A stretch of DNA of 64,000 bases, from contig CAVQBK010000006.1 in NCBI GenBank assembly GCA_963710755.1, forward strand, positions 128,001 through 192,000, written 5' to 3'. Every line of letters starts with the position of its first letter. Within the stretch, counting starts at the first letter, position 1. The translations under genes were made by a program, and so were the position numbers. This stretch comes from an uncultured bacterium (GTDB lineage Bacteria > Oederibacteriota > JAAXVQ01 > JAUVAV01). Below the pieces are notes generated by a model. It was not told the DNA's origin, ran no database searches, and saw nothing but the letters and a program-made list of their open reading frames with translations. This document shows positions 1 through 64,000 of this stretch, piece by piece.

Positions 1-342
1 TACTTTGACCACTATGCCATGGTTGGTCAGTTTATCAGCTCGGATAATGACGTATTTGTCGCTACTTTCCTGAAGTTTCAGTTTAAGTTCAGCTTTTAGT
101 TCATCTTCAGAAACTTCCTTGGAATTGACCGCCATTTTATCGTCAGGATCTATGGTGATGGTGATATTTTCTGCTGATTCCCCTTCATCGGTGACGGCCT
201 TGGGCAATTCCACCTCCATGATGGGCTGACTAAACAACGGTGCTGTAACCATGAAAATAATAACCAACACCAGGCACACATCCACCAAAGGCGTTACATT
301 GATATCGGATATGGCTTCATCATTGCTACCGCTTGCACCCAT
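1..342 (-). CDS. exbD: Biopolymer transporter ExbD/TolR family protein, second copy (runs off window start; not in ORF track)
   Basis: Manual translation from ATG at 342: MGASGSNDEAISDINVTPLVDVCLVLVIIFMVTAPL...KYVIIRADKLTNHGIVVKV; contains the ExbD/TolR INVTPLVDV motif with the conserved TM Asp. Confidence 0.9.
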   Translation of the reverse strand, partial: MGASGSNDEAISDINVTPLVDVCLVLVIIFMVTAPLFSQPIMEVELPKAVTDEGESAENITITIDPDDKMAVNSKEVSEDELKAELKLKLQESSDKYVIIRADKLTNHGIVVKV

Positions 343-359
343 TTAACCTGCCTCCAGAA

Positions 360-806
360 TTAACGCTTGTGCCTACCTTTTTTCTTGGCTAGTTTTCCCA
401 TTTTTGGTTTACGCATGATGGACAAGCCTTCCGCCCCGCTTTGTTTGGCAATGTCCAGAACTTGAACCACCAATCCATGCTTGACATCATCATCACTGCT
501 AATCGTCACCACTTTGTTTTTATTTACTTTTAATTTAGCGGTCATCAGCGCCGGCAGCGCTTCAATGGAGACGGCTTTATCATTAAGGTAGATATTATCT
601 TTGGTCAGGCGTACGGCCACGGATTCATTTTGCGAAACTTTTCCTTCCGCGGCGTCAACCTTACTGCTACCGACAATAATCCCCGCTTGCATGGTCAGAG
701 GTGCCGTCACCATAAAGATGATGACCAATACCAAACACACATCGACCAACGGTGTAACATTTATTTCCGAGATGGCATCTTTTCCACCGCCACCGCCCAT
801 ACCCAT
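360..806 (-). CDS. exbD: Biopolymer transporter ExbD/TolR family protein
   Basis: EINVTPLVDVCLVLVIIFMVTAP motif and C-terminal D..VKHGLVVQVLDIAK; start moved from 836 to ATG 806, which follows a GAAGGAGG Shine-Dalgarno. Confidence 0.9.
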   Translation of the reverse strand: MGMGGGGGKDAISEINVTPLVDVCLVLVIIFMVTAPLTMQAGIIVGSSKVDAAEGKVSQNESVAVRLTKDNIYLNDKAVSIEALPALMTAKLKVNKNKVVTISSDDDVKHGLVVQVLDIAKQSGAEGLSIMRKPKMGKLAKKKGRHKR

Positions 807-1059
807 AGTGGTAACGCCTCCTTCTTGTGCTTGCATCCATCAAACCGGCAGCGCCGGAATAAATACTATTTTTCACGCAACCTCGGCAAAATCCACACCT
901 TCATAACGACAGATTATTCTTACTTACGCCTGGTTATCGTCCTTTGTGTAAGTGAATGAACGCCTGTCTATACATAGTTCGGTTAACCTTAATTCCAAAA
1001 CCACGCGCAGTTAACTTTTCAATTGCTGCTAATGCGTCGTCACGTCGTTCACGAAATCC

Positions 1060-1710
1060 TTAAACGGCTTTCCTTTTGCCGGCTTGTACTTCCCTGTTTT
1101 TCAAAATAGTCAAAAAGCGTTTTTGTACGGCTTCCATTTCCGTATTCATGGTCTTGACCTTGCGCATGAAGAAGTTAAAGACCACCACGCAGGGAATGGC
1201 CACGGCCAAGCCTGCCGCCGTGGCGACCAAAGCTTCGGCAATACCTGCCGCCACCACGGTGGGACCGCCTGATCCGGAAGCTGCCAAATCATGAAAGGCT
1301 TTAATAATCCCGACCACCGTCCCAAACAAGCCGATAAAGGGAGATGAACTGCCCAGGGTGCCCAGCACGCCCAAATATCTTTCCAATTTGACATGTTCCT
1401 CTTCCCGGGTAGCTGTCATCAATTCATCCAACTGGTGATAATCGAGTTCGCGGTTTAATAGGCCGACGCGAAGTACAGCGGCAACACCACTGCGATCGCG
1501 TTCACAAGCCGCAATGGCTTCCTGATAATTTTCATTTTCCAAAGACATTTTTATCCGGGATAAAAACCGGGTGGAATCCACCCTGGCGCGACGGTAAAAA
1601 AGAAACCGCTCCACCATGAAAGCCACGGCTAGAATGGAACATACCGATAGAATCATGAGGGTAAACGAACTTTTAAAAATTTCTACAAAATCCAGATTTC
1701 CGAGATCCAT
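1060..1710 (-). CDS. exbB: MotA/TolQ/ExbB proton channel family protein
   Basis: Three TM segments; SPFIGLFGTVVGII and GIAEALVATAAGLAVAIP signature motifs. Confidence 0.93.
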   Translation of the reverse strand: MDLGNLDFVEIFKSSFTLMILSVCSILAVAFMVERFLFYRRARVDSTRFLSRIKMSLENENYQEAIAACERDRSGVAAVLRVGLLNRELDYHQLDELMTATREEEHVKLERYLGVLGTLGSSSPFIGLFGTVVGIIKAFHDLAASGSGGPTVVAAGIAEALVATAAGLAVAIPCVVVFNFFMRKVKTMNTEMEAVQKRFLTILKNREVQAGKRKAV

Positions 1711-1730
1711 GTGTGACGCCCCCTTGCTTA

Positions 1731-4700
1731 TTATTTCTTTTTGGATTTTTTACTATTTTTTTTCTTACTGCTGCTTTTTTGGGTAGCTTTTGTTGGTTTG
1801 TTTTTTTGAGCAGCCGCTGTGGTTTTTGGTGCTTTATGTTTCATAAAGTCATCCACCTCGGCAGCATGCTCCGCTCTAATCACCGCCATTCTGGCTTTGG
1901 CCGCTTGTTGCCATTGGGGTTGTGCCCCGGAGCTGGCCAAATCCTGATAAACATCAAAGGCCGGGCCCCATTTTTCCAATTCCTCATACAGGCTGCCAAG
2001 TTTGGCCAAACCTGTCAATCGATAAATATCATTAGCCGGTCTGATGGAACGCACATCCTCCAGGGCCTTGGCCGCATTTTCTTTGTCCTCCATATTCATG
2101 TAGGCATCCGCAATGGAGTAAAGAATCTCATTTTTCTGATCCGCAAAATCCTTGTTACCTACCATTTCCCGGTAAATTTTAATGGCCGATGGATATCGTT
2201 TCTCGTCACGATAAGTATTGGCGATCTGCAACAAGGATTCTTTGGCCTTGGGATCGTCGGGAAATTTTTTATAGAATTCGGTATATTTTTCGATGGCCTG
2301 ACGCCATTTTTTCATTTTTTTATAACACAAGGCGATGTTATACAGAGCATTGGGCGCATAATCCGTTTTGGCGTGAAGATCCACAATTTCCTGGTAAACC
2401 TCGATGGCCTTATCATATTCTTCCTTGGCAAAGTAACCTGTGGCCAGACGAAAACGCACATCCACCACCAGCTCATGATCAGGGAAGTTACGGATGAACG
2501 CCTGATAGCTGCGCAAGGCTTTGTCCTTGTCTCCGGCGGTATCATCACAAATAGCAATATAATATTGGGCATTAGGCAGCAGAGAACTTTCAGGATAATC
2601 GGCAATCAGTTGCTGAAATGCTGCCACGCATTGTTTTAAATTTTTCTCCTGATAATAAATTTCACCGACGCGGTAAAGCGCGTCAATGGCCAGGCGGCTA
2701 TTGGGAAAGTTGGTTACAAATTCCATCAGCTGGGGCACGGCATCAGCACTGGCGCCTTTGCGGTAATAGCTGAGTTGAATGCCCTCGATCGCTTCCTTGA
2801 CTTTGGGATCTTCCGGATATTCGTTAATGAATTTCTTGTAAGCCGCGATAGCCTTGTCATCCATTTTTGCATTGTAATAACATTGGGCCACATGGAGCTG
2901 GATTTCCTTGCGGTAGGGATTTTCCTCTTCCGGCCATTGTTTCAGCATTTCATATGCCGCAATGGCTTTGTCATACTGCTGAGCTTTAAAGAACGTGTCG
3001 GCCATCTTATAGGCTGCTTCCGGCGCTTTCTCACTTTGCTTGTAATAAGTGACCACTCTATTCCAAGCATCAATAGCATTTGCATAGTATTCCAATTGAT
3101 AATAAGCCTGGCCGGCGTAGAAATAAGCATCGCCGGCTTCTTTCATTTTGGGGTTGCCTCGGGCAAATTCTTCATATTTGACTATGGCGTCTTCATATTT
3201 GCGGTTGTTGAACAGGCTGTGAGCTTCCATGAGGGTCGCATAAGTTACCAATTTTGGTTCAACGTCTTCCGCGCCAGCCAAGTCCTTAGCCGTGCGTTTA
3301 GCTTTGTTGTAATCGCCTAATTCAAAATAACTGTAACTCAATCCCAGCTTGGCCCAATTGAGTACGGGAGAATCGGAAAAATTATCGGTGATTTTTTTGT
3401 ACTGATCGGCGGCTTGAGAGAACATGCCCATATGGTAATAGGCTTCGGCCAAATAAAAATAGGACAATGAACGCCAGATACTTTTAGATGGCGGGAAATT
3501 GGCGGCCAACACTTTTAAAATATAATGGGTAGTGGAAATTAATTGTTCATATTGTTTGGGAATATAATAGGCCATCTGCAAAGCCGCCAAGGCAGCGTCG
3601 GAAACATCAGAATATTTGTATTTCATCAAGATATTTTGGTATATGGGTATGGCCTGTACATAAATCTCCTGCTTGAAGTAACTGTTGGCGAGTAAATAGG
3701 TGGCCAACTGAACATTTTCATGAACCGGATAGGTGGAAAGGAATTGCTTGAAGGTGTTTAAGGCTTCTTTGGACTTATTGGTCCGGAGCATGACCCAGCC
3801 CGATTTAAATTTCGCACTGCCCGCCACATAGGTATTGGGGAATTGCTGGCCCACTTTGGTATAAACGGCAATGGCTTCTTCATAGCGCTTCAGATTTCTC
3901 AGACATTCCCCTTTCAGATACATGGCATTGGCCATGATATCCGAGTCCTGACCGCCGGCATTGAGCAGTTTCTCAAAATCAACCAGTGCTTTTTCAAATG
4001 CCTCCTGGCGTATTTCCGAGACCCCCAGTTTATAGAGTGCATAGGTGCGGTATTTAGATTGAGGATATTTCTTTAAAAAAGTGTTGAATTCCGTGACTGC
4101 AACCGGATAGTTTTCACCTTTGTAGTAGGAATCAGCTTTATTAAATGCGGCATCCAGGGCATAGATAGAATCGGGAAAATTTTCAACCACTTTTTTATAA
4201 CTGGCCGCAGCAGGCAGGAAACGATTTAACTTGTCCAGACATTGTCCAACATAGTACGTGGCCATATCGCCATCAATGCTTTGGAAATACTGAAGAGCCT
4301 GGGCATATTGCTTATTGTGATAGTAAACCAGCCCTAATGGCATTTTTACTTTTTTCTCTTTTCGGTAATAGGGATAGCGCTCGGTCAGTTCCCCGATTTT
4401 AGCGGAAGCTTCCCGCCATTTCTTCAGGGCAATATAACTTAATATCTGGCCGTATAAGGCTTCAGCACGGTAAAAGGTGCCCGAATATTTCTGCAGAAGC
4501 TCCGTCCATTTGGCGATCGCCGTTTTATATTCCTTTTGATTGTAATAACATTCCCCGATACGATAAAAGGCGGAATCAGAAAACAATTCCCGCGGGTATT
4601 TCTTGCCAAATTCTTCAAAGGCATTGGCTGCTTTATTATAAAATCCCTGCTGGTAGAGCGTTTCTCCCACCATGTAGGCAGCCCTGGCAGCTTCCGGCAA

Positions 4701-4910
4701 ACGGTTGAATTTGTTGGCAAAATCCTTCCATTCCTTGGTCAGCTCTTCATTTTTAATATCCACCACCGTGCCGTCAAAAAGCTGCTGCCAACTTTCTTCC
4801 GCTTGTTTTACCAACTCCTGATCATCAGCCCGCACCGCCTGTACCATCACGGATGAAAAAATCGCCATACTTACCAGGATAGTAAAGAAGCCTTTTCCTT
4901 TACTTGACAT
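1731..4910 (-). CDS. Large periplasmic tetratricopeptide-repeat protein (CpoB/BamD-like repeat pairs) with Lys-rich tail
   Basis: Signal peptide from probable ATG 4910 (MSSKGKGFF...AVRA); many A.Y..G..YY....Y..A...F......YP repeats; ORF track extends to 4967. Confidence 0.85.
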   Translation of the reverse strand: MSSKGKGFFTILVSMAIFSSVMVQAVRADDQELVKQAEESWQQLFDGTVVDIKNEELTKEWKDFANKFNRLPEAARAAYMVGETLYQQGFYNKAANAFEEFGKKYPRELFSDSAFYRIGECYYNQKEYKTAIAKWTELLQKYSGTFYRAEALYGQILSYIALKKWREASAKIGELTERYPYYRKEKKVKMPLGLVYYHNKQYAQALQYFQSIDGDMATYYVGQCLDKLNRFLPAAASYKKVVENFPDSIYALDAAFNKADSYYKGENYPVAVTEFNTFLKKYPQSKYRTYALYKLGVSEIRQEAFEKALVDFEKLLNAGGQDSDIMANAMYLKGECLRNLKRYEEAIAVYTKVGQQFPNTYVAGSAKFKSGWVMLRTNKSKEALNTFKQFLSTYPVHENVQLATYLLANSYFKQEIYVQAIPIYQNILMKYKYSDVSDAALAALQMAYYIPKQYEQLISTTHYILKVLAANFPPSKSIWRSLSYFYLAEAYYHMGMFSQAADQYKKITDNFSDSPVLNWAKLGLSYSYFELGDYNKAKRTAKDLAGAEDVEPKLVTYATLMEAHSLFNNRKYEDAIVKYEEFARGNPKMKEAGDAYFYAGQAYYQLEYYANAIDAWNRVVTYYKQSEKAPEAAYKMADTFFKAQQYDKAIAAYEMLKQWPEEENPYRKEIQLHVAQCYYNAKMDDKAIAAYKKFINEYPEDPKVKEAIEGIQLSYYRKGASADAVPQLMEFVTNFPNSRLAIDALYRVGEIYYQEKNLKQCVAAFQQLIADYPESSLLPNAQYYIAICDDTAGDKDKALRSYQAFIRNFPDHELVVDVRFRLATGYFAKEEYDKAIEVYQEIVDLHAKTDYAPNALYNIALCYKKMKKWRQAIEKYTEFYKKFPDDPKAKESLLQIANTYRDEKRYPSAIKIYREMVGNKDFADQKNEILYSIADAYMNMEDKENAAKALEDVRSIRPANDIYRLTGLAKLGSLYEELEKWGPAFDVYQDLASSGAQPQWQQAAKARMAVIRAEHAAEVDDFMKHKAPKTTAAAQKNKPTKATQKSSSKKKNSKKSKKK

Positions 4911-4963
4911 GGTATACCCCTTTTGATTGTAATGATTTACTATTGTTCCGGGAAAGAGCCTGA

Positions 4964-6214
4964 TCAATCCAAAGACAACCCTGTATCCCCACCCAGAGGC
5001 ACTGCGCTCTGTATTTTCACTGTTTCAATGTTGGATTTGATCACCTTGCCGTTACTATCGGTGGTGATTAATTGAGCCGAAAAATTTCCATCAGGAGCCG
5101 GTAATCCACGATCATCCTTACCGGTCCATACAATCTGGTTTGGCGGATTTTCTTCGCCGGACCAGGATTTTACAATATCGCCATTTTGATCTTTAATATT
5201 AAATTCCCAATCACGAATAGGATACTTTGACACCGCCGTAAGGGCAAAGGTGGTGGTTTTTTTGATACCCACAGGAGAAAATATTTTCGGATTGGCCTTG
5301 ACCGTAATTTCAAATCCACCAAAAGAGTAACCTGCTGAAATCTTGTGAGAAATTCCCAAAGGTTCAATCCCGGCAGCATAATCAAGGGTAATATTCATGT
5401 ATTTGGCGCCCACGCCTGCCGAGACCCGCATTTCATCATCCAGCCCGGCCCGGACAAAAGCCATGTCCTCATACACATCCAATTCACCGCCGACCTTCCA
5501 TTTGATCGAAGGCTGGGGGCCAAAAGATTTACTCACATCCACATCCAGAAGTAAATCGTCATTGAACAGCATACCCCCAATGCCCAGGACAGCCTTGCCG
5601 AAGTAGGTATCGCCCAACACTTGTGGGGTCAGAGCATTTTGCAGGTATAGGCCAATCTGCATTTCCGGTATGGGCCGGTAAGTCCCACCCACATCAATAC
5701 CCACACCCGTGCCGGTATGACCAAAGAAGTTGTCATAGGCCACTTTAACACTGGCACCGGCGGAAATATTAGACATCAAATCGCGGGCATAACTTAGATA
5801 GAAAGACCCTTGCATCATGGAACTGGAAAAATCGCTGCTGACGTTATAATTTTCATCACGAACATCGAAGCCGGGGGACGTCAAGGCGATAATCCCCACC
5901 CCGATATTACCCACTTCCCTAATCGGCATGGCAAACCCCAGGAAGTCAAACATGGTGTTTTCAAACAAAATGACATGCTGCACGCCGATCTGGATTGGAT
6001 TTTGATTAGCCAAGCCGGCAGGATTATAAAAAATAGCGCTTACATCATCGGCCAACCCGGCCATAGCACCGGCCATACCGGATGCTCTGGCACCAATATC
6101 ATAACTCTGATATTCCCCGGGCAGACCGCTGTCGCCGGTGACGGCTGCAGCCGGTGTACTCCAAGGAATTAATGTCATCATTGCCAAACAGACCATCAAG
6201 AGCATTTTTTTCAT
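4964..6214 (-). CDS. PorV/PorQ-like outer-membrane beta-barrel with C-terminal FlgD-Ig-like domain
   Basis: Signal peptide; GARASGMAGA...DDVSAIFYNPAGLA N-terminal motif; LDYA...LGISHKIS barrel end; then PKIFSP...IVWTGKDDRGLPAPDGNF. Confidence 0.8.
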   Translation of the reverse strand: MKKMLLMVCLAMMTLIPWSTPAAAVTGDSGLPGEYQSYDIGARASGMAGAMAGLADDVSAIFYNPAGLANQNPIQIGVQHVILFENTMFDFLGFAMPIREVGNIGVGIIALTSPGFDVRDENYNVSSDFSSSMMQGSFYLSYARDLMSNISAGASVKVAYDNFFGHTGTGVGIDVGGTYRPIPEMQIGLYLQNALTPQVLGDTYFGKAVLGIGGMLFNDDLLLDVDVSKSFGPQPSIKWKVGGELDVYEDMAFVRAGLDDEMRVSAGVGAKYMNITLDYAAGIEPLGISHKISAGYSFGGFEITVKANPKIFSPVGIKKTTTFALTAVSKYPIRDWEFNIKDQNGDIVKSWSGEENPPNQIVWTGKDDRGLPAPDGNFSAQLITTDSNGKVIKSNIETVKIQSAVPLGGDTGLSLD

Positions 6215-6293
6215 CAGTTGGTCACCTGCTTTCTTGACGATTAATATTTTTTAACACCATCCTAAACTTCTTTATCCTTTTGCGTCGGGAAAA

Positions 6294-9200
6294 TTAATTC
6301 CCTTTATAAACACCCAGTTTAAAGCGTTTGCGTTCCTTGCCATTGACCTTGACGAGCACGATATAGCCGCCGTTGGCGATGGTAACACCACTATCGTTTT
6401 TGCCCAACCAGCTCACTGAGTTGACGCCTCGTTTGGCTCCAGGCTGATCGGAGGGGATGGATTTGGTCCATACCAGATTACCCAACAAGGTGTAGATTTC
6501 AATCTTCACGTCAGCCGGTTCGTCCAGCTTGTAATCAATGTGCGCAACCTGACCCAGGAGAGGATTGAAGGGGTTGGGATAGACGCCGCCTTCGCCCGTG
6601 ACCGTCACATTCATGGTCAGTATTCCCGTGGCGCTGCCCGCATGGGCGGTAATGGTATGTTGCAAGTTTTCCGCCCGGGCGATAAAGGTCGTTTGTGCCG
6701 TGCCATTGGTGGAGTTGGTTGCGGTCTGGGTCAAGCTCAACGTACTGGTCGTGGCACCATTGGCCGTCAGGTCAAAAGTAACCGGTGAATCAACGACATA
6801 GTTATTATTCACATCCAGCACCTGGGCATAGATAGGCACGTTGTGGTTGGCCTCGACTTGATAAGTGGTGCCTTCCACTAAATTATCGGGATCACTGGAC
6901 ATCAGGATCCGTGATGGTGCCGAAGCGCTAACATCAATGCGCGGCGAATAACCTGGAGCCACTGGATAAAGATCCCCGGCATCAAGATCATGAGCCCGTA
7001 TGTAAATCGTCTGGGCCACGTCATAGGTCTCATTGGGAATGTCGCAGACACCATTCAGGATTTGACTTGTATTGATGGACAAGTTTCCGGAAGCCGGTGT
7101 CAGCGGAGAAATGCTGCTGTAAACATCGAGTACAAATTGTTTGGTTAGCGAAACAATCTGATGGAGCGTGTCATGGACCACTTCCACCCTCACATTAAAG
7201 GTACTGGGATGGGCTTCCACCAAAACAGTTTGGTTATCCGACACGCGGATGCCATTAATAACCAATTCATAATGGAACAAGCCTGTCTGAGATATCTGAA
7301 GATAAGCGACCGTTTTAGATTCAGCACCATCGATAATACTGCCATTGGTCAGGTCATAAGGGGTCAATGTCCTCAAGCCATTGCTACGCAATTGGGCATT
7401 GAACCAGGCCCGGCCGCCACTTAAGGTATCATTCAGGAACGCCCCGGAATTGGGTTCCGCTCCGCTATTGGGATCATCAGAACGTAGTTCAATGGAATTA
7501 GTCGGCGCGCTGCTGCCTACAAAGTTACCGAACAAGTCCACCGCCTGAACCGTGACGGCAAAGTAAATCCCTTCCACTTCAATGTTACCCTCATAAGTAG
7601 TGCCGGTTAGGCCTGAAACACCGCTATACCAACTATTAGCCGGCAGACCCTGCACAGCCCCGGTGGCCAGGCCGGAATTACCGCTGCCTTCCACGGCGGT
7701 CAAGCCGGGCACCAATATCTGAAGTCCATAATAAGCACCGGGATTAACGGTAATATTGGGCGTCGTTCCATCCGTCGCTGTCACGGTCGTCGGACTAAAA
7801 GTAATGGTTTGCGTTCCCTTGGTATGGAATCTGAAGGTATTGGTAAAGTCCGCATAACCATTGATATTATCCACCTGTTTATTGATCGGTGGCGGTGAGT
7901 AAGGGTCGGATGTATCAAGGGACACATTAAAAGACGGCGTGCCCTTCACAATATTGCCGTAGATGTCGCAGGTATAGGCCCGCAGGGCCGAAGCATGAAT
8001 CCCGGCTGTTTCCGCCGAAGGATTACCGAAGTTGTTAAATACATTTACTGACGCAGGTGGCGGTGTGGAAGGATAAAGCGCGCCCGTGGGATCCACATAA
8101 GTACCACCGGCACCCAAATCATCGGGAATACTCATGCCTGTGGTATAGGCCACCACCCGGGCAAAAGAATTATTAAGGACATTGAAATTTTGGGATACGC
8201 CGGTACGGCCTCCGGCGCCAAAATCATAAGCCGCGGTCAGAAATTCCCCGCCACCGGTAACCTTTTTGTATACATAAATCCAGGGATAGGAAATACCTTC
8301 GGTCCACTTGGTAGCATCAAGCGTACCCATTTTGGTAGGCCACATGCTCTTATTGCTGATATCCGTATTGGCGCTCAAATTAACACTGGTATAGGTCCCA
8401 AAGGCCACGCCGCCATTGAGTGAGTTGAGGGTGTTGCCGTAACAATCCACAGCTGCCACGGTGACGGCAAAGGGTGCACCCGCTACCGCTGCACCGCTGC
8501 TGAAAGCGGCCTGGCTGGTATTGATGATAAAGTTAAACCTTCTGGTCCTGCTGTCATAAGGTGAAACAATATCCAGATTGGCTGCCGCATGTTTGACGGG
8601 CACGGCGTTTTTATTGGTGCCAAGAACATAAGTGGTATAGCCGCCTAAATTCACACCGATCTGCTGGCCTGTACTGCCATTAACCTTGTAGAGCACAAAG
8701 CTGTTGTTGGCTTGATAAACACCATTGCTCAGATTCACGGACAAGGTACCACCGCTGAATTGACCCACCCCCAGGATTTGAGCCGGGAAAGGATCAGTAC
8801 AGGTAATGGTGATGACTTTATTGGCATCTTGCGCAGGCGTGGTGACGGTGTTCCAGTAGTCATCGCAGAGATAGAAATCTATCTTGGTAATGGGGCTACC
8901 GGCAATCTGGATCGCCGGCTGGCCCTGGATGGATAACTCGCCTGTGGGGTCCACGTCAGGATTGAGGCCATTGAATAATTCCATGCCCCCTTCTTCCACA
9001 ATCAGCATTTTGGTGGGCACATTATGGCAAATCCTAATGGTGGCTGAGTTGTTCTGGGTCGACCCCAAAGATACGGTAATATTATTGTTTTCAGTAGGTG
9101 TCCGGTTGGCCCTGAACACGGTGACTTGCCCATTCCACACGCCGTTGGTAAAGGTAATGGAGGTGGGACGAATGACCTTCATGGTGGGACTGTGATCAAG

Positions 9201-11999
9201 GGTGCAGCTTAGATCAGAGGTGCCATTAAAGGTGGTGGCCACATGGGTGGCATCGGACCAGGCGGTAATGGACACATTGACCGGCACGCCGGCCACCCAT
9301 TGCGACGGCCATGCGCCACCGCTAACCAGTTCCAGGTCAAAGTGGTTCACAGTGAAGGAGGTGATGGTATAGGGCGTCACATAGGTATTGACGCCAGGCG
9401 ATGGATTGTCAATGGTAATCGAGTAATCGGAATCAGCATTAAAGGTCACATCCAATTGGCGCAAGCCATTGAACAAGGAATTGGTTACGTTATGGATGTC
9501 CGACGTATTGGGTGACGTGGTGGTGGTAAAGTTGTCATTGGCATCGGTTCGGATATTCCAGTACAAGTCCGTGGCATAGATGGTGACGGAAAAAGCGTTG
9601 CCTTGTTGCTGTGTCAAGGGTATCCCATTGTACCCTACGCCTGCAAAATAAGTGTTGCCGCTCGAATCGGCACCAGGACGGTAACTAAGGCCCGGTACAA
9701 TGGCAAACATGGTCCTGTAGGTGTTGGGATTAACGGTCATACCCACAGTCTGACCGATATGACCGGTATGGCTGACAGGTGTATCCGTAGCAATGTCGGA
9801 AACAAACAGATAAGCTGTGCCCGTCGCAGTAGTGGCACGATAAATCCTGGTGCCCATGTTGGCCACGCCGGCAGAGAAAGAAGCACCAGGCACGCGCCAA
9901 TTGGCGGTCGAAGAACCGGCCGTATAATTGGAGGTAGCCCCATTGATCTGAATAACACTTTGAGTCGGGCCAAAATAATCAAGGGGCGGGCAGGTCACGT
10001 ATACCGTGTTGCTATAAGATTGTACGTCATTTTCATATTGGTCCTTGGCTCGTATGGACATGGTGAATTGGTTACCAGCCGTCTGAGTAGCCCCGGCGCT
10101 CACTGTTAAATGGTCAAAAGTGGTATTCACTACCGTAAACTGACCTGAGGCTTGATCAAAAGGCGGATTGCCGGCAGGCATATGGATATTCTGGTTGGTC
10201 GTGGCCACGGTCAGCGTAATTTGCGCTGTTCCCTGTCCAGCACTTATACTAATGGGATCAGGGTTGCTGCTGGCAAGGGCATCAGTCACATCGAGATGAC
10301 TGGCTGGATTCCAATCCAAATTAGCACTTTGAGTCACAACCTGATTCCCATAGCCATCAGTAATGTAAACATTAATGCTGACCGGGTTGCCGGCGGTCAC
10401 GTTGTTGGGGGTTCCTGTTCTGCCCCAGGTCCCGCTATGGCGCTCACCAGGCGTGTAAGTCTGGCCGGGCATGACCGTCAAATACCAGAAAGCAGTATTA
10501 GCGGTCACATTAAAGCTTGATGACACTTCATCTGTTACACCGCTTGTTGTATTGCTGATAGTCACTGTATAATTGCTGGCTGCTCTTTTAATATTCAAAT
10601 TCCCAGTATACACACCATTGCTGAAGGCTGAGGAATTAAAGGTTGGCGAAATGGCCCAAGATTCATAAGTATTACTTAAGGTGGTCGTGCCGTATTTGAC
10701 GGTCATAGTGGTCGTTCCCGTAATGGTGTCTACGGCATTGCCCCAAGCATCAACGCCTTTAATGCTCAGCGCAATATTGGATCCGGCTGTATAACTGGAA
10801 GCAAAGGAATTGGAGAATTCAAAACCACCCAAGCTATTTGGGTTAAGAGGAACAATAGTGGAATCAGCTGTGGCCGCACCACTGTGGTTGGCCGTCACCG
10901 TGATGTTGCCGTCTCCCACGGTGTGAAGAACTACGCTGCCAAAGGTGGCCACGCCGGAACTAAAGGCGATGGCTCCGCCACCGCTGATGGTGGGATCTTC
11001 AGAAGATAGGCTGACAGTACCCGTGGCACTGGGCACGGTGTTCCAGTAAGCATCCACCCCGTAAGCGGTCATGGTATAGGCCACGCCTGCGGTTTGGGCG
11101 CTGGGCGTGCCGCTCTGGCCGTCACCGCCAAGAGTACCGGCATAGTGGGTTTCACCGGGCGCCAACAGCAGAAGTTTGGTAAATGAATTGGGATTAATGG
11201 TAAAGGTACCTGTCAGCATATTCACTGCCGGGCTATTGCTTTTGTTTACCCTAAAATCAGCTGAGCTGGTGGCATAGTAAAGGGTGACATAGCCCATGTA
11301 CTTGCCATTGGTAAAATTAATGGTTCCCAAACCTTGACTAGAGGCACTGGTGTCAGATCCGTTGGCACCACCACCAACAGCTGTCAATGTTGCGGAACCA
11401 TGAAAGGCATCGCAGAGTTGGCTGGCATCGCGGGCTTCAATGGTCACTGCAAAAGGCACGCCGGCTGTGATGGTTCCGGGCTTGGTCACTACAAAATTGG
11501 TAATGCGTTGAACATATATGGTATCCGTGTCCCCGCCAATACCGCCCCCGGTCGCAAGGGTAACGCCTACATTGCCGGAAGCTGCTGGGATAAGATTCGC
11601 GGTCACAGGATTAATGGTTCCGCGGTGACAAGCCGACACCCCAGCAAAGCTCTCCGGAAAATTGAAACTAACACTGGGCGAAAAAGTCGCCGAACCGGTG
11701 GTTACACCAAGACTGGACGTTTGCGCACCTTGAGGTTGCGGCAGATAGGTGCTATCATCATAAATATAGAGATTGAGGCTGAAAGTCTCCCCGGCCACTT
11801 GACTATTAGGGCTTCCAAGATTGGGTGCAGAAGACCCGCTGTAAGATTGACCTGGCGCAATGATTAAAAATTTTGTGGCTGCCCATGATGCTGGTGAAAT
11901 TAGAATTAAAAAAGAAAGAAAGAAAAGGTAGGATCTTAGACCTTGAAAGGAGCCCAGTTTTTTATGCATTAGCCTCATTCCTTTCAAATTATTTAACAT
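6294..11999 (-). CDS. 1901-aa secreted Ig-like-repeat surface protein with FlgD-type T9SS-like C-terminal domain
   Basis: Signal peptide (likely start ATG 11969); repeated LxxPGxxxxxG...QxAG...DxYWN units; C-terminus VYPNPFNP...IYTLLGNLV...WLGKNDSG..IANGGY. Confidence 0.8.
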   Translation of the reverse strand: MLNNLKGMRLMHKKLGSFQGLRSYLFFLSFLILISPASWAATKFLIIAPGQSYSGSSAPNLGSPNSQVAGETFSLNLYIYDDSTYLPQPQGAQTSSLGVTTGSATFSPSVSFNFPESFAGVSACHRGTINPVTANLIPAASGNVGVTLATGGGIGGDTDTIYVQRITNFVVTKPGTITAGVPFAVTIEARDASQLCDAFHGSATLTAVGGGANGSDTSASSQGLGTINFTNGKYMGYVTLYYATSSADFRVNKSNSPAVNMLTGTFTINPNSFTKLLLLAPGETHYAGTLGGDGQSGTPSAQTAGVAYTMTAYGVDAYWNTVPSATGTVSLSSEDPTISGGGAIAFSSGVATFGSVVLHTVGDGNITVTANHSGAATADSTIVPLNPNSLGGFEFSNSFASSYTAGSNIALSIKGVDAWGNAVDTITGTTTMTVKYGTTTLSNTYESWAISPTFNSSAFSNGVYTGNLNIKRAASNYTVTISNTTSGVTDEVSSSFNVTANTAFWYLTVMPGQTYTPGERHSGTWGRTGTPNNVTAGNPVSINVYITDGYGNQVVTQSANLDWNPASHLDVTDALASSNPDPISISAGQGTAQITLTVATTNQNIHMPAGNPPFDQASGQFTVVNTTFDHLTVSAGATQTAGNQFTMSIRAKDQYENDVQSYSNTVYVTCPPLDYFGPTQSVIQINGATSNYTAGSSTANWRVPGASFSAGVANMGTRIYRATTATGTAYLFVSDIATDTPVSHTGHIGQTVGMTVNPNTYRTMFAIVPGLSYRPGADSSGNTYFAGVGYNGIPLTQQQGNAFSVTIYATDLYWNIRTDANDNFTTTTSPNTSDIHNVTNSLFNGLRQLDVTFNADSDYSITIDNPSPGVNTYVTPYTITSFTVNHFDLELVSGGAWPSQWVAGVPVNVSITAWSDATHVATTFNGTSDLSCTLDHSPTMKVIRPTSITFTNGVWNGQVTVFRANRTPTENNNITVSLGSTQNNSATIRICHNVPTKMLIVEEGGMELFNGLNPDVDPTGELSIQGQPAIQIAGSPITKIDFYLCDDYWNTVTTPAQDANKVITITCTDPFPAQILGVGQFSGGTLSVNLSNGVYQANNSFVLYKVNGSTGQQIGVNLGGYTTYVLGTNKNAVPVKHAAANLDIVSPYDSRTRRFNFIINTSQAAFSSGAAVAGAPFAVTVAAVDCYGNTLNSLNGGVAFGTYTSVNLSANTDISNKSMWPTKMGTLDATKWTEGISYPWIYVYKKVTGGGEFLTAAYDFGAGGRTGVSQNFNVLNNSFARVVAYTTGMSIPDDLGAGGTYVDPTGALYPSTPPPASVNVFNNFGNPSAETAGIHASALRAYTCDIYGNIVKGTPSFNVSLDTSDPYSPPPINKQVDNINGYADFTNTFRFHTKGTQTITFSPTTVTATDGTTPNITVNPGAYYGLQILVPGLTAVEGSGNSGLATGAVQGLPANSWYSGVSGLTGTTYEGNIEVEGIYFAVTVQAVDLFGNFVGSSAPTNSIELRSDDPNSGAEPNSGAFLNDTLSGGRAWFNAQLRSNGLRTLTPYDLTNGSIIDGAESKTVAYLQISQTGLFHYELVINGIRVSDNQTVLVEAHPSTFNVRVEVVHDTLHQIVSLTKQFVLDVYSSISPLTPASGNLSINTSQILNGVCDIPNETYDVAQTIYIRAHDLDAGDLYPVAPGYSPRIDVSASAPSRILMSSDPDNLVEGTTYQVEANHNVPIYAQVLDVNNNYVVDSPVTFDLTANGATTSTLSLTQTATNSTNGTAQTTFIARAENLQHTITAHAGSATGILTMNVTVTGEGGVYPNPFNPLLGQVAHIDYKLDEPADVKIEIYTLLGNLVWTKSIPSDQPGAKRGVNSVSWLGKNDSGVTIANGGYIVLVKVNGKERKRFKLGVYKGN

Positions 12000-12031
12000 T
12001 CTTTTGTAAGCATTATTTACACAACTTGTGC

Positions 12032-12061
12032 ATTATACAAAAACCTTACAAAATATGTCAA
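12032..12061 (-). promoter_or_regulatory. Sigma70-type promoter for the 1901-aa/PorV/TPR/exbBD unit
   Basis: Perfect TTGACA (12056-12061) and TATAAT (12032-12037) hexamers with an 18-nt spacer on the minus strand. Confidence 0.7.
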
Positions 12062-12254
12062 TTGCTATTTAACTCCATTGTTCTAATAACGGCATATTTT
12101 TTAAAAAATTAACCCCTATTTTTAATCTTGTAATCACCAATAAATAAGCTGAAAAAGATTCTTCTGAGCAGGGTTATGAGATTACGGCACCGATATTTTG
12201 TCACGATGACGTGCCTATTTTTGTTCCATTATTTTTTTTCATCCCCCTCAAAAG

Positions 12255-15200
12255 CTATTTAACAATAAACAGCTTTCCTATTTTTCTCTCGCCATTGGCC
12301 GGCGTGACAACATACAAATATACCCCAGGCACTACCGGCGAACCCTGCAAATTAAAACCATTCCAAGTTTCCCGGGTTTGCTGACTAACAGCTTTATAAA
12401 CCAACTCCCCGGTGACCGTGTAGACGGCAATTTGAGTGTTAAGTGGCAATTGATCGAATTTCACTACCCCACCGACAGCCTTGTTGGGGTTGAAGGGATT
12501 GGGATAAACCACGATCTCCGTGTTGAAGGGCGTGGCCGTGGGGGTCGGCGTGGTGGTGAGGGTAATGGTGGCTGTCACCGTAGGCGTGGCTGTATTAACG
12601 GGTGTATTGGTAGGCGTATAGGTCAAGGTAATGGTTGGGGTCGGTGTGTTGGTGGGTGTGGTTGTATCTGTGGGCGTAAAAGTCGAGGTCATGGTAATGG
12701 TCGGCGTATGGGTGCTGGTTGAGGTCATGGTAAAAGTCGGCGTCATGGTTGGGGTTATGGTCGAGGTATAAGTGGGTGTCATGGTATAGGTCGGCGTCAT
12801 TGTCGGCGTGTAAGTCGAGGTAGGTGTCACCGTGGGTGTCTGCGTAAAGGTCGGTGTCATGGTCGGCGTCATGGTATTGGTGGAGGTCGGTGAATGAGTA
12901 GACGTAGGCGTGGCGGTGTTGGTATTGGTCGGTGTCGGTGATGAAGTCAGGGTCACGGTGGGCGTGGCCGTGGGTGTGGACGTCACGGTGGGGGTATGGG
13001 TAGCCGTGGCCGTAAAAGTCGGTGTATGAGTGGGCGTCGCGGTAGAGGTCGGGGTGTTCGTCATCGTCGGTGTGGCCGTTGGCGTCACCGTCGCAGTATT
13101 GGTCAGGGTAATGGTGGGTGTATGGGTCAAGGTGGCTGTGGGGGTGGTGGTATAAGTGGGGGTGGTGGTAATGGTGGATGTCGGAGAATGAGTCGAGGTG
13201 GCGGTTGGCGACGCGGTGCTGGTGCTGGTGCCCGTCGGTGTGTTGGTTGGCGTGGACGTAGGTGTATTGGTCGGTGTATGGGTAGCTGTACCGGTGGATG
13301 TTAAAGTGGGTGTCCTGGTCATGGTGGAGGTGGGTGTAATAGTGGAGGTCGCTGTATCCGTCATGGTCGAAGTTGGCGTAATGGTGGGTGTAAAGGTTAG
13401 GGTAATGGTCGGTGTCGGCGATACGGTAAAGGTCACGGTGCCCGTAGTGGTTGGCGTAGCCGTGTAAGTCTGTGTCACAGTCGGTGTATTGGTCAAAGTG
13501 ATGGTGGGCGTGGGCGTGGCGGTCAGGGTTACAGTGAATGTACCCGTAGGCGTACACGTCGAGGTTTCGGTAAAGGTTGACGTCGGGGTAACCGTGCTGG
13601 TGAAGGTAGGCGTGCTGGTTGACGTCGGCGTGGCGGTGGATGTCAGGGTGGGCGTGGCAGTGGACGTATGCGTTCCCGTAGGCGTACTACTGGGCGTACT
13701 GGTTGGCGTCGTAGTAGGTGTAAAGGTGGCGGTGGGCGTAGCCGTCTGCGTGGGGGTGCCCGTATGGGTTGACGTCGGCGTTTCGGTTGAGGTGGCCGTG
13801 TAAGTAATGGTGGACGTGGGACTGTTGGTGGACGTGGCAGTAGGCGTAACCGTGAACGTCGGCGTCCAGGTTTGGGTGAAAGTACCGGTGGCTGTTGGTG
13901 AAGCCGTGAAAGTCGGTGTCACGGTCGGGGTCTGACTGGGCGTGGCGGTACGGGTATGAGTATAGGTGGCTGTAGGCGTCACGGTCGGTGTATGGGTTGA
14001 GGTATACGTTGCCGTCGGCGGAATACCAACAATAACATTATTGGAAGTACCGGTAATGGTGCTCTCGCTGGTATCCGTGCCGGTAATGGTATAGGTCCCT
14101 TGGGTGTTCATAGTAGCGCTGAAGGTCTTGATCCCGGCATCGCTTAATTGGAAAGTATAATTTGACGGCAGATTGGCTGTCCCGTCCGTAGAACTAAAGG
14201 TAATGATGCCGGTGTAATTCCCCACCGTGGTACCAAAGCCGTCACGCACGCGGACCTGGAAGTTAAAGGGCCAGCCCTGCATGGCATTGGCGGGACCGGT
14301 AATGGTATAGGAAATATTGGGTATGGTGGTGATTGCCGCCGAACTGCCGCTGGCCGTGGGATTGTTGGAGGTCACGGTCACCACATGGGAAACGCCGTTT
14401 TGTAACAAGGTGGTGAGCGTGGTAACGGCCTGTCCATTGGCATCGGTAGAGGCCGTCAAAGGCGCCAGGGAGCCGTTGGTGGTGGAGAAGCTCACGGCCA
14501 CGCCGGAGGTGGTAATGGAATTGCCGTCCTGGTCAATAAGCTGGGCGGTCACGCTCACCGTATTGCCCGAGTAAACATCCTGAGCATCCACAGGATAGAC
14601 CCTGAAGAAATAACCAGTGGACACCGTAACGGCATCAGTGTCATCCACCAAAGTGGCTGAGTGGCCGGTCACGGTATAGGTTTGCGGATAATGATTGCGG
14701 ATCAGCACTTCTGCATAACCGCCGGCATCTAAAGTGGCGGTCACGCTATGGTACCAGTTGCTGCCACCATCGATGGAAAATTCCATGGTCTCCCCTTGCG
14801 TGGAATGCTGGGTGGAATAGAGCAGCACATCCTCCGAACCCGATGGCGGCGGTGCGTAATAGGTTTGGGAACCTGACGTATAAATGGAACGCACATAGAG
14901 CGTGCTAGGTTGATCAGCGGCAATGGACTTGGGATTGGGCAGCAGCAGTACTTCATCGGCCTGGTTGGATCCGGACACGGTCACGGTGAAAGATTGCAGG
15001 CCCGTGGAGCTGGCAATGGCATAATTATTCCCTGCCTGAGTGCTGGTGATTAGGTAAGAAATGGCCAACCCGCTGCCATCGGTCAGACTGCTGGCAGGGC
15101 TCATGCTCGCACTGCCATTTTGCGCCGTGGCACTCCAGGTAACGGTCACATTGTCAACTGGATTACCATAGGCATCGGTGACTTTGGCGGTGATGGTGGT

Positions 15201-18200
15201 GGAGGCGCCTGCCGGAGAAACGGAACTCAAGGCCGACCATGCAGTTAGAATCGCCTGGGCGGCTGGTACAATAGTGGCGTACCCTACCCCATTGGTCATG
15301 CCGGTAGTATTGTCATGGGCCGTGATGGTCACACCGGAAGCCGCCATGGTATCGTAGTACCAAATATAGGCGTGCCCATTGGTCAGGTTAAAGGACGTAG
15401 AGCTATACCAGTGCGCCCCTTCGTCCTTGGAGAAACGCATGGTGGTTGATGCCGAAGAAATGGACACATTGGCTGTGGAATAAGTATTGTCGTCACTGCT
15501 GTCTCTGGCCTGGATGGTCAGGACGCTGTGTACTCCTGCGGTAACGGTCTCCGACGGCGGTTGGACAGACAGGTGATCACCGGGCGTGTTGTTCACCTGG
15601 GCATGACTGATATCATCGGTCAGGCCGTCCGAATCGGCTGTAATGGTCACATAACCGGCTGAACTATCCTTGAAAAGCAGATTAACCGGCGCCAGCGGTG
15701 TAATCAAAATCTGACTGTACCAATTACTGCCATCGGTGGAGAAGGCACCAGTGCCGGAGGAAGCCGTCAGGGTAACACCCCGGGCATCGGACACAAAGTT
15801 GTTGTTGCTATCCTCATATTGAATAGTGAGCAGGGCGCTCTGATTGGTAAGCACGCTGAAATCTTCCGGATCGATAGCCACGTGATTGGCCCCGCTGGCA
15901 TCAAAGTTGACATTAAGATATTTGATGAAAGGACCGGCTTGGTATTGGACCTGGGTGGAACCAGCAGCCGTGGATTTGACCGCGGCGCCCGTCACACCGC
16001 TCGTGTTGGTCTTGGGCACCAGTTCAGGCGTAATAATGCCCCAATCCACCGTGTCCTGCAGACGGCTGGTGGAAAAATCGACCAAGGCATAACGTACGGC
16101 CGTACTGTTATCAGCAGCTGTCATGGTTACCGACAGATAAGACTTGCTGCTGTTGTCGGCCGGAATGCCGCTGTCGGGAATAGCGGAAACATCGAAATTT
16201 TTCGTAACAAATACCCAGTTATTGGTGGGCGTCACCGAACCGCCGGCCCAGGATGTGCCGGTCTTGCTCCCACCATTGCATTGGGCGGATATACCGCCGC
16301 GCGGCAAGGCATCATCATCGGCAAAGACATTCTGCAAAGTTGCCCCTGACGAATTGGTAAAACGGATATTGTCGTAATAAGCATTGAAGGTGCCCTGGCG
16401 GTTGGAGGGCGCACCGTTCCATCCCCTGTTGCCTGTATCCTGCGATAGGTAAATGAAACGATAAGTCGGATAATCGGCCACCATGGAGCCGATGTCAAAT
16501 TTCCTGTGATACCAACGGCCGTTGGCATAATCGCCTACATAGAAGGACGGATGAGCCCGGATGCCGTTCTGGTCCACAATATAGGTTTGGGTGCTCTCAC
16601 CATAATCGCGCATGGTAAAGCCATTCCCTACAATATCCAGACCAGTATAGAAAGACGCCGACTGAGAAGGTATATACACATCGTATTCCAGATAAGCCGT
16701 ACCCACGGGATAGGAAATATTGGAACCACCATTGCCTTCGATCTCCACATAAACATAGCTGTATTCCAAAGCCGTGGGCAGATAGGAAGTCAGCAGCAAG
16801 GGTTGGGAATACAAGGAAGCGCCGGAAAGCACGTTCACATCCGCGCTGCCGGTAATGGTGTTGGCCGAGGCATCCTTGACCCAAATGGTTTGATCAGTAC
16901 CTGTCGGTGTACCTGTATTCAGGGTCAACGAGAAAATACGGGTGCCGTAATCAGTAACCTGATAAGTATAATTGGACGGCAGGGCCGCTGCGCCGTCGGA
17001 AGCCGTAAACGTCACGGTACCGTAATAGTTGGTCACTGTATTGTTGAACTGATCCTTGGCCGTCACCTGCACGGTAAAGGGCTGGCCGGCATTGGCATTG
17101 GCCGGGGCTTGAATGTCAAAATGATCGATGCTGTTGCTGCGAACCGTAATATTATTGGACGTGCCATTGACATTGGAGTCCACGGTATCTGTGGCCGTGA
17201 CGCTCTGGGTACCGGTGGTGTTCATGGTCACATTAAAGGTGGCCACGCCCTGGTCGGAAGGCGTGAAGGTGTAGTCACTGGGCAGATCGGCCATCACGTC
17301 GGTGGCGGTAAAATAAATGGTGCCCGTATAACTGCTGGCCACATTAAACCATTGGTCAATGGCCGTCACGTCTACTGTAAAATTTTGTCCTGCCCAAGCC
17401 TGGGCCGGCGCGGCGATGGTAAAGGCGATGGGTGTACCGCCGGCCACATTGGTGTTGTCCGAGCCATTCAAGCTACCCGTAACCGTATCAGTGGCCGTCA
17501 CGCTCTGTACACCGGCCGTCCTAAAGGTCAAGCCGGTAAAGAAATGGCTGCCGTTGTCCAGGGCGGTAAACGTGTAATCCACGGGCACGGTGCTCTGGCT
17601 GTCTCCGGAAGTAAACGTAATGGTGCCGCGATAAGCCGAAGAAGGACTGCCCCATTGATTGAACACGGTCACCGTGACACCAGTGGCAATGCCCGCCACG
17701 GCCGCATCGGGCGCGTCCACCACCATACTGACAACTGCTTCCGTCGGTGTTGCCGTGGGGGTGGCCGTAGAAGTTGAGGTCGGCGTGGTCGTAAAAGTAC
17801 CGGTTGCCGTGGCGGTTAATGTAGGCGTATGGCTAGGCGTGGGTGTATGGGTGCTGGTCGCCGTGGGCGTAATAGTCGAGGTAAAGGTGCCGGTTGGCGT
17901 TATGGTGGAGGTCGGTGTTCTGGTCGGTGTGTGAGTGGCGGTAAATGTTCCCGTAGGTGTGGTGGTGTTGGTCGGTGAATGAGACGGCGTACCCGTGGAC
18001 GTTTGGGTGGCCGTGGGCGTTACCGTGGCGGTCGGTGTATGGGTAGGTGTACTTGTATAAGTCGGTGAATTGGTGGGGGTGGCGGTTGGGGTGGACGTCA
18101 AAGTCACCGTAAACGTCGGCGTGGCTGTACGGGTGGACGTGGGTGTGATCGTGGGCGTCACCGTAGGGGTAAAGGTAGGTGTGAACGTCGGTGTATTGGA

Positions 18201-21200
18201 GGCCGTGCCCGTGGGACTGATGGTGGATGTAGGTGAAGCGGTCCCGGTAAAGGTACTGGTAAACGTCGGCGTGACCGTAGGTGTAGGGGAATGCGTTTTT
18301 GTAACCGTAGGCGTTACGGTGGGGCTGAAAGTAGACGTCGGTGTTATGGTAAACGTCGGGGTGTTGGTTGCCGTATGGGTTGGCGTATGGCTGCTGGTAG
18401 GCGTGGCGGTATTTGTCGGCGAATGGGTCGGTGTGGGCGTACACGTCTGCGTGGCTGTCTTGGTAATCGTCGATGTGGGTGTTGCCGTAGGCGTGGCGGT
18501 AAAGCTGGGTGTGGCGGTGGACGATGAAGTAGGCGTGCCGGTTAGGGTCGCCGTATTGGTCGGTGTATGGGTATAAGTAAAAGTCGGAGTAATCGTGGGT
18601 GTGGCCGTCGGTGTATTGGTGCTGGTGGGTGTTGGCGTCGCGGTTAAGGTAATGGTAGGTGTAGCGGTTGGTGAAAAAGTGGACGTCGGCGAATGAGTGG
18701 AAGTGGAGGTCGGCGAACGTGTGCTGGTATGGGTCGGGGTCACGCTGGGCGTGGGTGTAAAAGTCGACGTCGGCGTGGCTGTTGACGTAAAGGTTTGTGT
18801 GATTGTTGGTGTATAAGTTGGCGTCATGGTGGGTGTGGGCGTATTCGTACAAGTATAGGTGGGCGTCATCGTATAGGTGGGTGTCATACTGGGCGTATCG
18901 GTAAAGGTGGGCGTGGCCGTATTGGTGGGGGTCATGGTATAGGTAAACGTCGGGGTGACTGTTGGCGTCGGCGGCATAAAATATTCCAAGGTTAATTGCT
19001 GTAGCCTTGGTGAAAAATCAACATTAAAAGAATTCAGGACAGCCTTCCAGCGCAGGTCATTTCCCCGGTCGACGCCATTGAAAATAGTGGCACTGCCGAT
19101 ATTAGCCGATTTCCAGGTGCTGCCGCCATTGGCTGACAAATAGTAATCAATCTGCTGACCGTTGAGCATTTCAATGGGTGTCAAAGTGACGGAATAAAAA
19201 AAGCTTTGCGTGGTGGCCAGGGTGGTGGACTGGGCAGTCCCTGGCGAAAGGTAAGCAGGACCGTATTTATTAACCCGGCCTTCACTGCCTCCCATCAACC
19301 AATATTCACTGTTCCAGGCCATACCGCTGATGGACGATGTGCCATAGGCCACCAGGCTGTTGGACCAATCCTGAGCCAGGCTCCAATTGTAACTGTTTAA
19401 TTTGGCATGACTGCCGGCGATGAACCAATACTGGTTGCTTTGGTCATAGGTCACGGCATTGACGATTTCACCGGCGAACCCGCTTAGGTTGACCAGAAAG
19501 AGCCATCCCATATCTTTGTCATAAATACGAACACGTTGCGGCGTGGAGGAACCGCCGATCATGAAGCGATGGAATCCCCCTACTGACGCATAATCAATGG
19601 CATTGATGTCGGAAAAATAGGACGATTGATCCAAATTGACAAAAGTGGATCCATCGTACTGCACCAGTTTGCCGCTGCCACCGCCGATCATCCACACACC
19701 GCCGCCACTGGAGATGGCTTTGACATCATCGGAAGATCCAAAATAAGATGAAAGGTTAAGATTGTTAAAACTGGAACCATTATAGGATGCCAATTGCCGA
19801 TCCGTACCGCCGATCAACCAACCGGTGCCATCCCAGTGAATGGACAGGATGCTGCCGGAGAACCCCAGGCTGGAACTCAAATCGGTCATGGTGGTGCCAT
19901 TATAAGAAACCAGTTTGCCGTTGCTGCCGCCAATCAGCCAAATAGAACCATTACCGTCAATGGCCTTGACATTGGCTGTTCCCCAACTGGTGCTGCCGAA
20001 AGCGGTACTCTTATCAATAAATGACACACCGTCATAAATATTCAAGGTAGCGCTGTCTCCGCCCAGAACCACTTCATTATTGTCATTAACGGCAATGGCA
20101 TTAATCAGCCTGGTACCCATATCTTTAAGATTGTTCGATTCGTCAGCATAGCTGGTACTGTTCACCGAACCACTACGGCTGTTAAGGCGTGCCTGTTCCC
20201 CGCCCAACAACCAGCCGCTGCCGCTGTCGCCATAGGCTGTTATATAAAGTGGTTGATCGCTTTTAAAGCCCACCAGACTGCCGGACTGGTTATACCAGGT
20301 GCTGCTGCCGTCATAGGTATAAACAATGGGCGCCAAGCCGGTGCCATTGCCCACAATCATCCAAAAATGGTTGTCCGGATCATAATCAAGCGAAAAGATG
20401 GTGGTAAGTTGGCTAACATGGGAGGACAAGTCCGTAATGGTACTGGCACCGTCGAAGCTTACCAATTTACCACCAGTACCGCCGACCAGCCAGCGGCTGC
20501 CGTCCCACTCTAAGGTGCGTACGATATTAGTTCCAAAAGCACTGGCCCGCACCAGGGAGCTCAAATCCGTAAACGCCCCGCCCTGGTATTTGACCAATCC
20601 GCCATTGTCAGCACCAATGAGCCAATAAGTACCATTATAACCAATGGCATAGGCGTTGGTGGTGTTGGCAAAATAATTGGCGCTGCCCGCCAAACTGGTA
20701 AAGCTGCCGTCATACCGGTTAATCTTGCCGCCGTTTCCCACAATGAGCCAGAAATCTTCGGTGCCATCACCATGGCGGATGGCATTAATATCTTCACTGA
20801 CCCAGTTGACCAGGCCTGAAGAAAGATCGGTAAAGGTGCTGCCATTGTAGGCGTTTAATTTCTTTCCGCTTCCTCCAATCAGCCATGTGCCGCTGTTGTA
20901 CCAAATAGAGGTAATCAAGCTGGTGGTAAAACCCGAAAGGTCCGGCGATAAGTTGGTCCAGGTGGTGCCGTTATAGCTGTTGAGCTTGGCGCCGGCGCCG
21001 CCGATAAGCCACTGGCTGCCATTGTAATGAATGGCCCGTATTTGCCCGCCCCAATTATTCAGACCACCGGGCTGGGAAAACTGATAATGGGCATCCAGCC
21101 GTACTTCCCCCAAAGCTGTATCCCAGTTGGCATCCGTATTGAGGGTATCTTCAAAATTGTTGTTGCTGAAAGTTTCGGTATGGACAAAAGCCCAACTTGG

Positions 21201-21266
21201 TAGGGCAGCGACGAAGGTCAGCATGAACATCATCAAAAACAGTTTTGTTTTTTTCATGGATGTCAT
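12255..21266 (-). CDS. 3003-aa giant surface protein: propeller-like head, two Thr/Pro stalks, Ig-like repeats, CBM-like domain, T9SS type-A-like CTD
   Basis: Signal peptide; ~14 YNG..WLIGG..GKL..YDG..F.DLS repeats; TPT repeats; AG..F.V.VTA.D.F.N....Y.GT..FT.SD Ig-like repeats; C-terminal VYPNPFNP...[14 protein letters not shown]. Confidence 0.85.
12527..14020 (-). repeat. Thr/Pro hexapeptide (TPTxTx) low-complexity coding repeat, distal stalk of the 3003-aa protein
   Basis: About 500 codons of TPT-x-T-x periodicity in the translation. Confidence 0.9.
17742..18975 (-). repeat. Thr/Pro hexapeptide coding repeat, proximal stalk of the 3003-aa protein
   Basis: About 410 codons of TPT-x-T-x periodicity. 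Confidence 0.9.
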
Positions 21267-21514
21267 CCTCTTTTTGTGCCTCTCCCCCGCTTAGTAAGTT
21301 CTTGTTACCGACCGGTTGTTAAACCAAACCCCACAGGCGGCTTTGAAAAAGCTACTTGCTTGGTACCGACATGCCTTTACCCGCCTCGACAAACCAGCAG
21401 ACGCCCAAGGGGTTGCCCGGCCGCTTGTTAGTGTCGGCTGCCGGGGAACCAGGGTTTATAGCTTCATCTTGAAAAAGTCGTCATCCGCGGGACGTATACG
21501 CGCCCCGGCGTGTT

Positions 21515-23176
21515 TTATTTTTCCAAAACCACCTCAATATCAATGGAGGAATTCTTCGTCTCCTTGCCCGCCTCCCCAACCTTGGTTTCCAAACGATTGG
21601 CATCAAAACGGAAACTCATTTTCAGATACCGCTCCACCGCTTTGGCCCGTGCTTCAGCCAGATCTTTCTTGGCTCCTGCAAAACCCACAATCACCACTTT
21701 TCCATAGTCATAACGTTCCAATTGTTTGCCGATTTGTCCCAGACCACGTTGTGCTGTTTTGGTTAGTGCAGCTGTGCCTCTGTCAAAGTTAATGCCGGGC
21801 AGCATGCCCGCCTTGATGCTCCCCATGATGCGATTCAGAGCGCTTCGAAGTTTTTTAGACTCTTCACCTTTATCAACTTCAGGCTCTTTTGTAGGCGCCG
21901 GGGTGGCCTCAACCTGCGGTGCTTTGTTTTCTTTGGCAGGTTCTGTTTTTGGCGGTTCTTTTTTCTCAGTACTTTTTACTTGTTGATCTGTTTTCTTGTC
22001 TGCCTGCGGGGGTGTCTTGGCTTCTTTACGGGCTTGGGGTTTAGACATCGGCACAACTGATGGCATGGCCGACGGCACCGGCACTTGGGCTGCCAGCGGC
22101 GTTACGGCATTTTTCCCGGTCAAAAACTCCAAGGTCAAGGAAATACGCTGGGTTGTGCCCAAGTCGCCATAGGGCACAAACGCATAATCCAACTGGTAGC
22201 GAATACCCGAAATTAAAATGGCAAATCCGGCACCGGCCGTCAGTCCGGCCATGCTGTCCAGGTCCTGAATCTCATTGCCAATTTTATAGCCGACGCGGGC
22301 CGCCACTTTGGAACTGGGACCCACCAGCGCGTATTCCGTTCCCAGCGATATTTTAAAATTATTGTCCACCGGAATTAAGGCGTCGGCTGCAAAAGTAAAG
22401 CGGCCATTGTCTGTGAGCGCATCATTAATGATGTAGCCGCCGCCTAGTCTGAAATTAATGGGCATCATCTGGTCTGTGGTGACGCCCAGATTCTGAGCCA
22501 CAAACCCAATCCGCCAACCGGCATCTCTTATAGTCGGTGCCACATCCGAAGCCTTCTGTCTCAGCGCATTGAGTGTAGTGACTTCCCTGGGTTTAATTTC
22601 TTCAGTCTGCCGCCAGAGCGCGCCAATGTCCAGACCACCGCCGAAAATACTGGCTTCAGCCACACTCTCGGAAACCACCCTGAGCGATGCACCGACCAAG
22701 GTATTTTTAACAAAGGGATCATCACTGGGAATAAGACGATTAAGCTTTTGGGCATAGGTCCCAATAAAGGCCAGACTCATGGCCGAGACGTCACCGGCTG
22801 TGCCCACATAATTGCCTGATGAATCTTCCAGGGTTTGTGTAATCGTCCCTGCATTCATCAGCGTGATGCCACCGCCTATGGCACCAAGAGGACCAAGGGG
22901 CGTACCAAAGGCCAAATACTCGGTACCAATTTCTTCCATCCAGAAACTGTGAGTAAAAGCAGCTTGCACGGTTTTGAGTTGAGAAAGTCCGGCAGGATTC
23001 CAGTACAAGGTATCCAGGTCATCGCCAAGCGCTACGTAGGTCTCACCCATGGCCACTGCCCGAACACCCTGTCCGGCTTTCAGGAAATTGGCATTGGTTG
23101 TACCCGGACCACCGGCGTGACCAAGGGATATCAATAATATTAAGCCCATCATGAAGAATAGTGTTCTTTTAAACAT
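21515..23176 (-). CDS. PorV/PorQ-like beta-barrel with Pro/Lys-rich linker and degenerate OmpA-like C-terminal domain
   Basis: FLKAGQGVRAVAMGE...YWNPAGL; LDYAFVPYGDLGTTQRISL; C-terminal INFDRGTAAL...VVIVGF...LAEARAKAVERYL. Confidence 0.8.
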   Translation of the reverse strand: MFKRTLFFMMGLILLISLGHAGGPGTTNANFLKAGQGVRAVAMGETYVALGDDLDTLYWNPAGLSQLKTVQAAFTHSFWMEEIGTEYLAFGTPLGPLGAIGGGITLMNAGTITQTLEDSSGNYVGTAGDVSAMSLAFIGTYAQKLNRLIPSDDPFVKNTLVGASLRVVSESVAEASIFGGGLDIGALWRQTEEIKPREVTTLNALRQKASDVAPTIRDAGWRIGFVAQNLGVTTDQMMPINFRLGGGYIINDALTDNGRFTFAADALIPVDNNFKISLGTEYALVGPSSKVAARVGYKIGNEIQDLDSMAGLTAGAGFAILISGIRYQLDYAFVPYGDLGTTQRISLTLEFLTGKNAVTPLAAQVPVPSAMPSVVPMSKPQARKEAKTPPQADKKTDQQVKSTEKKEPPKTEPAKENKAPQVEATPAPTKEPEVDKGEESKKLRSALNRIMGSIKAGMLPGINFDRGTAALTKTAQRGLGQIGKQLERYDYGKVVIVGFAGAKKDLAEARAKAVERYLKMSFRFDANRLETKVGEAGKETKNSSIDIEVVLEK

Positions 23177-23528
23177 AAAATCACCTCAGCGGATGACTGC
23201 TTAACTTATTGATCATTATCGTTATTATAATTTTTATATAAATATATTTTGTAATTATTTCGTTATTTATTTTATATCAGTTGCATATTTTTATCAACAT
23301 ATTTTTTTATTTATCATTTTATTTATCATATTATTTGCAATTTTATCTTTCTATTGATAATAGTCTTACCAAATACAAACAACCCATATCCTTTATTTTA
23401 CTTCAAACAAGGCCAATGCAGAAAAACCACTTCAACAAAGTATCGGTTTAAAAGAAAATTTATTAAATGGTTTTTGGGAATTTAAGCTGAACCAAGGTTG
23501 ATGGGGCCTGGCGATAAAACTGCAAAAT

Positions 23529-23558
23529 AAAAAAAGAGGCACCTCACTGTGCCCCTTT
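23529..23558 (-). terminator. Intrinsic terminator downstream of the 1406-aa gene and ncRNA candidate
   Basis: GGGGCAC-AGTGAG-GTGCCTC followed by T7 on the minus strand. Confidence 0.75.
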
Positions 23559-23778
23559 AGGTCGTTCTTGTTGCAGATAGCAATCGTTGTTGTTTCTAGT
23601 TTCCGTTACCTCGGCTTGGTTTTAGCCGGGGTTCAGGATGAATAAAAATTTCTTGCTCCTTATGCCAGCCTAACTTGGTCCGGGTGATTTTCCAGATTTT
23701 GGCTAAGGCCTGCCGGACTACGAATCCAACCAGGTGTCCTTGTCTTATCAAAACTAGTTAAGAGGCGTTGTGCCTAAA
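23556..23778 (-). ncRNA. Candidate multi-branched structured RNA of unknown family
   Basis: Nested complementary segments (TTTAGG/CCTAAA, CTAGTTT/AAACTAG, AGGA/TCCT, CCTTAGCCA/TGGCATAAGG, CGGCT/AGCCG); no ORF; ends at a terminator. Confidence 0.4.
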
Positions 23779-23796
23779 GTTGACTTTAAATCAATC

Positions 23797-26700
23797 TTAT
23801 CTGATGACAATTAGTTTACCCGTATAAGTACGGCCATTTTCTTTTTTCAAAATCCAGAAATATAATCCCGAAGCCACATCAGATCCTGATTGATTTTTCC
23901 CCTTCCATTCATAGCGGTTGCTCATCCCGGTCACTTCGATAACCTTTTCCCCGGATACCGTAAATATTCTTAAATGATCTCCCGGTTCCACACCTGTAAA
24001 TTTACAGGTGCCATTGAAAGCCCGTTTGGGGTGATAAGGATTAGGATAGACTCTGACCTCGGTTATGGGGGTGGACGTGGACGTAGGCGTCGAGGTGGTG
24101 GTAGGGGTTGTAGTCAGCGATGCAAAAGGCGTTGCAGTCAAGGTGACCGTCGGTGAAATGGTCAGGGTGACGGTTATAGTCGGCGTCCAGGTAAAGGTGC
24201 TGGTGACCGTAAAAGTTGCTGTAGGTGTGGGGCTGACAGAAATCGTCGCCGTGGCCGTGGCCGTATAAGTCATGGTTATCGTCGGGGTAATGGTGTGTGT
24301 GCCCGTTGGCGAAGCAGTCCGCGTAGCTGTAAACGTCGGTGTGGTGGTGGGCGAATGCGTAAAGGTTGCCGACGGTGTAAAGGTCACCGTCTGAGTGGGG
24401 GTGTCCGTTATGGTTGGCGTGGCGGTGGCTGTAGCCGAGGCCGTGGCTGTACGCGTAAAGGTATAGGTTGGCGTTACGGTGGAGGTAGGTGTAAAGGTGG
24501 GGGTCACAGTGGGCGTATGGGTAAAGGTAGGCGTAGCCGTACGTGTGGGTGTGGCGGTGCGTGTGGCCGATGGCGTGAACGTAGCGGAATGGGTAGACGT
24601 GGGTGTAAACGTCGGCGTGGCCGTATAGGTGCTGGAATGAGTAAAGGTTGGTGTGGCGGTAGGCGTGTCGGTGGACGTCATTGTAAAAGTTGATGTCGGT
24701 GTCCAGGTGGGCGTGGTGGTGGGTGTAGGTGAATGAGTACTGGTGTAAGTCGGCGTGACGCTGGGTGTTGCTGTAAATGTGGGAGTAGCGGTACTGGTTG
24801 GTGTCCAGGTCGGCGTATAAGTCGATGTCGGCGTCCAGGTCGGCGTGACCGTGGACGTCGGTGAATGAGTTGAGGTAAAGGTGGGGGTCGCGGTATTGGT
24901 AGGCGTAAAGGTGGGGGTCGTGGTGCTGGTTGCGGTTACGGTTCGTGTGTGAGTGGACGTTGGCGTCCAGGTCGGTGTGACCGTGAACGTCGGTGAATAG
25001 GTGGAGGTAAAAGTGGGTGTCGCGGTATTGGTAGGCGTAAAGGTTGGCGTAGTGGTACTGGTTGCGGTTATGGTTCGTGTATGAGTGGATGTTGGCGTCC
25101 AGGTCGGTGTGACCGTGAACGTCGGTGAATGGGTGGACGTCGGCGTCCACGTAAAGCTGGGCGTTGCCGTAGGTGAATGGGTGCTGGTAAAGGTTGGGGT
25201 TACGGTCGGTGTGGCTGTCCCGGTGGGTGTATGGGTTGATGTAGGTGTATGGGTAAACGTTGGCGTTGTGGTAAACGTGGCCGTGACGGTAGGTGTTGCG
25301 GTTTTGGTTATGGTAAAAGTAGGCGTCGCCGTGGGGGTATTGGTTGGGGTAAAGGTCGGTGTCGATGTGGGCGAATGGGTGGAGGTAGGACTCCAGGTCG
25401 GGGTATGAGTAAAAGTCGGTGTGTGAGTAAAGGTTGATGAATAAGCCGGGGTTGGGGTCGGCGTATCGGTCGGCGTATGGGTTGAGGTTGGCGAAAAAGT
25501 TGATGTCGGTGTGGCCGTAAAGCTTGGGGTATAGGTGGGGCTGATGGTCATGGTGCCCGTCGGCGAATGGGTAGATGTGGGCGTACCGGTAAAACTGGGC
25601 GTCGCCGTCGGCGTATGCGTAAAGGTAGGCGTCGCCGTGGGTGTAAAGGTGGCTGTCGGCGTGTGAGTGGAGGTGGGTGTAAAGGTGGGTGTAATCGTAG
25701 AAGTCGGCGTGGGTTCCACGTAATTAATGTTCAAGGAACTGATATAAGGAGAAATTTCGACATTGGTGGTCTGCAAATCCGCCCGCCAGCGCAGATCATT
25801 GCCGCTGTTGATAAAGGTCCAGTTGCTACCAGGTGTTACCGGCCCTTCCCAGTGCGTGCCACCGTCCGCGGTAAGATAATAATCAATGGATTGACCATTC
25901 AAGGTTTGATTGACGGTTAACAAAGCGCTGATAAAATAACTGCCCGTGCTGGCCACGTTAAGGGAATAACCGCTGCCCAAGGTACTATATTCAGGACCGT
26001 ATTTATTGATCCGCGCCTCACTGCCCCCGATCATCCAGTAGGTGCCGTTCCAGCACAGCGTATTGATGGCCGAGTTACCGTAAGCCACCAGATTAGCGGA
26101 AACATCGGAGATGGAGGACCAATCATAGGTATTGATTTTGGCGTGGTCTCCGGCAATAAACCAGTAGCTGTCCTGCGGGTTGTAACCTACCGCATAGACG
26201 GCGTCGCTGGAAAAGCCCGATAGGGTTTCCCAATTGGTCACCCCGAAATCGGGGTTATAGAGACAAACTTTTTGGGGAGAGCTGACACCGCCGATCATAA
26301 ACCAATCAAATCCGCCGTGATACGTATAGGCAATATCATTAATGTCTGTAAAACCGCTAACCGCAGCGACCGGGGAAACCGTACTGCCGTCATAGATGGC
26401 CAAACTACCAGATCCGCCGCCAATCAGCCACTGCCCGCCCCCATAGGCCAAAGCTTTAACATCATCAGAAACACCAAACACGGCCGCCAGACTTACCGGT
26501 GTAAAGGTTGACCCATTGTAGCGCACCAACTGCCTGCCGGTACCACCTATCAGCCAATAACTCCCGTTCCAGCGAATGCTGGTGATGCTTCCCGCAAAAC
26601 CCAAAGAAGCCGTTAGATCTGTTGCTGTGCCACCTGCATACCGCACCAACTTACCCGAGCTTCCGCCAATCAACCAATAACTGCTGTTGCCATCCGCGGC

Positions 26701-28017
26701 CAGCACATTGGCCGTACCCCAGCCGGCGGCGGCCAGGTCACCGCTGATATCCTGGAAGGTCAGGCCATCGTAGGCATTCAAACGGCTATTGTTGCCCCCC
26801 AGAATGACATCACCGTTATCGTTATCAGCGGCAAAGTTGATGTTGTAGATACCCATATCTTTCAAATCAGAGGTAAAATCAGTAAAACTGGGCAGGTTCA
26901 ATGATCCGACACGCTTATTCAGACGAGCTTGTTCCCCGCCGATCAGCCATTCGTCCGAACCAGTGGTGCTGTTGTATTCAATACAGTAGATAGGATTACC
27001 AGACCCAAAGCCTGTGAGTTGCGATGATTGATTAAGCCAAGTACTACCACCGTCCCATGCATACAACACAGGAGCCAAGCCTGTCCCATTGCCGCCAATC
27101 AGCCAAAAACCGCTGGCCGTATTGTAGTCGATGGAAAAAATATTATTCATGCCCGTAACGTTGGCCGATAAATCCGTAAAAGTGGTTGTGCCGTTGAAGG
27201 AGACCAATTTCCCGCCACTGCCGCCAATCAACCATTTGGTGCCGTCCCAGGCGAGAGAACGTACAGTGTTGTTGCCAAAAGTGGTACGGAATTGGGCACT
27301 TAAATCATAAAAGACGCCGCCTTGGTATTTGCTCAAGCAGCCGCCATCGCCGCCCAGCAGCCAATAAGAACCGTTAAAAGCCACCGCATAACCATTGGTG
27401 GTGTTGGCAAAAAAACCTGCCCTGCCCGACATATCGGTAAAGGTAGAACCATCATAACTGTTCAGGCGCCCATTATTGCCCACTATCAGCCAAACCGAAT
27501 CCGTGGGGCTGCCGCCGCCATAACGCACGGCATTAATATCCTGACTCACCCAATTAATCAGCCCACCTGAAAGATCGGTAAAAGTTGTACCATCATAACT
27601 GTTTAGCTTTTTACCAGTGCCGCCGATCAGCCAGGTGCCACTCTGGTGCCAAATGGACATGATTGTGCTGGTACTATAATTGTCCAGGTCGGGAGAGAGA
27701 TTGGTCCAACTGGTCCCGTCATAGCTGTTGAGCTTGGCGCCGGCGCCGCCAATAAGCCACCGCCCGCCTGGTTGCCCATTGTGGTGAATGGCGCGAATCT
27801 GGCCACCCCAATTGATTAATCCGCCTGGTTGGGAGAAGCTGTAGGAAGAGGTCAGAAGCAGCTGCCGTTTGATGGTATTCCAATCGGCCGTGGTTGCCGG
27901 ATCTTTGTAAGTGGTGGTGGCAAAATTTTCAGTATAACTGCCCGCCCAGCTCAGCGCCGCCATCTGCCAAAGCCATAACGCGCTGAATAGAACCATCCCT
28001 CGTCTTTTCCAGTGCAT
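23797..28017 (-). CDS. 1406-aa surface protein: propeller-like head paralogous to the 3003-aa protein, Thr/Pro stalk, T9SS type-A-like CTD
   Basis: Shares [17 protein letters not shown]...[23 protein letters not shown] with the 3003-aa protein; C-terminal VYPNPYHP...[16 protein letters not shown]. Confidence 0.85.
24066..25713 (-). repeat. Thr/Pro hexapeptide coding repeat including a 132-bp tandem duplication
   Basis: TPT-x-T-x periodicity; identical 40-mer GTTGGCGTCCAGGTCGGTGTGACCGTGAACGTCGGTGAAT at 24959 and 25091. Confidence 0.9.
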
Positions 28018-28054
28018 AAAGCGTCCCCTCTACAGCTTTTAATTTGGTAAGGAA

Positions 28055-28618
28055 TTAGATATTAAACTCTTTACAGACTTCCCCACTATTGTCCTGTATG
28101 TATTTGACAGATTCCATAATTTTATCTTTTTCCGCCTTGCCCACGGTAGCTTTGTTAATATTATCAGCGATGGCTTTGACCGAGGTCTGGATCCCGGCAA
28201 TCACCTCGCGGTCACGACGCACATATCCCCGCAGCCGTTCCGTCATCTCATTAAAAGATTCTTCCAATTCCCGTAATTCATCACCTTTTCTCAGATTAAC
28301 TTGAATTTTAAGATTGCCATTAGCCACTTCCCGGGCACACATGACAAACCGGTACAACGGACCGGCCACTTTGTGGGAGAGGTAAACGCCGACTGTAATA
28401 TTACAAATGGTCAGGAACAAAATAACAGCCAGAACAGCTTTATAGATGAAATAAATGTTGGTTCCCGGGATTTCCGGTTTGGGTTGATTAAGCACAAAAA
28501 AAGTGGCAATGCCTACAATGATAATCTCTACGATCATGGTAAAAATCAAAATCAGGGAATACTTAAACTGCAAATCCATATTGATGTAGATTTGTTTGCG
28601 TTTAAATGTCTCAGCCAC
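28055..28618 (-). CDS. Small two-TM HAMP-domain protein with short coiled coil
   Basis: Two hydrophobic helices, then SHKVAGPLYR...VANGNL...LRKGDELRELEESFNEM HAMP pattern. Confidence 0.75.
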   Translation of the reverse strand: MAETFKRKQIYINMDLQFKYSLILIFTMIVEIIIVGIATFFVLNQPKPEIPGTNIYFIYKAVLAVILFLTICNITVGVYLSHKVAGPLYRFVMCAREVANGNLKIQVNLRKGDELRELEESFNEMTERLRGYVRRDREVIAGIQTSVKAIADNINKATVGKAEKDKIMESVKYIQDNSGEVCKEFNI

Positions 28619-28720
28619 TTAGGTCACCTCGTATAATTTTTTACAGCTTTTCTATTTTAATAAAATACGCACATTCCTCTACGGTTTATGAATTCCATCC
28701 GTTCGCGAATAATGGCCTTT

Positions 28721-28748
28721 GTAGGGAACGGTCACGACCGTTTCCTAT
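28721..28748. repeat. GTAG-type REP-like palindrome
   Basis: GTAGGGAACGGTCACGACCGTTTCCTAT, imperfect 28-bp palindrome in an intergenic region. Confidence 0.75.
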
Positions 28749-28914
28749 AACGACCTTTTGCAAGAAACTGTCTTCACTCCCCTGAATCCGCCAGCCGACG
28801 CCGCGTCCCTACCCAAAGAAGGGCCGGAAGTAAATAACGCCATCCTCAAAAGCAAATCGTGTTGATAAAGAGTTTATCAAGCTGTCGCCCAATGGTCAAA
28901 CCGTGCCCATGGCC

Positions 28915-30171
28915 TTATTCAAATTCAAGAGGCGACACCCCCAGGGGGAGCACACTTTGAATCGTCACATAGGTGAGCGGAGCTTGTTTTACATCGCCGG
29001 CGGCATCTTCAATGGTAAAGACCACTTTATATTTCCCATCGGGCATGGGATTTAAAGTATCCTCCATCCCATCCCAAACGATGTGTTCCGGCGGCGAGCC
29101 TTCACCGGAATATTTTTTGACCAAGGTATTGGATTCATTAAAAAGCTGGACCGACCAAACCCTAACCTGTAATTTTGTCTGGCAAAGTAGTTTGATAATA
29201 GTGACTTTATTGATGCCTACCGGAGAGAATTTATCCGGCTCCGGCCGTGCCTCCAAAATAAACCCTCCAAAGTAATAAGAAAGATCCACCCGGTGCAGCA
29301 GGCTTTCATCTTCCGTTAAAAAGCCGATGGCATAGTCCAATTGTATATCACTATAGCGGTAGCCCAAACCGCCGGTGAATTCCTGTAAATCATAGCCCGC
29401 CCGGACAAAGACATTGTGCATTGGCGAGCCTTCCAGTCCGAAACGAACCTTCAGCTGATCCTGATCCATGTTTTTAGCCAAATCCACATCCGCTTTGAGC
29501 CTGTCCCCCCACAACTTCGTGGCAATACCAAGCGTCATGTTCATGGGATAAACGTCGGCTACCTCTTTTAATTTAATAGAAGGCGCCAACAGATTTTGGA
29601 AACTCAAGCCCAGGTTAAGGAAAGGAAAGGGATGGTACATTAGGCCCAAATCAAAGCCGAAACCGGTAGCAGATAAGGACATCATGGTTTGATTAACGAT
29701 TTTCAAGGTCCCGCCACCGGCCAGCTGTGGCGTAATATCCATGCCGAAGGCGCCGAGAAAGGCGAATTGGTTGTTGGAGAAACTTTCAGTGACTTCATTA
29801 AATGTATCGCGGCCTTCGGCTGTGCCCTGATTCAGAAAAGTCAGTCCAACCCCCAGAGTGCCGACATAAGGTATAATATGAGAATATCCTAAATACTGGA
29901 AATTATCACCGTCCAGCAATGTCATGTATTGCAACAGCACTTGATTCTGCGAAACACTGGTCAAGCCGCCGGGATTCCAATAAGCAGCAGTAGCATCATC
30001 GGCAATACCTACAAAAGCGCGTCCCATGCCAATAGCCCTGGAACCGGCCCCGTAAGTTAAAAAAGTGCCCGCCTGACCGGCATCAGTATCAATGGCTAAA
30101 CCCTGGATGGGCATGCCGACCAGCACGGCTGCTAATAAAATAAATGTAATTTTTCGCATGTTTAAGGTCAT
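28915..30171 (-). CDS. PorV/PorQ-like beta-barrel with C-terminal FlgD-Ig-like domain (paralogue of 4964-6214)
   Basis: FLTYGAGSRAIGMGRAFVGIADDATAAYWNPGGL; PDKFSPVGI...IVWDG...MPDGKY; ATG overlaps the upstream stop (TAATG). Confidence 0.82.
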   Translation of the reverse strand: MTLNMRKITFILLAAVLVGMPIQGLAIDTDAGQAGTFLTYGAGSRAIGMGRAFVGIADDATAAYWNPGGLTSVSQNQVLLQYMTLLDGDNFQYLGYSHIIPYVGTLGVGLTFLNQGTAEGRDTFNEVTESFSNNQFAFLGAFGMDITPQLAGGGTLKIVNQTMMSLSATGFGFDLGLMYHPFPFLNLGLSFQNLLAPSIKLKEVADVYPMNMTLGIATKLWGDRLKADVDLAKNMDQDQLKVRFGLEGSPMHNVFVRAGYDLQEFTGGLGYRYSDIQLDYAIGFLTEDESLLHRVDLSYYFGGFILEARPEPDKFSPVGINKVTIIKLLCQTKLQVRVWSVQLFNESNTLVKKYSGEGSPPEHIVWDGMEDTLNPMPDGKYKVVFTIEDAAGDVKQAPLTYVTIQSVLPLGVSPLEFE

Positions 30172-31910
30172 TATTTTATTACCCCCACCCGTCGTTTAAA
30201 TTCCTGCGTTTTACCAGAACTCTGAGCCCTGACTTTGACCAGATAGATCCCGTTGGCCACGGTTCTACCCTCCCCATTCTTACCATCCCACATCCAGGCA
30301 GCGCCGCCCTTGGAGGTGGCGCTTAAGCTGATGGGATCAGTGCTGTCCTTGTCAAAGTTTTTAGCCACCACCACCCGGCCATAGGGATCGTAAATGCGTA
30401 GTTCCACATTACTGTTGTCTTCAAGATAGTAGTTGATGGAAGTGGTTTCATTGCGTCCAGGATCAAAAGGATTGGGGTAATTGACGATGGCCCCGGCCTC
30501 CACAGGCGCTACCGAAACCTTCACCGTCACACTCTGGTAAGCGTAAACCGTGGAGGAGACATTATCGAGCACGGCCACGTCCAACACCACCGCTTCATTG
30601 ATCGTGCCGGCTGTATAGGTACTTGTGGCCACACCTTCATTGGTTGAATTGTCACTGCCGGTGGTGGTGGCTGTCACCGACAAATAACCATTGGTGCTGG
30701 TGTTATGGAAGGTCACATGAAAATCATGGATATTGGAAGAAGTTTTATTGCCGTATTGGTCGTAAACCGTGGCTGAAACAATGGATTGATGATTGGACTG
30801 GACTTCGCTGGGGCTAAGGCTAAGCGACACACTGGCAGGAATGTTGGGGAGGATGGTTATGGGCGCTGAACTGACAGCATAAACGGTGGTACCATTAATG
30901 GTCAGTTGATGGGCTTGCAAATAAATCTGCGTAGCTTCCCGGAAATAGCGGTCATTAAAATATTTCACACCATTTTGCACAGTGAAATTAGCCAAATTAT
31001 CTCGATTGGGATTGTTGGCCAATTCTTCGTTGTTCGACAAATAAAATTTCTTAAATTCAAAGTAATCATTATTGTTGGTCAAAATGCCACCAGGCGCATT
31101 AGGATCAGAGGATGCTTTGATGGAAACGGATACATAAAAATCCTCTCCTGCATAGACCTGGGAAGGTGTGCTGATATGGGCAAACCCGGCAGTAGAGGAA
31201 AAGGAGGTGAGGTAGACAGGCGTGAAGGTCAGCCCTGGTGTGGACCCAAATCCTACGGTAACCAGGCTTCCTGTCAAGGAACCGGTCGTGGTTTCGATAG
31301 TGGAATAGCCTATCCCAGCATTTATAGGTATGGTAGAAGAAGGATGATAACTCATTCCTACTTCATTGGCCATTACCGTATCGGTGTAGGAATTAACTCG
31401 GTTATAATAAGCATCTGTGGCCAACAGGGTCACACCGTAATAAACGCCTTGAATGACGTCAGGATAATCACCACCTTGAACCACCGGAGTTACACCCGAA
31501 TTCACTCCTGGAGTATGAGTCTGTCCTGGAAGTATGATCAATAATTGACTGACAACATTAGCTGCAACCGCTACTTGCGTATTACCGTTTGCACTACCAT
31601 CGGTGCAGGAAATTTCATTGGCGCCTGCAGCTTTCAATCGAACAAAGCCCTTCCAAACACCGGCAGTAAAATTTTCGGATGTATTAGGGCTGATTGTATC
31701 CGGATAAGTATTATTGGTTAAATCAACAGTGCCAGAGAAGGTCGTGGACGGGATACCAGGAGCATCGTAGGCTGTAATAGTGATAGGGGTATATTCCCCA
31801 GCCGTAGGATTTGTTGCTGGATTAATTTCTAAAAGGAAATGAGATAAAGAATAACTTTGTAATGGAAGAAAGAATAGTGCGGAGATAATCAAGAAAGTTG
31901 CTTTTCTCAA
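30171..31910 (-). CDS. 579-aa secreted Ig-like protein with FlgD-type T9SS-like CTD
   Basis: TTG start after AAGGAGG; signal peptide; LLIILPGQTHTPG unit as in the 1901-aa protein; NYPNPFDPG...WDGKNGEGRTVANGIY. Confidence 0.8.
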   Translation of the reverse strand: MRKATFLIISALFFLPLQSYSLSHFLLEINPATNPTAGEYTPITITAYDAPGIPSTTFSGTVDLTNNTYPDTISPNTSENFTAGVWKGFVRLKAAGANEISCTDGSANGNTQVAVAANVVSQLLIILPGQTHTPGVNSGVTPVVQGGDYPDVIQGVYYGVTLLATDAYYNRVNSYTDTVMANEVGMSYHPSSTIPINAGIGYSTIETTTGSLTGSLVTVGFGSTPGLTFTPVYLTSFSSTAGFAHISTPSQVYAGEDFYVSVSIKASSDPNAPGGILTNNNDYFEFKKFYLSNNEELANNPNRDNLANFTVQNGVKYFNDRYFREATQIYLQAHQLTINGTTVYAVSSAPITILPNIPASVSLSLSPSEVQSNHQSIVSATVYDQYGNKTSSNIHDFHVTFHNTSTNGYLSVTATTTGSDNSTNEGVATSTYTAGTINEAVVLDVAVLDNVSSTVYAYQSVTVKVSVAPVEAGAIVNYPNPFDPGRNETTSINYYLEDNSNVELRIYDPYGRVVVAKNFDKDSTDPISLSATSKGGAAWMWDGKNGEGRTVANGIYLVKVRAQSSGKTQEFKRRVGVIK

Positions 31911-31945
31911 GATAATCCCTCCTTGGGTGAGTTGCGATCTCTGAC

Positions 31946-31973
31946 ATTATATAAATATTTTGTCATATTACAA
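31946..31973 (-). promoter_or_regulatory. Possible sigma70 promoter for the 579-aa/PorV unit
   Basis: TTGTAA-N16-TATAAT on the minus strand in an AT-rich upstream region. Confidence 0.4.
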
Positions 31974-32156
31974 AGCAAATTATTCATTAAATTGTCATTG
32001 GATTTATAATCAAAAATTAAGCAGGTAAATAAAAGGGAAAACAGACTACAAATTAGATTAAATAAATCTCGGAAATCGAACTCTTCCAAGTCCATGCACA
32101 TTAAAATGTGCTGCATCTTGGTCAGCAATATCCCTCATCGCTCAATTGTCCCTACC

Positions 32157-32184
32157 GTAGGGGTTCAACATGTTGAACCCCTAC
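32157..32184. repeat. GTAG-type REP-like perfect palindrome
   Basis: GTAGGGGTTCAACATGTTGAACCCCTAC, perfect 28-bp palindrome just downstream of the MarC gene. Confidence 0.85.
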
Positions 32185-32209
32185 ATTTCAAAATATTTCC
32201 AGTTGCTGG

Positions 32210-32827
32210 TCACCTCACCCCAAATCCCAACTTAATCCCCTCTATAGCCATACCCGCGCCCATGACCGCCAGGATGAGTCCCATGATTTTGCCGATGACC
32301 ATAATTATATTCTTGCCCAGCTTGTTCACGATATAATCGCCAAAGATAAAAGCCCAATAGGTTAACAGAATCATAAGTCCGAAAATGGCCATCACCATAC
32401 CCATACGCAGCAAGCCTGCATTGGTCACATTATTCATGGCGGTTACAATAGTGCCCGGTCCGGCTAAAATGGGAATGGCTAAAGGTGAAACGGCAATACT
32501 ATCCGTATCCGGATCTTCCTGATGATGGATAGTGGATTTTTTGGACTGGAGCATTTCAAAGCCCACATAAAAGACGATCAATCCCCCGGTGATTTTAAAG
32601 GCGGGGATGGTGAGACCAAACAAGTCAAAGATAGCTTTGCCCATCACCACAAAACATAGAACTATTAAAAAAGCCGTAATAGTGGCCGTTTTGGCAATCC
32701 GTTTTCTGGTGGCTGCATCCCTGTCTTCCACCAAGGCCAGAAAGATAGGGCTGTTGGCAATGGGATTCATAATCGCAAAAAAGCCCATAAACACGGACAA
32801 TGAAAAAGTTAAAAGATGGTCAGGCAT
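32210..32827 (-). CDS. marC: MarC family inner-membrane protein
   Basis: FAIMNPIANSPIF, AFKITGGLIVF, IAVSPLAIPILAGPGTI and IGKIMGLIL motifs; six TM segments. Confidence 0.9.
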   Translation of the reverse strand: MPDHLLTFSLSVFMGFFAIMNPIANSPIFLALVEDRDAATRKRIAKTATITAFLIVLCFVVMGKAIFDLFGLTIPAFKITGGLIVFYVGFEMLQSKKSTIHHQEDPDTDSIAVSPLAIPILAGPGTIVTAMNNVTNAGLLRMGMVMAIFGLMILLTYWAFIFGDYIVNKLGKNIIMVIGKIMGLILAVMGAGMAIEGIKLGFGVR

Positions 32828-33106
32828 TGGCTGATCCTTAAACGATGATCCTTACCCTAGCAAATATTTCATCCCCCTGCAACTCCAATCACCGCCCTCT
32901 TAGTAAGACATTAGTCCCGGCAACGTGATGGGTTACCCTCCCCATCCTGCCACGACGGACCTACAGGCCTAAAAATATCCAGCCGATAATAAAACAAAGG
33001 CAGAAGATCCAGACATTTGTCGGACAACTATAAGTCCCGTTAAACATGAGTTCCCGTCATCTATTGGGAAAAAGTATAAATCCGACCAACTCAACCAGCA
33101 AAGGAA

Positions 33107-33934
33107 GTGGCCAACATGGCAACCGTAAGAATGGGCAGTGTTTTTATAATTCTCATAATCCTGGGATTAATCACCCCCAGCCTCGGACAAGCGTCTAAAA
33201 ATATTGTTTACACTTACACCGCCATGATCAATGGCACCCCCCGAGCCGTCACTCTAACCGTGGAAGAAGCCCAGCATTTGACCACGGTTTCTTATTATAA
33301 TGAATTCGGTGAAAAAGAAACGAGCACGTTTACCGATCAAACCAAACTTCAGAGTGCCAAATATTTTGATGCAGAGGGCAAAGAAATGGTGGGGGTTAAT
33401 TATGATTATGAGCATAATAAAATTGAAATTAGCGGCGTTTGCCCTGCCCATTATCCCTATCGCCAACCCACCTATGACAACAATGGTGCTTTGTTTTATC
33501 TGCTGACCCTGCTCCAGCCCAAACCCGGCCAACGCTATACTTTTTATATGTGCCAAAGTAATCTGACTCATATCGAAGATGACTTTTCCAGAGGGCTGAT
33601 CACTAATTGGGTTGGGCCTGTAGAGATGTATTTTAAATATGTAAGTGATGAAGACATAACGGTGGGAAACAAAACATATAGTACCAGAAAATATGAGATG
33701 GGTGTCAATGTTCCCACCATCGCTCTTTTCTGGCCCAATAAATATTATTTTTGGATTTCACAACAGGACCAGTTACTGGTTCAATTCCAGGGCCCCAACA
33801 ACAAGAACCATATTGACACCTATCAGCTTGCCACGCAAACAGCCTTGGACAATAATGTACCCGTAGTGTCGTCGCTGCCGGAATCACCGGCCGGGGTCTT
33901 GTCTCAAGAGGTTTTAAAGACTGCCCAACCCTGA
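33107..33934 (+). CDS. Hypothetical secreted beta-rich protein
   Basis: Open 275-codon frame with an N-terminal signal-peptide-like segment; E.ITV...Y.TRKY...Y.FW pattern loosely like DUF3108 proteins. Confidence 0.6.
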   Translation: MANMATVRMGSVFIILIILGLITPSLGQASKNIVYTYTAMINGTPRAVTLTVEEAQHLTTVSYYNEFGEKETSTFTDQTKLQSAKYFDAEGKEMVGVNYDYEHNKIEISGVCPAHYPYRQPTYDNNGALFYLLTLLQPKPGQRYTFYMCQSNLTHIEDDFSRGLITNWVGPVEMYFKYVSDEDITVGNKTYSTRKYEMGVNVPTIALFWPNKYYFWISQQDQLLVQFQGPNNKNHIDTYQLATQTALDNNVPVVSSLPESPAGVLSQEVLKTAQP

Positions 33935-34435
33935 ACGATATTGCCTCATTTGGTCTGCTAGTACTGCGGCTCTCATGGGCAGCATGCTGTCCGGGATTTT
34001 AATCGGGCCATGACCCACTTTTAAATTCAAATTCATCATAGTGCGCTGTAAGCCTTTGGCCTTGGTTATATAGGCCTGCACATTCTCCAATTCAATACTG
34101 ACGAACCGTTCCCGTCCTGCTGACCGGGCCTCTATTTCCTTAATGTCCTCCCAAGGAATAAAGCCCACGGCAAATATCGAGGATTGATCCATCACCCCCT
34201 GATCACTAAGGACAAGCAAGGGTTTGGGCAGCACTAAACGGAATAGGGTGTGCCCCAATAGCCATAGGAAAAGAACAAGCATCATATAAGCCAGGCCTAA
34301 CCCCGCCGTTCGGAAAGCGCCTAAACTGGTTGGATGTATAATCAGCCCTCCCGCCGCTGCTGATAACAACGCCGAACCGATTAGGCTTCTTAGCATTTTG
34401 GAGGTAGGAGGGTATATTTTTGTAGTCTGGGCCAT
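33914..34435 (-). CDS. STM3941-like two-TM membrane protein
   Basis: Two TM helices, then PLLVLSDQGVMDQSS....GFIPWEDI motif. Confidence 0.65.
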   Translation of the reverse strand: MAQTTKIYPPTSKMLRSLIGSALLSAAAGGLIIHPTSLGAFRTAGLGLAYMMLVLFLWLLGHTLFRLVLPKPLLVLSDQGVMDQSSIFAVGFIPWEDIKEIEARSAGRERFVSIELENVQAYITKAKGLQRTMMNLNLKVGHGPIKIPDSMLPMRAAVLADQMRQYRSGLGSL

Positions 34436-34665
34436 GATAGTCTTCCCTTTCAGACTAATATAATAAAATTATATTTTCTCCAATGGCCCAGGGGATGTCA
34501 ACCATCCGGGAAGTCATTGTGACTTAGATTTTATCCTTGATTAAGTTGATTAAAAATTTTACATTACATCATCGTTCTTTCCCGGCGGCCTTGCATGATT
34601 TTGTCTGTTTTATCCCTGATGGTTTTTCCCCTCAAGGCCACGCCCACCAACTAAGGAGAAAACTC

Positions 34666-35076
34666 ATGTTCACGATCAACCACAAAGTACATCTTGGTGA
34701 CACGGACGCTACCGGGCAAGTCTATTATGCCAAACCATTGGAATGGCTGGAGTGGTGCCGGGTAGATTGGTTCGAATCCCTTTATGGTAATTTTTTAACT
34801 TATGTCCAAAAATATCAACTCACCTACTTCCCCGCCAAAATACAAGTGGATTATAAAAAACCTATTTTTTGCGGAGACAACTTATCCATCCGCATGCATA
34901 CCGCCGACCTTAAAAAAGTGTCTTGCCAGTTTAACTACGTGGTTGAACGTCAGGGCGAAACCGTGCTGACCGCAGAAGTCACCATGGTATGCTACCACCA
35001 TGGGGAGAAGCGCTTGGCGCGCATTCCCGATCATATGATTGAAAGCATTAATTCGCTGGTACCGATTCACGGATAA
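34666..35076 (+). CDS. Acyl-CoA thioesterase (4HBT/YbgC-like hotdog fold)
   Basis: V..GDTDATGQVYYA...W.E..R and VDYKKP...GD motifs; ATG 34666 follows AAGGAG. Confidence 0.85.
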   Translation: MFTINHKVHLGDTDATGQVYYAKPLEWLEWCRVDWFESLYGNFLTYVQKYQLTYFPAKIQVDYKKPIFCGDNLSIRMHTADLKKVSCQFNYVVERQGETVLTAEVTMVCYHHGEKRLARIPDHMIESINSLVPIHG

Positions 35077-35132
35077 TGATCACCTAGTGTAGTCACTTTC
35101 ATTCCGAATTAAGAAACAAGGAGGTTTAGGCT

Positions 35133-35585
35133 ATGACCACGTTCACTGTTTCAGTTAAAGAAAAGTTCCCAACGGTCCAAGAACCTCCAGGCAGCTATCA
35201 TAACAATGAATTATTGGTGCTCAGAACGCAACTCATGCATGCCGCCATAAAAGTTCAGCGGCATATGGGCTTGGGTGTGTCTCCCGCCACCTTTCGTTTG
35301 GCTCTGGCCAAAGAATTGCAGGCTCTGGGATTGATCTGTCAAACTCAGGTAATGGTTCCTATCCCTTATAAAACACACCTTTTACACGACTGTGAGTATT
35401 TGGATTTGGTAGTCCTCGACACTTTGGGACTATTGATTTCAGAAGGCATGCAACCCGATGAACTCCAGCATCAAAAAGCCAGATTTCTTTTAAAGCATTG
35501 TTCCTTGGCCGGGTTACTGCTGATGGATATCGCCTATCCCTTATTTGAAAAGTCTATTATATTCATGACATCAAAAGAAGAATAA
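35133..35585 (+). CDS. Degenerate GxxExxY-family (PD-(D/E)xK-fold) protein
   Basis: AAIKV.R.MG.G......AL..EL...GL....QV.VPI.YK...LDLVV scaffold retained; signature residues substituted. Confidence 0.65.
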   Translation: MTTFTVSVKEKFPTVQEPPGSYHNNELLVLRTQLMHAAIKVQRHMGLGVSPATFRLALAKELQALGLICQTQVMVPIPYKTHLLHDCEYLDLVVLDTLGLLISEGMQPDELQHQKARFLLKHCSLAGLLLMDIAYPLFEKSIIFMTSKEE

Positions 35586-35600
35586 TCTGACCCGCCAAGG

Positions 35601-36092
35601 TCAGCCCGCCACGGAGCTGGTATCCTTTCTTGCAAGGTTCTCCGAAACCCTGCTGAGAAAGGCCGCCATCTGATTTTCATCCTCAAGAGACAGAAGGGTT
35701 TTTAAAACACTGGGATTTAAAAACAAGGTCGCCAATTTGGAGAATAGTCCGAGATGACTAACCTCGGCCTTGAGCGGCAACAGCAACAAAAAAACAACGT
35801 GGGTTCTGGAATTATCAAGAGCGCCAAATTCCAATCCCCTCTTCGAGACCGCTACCAACAGGGTTGTTTTTTTAATAAAGGCCGCACGGGCATGGGGAAA
35901 AGCCACGCCTCTGCCCACCGCCGTGGACCCCAGGCGCTCCCTTTCCCAAACAGCCTTCAAAATTTTATCTTTCAGGGCACCTTGCTGATCCATTTTGCAA
36001 GAACCGATCATGGTCCTGAGAACCTCCGCCTTATCCAACCCTTCTACATCCCGTATAATACAATCCGGTCTCAACAGCTGCTGCAGTTCCAT
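35601..36092 (-). CDS. ptsN: PTS EIIA (Ntr/fructose-type) protein
   Basis: ERERLGSTAVGRGVAFPHAR phospho-His motif and GLEFGALD. Confidence 0.8.
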   Translation of the reverse strand: MELQQLLRPDCIIRDVEGLDKAEVLRTMIGSCKMDQQGALKDKILKAVWERERLGSTAVGRGVAFPHARAAFIKKTTLLVAVSKRGLEFGALDNSRTHVVFLLLLPLKAEVSHLGLFSKLATLFLNPSVLKTLLSLEDENQMAAFLSRVSENLARKDTSSVAG

Positions 36093-36224
36093 AATGGTCT
36101 CCTTCAGGTGCTAACCCCAACATTTTCTCTCTATGTATTAAGACACACCAAAAGAAACTTTATTCCATTTTTATTAAAATTATTTTATGGCAGGGGCATC
36201 AATTGTATCTTAAGAGGAGATTAT

Positions 36225-36602
36225 TCAGTAGCGGCAATCAATAACATAACACCTAAGGGAACGATCAGCGTCCTTAATTTCAGCAATCAGCAAGGCATAT
36301 TTATTCCGGAACAGGTGTTTGATTTTGGCTTCCGCCCGGTTGGGGAAGACATTTTGTACGCGAAAACGGCCTATGGGCAATTTATTTTTGCCTAAATCAT
36401 AAATAATACCTTCATCGCCCCTGTGCACGCCCTGATTGTAACCACGATTGAACAGTAATTTATTAAGACGATTAATATGTTTAGGCTTAATTTTGCTGTA
36501 ATCATTAAAGGCTACTGGGGCCATAGGCAGCGGTGGTAAAGTGGCACAGCCGTTCAAAATTAAAACCAACACAATAAAAAGGCAGGGAAAGATTCTGGAC
36601 AT
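36225..36602 (-). CDS. Hypothetical lipoprotein
   Basis: Hydrophobic N-terminus with lipobox LNGC. Confidence 0.5.
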   Translation of the reverse strand: MSRIFPCLFIVLVLILNGCATLPPLPMAPVAFNDYSKIKPKHINRLNKLLFNRGYNQGVHRGDEGIIYDLGKNKLPIGRFRVQNVFPNRAEAKIKHLFRNKYALLIAEIKDADRSLRCYVIDCRY

Positions 36603-36720
36603 TCATGTCTCCGCTCTCCCCCTGCGCTTTTTAAACTATCGGCCACCAAGTGAATTTCTTTAATTCTAAATATTAACCGGATTTTTTCTGTTATCGCCCG
36701 GCTCTTCTGATATCATTGGT

Positions 36721-38139
36721 TCACCTTGTTGCTTGCAAAAACCGGCTGACCTTTCCCGCCGCTTCACGGCCACGGTTAATAGCCCGCACCACCAAGGACG
36801 CTCCGGTCTCCGCATCGCCGGCGGCAAAAACACCTTCCTGCGAAGTGCGATAGTGGTCATCCACCTTGATATTGCCCCGGCCATCGGTTTCGAGTTTCAG
36901 CTCCGAGACCAAGCCCTTGGGATCGGCGTGCAAAAACCCCATGGCCAAGAGCACAAGGTCGGCCTTCAAATCAAAAGCTGATCCTGGTATTTCCTTGAAA
37001 CTGGGCCGGCCTCCTTCGGGAAAAGTCCATTCCAGTTTGACCGCTTTGAGTGCGGTAACCTGGCCATCTTTGCCGATCATTTCCTTGGTATTGATATCCC
37101 ACATGCGTTCGCACCCTTCTTCATGGGAGCTAGAAGTGCGCAAAATAGTCGGCCAGTAAGGCCAGGGATTGTTAGCCGCCCGTGCTTGCGGCGGCTGGGA
37201 GAGCAATTCAATCTGAGTTACTTTAACCGCCCCCTGGCGAATGCTGGTGCCAATGCAGTCGGATCCTGTATCTCCACCGCCAACCACCACCACATGCTTG
37301 CCTTTGGCGCTAAGACGTTGATCTTCAGGAATAGGATCACCGGCATTGAGCATGTTCTGTTGGGTCAAAAACTCCAGCGCAAAATGAACACCCTTTAATT
37401 CCCGCCCCGGTACCGTCAAATCACGGGGCACGCCGGCACCGATGGTGAGCAGCGTAGCGTCAAACTCTTTTTGCAGGCTTTCCGCCGTGACTTGTGTATT
37501 GGTTTTAAAGACCACGCCTTCCGCTTCCATCTGCCGCATGCGACGGTCAATAACATTTTTATCCAGTTTGTAATCAGGGATGCCGTAGCGTAAATAACCG
37601 CCGATACGGCCGGCTTTTTCAAAAAGTGTGACCTCATGTCCTTCGCGCGCCAACTGTTGCGCAGCAGACAAGCCGGCTGGTCCGGAACCCACCACGGCCA
37701 CTTTCTTTCCGGTTCTTCTTTTGGCCAGCTGAGGCTTGATCCAGCCTTCCTTGAATCCTTTTTCCACAATCTGCAATTCGATTTGGCGAATGGTTACGGG
37801 TTTGCCGTCCAACTCCAGGGTGCAGGCAGCTTCACAGGGTGCCGGACAGATGCGGCCGGTCATTTCGGGAAGGTTGTTGGTGCTATGCAGCATGGCGCAG
37901 GCTTTTTCCCATTGATTACGGTAAATCAGATCATTCCAATCAGGAATCAAATTTTTAACAGGACAACCAAAGGCATGGCAGGTGGGAATACCGCAATCCA
38001 TGCAGCGGGCCGCCTGTTCATGCAACTTGGCAGGATCAAGGAGCTGTTCAATCTCGGCAAAATCCTTAACCCTTTCCTCCACTTTGCGTTTTGGTGGATT
38101 CTGCCGCTCATATTCGAGAAAACCGGTTGGTTTGGCCAT
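36721..38139 (-). CDS. gltD: Glutamate synthase small (beta) subunit
   Basis: QAARCMDCGIPTCH..CP, GRICPAPCEAAC, GSGPAG, GGGDTGSDC. Confidence 0.97.
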   Translation of the reverse strand: MAKPTGFLEYERQNPPKRKVEERVKDFAEIEQLLDPAKLHEQAARCMDCGIPTCHAFGCPVKNLIPDWNDLIYRNQWEKACAMLHSTNNLPEMTGRICPAPCEAACTLELDGKPVTIRQIELQIVEKGFKEGWIKPQLAKRRTGKKVAVVGSGPAGLSAAQQLAREGHEVTLFEKAGRIGGYLRYGIPDYKLDKNVIDRRMRQMEAEGVVFKTNTQVTAESLQKEFDATLLTIGAGVPRDLTVPGRELKGVHFALEFLTQQNMLNAGDPIPEDQRLSAKGKHVVVVGGGDTGSDCIGTSIRQGAVKVTQIELLSQPPQARAANNPWPYWPTILRTSSSHEEGCERMWDINTKEMIGKDGQVTALKAVKLEWTFPEGGRPSFKEIPGSAFDLKADLVLLAMGFLHADPKGLVSELKLETDGRGNIKVDDHYRTSQEGVFAAGDAETGASLVVRAINRGREAAGKVSRFLQATR

Positions 38140-38316
38140 TATAAAATTCCTCCAGAAAAAATTAATACCCTAAGCCGGCAAAGCCGGAAGTCAAGTTGCC
38201 CACAGTGGAGATTTTCTCCCGCTGTGGGGGCGTATAGGACAATAGGTTCCAACAGATATACTAAGTTTTTTCTTCCCCTACTTCCCGTCTTCCTGTAATT
38301 AGTTGTTTATGAATGT

Positions 38317-38344
38317 GTAGGGGTGTACTGCATTTCGCCTCTAC
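38317..38344. repeat. Degenerate GTAG-type REP-like palindrome
   Basis: GTAGGGGTGTACTGCATTTCGCCTCTAC, 28 bp, in the gltB-gltD spacer. Confidence 0.6.
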
Positions 38345-38357
38345 CGTCTACGGTTAA

Positions 38358-41300
38358 TCACACAATCGCCTTGCCGTCTTCGTAGGCTTCCTCCGTGGCG
38401 GAAATGGTTTCACCGTCCCTCACTTCTTCTTCTGCCATGCGCTCCAGCACCAGCTTGTAATCAATAGGCATCACCTTCACGAAGAACGGCAACTGGGTCT
38501 GCCAATTATCGAGAATAAATTTGGCCCTTACACTGCCGGTATGGCGAAAATGACTTTCAATCAGCTGCTGCAATTCCTTGACATCCTTGGGCTCGACCAC
38601 GCTTTCCAGATCCACCATGTCCAAGTTGCATTTGGTATCAAAGAGCTCATTCTCATCATAGACATAGGCCACGCCGCCCGACATACCGGCCGCAAAGTTA
38701 ACGCCCGTTTGCCCCAAAATGACGGCCACACCGCCGGTCATATATTCGCAACCATGATCGCCCACGCCTTCCACCACAGCTTTGGCCCCGCTGTTGCGCA
38801 CGCAAAACCGCTCAGCCACCACGCCGTTGATGTAAATTTCACCTTCCGTGGCCCCGTAAAGCAGCACATTACCGGCGATCATATTCTCATGAGCTACGAT
38901 GTTGGCTTCCTGGGGCGGCTTGACGATAATTTTACCGCCCGACAATCCTTTGCCCAGGTAGTCATTGGCATCGCCGATCACCTTGATGGTAATCCCCTTG
39001 GCCAGAAAGGCGCCCAAACTCTGACCGGCCGAACCGGTAAAATTAATAGTGATGGTGTCCGCCGGAAGGCCTTCCTCGCCGTAGATTTTGGAAACTTCGT
39101 GACTGAGCATGGTGCCCACCGTGCGATTGATGTTTCTGATGGGCATATCAATCTCTATTTTTTTCTTGTCCTTCAACGCCGGCTGGGCTTGTTGAATTAA
39201 ATCGTTATCCAGTACTTTATCCAATTCATGATTCTGGCTGCCGGTGCAACGCAAGGTGTCGGACTGTATTTTGGTCAGAATATGGGAAAAGTCCAGCCCG
39301 TGCGCTTTCCAATGGTCCTGATCAGGCGCAAATTCCAGCATTTCCACATGGCCGATCATGTCATCCAGGGTTTTGAAACCCAACTCCGCCATGATCTCGC
39401 GCAGCTCCTGAGCCATAAATTTCAAGAAACGCTCCGGATACTCCGGCTTGCCCGAATAACGTTTCCTCAACTCTTCCCGTTGCGTGGCCACGCCCACCGG
39501 GCAATTATTGAGATGGCATTTGCGCATCATAATGCAGCCCAGGGTTACCAGGACGGTGGTGCCGAAACCATATTCATCCGCCCCCAGCAAGGCCGCAATG
39601 GCCAAATCCCGTCCGGTTTTCAGTTGGCCGTCGGTCTGCACCCGGATACGGTCGCGCAGACGATTGCTGATAAGGGAGTGCTGAGTCTCGGCCAGCCCCA
39701 ATTCCCAGGGCAGGCCTGCATGTTTAATAGACGTCATGGGCGATGCCCCGGTCCCACCGTCAAATCCGGAGATCAGCACGCTATCTGCTTTGGCTTTGGC
39801 CACACCCGAGGCAATGGTGCCTACGCCCACCTCGGATACCAATTTCACCGAAACCCTGGCTCGGGGATTGGCGTTTTTCAAGTCAAAAATCAGTTGGGCC
39901 AAGTCTTCGATGGAATAAATGTCATGATGCGGAGGCGGTGAAATCAGAGTAACGCCCGGTGTCGTATGGCGCACGCGGGCGATTTCTTTGCTGACTTTAT
40001 GTCCCGGTAACTGCCCGCCTTCACCTGGTTTGGCGCCCTGGGCCATTTTGATCTGCAGCTCATCGGCATTGGCCAGGTAGTTGGACGTGACCCCAAAACG
40101 TCCTGAAGCCACCTGCTTGGTGCGGGAACATTTGCTGTCGCCGTTGGCGAGAGGGCTAAAGCGAACCGGATCCTCCCCGCCTTCACCGGAATTGCTGCGG
40201 CCGCCAATACGATTGAGGGCAATGGCCAAATCTTCGTGAGCTTCCTTACTGATGGACCCATAGGACATGGCCGCGGTCACAAAACGCTTGGTAATAGCTT
40301 CCACCGGCTCCACGTCATCAATGGGAATGGGATGACCTTTTTTAAATTTCAGAAGACTGCGCAAGGTAACATGGGCTTTGGATTGGTCATCGATGATCCG
40401 GGTATAATCCTTGAAGCGCTCATAACTGTTTTGGCGCACAGACTCCTGCAAAGCAGATACCGACTCTGGCGTCCAAAGGTGTTTTTCTCCACTCAGACGA
40501 ACGTGATACTCACCACCTGCATCCAGCACCGGCGACAGTTCGATGTTCTCGGGATACGCTTGTTTAAACCGGGTAATGGTTTCCCGGGCCAGGTCCTGAA
40601 GATTCATGCCGCCGATACGGGAAGCCGTGTAGGTGAAATAGGTGTCGATTAATTCCGCACCCAGGCCAACGGCTTCGAATATTTGAGCCCCGAAGAAGCT
40701 GCGGATGGTGGAAATCCCCATGCGGCTGAAGGTTTTAAGCAAGCCTTTTTTTACGGCAATGATATAGGCGTCCATAGCTTCGGCTGCGGTTTTTTTCGTC
40801 TCCAAATAACCGGTCTCCGCCAGTTCCTTGACCGTGGAGAAAGCCACATAAGGACAAATGGCATTGACGCCAAACCCGATTAATTGGGCAAAATGAATGA
40901 CTTCCCGTGCTTCCCCGGTTTCAATCACAATTCCGGTTTGGGTGCGCAGACCCTGGCGGATAAGGTAGTGGTGCAACCCGGCGCCGGCCAGCAAGGCCGG
41001 AATAGGAGCGCGTTGTTCATTAAAGTTCTTGTCCGTGAGCACAATCACGGTGGCACCCTTGCGGATGGCTTCAGCAGCTTGTTGAAACAGATTATCCAAC
41101 GCTGTTTTTAAGCCCTCTCCTTCCCTGGCCACGTCAAAGAGCATGTCAAATTCCTTGACCACAATGTCCGGATGATGGCTGCAACGCAAACGCTGCAGAT
41201 CATCGGTGGTGAGGATGGGCTGGCTCAGCTTCAGCATAGAGGCATGTTCCGGGGTTTCGTCAAGCAAGTTGCGTTCCTTGCCAAGCATGCTCATTAAGGA

Positions 41301-42962
41301 CATGACCAGTTCCTCCCGCAAAGGATCAATGGGCGGATTGGTGACCTGGGCAAACAACTGATGGAAATAATCATACAACAAATGGGGACGATTGGAGAGC
41401 ACAGCCAGAGCTGCGTCCGTGCCCATCGAGCCCGTGGGCTCCTGGCCATTGGCCGCCATGGGCGACAGGATCATTTTCAAGTCTTCTTCCGTATACCCAA
41501 AAGCATGTTGCTGGCGGCGCAGCGTGTCGGGATCCACCTGTGGTGCCTCGGCCGGGGCAAAAAGTCCGCGCAGCGCGATCTGATGTTGTTTGACCCACTT
41601 GCGGTAGGGTTTCTGACGCACAATGTTGGCTTTGACCTCGCGGTCAGGAATAATACGATGCTGCTCCAAATCACATAAGAAGATCTTGCCCGGTTGCAGC
41701 CGGCCTTTAACTTTGACCTTTTCCGGGGCAATATCGAGGACACCGGTTTCCGAACCAGCTACCACCAGACCATCCGTGGTCACCAAATAACGGTTGGGGC
41801 GCAGGCCGTTACGGTCCAGCGTGCCGCCAATATACCGGCCGTCGGTAAATACCAAGCCCGCCGGACCATCCCAGGGCTCCATCATGGCGGCATGATATTC
41901 ATAGAAAGCACGTTTGTCGCGGCTCATAATATATTTATCTCCAAAAGCTTCGGGCACCATCATCATGATGGCATGGGGTAACGACCGGCCGGCAGCCACT
42001 AGCAGTTCCAGGCCGTTGTCTAGAATGGCCGAGTCGCTCTGGCCTTCAATGATAACAGGTTTTAATTTTTCCAGGTCCTCGCCCAACAAGGCCGAGGTCA
42101 TGACCGCTTCGCGGGCCCGCATACGGTTGATGTTGCCGCGCAAGGTATTGATTTCCCCATTGTGGGCCAGGTAACGAAAAGGTTGAGCCAAGCACCACTG
42201 GGGCAGCGTGTTGGTGCTGAAGCGCTGGTGCACCAGGCCAAAAGCCGTGGCAAACTCGGGATCATTGAGGTCCGGATAAAAGGTGGCCAACTGCGTGCCG
42301 GTCAGCATGCCTTTATAATTGACAGTCTTGCTGGAAAGGCTGACCGGATAGAATTGGCTGTAATCACCATCCGTAAATGACGCTACTTTTTTCTCAATCA
42401 GACGGCGTACGATATAAAGTTTAAGCTCAAATTTTTCCGGGCTGACACTGCCCGGGGCGAGGAAATACTGCATACTGGCGGGCATGGTGGACAAGCTGAA
42501 TTCACCCAACCCTTGACTATCCACCGGCACTGGCCGCGCTCCCAGCCAAGCCAGGCCTTCCTGAGTCACAATCTTCTGAAACGCTTTTTCACAGTTGGCG
42601 AAAAGCGCCTTGTCGGTGGGCATGAACATCATGGCCACGGCATAGCGGTGCAAAGCAGGCAACTCGAAGCCCAAGGCCTTGGCCTGTTTGCGCATAAAAG
42701 CATCAGGCATGCCCAACAGGACACCGGCTCCGTCACCGGTGGCATTGTCGCCGCCCAGCGCTCCCCGGTGTTCCAAGTTAATTAAAATTTTGACCGCATC
42801 CTGAACAATGCTGTGCCTGGGCATGCCATCCAGATGGGCCAAAAAGCCGATGCCGCAGCTGTCTTTGTCATAGGCAGGATCTGCTAATCCCTGGGCTTGC
42901 GGAAAGCCGGCGGCATTGAGGGTTTTAAAATTGGTAAATTGGGAAAACTCTTTTTTTGCCAT
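38358..42962 (-). CDS. gltB: Glutamate synthase large (alpha) subunit
   Basis: DSCGIGF N-terminal nucleophile Cys, HQRFSTNT, HNGEINT, QGAKPGEGGQLPG, CIMMRKCHLNNCPVG. Confidence 0.98.
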   Translation of the reverse strand: MAKKEFSQFTNFKTLNAAGFPQAQGLADPAYDKDSCGIGFLAHLDGMPRHSIVQDAVKILINLEHRGALGGDNATGDGAGVLLGMPDAFMRKQAKALGFELPALHRYAVAMMFMPTDKALFANCEKAFQKIVTQEGLAWLGARPVPVDSQGLGEFSLSTMPASMQYFLAPGSVSPEKFELKLYIVRRLIEKKVASFTDGDYSQFYPVSLSSKTVNYKGMLTGTQLATFYPDLNDPEFATAFGLVHQRFSTNTLPQWCLAQPFRYLAHNGEINTLRGNINRMRAREAVMTSALLGEDLEKLKPVIIEGQSDSAILDNGLELLVAAGRSLPHAIMMMVPEAFGDKYIMSRDKRAFYEYHAAMMEPWDGPAGLVFTDGRYIGGTLDRNGLRPNRYLVTTDGLVVAGSETGVLDIAPEKVKVKGRLQPGKIFLCDLEQHRIIPDREVKANIVRQKPYRKWVKQHQIALRGLFAPAEAPQVDPDTLRRQQHAFGYTEEDLKMILSPMAANGQEPTGSMGTDAALAVLSNRPHLLYDYFHQLFAQVTNPPIDPLREELVMSLMSMLGKERNLLDETPEHASMLKLSQPILTTDDLQRLRCSHHPDIVVKEFDMLFDVAREGEGLKTALDNLFQQAAEAIRKGATVIVLTDKNFNEQRAPIPALLAGAGLHHYLIRQGLRTQTGIVIETGEAREVIHFAQLIGFGVNAICPYVAFSTVKELAETGYLETKKTAAEAMDAYIIAVKKGLLKTFSRMGISTIRSFFGAQIFEAVGLGAELIDTYFTYTASRIGGMNLQDLARETITRFKQAYPENIELSPVLDAGGEYHVRLSGEKHLWTPESVSALQESVRQNSYERFKDYTRIIDDQSKAHVTLRSLLKFKKGHPIPIDDVEPVEAITKRFVTAAMSYGSISKEAHEDLAIALNRIGGRSNSGEGGEDPVRFSPLANGDSKCSRTKQVASGRFGVTSNYLANADELQIKMAQGAKPGEGGQLPGHKVSKEIARVRHTTPGVTLISPPPHHDIYSIEDLAQLIFDLKNANPRARVSVKLVSEVGVGTIASGVAKAKADSVLISGFDGGTGASPMTSIKHAGLPWELGLAETQHSLISNRLRDRIRVQTDGQLKTGRDLAIAALLGADEYGFGTTVLVTLGCIMMRKCHLNNCPVGVATQREELRKRYSGKPEYPERFLKFMAQELREIMAELGFKTLDDMIGHVEMLEFAPDQDHWKAHGLDFSHILTKIQSDTLRCTGSQNHELDKVLDNDLIQQAQPALKDKKKIEIDMPIRNINRTVGTMLSHEVSKIYGEEGLPADTITINFTGSAGQSLGAFLAKGITIKVIGDANDYLGKGLSGGKIIVKPPQEANIVAHENMIAGNVLLYGATEGEIYINGVVAERFCVRNSGAKAVVEGVGDHGCEYMTGGVAVILGQTGVNFAAGMSGGVAYVYDENELFDTKCNLDMVDLESVVEPKDVKELQQLIESHFRHTGSVRAKFILDNWQTQLPFFVKVMPIDYKLVLERMAEEEVRDGETISATEEAYEDGKAIV

Positions 42963-43111
42963 TATGCGTGCCTTTCTTCTGTATTTATTTCCAATAATCT
43001 AAACTAATTTTCACAGGACGTTTGGAAGGCTGGAAAGAAGATCCAAACAGTATTCAAGCTGATTATCCCGCACTTGTCTTATCTTGCCTTCCCGAACTCC
43101 CCGGCGTCCCG

Positions 43112-46100
43112 TCAAGCTTTCTGTTTCATCTGCTCATACCATTCCTGCAGGGGCTTGACCGTGAGCGGGATTTGGCGCCTCACACTGAGGCCGTTGACCG
43201 CCGCCTGGGCACCTTGCATGGTGGTGATGCAGGGAATGCCATGAGCCACGGCCAGCGTGCCGATGGGCCGTACATGTTCCCTGCTCAGCGGGCCGGAAGG
43301 TGTATTGATGATCAATTGGATTTTACCTTCCTTGATTAGATCAAGCACGCTTTTATCGCCCCGTCCGATCTTGCCTATTGGTTCCACGGGGATGCTGTTC
43401 GATTTCAACACCTTGCTCGTGCCTGGCGTGGCCACCAGGCCATAGCCCATTTGATGCAGTTCCCTGGCCAAAAACACCACGTCGCGCTTGTCATCGTCTT
43501 TAACACTGATGAACACATTGCCTTGCTGGGGCAGTTGCTGGCCGGCGGCCATTTGCGATTTGATAAAAGCCATGCCAAAACTGGCGTCCATGCCCATCAC
43601 TTCCCCGGTGGATTTCATTTCCGGGCCGAGATAAATGTCCACCCCGGCAAAGCGGGAAAATGGCAGCACCGATTCCTTGACACTGAAGTAATCAGGCACC
43701 GGACGGCCGACGATGCCCAGCTCATCCAAGGTCAACCCGGACATCACTTTGGAGGCGATCTTCGCCCAGGGAATGCCTTTGGCCTTGCTTACAAAGGGCA
43801 CGGTCCGCGAGGCCCGGGGGTTGACTTCAATCACATAAATGTTGCCCCGCCGCACGGCATATTGAATATTGATCAAGCCGCGCACGCCCAGGGCTTCAGC
43901 AATTTTGTGGGTATTGGCATCAATGCGCTCCACCAGCTGGTCGCTGAGGGTGTGCGGCGGCAGCACGCAAGCCGAATCGCCGGAATGAATGCCTGCTTCC
44001 TCAATATGTTCCATGATGCCGGCCACGACAGTACGCTTACCGTCACAGACCGCATCCACGTCCACCTCAATGGCATCTTCCAGAAAACGGTCTATAAGCA
44101 CGGGCTGGCCTTCAGCCGCCTCAAAAGCTTCTTCCACGAATTCCATTAGGGCTTTTTGATCATAAACAATGCGCATGGCCCGTCCGCCGAGAACAAAAGA
44201 AGGACGTACCAGCACAGGGTACCCGATGGAAGCCGCTTTTTCCACCACCTCGTCCACCGATCTGGCAATGGCATTCTCCGGCTGGGCCATGTCCAGCTCG
44301 GTCATGAGCTGGGCAAATTGGTCGCGGTCTTCCGCCCGTTCAATAGCCGCCACAGGCGTCCCCAGTATGGGGGCGCCGGCATCGGACAATCGACGCGCCA
44401 GGTTGAGCGGTGTCTGACCGCCAAACTGCACGATCACGCCGGCCGGTTTTTCCAGTTCAATAATGTTCATGATATCTTCAAAGGTCAAAGGTTCAAAATA
44501 AAGTTTGTCCGAGGTGTCATAGTCCGTGGAAACCGTTTCCGGATTGGAATTGACCATGATGGTTTCATAGCCCAACTCCTGGAGAGCAAAGGAGGCATGA
44601 CAGCAGCAGTAATCGAATTCAATTCCCTGGCCGATGCGGTTGGGCCCGGCCCCAAGAATCACGATTTTTTTCTTGTCCGTTGTCCCGTTCATTTCGTTTT
44701 CTTCTTCATAGGTAGAGTAACAATAGGGGGTGTAGGACTCAAACTCCGCGCCGCAGGTATCCACCAGTTTGTAAGTTGGTACCACGCCCAAGGCTTGGCG
44801 CCGCCGGCGCACCTCCAGCTCGGTGCACCCGATCCATTTGGCAATCTGGACATCGCTGAAGCCTTCCTGTTTAATCTCTTTGAGCCATTCCGAGGTAATG
44901 GTGTCCAGCTGATGCTTGGCTTCTTTTTCGTGCAGATCACGGTTCACAATCATTTTTAATTGATGCAGAAACCAGGGATCAATGCCCGTGGCCTGCTGCA
45001 CATCTTCCACACTGAGGCCCTGTTTAAAGCTTTCCCGAATAGTGAAGAGCCGCTCGGCATGCGGTTTGGCCAGCCTCTCCAGCAATACGTCCCGGGACAA
45101 GTTGGTGCCGATTTTTTCATAGTCTTCATAGCCAAAGCGTTTGATTTCCAAACCGCGCAGCCCCTTCTGTAAGGCTTCCCGGAAGGTGCGGCCAATAGCC
45201 ATGGTTTCGCCCACGGACTTCATGGACACGCCCAGTTTGGGATCAGCACCGGGAAATTTTTCAAAGGCAAAGCGGGGAATCTTAACCACCGTATAATCAA
45301 TGGTGGGTTCAAAACAGGCCATGGTTTTTTTGGTAATATCATTGGGAATTTCATCGAGCGTATAGCCCACGGCAAGCAGCGCCGCAATCTTGGCGATGGG
45401 AAAGCCCGTGGCCTTGCTGGCCAGGGCCGAAGAGCGCGACACGCGGGGATTCATTTCAATGACCACCAAACGCCCGTCTTTGGGATTAACCGCGAACTGA
45501 ATGTTGGAGCCGCCGGTTTCTACGCCGATAGCGCGGATAATGGCAATGGCTGCATTGCGCATGTGCTGGTATTCCACGTCGGTCAAGGTCTGGGCCGGCG
45601 CCACAGTAATGCTGTCGCCTGTATGCACACCCATGGGGTCAAGGTTCTCAATGGAGCAGATAATCACCACATTGTCGGCTTTGTCGCGCATGACCTCCAG
45701 TTCGAATTCCTTCCAACCGGTGACGGATTCCTCGATCAAAATTTCATGGATCAGGCTGTTCTCCAGGCCCAATGCTGCGATTTTCCTGAATTCTTCTTCA
45801 TCGTTGGCCACACCTCCACCGGTGCCTCCCAGGGTGAAGGCCGGACGGATGATGACCGGATAGCCGATCTCCTGGGCCACGTTTACGGCTTCTTCCAATT
45901 CCCGGCCCAGACCGCTTTTAGGTAAGTCCAGCCCCAAGCCTTGAATCACCTGCTTGAATTTATCCCGGTCTTCGCCGCGATGAATGGCTTCGATATTCAG
46001 GCCGATCATCTCTACTTTATATTTATCAAATACACCCCGCTTGGCTGTTTCCACAGCCGTATTCAAGCCGGTCTGACCGCCCAAAGTGGGCAGAACAGCG

Positions 46101-46351
46101 TCAGGCCGTTCTTTTTCTATGATGCGCTCCATGACTTCCGGCGTGATCGGCTCAATATAAGTACGGTCCGCCATCTCCGGGTCGGTCATGATGGTGGCGG
46201 GATTGGAATTCACCAGCACCACTTCGTAGCCTTCGGCTTTGAGGGCCTTGCAAGCCTGGGTGCCCGAATAATCAAATTCGCAAGCCTGGCCGATGACAAT
46301 GGGGCCCGATCCGATTATCATTATTTTTTTAATATCTGTGCGCTTGGGCAT
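43112..46351 (-). CDS. carB: Carbamoyl-phosphate synthase large subunit
   Basis: [29 protein letters not shown]; duplicated ATP-grasp domains; C-terminal MGS-like domain. Confidence 0.98.
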
Positions 46352-46397
46352 ATGAACTCCATTCAGATTCTATGTCTCTAACGTCTATACTTTTTGA

Positions 46398-46425
46398 GCA
46401 GGGTGCAGGCATGCCCGTACCCGGC
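46398..46425. repeat. Degenerate REP-like palindrome
   Basis: GCAGGGTGCAGGCATGCCCGTACCCGGC, 28 bp with GGG...CATG...CCC symmetry, in the carA-carB spacer. Confidence 0.45.
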
Positions 46426-46467
46426 AATACCTCCGCAAAACAATCGCTTAATATCCGGTTCTGCGGC

Positions 46468-47556
46468 TTATTTTATTTTAGGATCTGCCATCAGCTTCAC
46501 AAAACGGTCGAAGAGCACGGCGGCATCATGCGGTCCGGGACAGGCTTCCGGATGATGTTGGACTGAGAAAATGGGGAGTTTTTTGTGGCGTAGTCCTTCT
46601 ACAGTGCGATCGTTCATGTTGATATGCGTCACCTCAACCTCTGGCGGCAAACTATCGGCTTCCACACAGAACCCGTGATTTTGCGAGGTAATGGCCACCC
46701 TGCCTGTGGCTTCTTCCCTGACCGGATGATTCACGCCGCGGTGGCCGAATTTCATTTTAACCGTCCGCCCGCCAAAGGCATGACCAAGCAATTGGTGGCC
46801 CAGGCAAATGCCGAAGATGGGCAGTTTGTCCAGCAGCGCCTGCACCGTATCTATCACATAGGTCACCGCTGCCGGATCTCCGGGACCATTGGTAAGCATC
46901 AACCCATCGGGACGAAGGGCCAAAATAGCCTCAGCCGGGGTTAAGGCCGGCACGACGGTCACCTTGCAACCGCGCTTGCTCAAGGCTCTCAGGATATTGG
47001 TTTTGACGCCGCAATCAATGACCACCACATGAAAACGGTCCTCCGGGGATTGCGAAAAAACGAAGGCTTCCTGGCAGGTCACCTGTTTGACCAGGTCAAG
47101 CCCGGCCATTTTGGGGGCAGCCTGGGCTTTTTTAAGCAGGCTGGAGAGATCCTGATCGATGGTTGAGAGTACGCCGTTCATGCTGCCGGCTTCCCGGATA
47201 TGACGTGTCAGCGCACGTGTGTCAATACCTTGCAGGCCAACGATATTATTTTTTTTCAACCACTCGTCCAGGGTGCCGGTGGCTCGAAAATTGGAAGACC
47301 ATTCACAAAGTTCGCGCACCACAAACCCAGCCACCTGAATTTTACCGGATTCCATATCTTCATGATTAATACCGTAATTGCCAATCAAAGGATAGGTCAT
47401 GTTCACGATCTGGCCACTATAGGAAGGATCTGTCAGCAACTCCTGATAACCGGCCATACCCGTATTAAAAACCACTTCCGCCGCCACTTCCCCTTGGGCA
47501 CCAAAGGCGCGGCCTTTAAAGGTTCTGCCATCTTCCAGTACTAAAAAGGCGTCCAC
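46468..47556 (-). CDS. carA: Carbamoyl-phosphate synthase small subunit
   Basis: EVVFNTGM.GYQE.LTDPSY, GICLGHQ catalytic Cys, QHHPEA.PGPHD; GTG start after AGGAG. Confidence 0.98.
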   Translation of the reverse strand: MDAFLVLEDGRTFKGRAFGAQGEVAAEVVFNTGMAGYQELLTDPSYSGQIVNMTYPLIGNYGINHEDMESGKIQVAGFVVRELCEWSSNFRATGTLDEWLKKNNIVGLQGIDTRALTRHIREAGSMNGVLSTIDQDLSSLLKKAQAAPKMAGLDLVKQVTCQEAFVFSQSPEDRFHVVVIDCGVKTNILRALSKRGCKVTVVPALTPAEAILALRPDGLMLTNGPGDPAAVTYVIDTVQALLDKLPIFGICLGHQLLGHAFGGRTVKMKFGHRGVNHPVREEATGRVAITSQNHGFCVEADSLPPEVEVTHINMNDRTVEGLRHKKLPIFSVQHHPEACPGPHDAAVLFDRFVKLMADPKIK

Positions 47557-47830
47557 AAAACACTCCTGTTAACAGTTAATATATAATTATGAAGAAAACC
47601 GGAAAAACGTCCCAGGGGGTGATATTTTTCACAAAATTCTTGATAATATAGCATAAAACCATTTTATTGCAATCATTATTTGCGCCTATTGCTCATCTTC
47701 CCCGGCGCGGGTTTTAGGAATTTTTAAGGGAAAGCGTGATTGACAAAGACCTTCCCCTTATAGTCTTTGTGGTAACCTGTTGGGATGGCCTTACCGGCAA
47801 AAGAGCCTATGCCAGAATGGGATTTTTTCA

Positions 47831-48006
47831 TCATACGGTGAAACAGGCGGTCTCACAATGTTGATTTTTATCTTTGAACGTCACCCCGGTGCAAACCAAG
47901 GTCCAGAAAAGCCTTTGAAATCAAGATCACCAGCTTCCGGCTTCCACCGGAAAGATGAACAAGATATTTGTTTTTGTATTGTAACACCGCTTGTTTCGCC
48001 GTATGA
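47831..48006 (+). ncRNA. Long irregular hairpin RNA, candidate 6S RNA
   Basis: 21-bp closing stem 47831-47851/47986-48006 whose only non-Watson-Crick pairs are G-U on the + strand; inner stems ACAATG/TATTGT, ATCTT/AAGAT, CGTC/GATG, CCGGTG/CACCGG; U-rich internal bubble; 176 nt. Confidence 0.5.
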
Positions 48007-48155
48007 CCACCATGGTCCCAAATCCGTGTTACCATACCGTCTTTTGAAGGAAAAAAGGCTGGTCAAGGCCAGAGACACGGGCAGCCGCAAGGGCGCCTAA
48101 CCATTTTCAGCAGACCTCATATCCTCAACATGGTGCCCTCGTCTGCTGAAAGCTT

Positions 48156-51100
48156 CTAATCCTTTTCCAACAACAATTTCGAATAGTAACTTCTAACCCT
48201 TTGAGAACGATGGTGCAAATCGTTTAAGAAATGATCCACACTGCCCTCATGGCCCAAGGTTCGCCTGGCCAATATCTTGAGCGCTTCCCCGGTGGCCGGC
48301 AGGGTATGCACCTGGCGGTCTTCGTAAATTTGAAGAAAATGTTCCAGGCGCCGCAAATAAACGTAATCCTCGCTGAGCCGGCTGTAGGCCGGCCCGTCGA
48401 TGAGGTGACTTTTAAATAATTTGGCCAATGCCTTCAGGGTATGGCCTTCAAAGATATGGGGGTGGTCATGGCCATAAATCAACTGCAGGCCCTGGATGAG
48501 GAATTCAATATCCCGAATGCCGCCCATGCCGCTTTTAATGTCCATGCTGTGCTGCCCGGCTTGATCGAGTTTTTTCAAGGCTTGGTTGCGCATGTGTTCG
48601 ATCGATGACTTCACTTGGCTGCGCTCAAAACCCCGGGTCAGCAGCCCCTGTACTTCTCCGATAAAGGCGGCGCCCAACTCCAGATTGCCGGCCACCGGCC
48701 GGATTTTTATCAGCGATTGCAGTTCACTCAATTCAGCCTGGTGGCGATAATACTCCACCATGGAGGTATAGGACGGTACCAAGGCACCGGCAATGCCATA
48801 AGGCCGCAGCCGGAAATCCACTCGATAGACCATACCCTCATCAGTATAAGAGGACAGGGCGGCACGACTGTTTTCAGTGACCAAGGTAAAAGGATCTTCA
48901 TTAAAAGCCTCTCCTGTATAAAGCAACCTGTCCACAACCCGGTCATCATAGAGGGCCACCAGATCAATATCGGAACTATAGTTAAGCTCCTGCCCGCCCA
49001 ACTTGCCAAAAGCCAACAGGCAATAGTGCTGGTGCGGGGCTGCCCACGGGACCGGCGGTAATTGATTGGCCTCGGTCAAGGCCTGCCAACTGTGCTGCAA
49101 AGCTGCTCCCACCAAAGCATCGGCCAAATTGGACAGCTCCAGGGTAATGTCTTCCAGAGAAGCTTTCAGACAAATATCACGAATGCCAATACGAACAAAT
49201 TCACGGCGCCGGAAAAGCCGTATCGCTTTCAGCCATTCTGCCTCGCGCAGTTGGGACTGGTTCTTAAGCTCGCCGTTGTAGTCTTCCCGGCTTTTCACAT
49301 TTCTGAGCAATTGCGGGTCTGTGGCCCATTCCAAATAATCAGGATGATGGATGAGGGCTTCGGCCAGAAACTGGCTGGTGGAAAAAATATCGAGCAATAT
49401 CTTTAGCCGCATGGGCTGGGCCAGCATGGCTTCAAAATGAGCCTTGGGTTGATCAAGCTGATGGACAAAGCGTTCCCAGTTGTTGAGGGCCATATCGGGA
49501 TCGGCTTTCTGACCGAGCATATCCACGGCCAGGACCGCCAGTTTGGCCATTTTTTCTTTTTGTAAAGGCTCGGCCCCGGCCAGATGACGCAAATTAACCT
49601 CCGCACGTTGAGGATTGGTAAACCCAGCCTGGGTGAGAATAACCATACGGTTCTCAACCGTCAGGGTTTCGGACAGGATCAAATCAGCCACATTGCCCGG
49701 CCGCTGCCCGGGCAAAGAATCACGGCCAAAATGTTTTTCCACAAAGGCGCGCACGGCCGCACTGTGCGTTTCAAAATCCACAAACAATTGTTTGGCCGGA
49801 TCCAGACCCTGCCTGACCGCGTACCCCAGCCGTCTGGCTAAATGGCTGTATTCCAAAGCTTCCGGTGCAGGCATAAATAAATCTTGGGCCGACCCACGCA
49901 GAATCCGCAGCCCGTTGATAAGATTACGAAAAAAGCCATAAGCACCAATCAATATTTCCGCCTCTTCATGGCTGATCACACCCACTTCATACAGACCCTT
50001 AAGCGCCAGCTGTATCCTGGGTGTTCGCAGCACCGGATAATCCCGGCCGTAGATAACCTGCAACAACTGGACATCGTATTCCAGATCCACCAAGGCTCCC
50101 GGGCTGAACTTGGCATTGATGCCGCCACCCCTGGTTTTTTCCTCAAATTGTTTCTGCCGCAGTTCACGGACCGCTTTTAGATCCAGGTCGCGGCTGGCAT
50201 AAATGAATTCATCGCGCAGGCGCTCCAGTTGGGCGCCCAGATCCGGATCTCCGGCTACAGGACGCATGCGCACCAAGGCCAGCTTCTCCACGGCATGGGC
50301 AGCACCGCCCTGACCAAAATAATCGCAGAACAGGGCCAAGCTTGACGCCAGCGGACCGTCACTGCCAAAGGGACGCAGCCTTAAATCCAGGTTAAAAATG
50401 CCTTCCCGTTTGGCCCGGATAAAGCGCACGGTTTCCTTGACCAGGAGATCAAAAAACTCGGCATTGGTGATGATCTTGCCGCCGTCGGTCTCTCCGGTAT
50501 CGCTATAGACCATCATGATCTCAATATCCGACGCATAGCCCAAGGCGGCGCCGCCAAGTTTGCCCAAACCCAACACCGCATAATTGGCGCGCAGTCCGGC
50601 TACAGTCCGGGGATGTCCGTACTGACCGGCCAAATGCAGGTACACCATTTGCGTGGTTTTTTTTAGGATGACTTCCGCTAAAAAGGTCAGTTGTTCACTA
50701 AGTTTTTTGAAATCCGATTGGGGACTGAGGATATGATCGAGGTCAAATAAAAATATTTCCCGATCCTTGAAGTCGTTAAGCACCTCCTGTTGTTCTTCAT
50801 AGCTGCCGGCTTTTTCCAGAGCCGCCTCCAAGCGATCGGGTAAGGTGGCCGTGGTCTCCACGATAGGCCGGCCTTCCACATGAGGACGTAACATGGGTAA
50901 AAGGGTTTCGTATTGCTGGCGGATCATGTCTTCCCAGAGATAATCACTGGTCCCCAAAAGTTTGGCCAGTTCCTGCATTAATTTGGGCGAACTCATAAAT
51001 TCCACCCATTTCCCCTGCTGATGTTTTTGAATGATGTCTTCCACCAGGTATTCAAAGCGGGACAAGGCGGCATAGGGATCAGGCGCCTGGCTTAAAAAAT

Positions 51101-51962
51101 AGGTAAACTGTTTGGTAAGCAGCACGGCCAGTTTGATTCTTTCCAAAACCTGGTCATCCTCGATTTTGTGACCACTTTGATCAACCACGTCAATCAGATC
51201 TTCAACCCGTTTGTCATTGGTGGTGATGGCCACATGCTCAATGGCCAGCTCGTGCAGGCTCAGAGCATTACTCAGGGAATATAAAAACACGGGCGTGTCT
51301 TCCGAGGTTACGGCCAAACGCGTAAAGTCTCCTGCCTGATTGTCGATCGCAATACTTACCGGCAGTAAGTGCAGACCGCCCCCGGCCTGCAAGGTGCGCA
51401 GCCGGTTGGCCACTTGTTCATTGACCAGATGTTTGGCTTTACTGCGGTCCTGATCACGGCCGCTTTCAAGCAGGATAATCACTTGTTCCATTTGCTGACG
51501 CAGACGATCGGACCATGTTTGCAAGGGTTGCTCAACAGCCAGTGTGCCGGTGAAATGATCGATAATTTTACGTCGCGCCCAGGGCGGCAGATTCATCTTA
51601 CCGGCATAGGTTTTGAATCGACGCCCCCCGGCCATGGACGGGGGTTGGCGTTTATAAGTGTGACTACCGCCGCTTAAAATCTCAAAGCCCATACCACTGA
51701 GCACCCCTGCAATTAGGGAGAAAACCGCCGGATAATCAAAAGAAAACAAGGTGACCGAAAGGCCCCCTTGCACCGAGGGTTGAACATCAATGGCCACGGG
51801 ATGGCTGGACGACAGATGAGCCATTAGATTCAAGTGATGGGCTATGGTGGTATGCCCATAACTGTTGAAATAGCGGTCGTCCAGACGGTCCAAGTGTTGA
51901 ACGATCCAGGCCTCGTTCAGATCAGGACAAAGGGCCTGCAGTTGAGCCAGCGTTGGTTTCAT
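48156..51962 (-). CDS. glnE: Bifunctional glutamine-synthetase adenylyltransferase/deadenylase with N-terminal ACT-like extension
   Basis: Two nucleotidyltransferase motifs (GKLGGAALGYASDIE; GKLGGQELNYSSDID), DLRLRP.G..G twice, IKSGMGGIRDIEF. Confidence 0.93.
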   Translation of the reverse strand: MKPTLAQLQALCPDLNEAWIVQHLDRLDDRYFNSYGHTTIAHHLNLMAHLSSSHPVAIDVQPSVQGGLSVTLFSFDYPAVFSLIAGVLSGMGFEILSGGSHTYKRQPPSMAGGRRFKTYAGKMNLPPWARRKIIDHFTGTLAVEQPLQTWSDRLRQQMEQVIILLESGRDQDRSKAKHLVNEQVANRLRTLQAGGGLHLLPVSIAIDNQAGDFTRLAVTSEDTPVFLYSLSNALSLHELAIEHVAITTNDKRVEDLIDVVDQSGHKIEDDQVLERIKLAVLLTKQFTYFLSQAPDPYAALSRFEYLVEDIIQKHQQGKWVEFMSSPKLMQELAKLLGTSDYLWEDMIRQQYETLLPMLRPHVEGRPIVETTATLPDRLEAALEKAGSYEEQQEVLNDFKDREIFLFDLDHILSPQSDFKKLSEQLTFLAEVILKKTTQMVYLHLAGQYGHPRTVAGLRANYAVLGLGKLGGAALGYASDIEIMMVYSDTGETDGGKIITNAEFFDLLVKETVRFIRAKREGIFNLDLRLRPFGSDGPLASSLALFCDYFGQGGAAHAVEKLALVRMRPVAGDPDLGAQLERLRDEFIYASRDLDLKAVRELRQKQFEEKTRGGGINAKFSPGALVDLEYDVQLLQVIYGRDYPVLRTPRIQLALKGLYEVGVISHEEAEILIGAYGFFRNLINGLRILRGSAQDLFMPAPEALEYSHLARRLGYAVRQGLDPAKQLFVDFETHSAAVRAFVEKHFGRDSLPGQRPGNVADLILSETLTVENRMVILTQAGFTNPQRAEVNLRHLAGAEPLQKEKMAKLAVLAVDMLGQKADPDMALNNWERFVHQLDQPKAHFEAMLAQPMRLKILLDIFSTSQFLAEALIHHPDYLEWATDPQLLRNVKSREDYNGELKNQSQLREAEWLKAIRLFRRREFVRIGIRDICLKASLEDITLELSNLADALVGAALQHSWQALTEANQLPPVPWAAPHQHYCLLAFGKLGGQELNYSSDIDLVALYDDRVVDRLLYTGEAFNEDPFTLVTENSRAALSSYTDEGMVYRVDFRLRPYGIAGALVPSYTSMVEYYRHQAELSELQSLIKIRPVAGNLELGAAFIGEVQGLLTRGFERSQVKSSIEHMRNQALKKLDQAGQHSMDIKSGMGGIRDIEFLIQGLQLIYGHDHPHIFEGHTLKALAKLFKSHLIDGPAYSRLSEDYVYLRRLEHFLQIYEDRQVHTLPATGEALKILARRTLGHEGSVDHFLNDLHHRSQRVRSYYSKLLLEKD

Positions 51963-52121
51963 TTTATTATCCTTTTAGACATTTTAAGAATTGTAACCAA
52001 TCCCCGGTCAGGCGCAAACAAAAAATCTTAATTAAAATAGGGTAGAAATTTGTTAGCCTCAATTTTACATGATATATTTTGTACAGTTCTAATTTGAAAC
52101 ATATTCCTTAAAAGGCCTTTT

Positions 52122-55100
52122 ATGCAAAGCACTTTTCATAAAATAATAACTCTGCTGACAACCTTAACATTCCTATCCCCTATTTTGGGCTGGTCCTTTG
52201 AACCAGGTCATTATACCGTACACGCTGGAAGCTTGTTCGAATTTCAATGGCGAGGGAAAGCCATCACCTTGCCTCAACCATGGGGGGAAATTGAGAAAAG
52301 GTTTTCCGGCCAAGATAAGCTTATTATTCATATTCAGGATTTACACTGCAATCATGAAGTGCAAAAGAATATTGCGGAAATCATAGGCCATCTGGCCCAA
52401 AGTGTAGGGGCTAAAAAAGGTTCGCCCCTGCTGGTGGGAGAGGAAGGGTCCTTTAATACCGTTAATGTCGATCCCATCCGCAGCTTCCCCATCCCGGAAA
52501 TCCGCGAAGCTGTCAGTGATTATTTTGTTAAGCAAGGCAAGCTGACCGGTGCGGAATATTATGCCGCCACCGGTAAATATCCCGTCCGTCTGGAAGGCAT
52601 CGAAACGCCCAAGCTCTATAACGACAGCCTGGCTGCAGTCCGTTCTTTCCTGAATCCCGAGAGCCAAGGCTATATGATGGATTTACGGGAAATGTTGAAC
52701 AGCTTGAAACCAAGCATCTACAACCAGGAATTATCGGCCCTGGACCGGGCCCGCACCGACTACCGCGAGGGCAAGCTGGATGTTCTGGCCTATGCCACAC
52801 GATTGACGAAATTCGCCTATCGCATTGTAGGGGCACGGCATGCCGTGCCCCTACGGCAATACCCCAATCTGGAAAATTACCTGAATCTGGGCCATAAGCT
52901 GTTCGGTCCGGGTGTGGAGCCGGATCAATTATTCCATGAGATGGATGCATTGGATCAAGCTTTGCGGGAGAAGTTTTATACCAGCAACCTGCAGCATGAA
53001 TTGGACGCCCAAACCCATCGCCTGGATGTGATTGAAAAATTGTTGAACATCTCCGCCACGCCGGAGGAATTACAGGAATTCAGGAACGGGCGGGAACAAT
53101 TCCGGGTTGGGAAATTCGTGGAATTTTTTCAAACCGTAGGGAACGGTCCCCGGATGCTCGGGGCGCAGCGCGACCGTTCCCTAATTGATTCCGGCATCTA
53201 TGCCCTTGACCATTATCTCACCGAGGTGGAAATATTTTACCGCCTCTCCGACCTCCGCAGTCATTCTTTTGTCACCAATTTACTAAATAAAATGAATGCC
53301 GGCCACCAAACTGTGGCTGTCATCATCACCGGCGGTTTTCATACGGACGGCCTGCTGGCCGGGCTCCATAAACAAGGCTTCGAATGTCTTTCCATCAAGC
53401 CGCGCCTGACCAAACAGGATGTGGCCAATCCCTATTTCTCTATTTTACAAGGCAAGAAACTGCCCCTGGAGAAACTGCTGGCCAAAAATCAAACCCTGCT
53501 GGCGCCGAGGGTATGGATGGAAAATGGGAATAATGGATTTGGACAAGTAGCTACAATATTACAAGCAGCACTAGCAATGGCCGAAGGCATGCAAAAGCTG
53601 ACACGCCCCTATCAAAAGCGACTAAAGATTTGGACTAAAAAACATAATTTGAAAAACACATTGCAGTTTTGGACGCCTGACCAAATAAAAAAACTGGGAA
53701 TTAAGATGCCCAAAAATTGCACCCTATATATTGCACGGAGTTCGGCAAACAAAGTAAGACCCATAATTGTTGCTGAATACCATACCCTGGCCGGTGGGAT
53801 TAAAATTGCCAAGCAGGCTTCTTCTGCCAACGCCCGGAAAGCAAAACGTAACCTGGTAAAATTCAAAACCATGGCCATCACTGTTGCGGAGGACATGCCC
53901 CAAGCTTATTTGCTGTTGCGCAGCATGCAGCGCTATGAACGAGGTGTGACATTCTCCCCCTTGCTTGAGGCGCCGTTTGAGATGTTTAAAAGTGCGATTA
54001 AAAACCCAGTAGTCTATTTTACGCAATTCCATCAAGCTGATACAGGCAAGTGGTGGCTCAGAACATTAGGTCTATCTCTCATGATGAGTCTGGCCCTGGT
54101 GCTGGTTGTAGTCGGCGCCTTTATCATGGGAGGCAAGTCAATCCGTCCAGCCTCTCAAAGGCGCTCGGCCAAGCAGACATTGGACTGGATCGAACAGACT
54201 TTAAAAAACATTCATACTCTATGGAACCGTTATGTGCCTGCAGGCCAATTGCAAGAAAACCAAAATGCGACAATAATTTCAATTTCTCGCTTAGTCGATC
54301 AGGGGAAATTGGATGAAGCAAATGAAGAAATCAAGCTAGTGGTAGAGCAAGAGATGGATTTTGTCAAGTATTGTCATCCCGCCACATCAAGATACAAGCT
54401 TCCCATACCATGGTTGAAAGAATTCGGACTTAAGCATGTTTTTGATGAATCTCATCTTCGTAGGAACAATATCTATTATTCCGAAGACGAGCTGCGGAAA
54501 ATCCTGACGGCCAGTTTATATCTCGTTTCCGGTTATTATCTCAAAAGCGGGCCCGATATCTCGCACGTACAACCCAATAGTTATGGACAAATCACTCAGC
54601 CTATTTCTCTTAAGAATTTAAAAGAAGTTCAAGCGTTTCACACGGCTGCAAAGGCAACAAAGTATGTTGATCCAAGTCCAACTTCTGGCAAAGTTTATAT
54701 TGGTAAATTTCCGGTTGGTGGTATTGCGAATGAGTTGCTTGGCCAAGGTTGGTTTCACCTGTTGGGTTTTTCAACAGTCGATATGAAATATTTACCTGAT
54801 TCTTCATCTCTCATATCCGAATGGGTCGAAAACACCGTCACACTTCAAGCTTATATCACAAAGACTTTGGTAAATTCTTTTTTGTTCAAACCTGAAATAA
54901 TTGCGTCAAACCTACTGCCCGATTCATTCCGCAAGGTTATTGAGGAATCAAAACTGGCTGATGTTGTCATTCAGCTCACGGATGATCATCTTCAAAATAT
55001 ATTACTTAAAGTTGATCACCATGGGCAGTTGTTACCCTTCCCGCCAATTTTTTTAGACCGGGGAAATTGTTTTGGTTTTCATGTTGATCCGTTAACAGGA

Positions 55101-58100
55101 GAATCTCTGGTTCAAGGAACGTATAGAGGCGCCTTTGAAGAAGAAAGTCTAACCAGCGGTATGGATACTGGACATTACTTAAGAGGCGAGCAAACATTTC
55201 ATCTTTTTGCGAGACGGGAAAACATGCAGGAAATGGCGGATCGTATTGCCCAAGTTACAGAAGAGCAAATCGCCAATCTGATCGCCGGTGTCATGAGAGA
55301 GATGGGGACTGACTATCCCTCCGATCCACAGTTCCAGCCCGAAACACTAAAAACAAACTGGATGGATGCTATAGCCACTGTAAAAAAAGTATTTGATATC
55401 GACACAACACCAGTCGTCGAAAACCCTTACGGCAAAAAGTCAGTCACCTACACTCGAAATCATGCTCCCAAGCCTCCATCATCCGGTGCCTTCAAGTTCT
55501 GGGAAAAGGTCGGCCTATCCCAGGCCTGGGCCGGGAGGATTGAAGGGTTTACGGGCGCTCTGGGGTTCCTGCTCTGGCTCGTCCATGCCGGGCTTACCAC
55601 CGCCCCGCCGGACTGGCTTGCCTGGATGAATCCCTTGGCCTACCATTTGCTCATCCCTACGGCTGTGGTTTGGCTGGCTTTTTATCTGGGCCATCTTATC
55701 TTTGGCATTTACGGCGAGAACCCCGCTGACTTACAAGCAAGCGCCCTCAATGCCTGGAAAGCCACCAACCTGGCTGCCGGGGCTACTTTGCTCTTCCCTG
55801 CCGTGGTGGCTGGTCTCATGGCTTCGCAGTGGCTGGCACCGCTCGGACTAGCTCTAAGTGCGGCTATTATTCTCGCTGCCCTGGCCAGCGGCTGGCTGCA
55901 TGGAGAAGTTAATCAACCATCATTGCAACTCTCCCACTGGCTAGGTAATTATCATGAAAAACTTAAGAAATATTCTGTACTTCATAAAACTGTTCCCAAC
56001 ACGAATAGGAGGGTGTCCGGCTCTAATTCCGCTGAACCTCCGACTACGCTGGAGGCTATCTACAAGCGTATCTTAGCAGTAAACGTTAACATCTCCAAAG
56101 ACCAAAAAGAAAAAAAGGATAAATCGGCAATCCTCTGGTTGGCGTACAACAGGCTACGAGACGGTAAAATCATGAGTGCGTTGGCGAGTAAATTCAACCA
56201 AGATCCTAATCCTGACTACTTGATTGAATATATTGAGGATCAAGAGCATATCCAGGGCTATGTGGTATTCTCCCAGGACCAGCCAGGCCAGGCAAGGGAT
56301 ACCCGTTCAGTCTACGTAGAATTATTGGCTATCGACCCCCGTGATTTTGGCACAGGGGTTTCACAAAATTTAATGCAGCGAGTTATAGACTATGCAAGAC
56401 GTCATCATTTTAAAACGGTGATCGTACGCACCCTGAAGATAAATGAAAAACTTAATCGTTTTTATAAAGGACTTGACCAAAAAATATCTAATATCAGCGT
56501 AGACGGACCCCGGGATGCCTTTGACGACCCTAATGCAGTGCAATATACCTATTTTTTATCGGACAAAAGTAGTTCCGATACCTTGCATAGCAAATTACTA
56601 AGAAATAGGTCCGTGATAGTTTCAAAGGGACTGGCACCTGTTAAACTGGCTTTCAGCATAGCCATCTTACTTGCCCCCCTGGCCAGCGGCTGGCTGCATG
56701 GAAAATCGAATGAGCTGTTATCCTCCAAAAAAATGTTCCGATGGATAGCACCAATTGGCTTAAGGTCGACCCTAGAGGACTTGGCCATGTTAAGACCTAT
56801 TGCCGGATTAGCAAAGTTTTTGTCAGCATGGAAAAATCTTGTCTATTTATTTTTTCCGGAAACTATAAAAATCAAGAACCCTAAGCTTGTCGAGCTTTAT
56901 TTGAGATGCCTGCCTGAAGCCACACCCTATTCAGTACAATTTTCGGAAGATCATTCCTGGCAAGTGTCACTTTATAAAAGCATTGCTTCCTGGCGAACGG
57001 ACAGGCGGTATTTAGCTTTTAAGCGAGAAAGTGCCGGGGGTGTTTACTGGCATGACATCGACGAGCGTACAACATCAGCCAATCCGGAAAGGGCACGTTT
57101 AACAATTAAAAACAAACGGCGAGCACAAAGAGAGGCAGTTGATTTTTTTTCAAGAAAAGCCAAAAACACTATTTCGGAAAGAAATGAGCGAACAAGGGCG
57201 TTGGTGCTTGGACCAGGCCGCAGCCTGACTGAGCCGCTTGCATTATTAGAGGAATTTCCGGAAATAAGCGAAATGATTTTGATCGATTATGCTGACATCA
57301 ATATCCTTCCGCTTTATCAGGAATTAAGCGCGCTACCTGAAGAAACGCGCAGGAAATTCCGCCTTGAACATACACCATTTTTAAACAACGCTTTGCCCAC
57401 TGGATTTTTCGACTTGATCTATTCTCGGGACACCCTCCGTAGTGACATGTTTTATAATGAATTGCCCAGTGTTTGGCATGAAATCAACCGTTTGCTGAAA
57501 GAAGCGGGATTATTTTTCGGAACTGGAGATGCACCTGCGTTCGATAATTCACTTTTACCAAATTATGGTCTTAACGTTCTTTTTGAAGTTGAAGGATCAC
57601 CGTGGCTGGTGTTGGAGAAACCGAAGGGGAAAATCCCCAATACTGAAAAGCCGGTAACTGTCACCGAATCCCAACCATTAAATCTGCCAGGCGCGGCCGC
57701 GGCCGCGCTTTTGTCCGGATTGTTGGCCATGCTGGCGCTCTCAATCCCAGGATTGAATATGGCGCTAAGCGGATTTTTCTTGTGGAACCTGGTAAAAGCC
57801 GGATGGATGGCAGGGCAATTGGCAAAACGGCATGGCTGGAACATGTTCCGCCACCTTGGCCAGAATGTGGGCGCCTACAACCCGCTACTAAGCGTCATGG
57901 TGGATCCGGAACATCCCAGCGAGGCCATTATGGAAGCGCCGTTCTTTGTGCGAGCCCATGAGCAAGTCGCGCACCGCTGGGCGCAGATCATAGTGGATTG
58001 GATTCTGAAGCAGAGCAACGGCCAATCCTTGTCTCACTATGCCGAGGTCGCGCAAGCCGCCCAAGTCCAAGGCCAACGTGGGCCTTGGCAATATTACTTG

Positions 58101-59963
58101 TGGAATGTTTTGCTTGGCGAAATCCTGGCTCACGGCCTTGACAGCGTGGGGGCAATGGTTATGGGGTTGCGTGGGAAGATGCCAGACACCCTATTGACCC
58201 ATATCCCCCCTACTGATATTTCTTTTCATTTTTCCAAACTGCCCGCTCCTCCGGAAATAAAATCCGCTGTGGCTGTCCGTGTCGACGGCGCCAGGAAAGC
58301 CGCAGGCCGGGTGCTGCGGGTTGATCCGGCCCAGGCCGTGCTTGAGCTATGGCATGACCCCGGCATGCTCGGGTATGACTTCACTAAATATTCAGCCGGA
58401 ACTCCCTCACCTGGCTCGGAGGTTAGTTTTCGCCGTGCCTCCGGCAAGACCATTCAAGAGATCATGGAATCAGAACCTGAGGCGATTGCCGCCGTCAACG
58501 GTCAAACCGATAATATGTGGTGCACCAACAGCCTGATGGTCGTGAACGGCGAAGTCATCGAGCGTTCTGCTCCAGGGGTCAGAACTGATAGGTTCATTGA
58601 ACCTGAAGGTATTTTTTCATTTTTCGTCTTAGACCCGGGTCAAGTCGGGATTCAGGAAGTGGAATTCAAGAATGGACGGCCGGTTAAGCCACTGACATTT
58701 AGAAATGGTTTAGCTTGCCCGCCCTTGATTCAGAATCACGAGTTGCAAAAGAAGATCCGGCAAAGTCAACCCAACACGCGTCCCAATGAAGTGCTTTGGG
58801 ACCCAGAGAGAACCCAATTTTCCGCTTCTGCTATTGGCAAGGATGACCATGGCAATGTTTGCCTCATCACTCTGCTGGGTGATCCTGATCAGGGAAATGA
58901 AATCCGTTTACAAGATGTAATCGACTTGGGGCAACAAATGAACCTTGCGGACATGTCGATTTTAGGAGTCAGCGGTGATGCCCAGCAGTCCTTGGTTGGC
59001 GTGGAAAATCCTAACTTAATCGCCAGGGCCCGTGCCGGATCTTCCATGGCCGTTTATGTGAATGGCCGGCCATTGAGCAGTGCAATTTTGGTAAAAAGCA
59101 GGAGAACAATTTTTAACTCTGATCAATTGAGTAGAAAAAGCGAGGAAGGCCATGGGTCTAAAGCGAAAGTACCAACCGCCGAATCTGCTCAAGTTGCCAC
59201 CTACCGCATCGCCTTTGCCGATGGACAAGCCGAGATCACGGTGGAAAATGATCCCTTCCACGGCGCTTTGAATGCTCTGCTCCGCGAATCCATGCCGGGC
59301 TATTTTAGTCGGGACCGGGCCGAGGCTGCAGCTATTGGCCGCGAAGACCGGCCGCAGCAATTTGACCTCGCCTGGGATTCTCATTTGGGCGTGATTCATT
59401 TCCTTTTCAATTTGTTTTCGGGTAACTTTATAACGTCGGACCAAGAACCAACCATTCATTTGCCTGCCAACCTGGTTGACTGGTATACCCGGCCGGGATG
59501 GAAACACAGGTTAGCAAAAATCTTGCTCAAGGCGATTATTGCATTCAGCGGTTGGCAGCGGTATGAGGTCATGGCCCGCTGGAAGAGAATCATTAACCGC
59601 CACCAGCAAGCGGGCGATGACATGAAAATTGCGGCCCAACTCCTGAAGCGGCAGGTGTTCACTCATGTCGGCCTATCGACATCAGCGCTTTTGCTGGCAA
59701 GCTATGAAGCTTTGGTTGTATCCCCAACGGATGAAAAGGAATTGATGGCACGGCTGAAACTACTGCATGAGATGAAGCCGTTCGGTTTTAAGACCATTCG
59801 AGTCGCCCTACCCTCAGGTCAACTTCTGGCCTTGCCTGTGCCGGCAAAGGTTGATTTGATGCAGGCGATTATTCGACAATTAAGAAGCAGTGGAATAAAG
59901 GCCTTTGATCACCAGCCTGCACGGCCAATACGACGATTGCATCGTTTCCTGTCCTCGGCATAG
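52122..59963 (+). CDS. 2613-aa modular membrane-associated polyprotein (ChaN/TIKI-like, kinase-like, GNAT, SAM methyltransferase, phosphodiester glycosidase modules)
   Basis: Single open frame of 7.8 kb; signal peptide; motifs IQDLH/VGEEG/ITGGFH, DDHLQNILL/FLDRG, VELLAIDP...GTGV, LVLGPG/FDLIYS, AAVNG/SAIGKD; hydrophobic linkers between modules. Confidence 0.85.
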   Translation: MQSTFHKIITLLTTLTFLSPILGWSFEPGHYTVHAGSLFEFQWRGKAITLPQPWGEIEKRFSGQDKLIIHIQDLHCNHEVQKNIAEIIGHLAQSVGAKKGSPLLVGEEGSFNTVNVDPIRSFPIPEIREAVSDYFVKQGKLTGAEYYAATGKYPVRLEGIETPKLYNDSLAAVRSFLNPESQGYMMDLREMLNSLKPSIYNQELSALDRARTDYREGKLDVLAYATRLTKFAYRIVGARHAVPLRQYPNLENYLNLGHKLFGPGVEPDQLFHEMDALDQALREKFYTSNLQHELDAQTHRLDVIEKLLNISATPEELQEFRNGREQFRVGKFVEFFQTVGNGPRMLGAQRDRSLIDSGIYALDHYLTEVEIFYRLSDLRSHSFVTNLLNKMNAGHQTVAVIITGGFHTDGLLAGLHKQGFECLSIKPRLTKQDVANPYFSILQGKKLPLEKLLAKNQTLLAPRVWMENGNNGFGQVATILQAALAMAEGMQKLTRPYQKRLKIWTKKHNLKNTLQFWTPDQIKKLGIKMPKNCTLYIARSSANKVRPIIVAEYHTLAGGIKIAKQASSANARKAKRNLVKFKTMAITVAEDMPQAYLLLRSMQRYERGVTFSPLLEAPFEMFKSAIKNPVVYFTQFHQADTGKWWLRTLGLSLMMSLALVLVVVGAFIMGGKSIRPASQRRSAKQTLDWIEQTLKNIHTLWNRYVPAGQLQENQNATIISISRLVDQGKLDEANEEIKLVVEQEMDFVKYCHPATSRYKLPIPWLKEFGLKHVFDESHLRRNNIYYSEDELRKILTASLYLVSGYYLKSGPDISHVQPNSYGQITQPISLKNLKEVQAFHTAAKATKYVDPSPTSGKVYIGKFPVGGIANELLGQGWFHLLGFSTVDMKYLPDSSSLISEWVENTVTLQAYITKTLVNSFLFKPEIIASNLLPDSFRKVIEESKLADVVIQLTDDHLQNILLKVDHHGQLLPFPPIFLDRGNCFGFHVDPLTGESLVQGTYRGAFEEESLTSGMDTGHYLRGEQTFHLFARRENMQEMADRIAQVTEEQIANLIAGVMREMGTDYPSDPQFQPETLKTNWMDAIATVKKVFDIDTTPVVENPYGKKSVTYTRNHAPKPPSSGAFKFWEKVGLSQAWAGRIEGFTGALGFLLWLVHAGLTTAPPDWLAWMNPLAYHLLIPTAVVWLAFYLGHLIFGIYGENPADLQASALNAWKATNLAAGATLLFPAVVAGLMASQWLAPLGLALSAAIILAALASGWLHGEVNQPSLQLSHWLGNYHEKLKKYSVLHKTVPNTNRRVSGSNSAEPPTTLEAIYKRILAVNVNISKDQKEKKDKSAILWLAYNRLRDGKIMSALASKFNQDPNPDYLIEYIEDQEHIQGYVVFSQDQPGQARDTRSVYVELLAIDPRDFGTGVSQNLMQRVIDYARRHHFKTVIVRTLKINEKLNRFYKGLDQKISNISVDGPRDAFDDPNAVQYTYFLSDKSSSDTLHSKLLRNRSVIVSKGLAPVKLAFSIAILLAPLASGWLHGKSNELLSSKKMFRWIAPIGLRSTLEDLAMLRPIAGLAKFLSAWKNLVYLFFPETIKIKNPKLVELYLRCLPEATPYSVQFSEDHSWQVSLYKSIASWRTDRRYLAFKRESAGGVYWHDIDERTTSANPERARLTIKNKRRAQREAVDFFSRKAKNTISERNERTRALVLGPGRSLTEPLALLEEFPEISEMILIDYADINILPLYQELSALPEETRRKFRLEHTPFLNNALPTGFFDLIYSRDTLRSDMFYNELPSVWHEINRLLKEAGLFFGTGDAPAFDNSLLPNYGLNVLFEVEGSPWLVLEKPKGKIPNTEKPVTVTESQPLNLPGAAAAALLSGLLAMLALSIPGLNMALSGFFLWNLVKAGWMAGQLAKRHGWNMFRHLGQNVGAYNPLLSVMVDPEHPSEAIMEAPFFVRAHEQVAHRWAQIIVDWILKQSNGQSLSHYAEVAQAAQVQGQRGPWQYYLWNVLLGEILAHGLDSVGAMVMGLRGKMPDTLLTHIPPTDISFHFSKLPAPPEIKSAVAVRVDGARKAAGRVLRVDPAQAVLELWHDPGMLGYDFTKYSAGTPSPGSEVSFRRASGKTIQEIMESEPEAIAAVNGQTDNMWCTNSLMVVNGEVIERSAPGVRTDRFIEPEGIFSFFVLDPGQVGIQEVEFKNGRPVKPLTFRNGLACPPLIQNHELQKKIRQSQPNTRPNEVLWDPERTQFSASAIGKDDHGNVCLITLLGDPDQGNEIRLQDVIDLGQQMNLADMSILGVSGDAQQSLVGVENPNLIARARAGSSMAVYVNGRPLSSAILVKSRRTIFNSDQLSRKSEEGHGSKAKVPTAESAQVATYRIAFADGQAEITVENDPFHGALNALLRESMPGYFSRDRAEAAAIGREDRPQQFDLAWDSHLGVIHFLFNLFSGNFITSDQEPTIHLPANLVDWYTRPGWKHRLAKILLKAIIAFSGWQRYEVMARWKRIINRHQQAGDDMKIAAQLLKRQVFTHVGLSTSALLLASYEALVVSPTDEKELMARLKLLHEMKPFGFKTIRVALPSGQLLALPVPAKVDLMQAIIRQLRSSGIKAFDHQPARPIRRLHRFLSSA
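52827..52854. repeat. Perfect GTAG-type REP palindrome inside coding sequence
   Basis: GTAGGGGCACGGCATGCCGTGCCCCTAC, translated in frame as VGARHAVPL. Confidence 0.85.
55879..56702 (+). repeat. Exact 26-bp direct repeat bracketing the GNAT module
   Basis: CCCTGGCCAGCGGCTGGCTGCATGGA at 55879-55904 and 56677-56702, 798 bp (266 codons) apart. Confidence 0.9.
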
Positions 59964-59989
59964 TCATGGCACGCTAATCCCGCGGGATC

Positions 59990-60029
59990 AAAAAAAAGGC
60001 TTCCCGGCTAAAACCGGAAAGCCTTTTTT
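59990..60029. terminator. Bidirectional intrinsic terminator between the polyprotein gene and glnA
   Basis: A8-GGCTTCCCGG-CTAAAA-CCGGAAAGCC-T6 between convergent genes. Confidence 0.85.
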
Positions 60030-60060
60030 ATTTAACGATTTAGAAAGAATGATGTCCTGA

Positions 60061-61485
60061 TTAAATATCGAAGTAAAGGGCAAATTCCCAGGGATGAGGC
60101 CGCAGGTCCATGGCCGCAGCTTCATTGTCGGTCTTATAGTCAATCCAGTTATCCACCACGTCCTGGGTGAAGACATCACCTTTGGTCAAATAGCCGTGAT
60201 CGCCGGACAGGGCACCCAAAGCTTCGCGCAAGGAACCGGGAGTCTTGGGAACCTGGGCTGCTTCTTCGGCCGGCAGATCATAAATATTTTTATCCAAAGG
60301 CTGGCCAGGATGAATCTTGTTTTGGATACCATCGGCTGCTGCCATGGCAATGGCCGCAAAAGCCAGGTAAGGATTACAGCTGGGATCAGGACAGCGGAAT
60401 TCAATGCGTTTGGCTTTGGGAGAGTTGCTGTACATGGGGATACGCACGGCCGCGCTGCGGTTGCGGCTGGAATAAGCCAGATTCACGGGCGCTTCGAACC
60501 CGGGCACCAGGCGTTTATAGGAGTTGGTGGTGGGATTGGTGAAGGCCAGGAGTGAAGGCGCGTGTTTCAGGATACCGCCAATAGCATAGAGTGCGGTTTC
60601 GGAGAGGCCGGCATAACCGTCGCCGGCAAAGAGGTTCTTGCCGTCTTTCCACAGGGAGAAGTGGCAATGCATGCCGGAACCGTTGTCGCCAAAGAGCGGC
60701 TTGGGCATGAAGGTCACGGTCTTGCAGAATTCGCGGGCCGTGTTTTTAACCACGTATTTGAATTTGAGCAGGTTGTCGGCACACTGCACCAATTCACTAA
60801 ACTTGGTGCCGATTTCGCACTGGCCGCCGGTGGCCACTTCATGATGGTGCAGTTCCACTTCAATACCGACTTTTTCCAGCTTCTCGGAAATTTCACTGCG
60901 CAGGTTGTGCATGGTGTCCATGGGCGGTACCGGGAAATAGCCTTCTTTATGGCGGATCTTATAGCCCAGGTTCGGACCTTCATCGGTTCCGGTGTTCCAC
61001 TTACCTTCCACTGAGTCAATGGAGTAATAACCTTCATGGGCATTTTGGTCAAAGCGGACATCATCAAAAACAAAGAATTCCGGTTCAGGGCCGAAGAAGA
61101 CCTGATCAGCCACACCAATGGATTTAAGGTAATTTACGGCCTTGATGGCCACATGGCGGGGATCACGGGTATAATCTTCACCGGTAATAGGATCACAGAT
61201 GTTGCAGACCATCACCAAGGTTTTATGTGCCATGAAGGGGTCAATAAATGCCGATGACGGAACAGGTTTGATAAGCATATCTGATTCATTAATGGCCTGC
61301 CAGCCGCGAATACTGGAACCATCGAACCCCTTGCCCTTTTCAAAGGTTTCTTCCTCAATGGCCGATGCCGGGTAGGTACAATGCTGCCATACGCCGGGAA
61401 AGTCCATGAAACGCAGGTCCACAAATTTAACTTCTTCTTTTTTAATCAAATCCAAAACATCTTTGGCTGTTTTAATCTCACTCAT
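60061..61485 (-). CDS. glnA: Type I glutamine synthetase
   Basis: [46 protein letters not shown]; adenylylation site NIYDLP. Confidence 0.98.
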
Positions 61486-61630
61486 TGATCAGACCTCCTT
61501 GATTTAGTAATAAAATTCAACGCTGAGCACTTTACCACAAAACTTTTTAAATGGATATGTCATTCCGTTTTTTTTCTATAATCGCGCCACCTCGTTTCGA
61601 ACCCCCATGAATAAATTTAGGATAATAATT

Positions 61631-61646
61631 TGCAATTGTCATGCCA
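61631..61646 (-). promoter_or_regulatory. Sigma54 (-24/-12) promoter of glnA
   Basis: TGGCATGACAATTGCA on the minus strand with canonical GG-N10-GC spacing. Confidence 0.8.
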
Positions 61647-61763
61647 CTCCGGAAAATCGAGTCCCCTAAAGTAAACGTTGTCCATTTAGGCTTGATAATC
61701 AAGTAAATTGTGAGGAAAAGGCTTGTTGAAACAATCAGGTTTCGCTAGACTTTTTCAGCATTT

Positions 61764-61810
61764 ATTACGTTTGTGTAATACAAAGCCCGACATAATTACA
61801 ATTGTGTGTC
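61764..61810. promoter_or_regulatory. Candidate tandem enhancer sites upstream of the glnA sigma54 promoter
   Basis: TACG-TTTG-TGTA (61766-61777) and TACA-ATTG-TGTG (61797-61808). Confidence 0.45.
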
Positions 61811-61874
61811 CGATAAATAATACGGTTACGGAGGCCGTAATCGCCGGTGACGCTGGCCCTGGCCGAAGCCAGGA

Positions 61875-63413
61875 CTAGGATTTGTAATATTTGGGCAGAA
61901 TATTATATTTTCTAATCTTATAATTGAAAATACGCTCTGTCAATCCCAGGAGCATGCTGGCGTTTTTTTGATGGCCATTGGTTTTTTTCAAGGCATCAAT
62001 AATTAACTCTTTTTCCTTGTTGGCCATGATTTCATCAAAGGACCCCGGTGACGGCCCGGTCTCTTTTTTGTCAGCCATGCGCAACGACGGCGGCAGATGC
62101 TCGGAACGGATCACGCCTTCCTGACACAGGAGCACCGCCCGCTCCAGGCAGTTTTCCAGTTCGCGCACATTACCCGGCCAATGATAGCTGGTTAACATCT
62201 CAATCGCCGGGGTGCTGATGCGCTTGATCTGCACATTGTTTTCCTTGCTGTATTTTTCCAAAAAATGGTCGGCCAACAGCATGATGTCATCCTTACGCTC
62301 CCGCAGTGGTGGCAAATAAATGGGAAAAACATTGATGCGGTAATACAAATCCTCCCGGAAGCTCTGGGCAGCAATAGCTTCTTCCAGGTTTTTATTAGTG
62401 GCGGCCACCAGCCGCACATTGACTTTGATGGTCTGCCTGCCTCCCAGACGTTCAAATTCACGGGTCTGCAAAACCCTCAGCAGTTTCACCTGCAGGCTGG
62501 GTGGAAAATCCCCGATTTCATCCAAAAACAACGTGCCGCCCTGAGCCCATTCAAAGCGGCCGATTTTCCGGTCTACTGCGCCCGTAAAAGCGCCCTTCTC
62601 ATGACCGAACAGTTCACTTTCCAGCAGGGTTTCAGGAAAAGCGTTACAGTTGACTTTAATAAACGGTTTCTGTGCCCGGGCGCTCAGGTAATGCAGGGCA
62701 TGGGCCACCAATTCCTTGCCCGTGCCGCTTTCTCCACGAATCAGGACCGTGGTCATGGAATCCGCAGCTTGTTCGATAAGACGGTAAACTTCCTGCATGG
62801 CATTGGAGGTGCCGATCATGTTGGTCACATTGAAGCGCTGTTTTAAATCCAGTTTGAGCCGTAAATTTTCATCAGTCAGATTTTTTTTATCCAATTCCAG
62901 GCGACGGTTAAGTCGAATGGCCTGGGCAATCATGGGACTCATGATCTTCAAAAAACGGGCATCATTTTCCTGATGCCAACCCCCGCTAATTTCTTTGTCT
63001 ACGCTCAGCGCGCCAATGGTTTTACCTTCCAGTTTAATCGGGACACAGATAAATGCCACTTGATGATTGCCTAAATTAGCCCGGGCACCGGTCCGGTCAA
63101 GAAAGCGTGGATCCTTACGGATGTCAGGGATAATTACAGACCGGCCGGTCTGCACCACTTTACCCGTAATCCCTTCACCGATCTGATATTTTCCCTGCTC
63201 CTGAGCCTTTTTGGAAAGGCCGTGGGCAAAGGAAATGGAAATCTTTTCCGTTTGTTCATCGAGCAAGGTGACTGTACCACGATGCAATTTCAACTTTTCC
63301 GATAAAATTTTTAAAATAGACCGGATGATTTCATTAAGATCCGTATGATCAGCCAAAATCTTGGCGGTCGTGTGCAGCATCTCGATTTGATCTTCATGAA
63401 TACTGGTGGCCAT
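61875..63413 (-). CDS. NifA-like sigma54-dependent activator (GAF, AAA+, Fis-type HTH)
   Basis: GAF (GEGITGKV...PRFLDRTG...FICVPI), Walker A GESGTGKE, ESELFGHEKGAFTGA, LFLDEIG, WPGNVRELEN; no receiver domain. Confidence 0.92.
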   Translation of the reverse strand: MATSIHEDQIEMLHTTAKILADHTDLNEIIRSILKILSEKLKLHRGTVTLLDEQTEKISISFAHGLSKKAQEQGKYQIGEGITGKVVQTGRSVIIPDIRKDPRFLDRTGARANLGNHQVAFICVPIKLEGKTIGALSVDKEISGGWHQENDARFLKIMSPMIAQAIRLNRRLELDKKNLTDENLRLKLDLKQRFNVTNMIGTSNAMQEVYRLIEQAADSMTTVLIRGESGTGKELVAHALHYLSARAQKPFIKVNCNAFPETLLESELFGHEKGAFTGAVDRKIGRFEWAQGGTLFLDEIGDFPPSLQVKLLRVLQTREFERLGGRQTIKVNVRLVAATNKNLEEAIAAQSFREDLYYRINVFPIYLPPLRERKDDIMLLADHFLEKYSKENNVQIKRISTPAIEMLTSYHWPGNVRELENCLERAVLLCQEGVIRSEHLPPSLRMADKKETGPSPGSFDEIMANKEKELIIDALKKTNGHQKNASMLLGLTERIFNYKIRKYNILPKYYKS

Positions 63414-63431
63414 AACTACTCCTAATCTATT

Positions 63432-63474
63432 TTACATTTTTGTATTTTACTAATACAAAAATACCATTTTGTCA
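63432..63474. promoter_or_regulatory. Candidate tandem enhancer sites upstream of the amtB sigma54 promoter
   Basis: TACA-TTTT-TGTA (63433-63444) and TACC-ATTT-TGTC (63462-63473); also inverted repeat TTTTTGTATT-N5-AATACAAAAA (63437-63461). Confidence 0.45.
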
Positions 63475-63595
63475 ACAAATGCTTTATCGGGATCATCTCC
63501 TTTCCAGCCTGTGCGCACTGACCTTCGTTGGTAAAAGCGTGGCTATTAAACCCTTTTTCCGTTTTTTAACGCCAATTTTCAGATCAACTTTTTTT

Positions 63596-63611
63596 TGGCA
63601 TTTTTCTTGCA
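63596..63611 (+). promoter_or_regulatory. Sigma54 (-24/-12) promoter of amtB
   Basis: TGGCATTTTTCTTGCA with canonical GG-N10-GC spacing. Confidence 0.8.
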
Positions 63612-63678
63612 AAGACTATATCTGTTTCCCCCAATTCATCATAATCTATTTTTTTCCGGAGAGGAGCGGTCTGTCTTT

Positions 63679-64000
63679 ATGTTTAATCATTTCAAAACAA
63701 GTTTTAAAAAATGGGGTTTAAAAGTTATAGCTTTGGTCCTGCTTGGTCTGCCGGTGGTGGCTCAAGCTGCCGACGGTCATGCTATCAGCGCCGGTGACAC
63801 CACTTTTATTATGATATCCTCAGCCCTGGTCATGCTGATGACGCCGGGATTGGGACTATTTTACGGTGGCATGGTGCGCCAGAAAAATGTGCTGGCCACC
63901 ATCTTACAAAGTTTTGTGGTGTTGGGCCTGATCAGCATACAATGGGCACTGTTTGGGTATTCCCTTGCTTTCGGGCAGGATATGCACGGCCTGATCGGCG
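63679..64000 (+). CDS. amtB: Ammonium transporter (5' part; runs off window end; not in ORF track)
   Basis: Manual translation [72 protein letters not shown]; GAGGAG RBS. Confidence 0.95.

Follow-up and report, generated by a model that had tools for sequence, protein, structure and literature searches.

In the T9SS (type IX secretion system) of Bacteroidota, surface proteins are paired with cargo-specific barrels of the FadL type (PorZ with PorQ, PorU with PorV and SprB with SprF), and a wall-anchored complex of PorE, PorP and PG1035 is described as well (PMC9143113, PMC12618676). In Myxococcus, the Agl-Glt 'core complex' is composed of AglR, AglQ and AglS together with GltD, GltE, GltC and GltG; its motor is described as acting as far as a platform in the outer membrane and an adhesin on the surface, and copies of unknown function are reported from Gammaproteobacteria, Geobacter and Fibrobacter (PMC3169522). 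For Fibrobacter succinogenes, a cluster encoding an OmpA protein (FSU_2396), TPR proteins (FSU_2397/2398), ExbB (FSU_2400), ExbD (FSU_2401/2402) and TonB (FSU_2403) was reported to be up-regulated on cellulose, and its motor was interpreted as serving cellodextrin uptake; both the TPR and the OmpA proteins were reported in a complex with surface enzymes believed to be exported by T9SS (PMC6851124). A Ton-energised barrel in export has a precedent in the Oar-dependent secretion of PopC in Myxococcus (PMC6434023). A literature search found no published description of the operon reported here.

The operon and its neighbours

The window, which is the whole stretch of 64,000 nt that was analysed and comes from an uncultured bacterium, carries at its left end six genes of an operon of eight, encoding an Ig-repeat protein with a C-terminal domain (CTD), a PorV-type barrel, a TPR protein, ExbB, two ExbD proteins, a TonB-family protein and an Ig/OmpA-like protein. 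All listed genes in the window were true open reading frames on the minus strand, in agreement with the co-oriented gene content described in the initial annotation for 32 kb. The view of these 32 kb as one system was rejected, since the motor operon takes in only the last cargo-barrel pair and has its own promoter-like site.

The first gene (6294..11999) encodes a secreted protein of 1,901 aa with Ig-like repeats, the YPNPF motif and a T9SS-like CTD, which reached 32.7 bits with FlgD_ig (cut-off 27) and 15.9 bits with TIGR04183, under the cut-off of 23. Outside the CTD, residues ~25-1785 were orthologous to proteins of 1,783-1,939 aa at the same place in relatives, and orthologues in distant families scored 336-377 bits; the protein is a conserved component along its full length. 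The second gene (4964..6214) encodes a PorV/PorQ-family outer-membrane barrel of 416 aa (NCBIfam NF033709, 94.6 bits, cut-off 90), with a C-terminal Ig-like (FlgD_ig) domain that would face the periplasm and an acidic tail that is conserved. Its AF2 model (pLDDT 75) showed 14 strands plus a beta-sandwich, and the best Foldseek matches were F. johnsoniae PorV 6h3i_F (E 1.8e-8) and 8gl6_F, ahead of the FadL family, so that the fold check came out for PorV.

The third gene (1731..4967) encodes a secreted giant TPR protein with ten stretches of CpoB/BamD-like TPR units (TIGR02795, 352 bits) and a Lys-rich tail, which was conserved uniformly from end to end and scored 120.9 bits with PorW/SprE, under the cut-off of 250. 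Its longest frame gives 1,078 aa, and ~1,059 aa with a normal signal peptide are obtained from Met20, which is almost invariant among orthologues. Gene 4 (1060..1710) encodes an ExbB/TolQ-type proton channel of 216 aa (PF01618, 112.8 bits), under the equivalog cut-offs of both TolQ (139, cut-off 221) and ExbB (94.7, cut-off 206), and the whole genome has just three genes of the MotA/ExbB family, this one included, two of which are non-flagellar. Genes 5 (360..836, 158 aa) and 6 (1..342; 134 aa in full, with the last 62 nt left of the window) encode two ExbD/TolR paralogues (PF02472, 89.7 and 90 bits), both with the membrane Asp intact (TPLVDV in the first) and in constant order in relatives. 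The earlier statement that a TPR protein of ~1060 aa, ExbB/TolQ and two ExbD/TolR directly follow the last cargo-PorV pair was thus confirmed by frames and profiles.

Left of position 1, where the initial annotation had advised looking for a TonB-like gene, two further minus-strand genes were identified outside the window. Gene 7 (G000:C6:126892-127926) encodes a TonB-family protein of 344 aa with a conserved S-x3-H membrane motif, and its TonB_C match (49.2 bits, cut-off 24.6) is the stronger of the two in the genome. Gene 8 (G000:C6:125958-126887) encodes a secreted protein of 309 aa with no match in Pfam or NCBIfam, for which the AF2 model gave an N-terminus that is disordered yet conserved, followed by one Ig-like and one OmpA/MotB-like domain.

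A sigma-70-like promoter was predicted by consensus match on the minus strand (12032..12061; TTGACA, 18 nt, TATAAT), ~33 nt 5' of the 1,901-aa gene and within the 255-nt gap that separates this gene from that of a 3,003-aa protein. Its 12/12 match was unique among 17 promoter-like sites in positions 1-13000, and the site (12061-12032) probably marks where the eight-gene operon begins. The upstream neighbours (12255..31910, minus strand) lie outside the conserved operon and comprise CTD proteins of 3,003 aa (12255-21266), 1,406 aa (23797-28017) and 579 aa (30171-31910), barrels of 553 aa (21515-23176; C-terminal OmpA domain) and 418 aa (28915-30171; FlgD_ig domain), and a 187-aa HAMP-domain frame. 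The genes 5' of the 1,9xx-aa gene vary from relative to relative, and those at 12255-31910 look like ordinary cargo-PorV pairs, comparable to the ~24 pairs scattered genome-wide (24 of the 40 PorV-family genes stand after a CTD gene).

The three barrels all exceeded the NF033709 cut-off, with 133.4 bits for the 553-aa and 127.9 bits for the 418-aa protein, as had been claimed for them. The four proteins announced as signal-peptide proteins with YPNPF-type ends do carry T9SS-like CTDs; YPNP(F/Y) is present in three of them, while the 579-aa protein has NPFDP. Scoring of the CTDs gave a mixed result: the 579-aa protein passed both TIGR04183 (27.2 bits) and FlgD_ig (34.9), the 1,901-aa protein only the latter, the 3,003-aa protein passed CHU_C (28.3, cut-off 27), and the 1,406-aa protein stayed under the cut-offs of CHU_C (24.9) and Por_Secre_tail (18.2). 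The final ~95 residues of the 1,406-aa protein match the C-terminus of PorZ (E 1.2e-13).

Conservation of the linkage

The neighbourhoods of ExbB orthologues were compared at 20 loci from 20 relatives, 19 of which were assessable, the contig of L063 ending inside the TPR gene. The orthologue of the 416-aa barrel stood immediately 5' of the TPR gene in 18 of the 19 and was absent in L055, and the linkage was kept at ExbB identities down to 43% and barrel identities down to 26-42%. Between the barrel and TPR genes of orthologous loci, spacers were short (11-151 nt) or the genes overlapped. By hand cross-match, 21 of the 41 genomes in the phylum sample had a gene like that of the 416-aa barrel within ~7.5 kb upstream of ExbB.

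Paralogous ExbB loci retained the CTD gene(s), PorV barrel, TPR protein of ~1,010-1,030 aa, ExbB, ExbD(s), TonB and a gene like that of the 309-aa protein in six cases out of eight, with a different cargo (~310 aa) and with the last-named gene placed ahead of ExbB in some and last in others. Among 19 loci on metagenome contigs, the full order was present in 9, the cargo-PorV pair was shifted behind the 309-aa-like gene in 4, and the other 6 were too short or their order was not resolved. The gene set has survived duplication and a reshuffled gene order, and the proposed cargo-PorV-TPR-exbB-exbD-exbD synteny is borne out in relatives, paralogous copies and metagenome contigs alike, which is no chance adjacency.

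A candidate envelope machine and other readings

Judging from gene content and predicted structures, we lean towards reading the cluster as a proton-driven, envelope-spanning machine that would anchor, display or move a giant surface protein on a PorV-type anchor. The CTD protein may cross the outer membrane through an SprA-like translocon, and would then be held to the barrel by its CTD, by analogy with PorZ on PorQ and SprB on SprF. The periplasmic part would consist of the C-terminal Ig domain of the barrel together with the TPR protein and an Ig/OmpA protein that binds the wall, while ExbB-ExbD1-ExbD2 could use the TonB-like protein to relay the proton-motive force to the outer-membrane assembly, so that the surface protein would be loaded, released, or altered in shape or position. 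The SprA homologue of the genome and the searches that found no PorK/L/M/N, both detailed below, also count in favour of this reading. Parts that are separate in the operon exist fused to PorV barrels elsewhere, since 7 of the 16 long PorV paralogues of the genome have a C-terminal OmpA domain (two of these also FlgD_ig) and TPR repeats exceed the cut-off in 3 of the 16. Of the initial proposal of a variant system using PorV paralogues and a motor, the linkage to the motor is supported for the last cargo-PorV pair, and is not supported for the two remaining barrels and the three remaining CTD proteins, which fall outside the unit.

Several observations count against the machine. Most CTDs score near or under the curated type A cut-off, no TonB box was recognisable in the sequence of the 416-aa barrel, and its N-terminal motif is common to paralogues without a motor. 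Elsewhere in the genome, no motor genes adjoin a paralogous pair that consists of a 1,869-aa protein and a 413-aa barrel (G000:C3:134154-141023), and at the thresholds used the cargo-PorV/ExbB linkage was unseen in 20 of the 41 phylum genomes, namely seven whole families and two further genomes of family f4.

As the main rival reading, the motor genes might form a Tol-Pal-like or housekeeping Ton system, a general energiser of envelope integrity or nutrient uptake whose transcript the cargo-PorV pair shares without being driven, which we regard as unlikely but worth weighing. The motor half fits this equally well: its best NCBIfam matches are TolQ and TolR (139, 85 and 73 bits), the TPR protein contains units of CpoB type, an OmpA/MotB-like fold is seen in the last protein, no TolB exceeds the cut-off in the genome (best 121 bits against 343), and housekeeping riboflavin genes come directly after gene 8, outside the window. 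For 8 plug-bearing TonB-dependent receptors there are just two TonB_C proteins and two non-flagellar ExbB in the genome, so gene 7 may serve these receptors, a further point against the machine. In addition, a second TPR-barrel-ExbB-ExbD-TonB cluster occurs in the genome and in one relative, so a giant TPR protein ahead of ExbB is a general trait of the lineage. However, every Tol equivalog score lies under its cut-off, the C-terminal domain of gene 7 is TonB_C (TolA 21 bits, cut-off 59), the OmpA and TPR fusions link those modules to PorV proteins, and paralogous copies carry other cargo-PorV pairs in a linkage that outlives reshuffling, neither of which is expected of a passenger gene.

Rather improbable is a type IX pathway without PorKLMN, in which ExbB-ExbD-ExbD-TonB-TPR would replace PorLM/PorKN and power the export of all ~60 CTD proteins by way of SprA. 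An SprA homologue was found elsewhere in the genome (253 bits, cut-off 200), as the initial annotation had allowed for T9SS core genes, and an SprA-like frame in 38 of the 41 phylum genomes. PorK/L/M/N were not found in the genome by profile searches, which for PorL and PorM had working positive controls: GldL and GldM were detected in all 4 control genomes and in 0 of 2 genomes of the lineage, profile searches with GldK and GldN returned no match, and neither did HMMs that we built from four control operons. Together with the conserved TPR-ExbB-ExbD-ExbD linkage to cargo-PorV, this agrees in part with the earlier view of a motor locus in place of PorKLMN; no complete canonical T9SS without conserved linkage of exbBD/TPR to PorV genes was found in the genome, and the modelled 416-aa barrel did not come out as a FadL-type transporter. 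The 40 PorV-family frames, the 62 CTD proteins (by our own HMM), two C25-peptidase proteins with a CTD and just two non-flagellar 5:2-type motors would also suit such a pathway. On the other hand, the operon has one specific, conserved cargo, and several paralogous modules in relatives each have their own, so the motor module looks cargo-specific. The sprA-like gene lies far from the operon, beside six TonB-dependent receptor genes, and no linkage was detected in 20 of the 41 phylum genomes though SprA-like genes are near-universal.

TonB-energised import, with the FadL-like barrel taking in a hydrophobic or polymeric substrate caught by the Ig-repeat protein, is very improbable. FadL, TodX and TbuX follow close behind PorV in the fold search (E 4e-7 to 2e-6), a TonB system is within the same operon, and the arrangement can be likened to surface binding proteins feeding TonB-dependent receptors; yet the 416-aa barrel passes the PorV/PorQ cut-off and not the FadL Pfam model, shows no TonB box, and has a partner gene with a secretion-type CTD, a pairing found genome-wide. 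FadL-family channels are not known to require TonB. An ordinary cargo-PorV pair placed by chance beside an ordinary Ton operon is hardly credible, for although motor genes adjoin only 1 of the 40 PorV-family genes, the two remain adjacent in relatives with as little as 43% ExbB identity, and also where the set is paralogous or its order permuted.

Comparison with known systems

The proposed surface-protein machine resembles Tol-Pal (TolQ-TolR-TolA-TolB-Pal-CpoB) in that a single operon encodes a 5:2-type motor of the inner membrane, a transducer spanning the periplasm, a partner with TPR units and a protein of OmpA type that binds the wall. It differs in its Tol equivalog scores, all under cut-off, in the TolB search, which found none over cut-off in the genome, in having two TolR-like genes and a TPR protein four times the size of CpoB, and in the PorV-type barrel and giant CTD protein. 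Ton systems likewise have the ExbB, ExbD and TonB_C domains; unlike Ton transporters, the operon has a barrel of 14 strands, with TonB box not recognised, and no plug-and-22-strand receptor.

By gene content and description, Agl-Glt also unites one TolQ-like, two TolR-like and large TPR proteins with a TonB-like transducer in one cluster, whereas an outer-membrane partner made up of a PorV-type barrel and a CTD protein does not figure in the description of that complex (PMC3169522). Curated GltC and GltE models gave no match to the TPR protein of the window at E <= 0.01. The F. succinogenes cluster, compared by description alone, has the identical set of OmpA-like, TPR, ExbB, two ExbD and TonB genes, and its account names no PorV-like barrel or CTD gene in the cluster (PMC6851124).

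Unlike in the Bacteroidota T9SS, a full ExbB-ExbD-ExbD-TonB set is in the operon and PorK/L/M/N were not found in the genome, and relatives of the organism carry the labels candidate division FCPU426 or Firestonebacteria, which lie outside Bacteroidota. Compared with PorE-PorP-PG1035 as described, the barrel is in the PorV/PorQ family and not PorP/SprF, the CTD is type-A-like/FlgD_ig and not type B, and the TPR part is a separate protein of ~1,060 aa, where PorE has a TPR domain of its own. As in T9SS cargo/barrel pairs, the gene of a CTD surface protein lies directly 5' of that of a 14-strand PorV/PorP-type barrel, and as with PorE, a periplasmic Ig-like protein with an OmpA-like end would fasten the barrel to the wall (PMC9143113, PMC12618676). 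From its gene content, a Ton/Tol-type motor kept with a T9SS-style barrel and a giant surface protein likely marks an undescribed cell-envelope machine.

Genes of the window and of its left flank

The genome under study (G000, GCA_963710755.1) comprised 3.44 Mb in 13 contigs and was 98% complete. Close relatives among public genomes carried the labels candidate division FCPU426 or Candidatus Firestonebacteria. The gene inventory of the initial annotation, which listed proteins with a type IX secretion system (T9SS)-like C-terminal domain (CTD), three barrels, a TPR protein, ExbB and two ExbD, was borne out, with all genes on the minus strand.

In the direction of transcription, the stretch at 1-31910 began with a CTD protein of 579 aa (30171-31910) and a PorV-family barrel of 418 aa (28915-30171), then a CTD protein of 1,406 aa (23797-28017), a PorV-family barrel of 553 aa with an OmpA domain (21515-23176) and a CTD protein of 3,003 aa (12255-21266). 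A further minus-strand frame of 187 aa (28055-28618), flanked by one CTD gene and one PorV-family gene, carried HAMP as its sole domain together with N-terminal hydrophobic segments, and was without a kinase or output domain.

Eight genes followed as a putative operon, in the order Ig-repeat CTD protein (1,901 aa, 6294-11999), PorV-type barrel with a FlgD_ig domain (416 aa, 4964-6214), TPR protein (1731-4967), ExbB (1060-1710, PF01618 112.8 bits), ExbD1 (360-836, PF02472 89.7 bits), ExbD2 (1-342, the gene ending left of the window, PF02472 90 bits), TonB and an Ig/OmpA-like protein. The membrane Asp was present in both ExbD subunits. The barrel and TPR genes overlapped by 4 nt in the longest TPR frame only; the start at Met20, nearly invariant among orthologues, would leave a 53-nt spacer. 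Conservation of the TPR protein was uniform from end to end, and no candidate binding region stood out.

The TonB-like gene that had been suspected left of position 1 was found directly after ExbD2. Its product, a TonB-family protein of 344 aa (PF03544, TonB_C, 49.2 bits), possessed a proline-rich linker and the conserved S-x3-H membrane motif. The last gene of the operon encoded a secreted protein of 309 aa without a family match, after which riboflavin genes came. In the AF2 model of this protein (pLDDT 70), a conserved disordered N-terminal stretch was followed by an Ig-like sandwich and by a third domain resembling OmpA/MotB-type wall-binding domains (target-normalised TM 0.5-0.62). Still further left, a 462-aa frame (G000:C6:119816-121204, whole-contig positions) that looks like a transposase by eye broke the series of housekeeping genes, with nusB on one side of it and infC-like genes on the other.

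Conservation of the motor operon

The motor operon is a separate unit within the 32 kb. The initial annotation had taken the whole 32 kb as one locus, which did not hold, since the pairs at 12255-31910 are ordinary, the genes upstream of the 1,901-aa gene vary among relatives, and the eight-gene operon has its own promoter-like site. This site, promoter-like by consensus, was a perfect TTGACA-18-TATAAT (12061-12032) about 33 nt upstream of the 1,901-aa gene. Matches to a sigma-54 motif with at most two mismatches numbered 79 against 82 expected, none of them in the gap at 12000-12255, and a sigma-54 site was rejected here. Among the runs listed by a sequencing-run search, no RNA run contained the locus, and one soil DNA run held 0.23 of its words.

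The linkage of cargo, PorV, TPR, exbB and exbD genes, for which a synteny comparison had been proposed, proved to be conserved. When ExbB orthologues of 20 relatives were followed, a barrel orthologue stood immediately before the TPR gene in 18 of the 19 assessable loci, and the linkage held in families with 43-55% identity in ExbB and 26-42% in the barrel. Whole-length orthology of the 1,901-aa protein was kept in distant families too. By hand cross-matching of the ExbB and barrel search results, the linkage was observed in 21 of the 41 phylum genomes sampled. These were every one of the 15 in the two closest families, f1 and f2 (G000 included), and 6/8 in families f4, f7, f10, f12 and f14. 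Seven families of the sample gave no linkage at the thresholds used.

Paralogous ExbB clusters of relatives contained CTD gene(s), a PorV barrel, a TPR protein of about 1,010-1,030 aa, ExbB, ExbD(s), TonB and a gene like that of the 309-aa protein in 6/8 loci; here the cargo differed and the 309-aa-like gene occupied another position. On metagenome contigs, the full order was found in 9 of 19 loci, a cargo-PorV pair was placed behind the 309-aa-like gene in four, and six loci were short or ambiguous. These clusters and contigs, together with fusions on PorV paralogues, are three further lines that join the parts.

In a MAG labelled uncultured Cytophagia, genes for a CTD protein of 1,600 aa and a PorV-family barrel of 692 aa were followed by those for two large proteins (606 and 447 aa) that matched ExbB weakly, at 28 and 33 bits. 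MotA/ExbB-type genes may thus neighbour a PorV pair there in a case of its own.

Type IX secretion parts of the genome

Among the T9SS components sought in the whole genome, the translocon was found, PorK/L/M/N were not, and PorU remained below its cut-off. The SprA/Sov homologue (2,138 aa, G000:C1:68813-75229) scored 253.1 bits on TIGR04189 against a cut-off of 200, and a six-frame search revealed SprA-like frames in 38 of the 41 phylum genomes (E <= 1e-15), seven of them over the cut-off. Directly after the sprA-like gene, six plug-bearing TonB-dependent receptors of about 675-755 aa were encoded in tandem (sprA-like gene and array together at G000:C1:68813-87600); G000 has eight such receptors in all.

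Models of PorL/GldL and PorM/GldM (TIGR03513 and TIGR03517) matched nothing in G000 or in G007, a second genome of the lineage that is 100% complete. The first-choice control genomes were uninformative for this pair because GldK was missing there too: GldM/GldL were not found in five MAGs labelled Bacteroidetes, Cytophagia, Ignavibacteriales or Zixibacteria, nor in 16 genomes of one class represented by the five first-choice control MAGs. In control genomes having GldK the same models were positive in 4/4, against 0/2 of the lineage. HMMs built from the four control gldKLMN operons retrieved nothing better than E 2.4 from G000. PorN/GldN (TIGR03523, a model recognising all four control proteins) was not found in G000, nor was any candidate for PorK/GldK with TIGR03525, which does respond to distant FGE-sulfatase relatives in control genomes. 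The wording "instead of PorKLMN" in the initial annotation is therefore fair within the reach of the models used. For the PorU sortase, the best proteins of G000 were two C25-peptidase CTD proteins (1,161 and 1,173 aa) with 70.3 and 57.8 bits against 420. In addition, G000:C3:511346-514821 encoded a flagellar hook protein and the stator pair MotA/MotB, so the organism probably swims.

The CTDs of the window are close to the curated thresholds. On TIGR04183 (type A CTD, cut-off 23) the 579-aa protein alone was positive with 27.2 bits; the 1,901-aa protein reached 15.9, and the 3,003- and 1,406-aa proteins were not listed. Three of the four CTD proteins passed a Pfam model, which was FlgD_ig for those of 579 and 1,901 aa and CHU_C for that of 3,003 aa.

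The three barrels all exceeded the NF033709 cut-off of 90, with 127.9 bits for the 418-aa, 133.4 for the 553-aa and 94.6 for the 416-aa protein. The equivalog models were not reached (PorV at most 40 bits against 250, PorQ at most 88 against 220). As modelled by AF2 (pLDDT 75), the 416-aa barrel had 14 strands and a C-terminal sandwich. Among solved structures it was best matched by PorV of F. johnsoniae as seen in complex with SprA (6h3i_F, E 1.8e-8, and 8gl6_F), ahead of FadL, TodX and TbuX. As far as the fold goes, the predicted structure thus points away from a FadL-type transporter lacking a CTD interface, PorV being the best match.

Pairing of cargo and PorV is a genome-wide habit, and the pairs at 12255-31910 are of the ordinary kind. 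The PorV-family matches of G000 numbered 43 and fell into 40 frames, with 29 exceeding the cut-off, and a CTD gene lay directly upstream on the same strand for 24 of the 40 genes. A self-built iterated HMM retrieved 62 CTD-type proteins, three of which were barrels. Among 80 public loci spanning many phyla (Zixibacteria, Ignavibacteria, Elusimicrobia, Calditrichota and others), a self-built HMM detected a PorV-family gene in 75, with a CTD gene directly upstream in 49 of these.

When 16 PorV paralogues of G000 were scanned, C-terminal fusions to OmpA were found in seven (two also with FlgD_ig) and to TPR in three over the cut-off. In the 14-strand barrels of the FadL/PorV family both termini are on the periplasmic side, and therefore the modules fused here (OmpA, Ig and TPR) should lie beneath PorV-type barrels, within the periplasm. 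This arrangement is what the operon encodes as separate proteins. PorV/PorQ-family barrels are strongly expanded in this 3.4-Mb genome, many with periplasmic OmpA, FlgD_ig plus OmpA, or TPR extensions, which suggests wall-tethered anchors rather than freely diffusing shuttles.

Proposed machine and known systems

The eight proteins could form a chain across the envelope. Its base would be a stator of the 5:2 type that contains two distinct ExbD subunits, the TonB-like protein would be the transducer, the very long TPR protein a periplasmic scaffold and the Ig/OmpA protein the wall binder. At the outer end, the PorV-type barrel would carry the giant Ig-repeat surface protein, which presumably crosses the outer membrane via the SprA-like protein. 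On account of this trans-envelope order of the gene set and of the nearest described systems, we lean, with a confidence slightly above even, to a proton-driven machine that would anchor, display or move the giant CTD protein on its barrel. Several observations weigh against it. Half of the phylum sample was without detected linkage, and a closely related pair on another contig (G000:C3:134154-141023), consisting of a 1,869-aa Ig-repeat CTD protein and a 413-aa FlgD_ig barrel with 49% identity to the 416-aa barrel, had no motor genes alongside.

The operon may instead be a housekeeping Ton system, or double as one. Against eight plug-bearing receptors, G000 has just two proteins with TonB_C and two ExbB genes that are not flagellar, and ExbB, ExbD and TonB_C domains all occur in the operon; the ExbB and ExbD equivalog models stayed below cut-off, and a plug-bearing receptor as outer-membrane partner is absent from the operon, the eight being elsewhere in G000. 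The motor half also shows a Tol-Pal-like flavour. Tol-Pal equivalogs were below cut-off (TolQ 139 against 221, TolR 85.3 and 73.2 against 127.3, TolA 21.1 against 59.45, CpoB NF008068 109 against 383), and no TolB was found in G000 (best 121 against 343). TIGR02795 was passed by the TPR protein solely as 10 repeated units, and the Pal-like OmpA fold of the 309-aa protein was visible in the structure model alone.

Work on the T9SS takes it to be limited to Bacteroidota, with PorLM as its motor (introduction of PMC12618676). In the lineage studied here, a homologue of the translocon occurs alongside PorV-type barrels and CTD proteins by the dozen, no PorKLMN was found, and a motor of the Ton/Tol type is linked to one pair of cargo and barrel. 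If this motor acts on the pair, as in the proton-driven machine favoured here, the 5:2 proton motor would gain a new kind of outer-membrane client, and surface-machine evolution via swapped outer-membrane modules would have a testable route. The locus also offers a handle on giant-adhesin display by uncultured soil bacteria. A wider reading, held to be unlikely, is a T9SS-style pathway outside Bacteroidota, with SprA-like protein, PorV-type barrels and CTDs and without PorKLMN, in which ExbB-ExbD-ExbD-TonB-TPR-Ig/OmpA would be the power train loading, pulling or moving a giant adhesin on the PorV-type barrel. It would then be a third proton-driven surface machine, next to the T9SS/gliding motor and Agl-Glt, and could be a Ton-like ancestor of the PorLM-driven T9SS.

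In the literature covered (titles, abstracts and some passages), no operon of PorV-type barrel, CTD protein, ExbB-ExbD-ExbD-TonB and giant TPR protein was described; the supplementary Fibrobacter gene maps (Figure S1, PMC3169522) may bear on this novelty. Among the matches listed for FCPU426, the papers were community surveys by title.

A second conserved cluster, also present in a relative, encoded a 1,008-aa TPR protein, ExbB, one ExbD and a 231-aa TonB (G000:C1:215936-222805), together with a 591-aa TonB-dependent-receptor-like barrel without a plug match. Its TPR protein scored far under cut-off on the GltC and GltE models (50 against 450 and 47 against 225).

The Agl-Glt core complex is described in PMC3169522 as one TolQ-like and two TolR-like proteins with TPR proteins and a TonB-like protein. 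One cluster holds them all, as here; the match is in layout alone, and the window's TPR protein had no GltC or GltE match at E <= 0.01. Copies with unknown function are reported there from Gammaproteobacteria, Geobacter and Fibrobacter, and such orphan TolQR-TPR-TonB complexes would get a concrete candidate role if the motor acts on the cargo-barrel pair. According to PMC6851124, growth on cellulose induces a Fibrobacter succinogenes cluster of OmpA, two TPR, ExbB, two ExbD and TonB genes, and surface enzymes were recovered together with the TPR and OmpA proteins that it encodes. On the T9SS side, the PorE-PorP-PG1035 anchor and the SprB-SprF pair are among the nearest pieces described (PMC9143113 and PMC12618676). 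The operon combines a motor of the Ton/Tol/Agl type with an outer-membrane module of the T9SS type.

Follow-up and report, generated by a model that had tools for sequence, protein, structure and literature searches.

The 64,000-nucleotide stretch of DNA analysed here (the window), from an uncultured bacterium, carries a long forward-strand ORF whose genomic neighbours are glnE, glnA, a sigma-54 activator gene, GOGAT and CPSase. The initial annotation had described this ORF as a giant, cassette-built membrane polyprotein, and the motifs on which that description relied lie where it had placed them, within one reading frame: DDHLQN at residue 954 (nucleotide 54981), FLDRG at 977, LVLGPG at 1694 (nucleotide 57201) and AHEQVAH at 1945. 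We confirmed that 52122..59963 is a real gene and that it is modular in the manner described. Its features are as follows.

52122..59963, + strand: whole ORF, a single open frame without internal stop (2,613 amino acids plus stop)
52122..52199, + strand: N-terminal hydrophobic, signal-peptide-like segment, residues 1–26 (hydrophobic 8–26; hydropathy and by eye)
52218..53501, + strand: head domain, residues 33–460, predicted TIKI/EreA/ChaN-like α/β core plus helical insert (alignment A1, AF2, fold matches)
53502..54062, + strand: post-head region, residues 461–647, lower-confidence model, weakly common with one paralogue (AF2, paralogue comparison)
54063..54134, + strand: first membrane span (TM1), residues 648–671, two K/R before and five after (hydropathy 2.65)
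54138..55511, + strand: helical region plus predicted atypical protein-kinase-like domain, residues 673–1130, core about 822–1094 (alignment A2, AF2, Foldseek, VIA)
55545..55904, + strand: four-span membrane block, residues 1142–1261, ending LASGWLHG (hydropathy, relatives)
55818..55907, + strand: direct repeat copy 1, at the end of the four-span block (repeat search)
56193..56468, + strand: GNAT acetyltransferase domain, residues 1358–1449 (Pfam PF00583)
56616..56705, + strand: direct repeat copy 2, encoding TM 1509–1527 (repeat search)
57042..57614, + strand: probable class I SAM methyltransferase-like module, residues ~1641–1831 (sub-threshold PF08241, motifs)
57615..58163, + strand: recurrent family module, residues 1832–2014, a two-span hairpin plus small domain (alignment A3, relatives)
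58152..59126, + strand: candidate NAGPA-like (phosphodiester glycosidase-like) region, residues 2011–2335 (ESM Atlas lead only)
59118..59960, + strand: C-terminal family domain, residues 2333–2613 (sequence sharing)

The protein begins with a hydrophobic segment that had been annotated as a signal peptide and that by eye does resemble one, with small residues (G/S) at −3/−1 before FEPG; for this cleavage-site reading, also made by eye, we assume the −3/−1 rule. The large domain noted behind it is present and is conserved across a family of 31 paralogues in this genome, 28 of which have the N-terminal hydrophobic segment. AF2 modelled this head with a pLDDT of 74.5 (mostly 83–96 per 10-residue block over residues 41–430, with three blocks lower) and predicted an α/β core split by a helical insert of ~210 amino acids (residues ~165–395). 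Among 48,161 chains, the five best fold matches were all members of the TIKI superfamily (ChaN, Z 9.5; HopBA1, 9.3; EreC, 8.9; 2qgm, 8.7; 2rad, 8.2), with alignments of 165–196 residues within model residues 23–460; these matches are middling, since Z 8–9.5 is barely above the background quoted for the tool. A second fold comparison returned EreC (Z 9.0) and Bcr135 (Z 8.2), while PMT and RRSP scored 6.6 and 6.0. Foldseek retrieved nothing for the head model at E ≤ 0.001, the best match being EreC (E = 0.017); none of the 31 heads matched the TIKI-type Pfam families (TraB, Cofac_haem_bdg, Erythro_esteras) at E ≤ 1, and a head profile searched against PDB sequences gave noise only. An unrelated complex IV subunit reached Z 8.3 against the head model.

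Residues D73, H75, Q81, E108, R379, G404, G405 and H407 of the head are near-invariant, forming a D-x-H, E, R, GG-x-H set; among 143 proteins, D73 was kept in 133, H75 in 141, E108 in 141, R379 in 138 and H407 in 139. In RRSP, according to the available text, the TIKI motif of two His and two Glu plus an Arg consists of E3900, H3902, E3930, R4001 and H4030 (PMC6254334). Judging from order and spacing, the head residues D73/H75/E108/R379/H407 may correspond to this set, with Asp as the first acidic residue. In the model, the first 460 residues adopt a TIKI/EreA/ChaN-like hydrolase fold, and the predicted parallel-sheet α/β core is like that of the TIKI/TraB–PrgY/erythromycin esterase/ChaN superfamily (reference structures: EreC, 6xcq/6xcs; Bcr135, 3b55/2rad; Bcr136, 2qgm; ChaN, 2g5g; HopBA1, 5t09; RRSP, 5w6l; Bcr135/136 against the head, Z 8.2–8.7). 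The head differs from that superfamily in having no Pfam or PDB sequence match, in its ~210-residue insert, in carrying Asp rather than Glu as the first acidic residue and in being fused to a giant multi-pass body.

A strong span, TM1, stands where a TM helix had been annotated after the N-terminal domain, and the HipA/PI3-4-kinase-like module claimed for the region behind it was borne out by both fold (PI3K/PI4K, CtkA, HipA) and motif. Its AF2 model (pLDDT 78.5) gave 323 Foldseek matches at E ≤ 0.001, the 50 listed all being PI3K/PI4K/PIKK at probability 1.00, and VIA returned CtkA at the top (Z 14.4) with PI4KIIα (12.3) and HipA (11.1), all 50 rows listed being kinases. K862, D954, N959 and D979 are each retained by at least 90% of the 10 sequences in alignment A2; we take them to be the catalytic Lys, the D-x-x-x-x-N loop and the metal-binding Asp of a kinase. 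Pfam found no kinase family (PI3_PI4_kinase, HipA_C) on the ORF at E ≤ 1, and the language-model neighbours of the module include LepB_N and PI3_PI4_kinase. The module is predicted to have a bilobal kinase fold, which appears intact. Only 10 relatives were found among 1.84 billion representatives; 5 of these are 1,547–7,439 amino acids long and 3 carry the same head. The module shares the kinase fold and the Lys/D-x-x-x-x-N/Asp pattern with PI3K/PI4K, PI4KIIα, CtkA, CotH, Fam20, HipA, MavQ and LepB_N, but differs from these atypical kinases in its lack of a Pfam kinase match and its small number of relatives, and its substrate may be a lipid, a sugar or a protein.

The multi-TM linker annotated after the kinase corresponds to the four-span block, a family module that also occurs in other giant ORFs; in three ORFs of relatives (G013:C289, G013:C188 and G001:C341) the C-terminal domain directly adjoins it. 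Here it is followed by the GNAT domain that had been claimed, with PF00583 scoring 34.6 bits (cut-off 20.7; E = 2.6e-8). The GNAT region has three PDB sequence matches, all GNATs, and contains R-D-F-G-T-G at residue 1407, presumably the R/Q-x-x-G-x-G/A motif that binds the acetyl-CoA pyrophosphate. The TM helix reported after the GNAT is likewise present (TM 1509–1527) and duplicates the final helix of the four-span block: two direct copies of 90 nt, 71% identical at the nucleotide level and with a perfect core of 26 nt, bracket the GNAT cassette, copy 2 lying 798 nt downstream of copy 1 and in frame with it. This 90-nt TM joint is the only notable DNA repeat in the ORF, in which no internal protein repeats were found.

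The annotated class I methyltransferase stands as a probable assignment made from sequence motifs, its profile match being weak: PF08241 reached 14.0 bits (cut-off 21.2; E = 0.081) and covers only profile positions 45–94, the C-terminal half. LVLGPG (1694), LIDYA (1720) and FDLIYS (1763) lie in this module; we assume that the first is the Gly-rich motif I and that the second holds the acidic residue at the end of strand 2, loosely fitting the class I pattern. The next part, annotated as a TM linker with HEQVAH, turned out to be a conserved, recurrent module, which many giant ORFs of the order contain at up to 54% identity. K1892, H1946, H1951, W1953, E2000 and D2007 are invariant in its alignment (A3) and H2004 is near-invariant. 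The proposed NAGPA-like enzyme went undetected by Pfam at E ≤ 1 and is kept as a lead only, its sole support being the language model: 27 of the 30 ESM Atlas clusters nearest to residues 2011–2335 are PF09992 (score 0.94). In a six-frame search of the genome for PF09992 at E ≤ 10, the sole match lay elsewhere, at C6:55534–55770. The C-terminal domain is common to one paralogue (C5:106014–114461), to protein P0003 and to ORFs in two relatives.

The kinase, GNAT and methyltransferase parts had been judged AT-rich by eye, and this holds at third codon positions. GC3 was 0.395 in the kinase, 0.430 in the GNAT cassette region and 0.410 in the methyltransferase-like module, compared with 0.57–0.66 in the conserved parts (0.652 in the four-span block, 0.656 in the recurrent hairpin module and 0.568 in the head) and 0.528 in the NAGPA-like region. 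The mean over the ORFs of the genome was 0.5675 (sd 0.068), and GC3 was ≤ 0.40 in only 3.3% of 10,868 non-family 150-codon windows. Other giant genes of this genome show the same GC3 mosaic.

A search for paralogues with the same N-terminus and different modules identified 31 ORFs that begin with the head (phmmer, E ≤ 2.7e-47), this gene counted among them, which total 80,562 amino acids and account for 7.0% of the 3.44-Mb genome. Their bodies are nearly unique, a post-head segment being common to only 17 of the 465 pairs. Pfam detected PPDK_N in four bodies, as well as HD, NUDIX, GH77, alpha-amylase, TreT/GT1, GGDEF, cytidylate kinase, LMWPc, transglutaminase and NTP_transferase; 16 of the 31 had no Pfam match at E ≤ 1e-5. 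Apart from other family members, no recurrent partner or immunity-like gene was found around the 31. A search of 14 further genomes from the order yielded no collinear orthologue, only single modules within other giant ORFs. Together with the repeat-bracketed GNAT and the GC3 mosaic, these results uphold the initial annotation's view of a polymorphic, cassette-built family. Its further suggestion, that the protein captures foreign enzyme domains, fared less well, as no donor was found; because the kinase relatives are few, several of them long and 3 of the 10 head-bearing, modules may be passed around within a pool of giant proteins instead of being drawn from ordinary enzymes.

All 10 genomes sampled from its family and all 4 sampled from its order carried the head, with 6–44 matches per genome; none of 16 genomes from other families of the phylum had a match at E ≤ 1e-10. 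We confirmed 278 of 306 candidate head loci in species genomes; those listed belong to MAGs whose labels are FCPU426, Firestonebacteria, Goldiibacteriota or just 'uncultured bacterium'. In addition, 134 longer proteins matched the head at E ≤ 1e-5, including proteins from MAGs labelled Omnitrophica and Elusimicrobia/Endomicrobia, in keeping with the link to Omnitrophota and Elusimicrobiota giants that the initial annotation had drawn. Family members in relatives reach 13,678 amino acids.

The available text of one preprint describes an Omnitrophota 'multi-enzyme metabolic cluster' of giants with signal peptide and TM helices, rich in PF08241, PF00583, HD and starch synthase domains (10.64898/2026.06.07.730766), and that of West-Roberts et al. 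2023 describes Omnitrophota giants that are rich in TM helices and carry glycolytic, GT and PPDK domains (10.1101/2023.11.21.568195). Both cover Omnitrophota proteins of at least 10,000 amino acids, up to 147,155, and their available texts report C39 or S8 peptidases near N-termini and SecA-like domains. As far as these texts go, the present protein is like those giants in stringing unrelated enzyme domains between TM helices in one ORF, often with a signal peptide, and in its mostly unique sequence; the enzyme domains found across the giants and our family comprise methyltransferase, GNAT, HD, NUDIX, starch synthase, GT1, PPDK and glycolytic enzymes, and P0084, from a MAG labelled Omnitrophica, combines the head with a starch-synthase domain. 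It is unlike them in its length of 2,613 amino acids, in its lineage (the closest named MAGs being FCPU426/Firestonebacteria) and in having no C39/S8 peptidase or SecA-like domain by Pfam. The available preprint texts, supplements aside, contain no mention of a TIKI/EreA/ChaN/TraB-like head or of Firestonebacteria. The best reading of this comparison is that the gene encodes a smaller variant of the Omnitrophota giant multi-enzyme proteins.

Charges around the first span were used to orient the chain. TM1 has two K/R before it and five after; among 16 single-span paralogues, K/R were more numerous after the span in 8, fewer in 3 and equal in 5, a weak bias, and 5 of the 31 paralogues have no strong span soon after the head. 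The topology does not close: counting hydrophobic spans after the signal segment (1+4+1+2) puts the methyltransferase-like module on the outside of the cell, where there is no SAM.

On balance, we favour, with moderate confidence, a Sec-inserted, membrane-threaded multi-enzyme protein that belongs to a lineage-specific, hyper-diversified, cassette-shuffling family and would serve as a set of tailoring enzymes tethered to the membrane. Members share a head of ~460 residues, followed in most by a membrane span and then by a member-specific body in which enzyme-like modules alternate with conserved membrane 'connector' modules; in this member the order is atypical kinase, four-span connector, GNAT, duplicated span, probable methyltransferase, hairpin-plus-His/Glu module, NAGPA-like region and C-terminal domain. 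Cassettes would be gained and lost at connector sequences. The four-span connector and the C-terminal domain are directly adjacent in the three relatives' ORFs; in this gene a block of ~1,070 residues was apparently inserted between them, and the GNAT cassette would still bear the duplicated joint. The head would lie on the periplasmic side and the ATP- and acetyl-CoA-dependent modules on the cytoplasmic face, the inner activities being phosphorylation, acetylation and perhaps methylation, and the outer ones those of a hydrolytic head and perhaps of a glycosidase; such a sided topology would therefore suit membrane-tethered tailoring enzymes. Judging only from the kinds of enzyme present, the most plausible targets would be envelope glycans or lipids.

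The same arrangement of head outside, TM and modules inside could also serve transmembrane signalling, the head sensing or processing an external ligand, the kinase, GNAT and methyltransferase acting as outputs, and the family consisting of one-component-like receptors with varied outputs. Cargo of paralogues and homologues does include GGDEF, HD_5, Pkinase, HATPase_c, receiver, sigma-70 and HTH domains, and the head's four-helix-bundle-like insert faintly resembles the TorS, PilJ and McpZ sensors, albeit at Z 4.3–6.8, values that are non-specific by the tool's own note. Yet a sensor would be expected to vary, whereas conservation here is highest in the head, which has catalytic-looking residues, and much of the cargo is plainly metabolic (GH77, amylase, TreT, FBPase, cytidylate kinase); we consider signalling unlikely. 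Still more doubtful is an operon-like polyprotein precursor, cut by the head, by the His/Glu module or by host proteases. As far as the available texts go, the TIKI superfamily includes proteases such as RRSP (PMC6254334), and cleavage of Omnitrophota giants has been raised as a possibility (10.64898/2026.06.07.730766; 10.1101/2023.11.21.568195). In the His/Glu module, present in up to three copies per giant ORF, the invariant H1946, H1951, E2000 and D2007 and near-invariant H2004 could bind metal. Our topology reading, however, puts the head across the membrane from most modules, and the recurrent module has no PDB sequence relative. Moreover, the acidic residue that follows H1946 is Asp instead of Glu in 7 of its 16 aligned copies, and Asp in place of Glu is unusual for a zincin-type catalytic Glu.

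The MARTX-like multi-effector proposed in the initial annotation, which would be secreted or contact-dependent, use its TM segments as a translocation device and act in the cytoplasm of another cell, we hold to be very unlikely. Cofactors for the modules would be available there, the kinase has fold relatives among effectors and toxins (CtkA, HipA, MavQ), and the fold class of the head occurs in the effectors RRSP (Z 6.0), itself from a MARTX toxin, and HopBA1. Like MARTX, the protein is very large with unrelated enzyme modules in series; like polymorphic toxin systems, the family has a conserved N-terminus, recombining variable modules and many paralogues, with the extreme diversification and turnover of conflict systems. 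Predatory roles have been proposed for Omnitrophota giants in the available texts of both preprints and of PMC12419801. Against this, the six Pfam families found on the ORF at E ≤ 1 include no RTX repeat (HemolysinCabind or other repeat family), of which MARTX toxins have glycine-rich regions at both ends, no autoprocessing cysteine protease (Peptidase C80) and no other toxin or trafficking domain; no type I or other secretion genes adjoin the ORF, which is set among nitrogen-assimilation genes; and much of the family cargo consists of housekeeping-type carbohydrate and nucleotide enzymes. A Sec-type segment at the N-terminus and TM spans within the chain set the protein apart from MARTX, and the charge bias at TM1 would place the modules that use ATP, acetyl-CoA and probably SAM on the cytoplasmic side of the producing cell itself. 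Unlike polymorphic toxins, its variable parts are internal as well as terminal and are not known toxin domains by Pfam, and no immunity-like gene recurs beside the 31 paralogues. An artefact, whether a chimeric assembly or a decaying pseudogene still open by chance, is extremely improbable. GC3 does step sharply at module boundaries, and family genes break assemblies elsewhere, with near-identical N-terminal copies on small contigs (C11 and C12); but all 2,613 codons are open, the head, kinase and GNAT keep their predicted catalytic residues intact, the GC3 mosaic is shared with other giant genes of the genome, and P0002, from another source, is collinear with residues 7–1276 at 39% identity. 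In addition, short public-run contigs with 100% identity to the window span three composition boundaries of the ORF and speak weakly against chimerism; these runs may include the source sample.

An extension of the preferred reading, as membrane-tethered tailoring enzymes, is more speculative, and we put it forward only tentatively, as rather unlikely. Head and connectors would form a dedicated platform for diversifying membrane-threaded multi-enzyme chains, with cassettes swapped by recombination at short conserved joints in TM-coding DNA, such as that encoding LASGWLHG, so that an integron- or polymorphic-toxin-like logic would operate inside single ORFs. The platform would be common to FCPU426/Firestonebacteria, Omnitrophota and Elusimicrobiota, and the head would be both the mark of descent of many giant genes and an active periplasmic hydrolase that every member would need for its maturation or function.

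What is new here is a predicted head fold with a near-invariant residue set, a family of 31 paralogues with nearly unique bodies, and a repeat-bracketed GNAT cassette. Giant genes in uncultured phyla related to PVC remain puzzling, and for them the available preprint texts mostly give one-off sequences without a common denominator. The present gene offers a tractable small member, of 2.6 kAa and with intact-looking catalytic sites. Its apparently catalytic head connects giants from three or more candidate lineages and can serve as a marker for finding and classifying them, and the repeat-bracketed cassette in a GC3 mosaic is a DNA-level trace of how a giant gene was assembled. With 7% of a 3.4-Mb genome given over to it, the family must have a role that matters to the organism.

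Positions 52122–59963 (+) of the window translate as a single unbroken frame of 2,613 codons, confirming the initial annotation's description of one modular ORF with its motifs as placed (DDHLQN at residue 954 of the giant protein, FLDRG at 977, LVLGPG at 1694 and AHEQVAH at 1945). By hydropathy, the following segments lie along the protein:

residues 8–26, N-terminal hydrophobic segment
residues 648–671, very hydrophobic span
residues 1142–1261, block of four spans
residues 1509–1527, single span
residues 1850–1891, uncharged 42-residue stretch compatible with a hairpin

The first 460–510 residues, containing the shared domain that we call the head, are N-terminal in 31 ORFs of 619–9,465 aa from the same genome (G000). 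Together these ORFs total 80,562 aa, equivalent to 7.0% of the DNA of this 3.44-Mb genome. Only 17 of the 465 paralogue pairs have a post-head segment in common, at differing positions, in agreement with the earlier view of a modular, polymorphic protein. Using a profile built from the 31 heads, we found 6–44 matches per genome in 10/10 genomes of the same family and 4/4 of the same order, with head-bearing frames of up to 13,678 aa in genomes of the order, and none at E ≤ 1e-10 in 16 genomes from other families of the phylum. Among species genomes, 278 of 306 candidate head loci were confirmed; the confirmed loci listed are from MAGs labelled candidate division FCPU426, Candidatus Firestonebacteria, Goldiibacteriota or only 'uncultured bacterium'. 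Searching longer proteins gave 134 matches at E ≤ 1e-5, including more distant proteins with highly varied cargo from MAGs labelled Omnitrophica and Elusimicrobia/Endomicrobia, which supports the kinship with giant proteins of these lineages that had been proposed. In every database homologue mapped, the part in common with the giant protein is the N-terminal head.

The assembly appears to fragment at family genes, so the count of 31 may be off by one or two. Two small G000 contigs, C11 (5736–7595) and C12 (1–7148), hold copies of family member C4:146591–150532, with post-head identities to it of 100% over 63 aa and 62% over 821 aa, respectively, and to each other of 87.5% over 40 aa; the same 143-aa ORF lies upstream in all three. 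Several family genes also occur in same-strand tandem pairs (C1:318109–328389, C4:49365–63483, C13:510158–530593 and C13:157631–175121), which could favour recombination between them.

The 31 heads matched no consistent Pfam family, and their profile returned only noise against PDB sequences. The head model computed from the 31 paralogues (pLDDT 74.5, reliable over residues 40–435) had no counterpart in Foldseek at E ≤ 0.001; the erythromycin esterase EreC (E 0.017) and Bcr135 came nearest. In a Foldseek-independent search of 48,161 chains, its top five matches all came from one superfamily, namely ChaN (Z 9.5), HopBA1 (9.3), EreC (8.9), 2qgm (8.7) and 2rad (8.2), with PMT (6.6) and RRSP (6.0) further down. 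A second fold comparison gave Z values of 9.0 for EreC and 8.2 for Bcr135, yet 8.3 for an unrelated chain. While such Z values are middling, the TIKI-type reading is strengthened by the residue pattern: conservation counts among 143 proteins with the head are 133 for D73, 141 for H75, 141 for E108, 138 for R379 and 139 for H407, and the order and spacing of these residues, compared without superposition, mirror E3900, H3902, E3930, R4001 and H4030 of RRSP. According to the RRSP structure paper (PMC6254334), these form the 2His/2Glu set of the TIKI superfamily plus a basic residue, and PMT, HopBA1, Bcr135 and ChaN are given as fold relatives of RRSP. On the basis of the model and these residues, the head is probably a working hydrolase of the TIKI/EreA/ChaN type, carrying a helical insert of ~210 residues.

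Among the enzyme-like modules, the GNAT assigned initially was recovered at residues 1358–1449 as the sole Pfam match above cut-off (PF00583, 34.6 bits against 20.7). Searches of the whole protein against NCBIfam gave nothing above cut-offs, the best match being a WecD-type acyltransferase over the GNAT (E 3.2e-4), and against PDB sequences gave GNATs only; the nearest curated model to this module acetylates a nucleotide-amino-sugar. At E ≤ 1, the Pfam listing for the whole protein contained no kinase, NAGPA, RTX or C80 family.

A search of 1.84 billion representative proteins with the kinase-like part (residues 673–1130) gave only 10 relatives at E ≤ 0.001; in an alignment with nine of them, K862, D954, N959 and D979 are conserved in at least 90% of the sequences. 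With the AlphaFold model of this part (pLDDT 78.5), Foldseek returned 323 matches at E ≤ 0.001, and the best 50 are each a PI3K, PI4K or PIKK. All 50 rows listed by an independent all-against-all alignment are kinases, headed by CtkA (Z 14.4), actin-fragmin kinase (12.9) and CotH (12.6), followed by PI4KIIalpha (12.3), Fam20 (11.6) and HipA (11.1). The fold searches and the conserved residues thus show that 'HipA/PI3-4-kinase-like' was the right label.

Two further labels are tentative. The methyltransferase (MTase-like) module does carry a PF08241 signal, but at 14.0 bits it falls below the cut-off of 21.2. The NAGPA-like module is a language-model lead only, PF09992 being present in 27 of its 30 nearest ESM Atlas clusters, and the PF09992 HMM left it unmatched, even in a search limited to G000. 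The only PF09992 signal in this genome is a weak one outside the window, at C6:55534–55770 (−), below cut-off in a 495-aa frame (E 0.125, 13.5 bits). A shared-word search, a weak method, found no relatives of residues 1270–1850 (GNAT and MTase-like parts) among proteins of 1,437–4,573 aa.

Different paralogues carry different Pfam families, with PPDK_N in four. Their cargo includes carbohydrate-type families (GH77, glucoamylase, alpha-amylase and TreT/GT1) and PEP-utilizers, HD_3 with NUDIX, HD_5, NTP_transferase, LMW phosphatase, GGDEF, cytidylate kinase and transglutaminase; 16 of the 31 have no match at E ≤ 1e-5. Across the identifiable cargo of paralogues and homologues, alpha-glucan and phosphotransfer enzymes are over-represented (PPDK_N, GH77, alpha-amylase, TreT, glucoamylase, starch synthase and glycogen phosphorylase).

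A fixed architecture was also looked for in homologues, and a search with residues 660–2613 turned up no collinear orthologue in the 14 further members of the order. It detected none of the kinase, GNAT, MTase-like and NAGPA-like parts in these genomes; three parts of the protein do recur there, in other giant ORFs:

residues 1120–1265, four-span block
residues 1832–2014, hairpin module (at most 54% identity, up to three copies per ORF)
residues 2333–2612, C-terminal domain

A database relative from another source (P0002) is collinear with residues 7–1276 of the giant protein at 39% identity and lacks the rest up to its own C terminus. Three ORFs of relatives have the C-terminal domain right after the four-span block; in the giant protein, ~1,070 residues separate the two. 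A 90-nt direct repeat (55818–55907 and 56616–56705; 71% identity with a 26-nt perfect core), whose copies are spaced 798 nt apart in frame, codes for the final helix of the four-span block and, behind the GNAT, for a duplicate of that helix (LASGWLHG occurs twice). The repeat therefore brackets the GNAT cassette, and is the clearest trace of module insertion at connector sequences.

In the hairpin module, K1892, H1946, H1951, W1953, E2000 and D2007 are invariant across the 16 copies aligned and H2004 is almost so, a pattern of conservation that suggests a metal or catalytic site. Against the PDB, its profile gave noise and no structure related by sequence. We set aside a zincin-type (HExxH) interpretation of AHEQVAH because the two His are spaced as H-x4-H and 7 of the 16 copies have Asp at the acidic position.

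The AT-richness noted by eye for the kinase, GNAT and MTase parts is genuine and sits at synonymous sites.

GC3 along the giant gene and in the genome
head, 0.568
kinase-like part, 0.395
four-span block, 0.652
GNAT region, 0.430
MTase-like part, 0.410
hairpin module, 0.656
NAGPA-like part, 0.528
C-terminal domain, 0.544
ORFs of the genome, mean 0.5675 (s.d. 0.068)

Only 3.3% of 10,868 non-family windows of 150 codons have GC3 ≤ 0.40, and within-gene variation is 0.32 in the giant gene versus 0.11 in housekeeping giants such as GOGAT. Low GC3 marks rare 'private' modules, and genome-typical GC3 the parts common to the family. Several other G000 giant genes vary at least as much, and other giants that have no head show an even stronger mosaic (C1:80–20494, 6,805 aa, range 0.56; C4:21455–45832, 8,126 aa, range 0.38); the compositional patchwork is thus a general trait of G000 giant genes. 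The capture of 'foreign' enzyme domains, as proposed initially, was not borne out.

A possible chimeric assembly was checked against four public runs from soil and salt-marsh metagenomes (contigs only), in which the organism is rare and short pieces cover the giant gene only partly; the listed runs with such pieces include none of RNA. Contigs 100% identical to the window bridge three module boundaries, near 54100, 55905 and 57615. This offers modest support for a real ORF, as the best run could itself derive from the source sample. The collinearity of P0002 and the preserved catalytic residues also make a chimera less credible.

The 159 nt 5′ of the giant gene are AT-rich and contain one promoter-like site, with no excess of such sites over shuffled sequence. 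Its neighbours serve nitrogen assimilation: glnE (48156–51962, divergent), glnA (convergent), a GAF/sigma-54 activator, GOGAT and carbamoyl-phosphate synthase. In 4/5 relatives (G003:C15, G005:C39, G007:C1 and G011:C26), glnE is followed directly, on the same strand, by a giant gene with the head (1,927 to 12,550 aa); in the fifth, no ORF of at least 300 aa follows glnE before the contig edge. Unlike these four, G000 has glnE and the giant gene head-to-head. We rejected the relatives' genes as orthologues because their heads are closest to paralogue C1:318109–321579 and nothing after the head is in common. This affinity of the heads makes a rearrangement at the G000 glnE locus likely. No recurrent partner or secretion gene was found around the 31 paralogue genes.

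The window also holds a second set of large genes, with Big_1/invasin, CHU_C (type IX secretion sorting) or FlgD_ig domains:

6294–11999 (−), very large gene, 1,901 aa
12255–21266 (−), very large gene, 3,003 aa
23797–28017 (−), very large gene, 1,406 aa
30171–31910 (−), large gene, 579 aa

An OmpA-like gene and a FadL/TraF-like gene adjoin this set, and GC skew is unusually strong at 12–14 kb (0.38) and 24–26 kb (0.45).

The MARTX-like effector carrier initially envisaged was not borne out, the giant protein differing from MARTX in all three defining features tested. Proteins of the same kind are described from Omnitrophota in the main texts of two preprints (West-Roberts et al. 2023, 10.1101/2023.11.21.568195; 10.64898/2026.06.07.730766). 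The first reports TM-rich giants carrying glycolytic, GT and PPDK domains. The second introduces the class of 'multi-enzyme metabolic clusters', most of which combine a signal peptide with TM helices (SP+TM) and in which PF08241, PF00583, HD, NUDIX and starch synthase are common; its sugar-metabolism module has the same alpha-glucan and phosphotransfer theme as the family cargo. In both texts, supplements aside, erythromycin, TraB, Tiki and Firestone are absent, and ChaN gives one string match each, inside an unrelated word. Our literature search found no account of such a head or of FCPU426/Firestonebacteria giant genes, although the preprint supplements might list the head. The giant protein is thus a small member, in another lineage, of a described kind; what is new is the recognition of a shared head and a visible cassette joint.

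A proposed mode of working builds on the demonstrated architecture, family, kinase fold, GNAT and cassette trace. Rival readings, which we consider less likely, are a receptor, a processed polyprotein and a delivered effector. The N-terminal hydrophobic segment, found in 28/31 paralogues, would act as a Sec signal or anchor and place the head in the periplasm. TM1 (residues 648–671), richer in K/R after the span, would return the chain to the cytoplasm, so that the kinase could reach ATP and, four spans later, the GNAT could reach acetyl-CoA on the cytoplasmic side. The span count puts the MTase-like module outside, which conflicts with this scheme unless one span has been mis-called or the module does not work as a methyltransferase. 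The kinds of module present, an atypical kinase (lipid/sugar/protein-type), a GNAT, and possibly a methyltransferase and a phosphodiester glycosidase, suggest that this membrane-tethered enzyme set may tailor envelope glycans or lipids, a view that we hold loosely.
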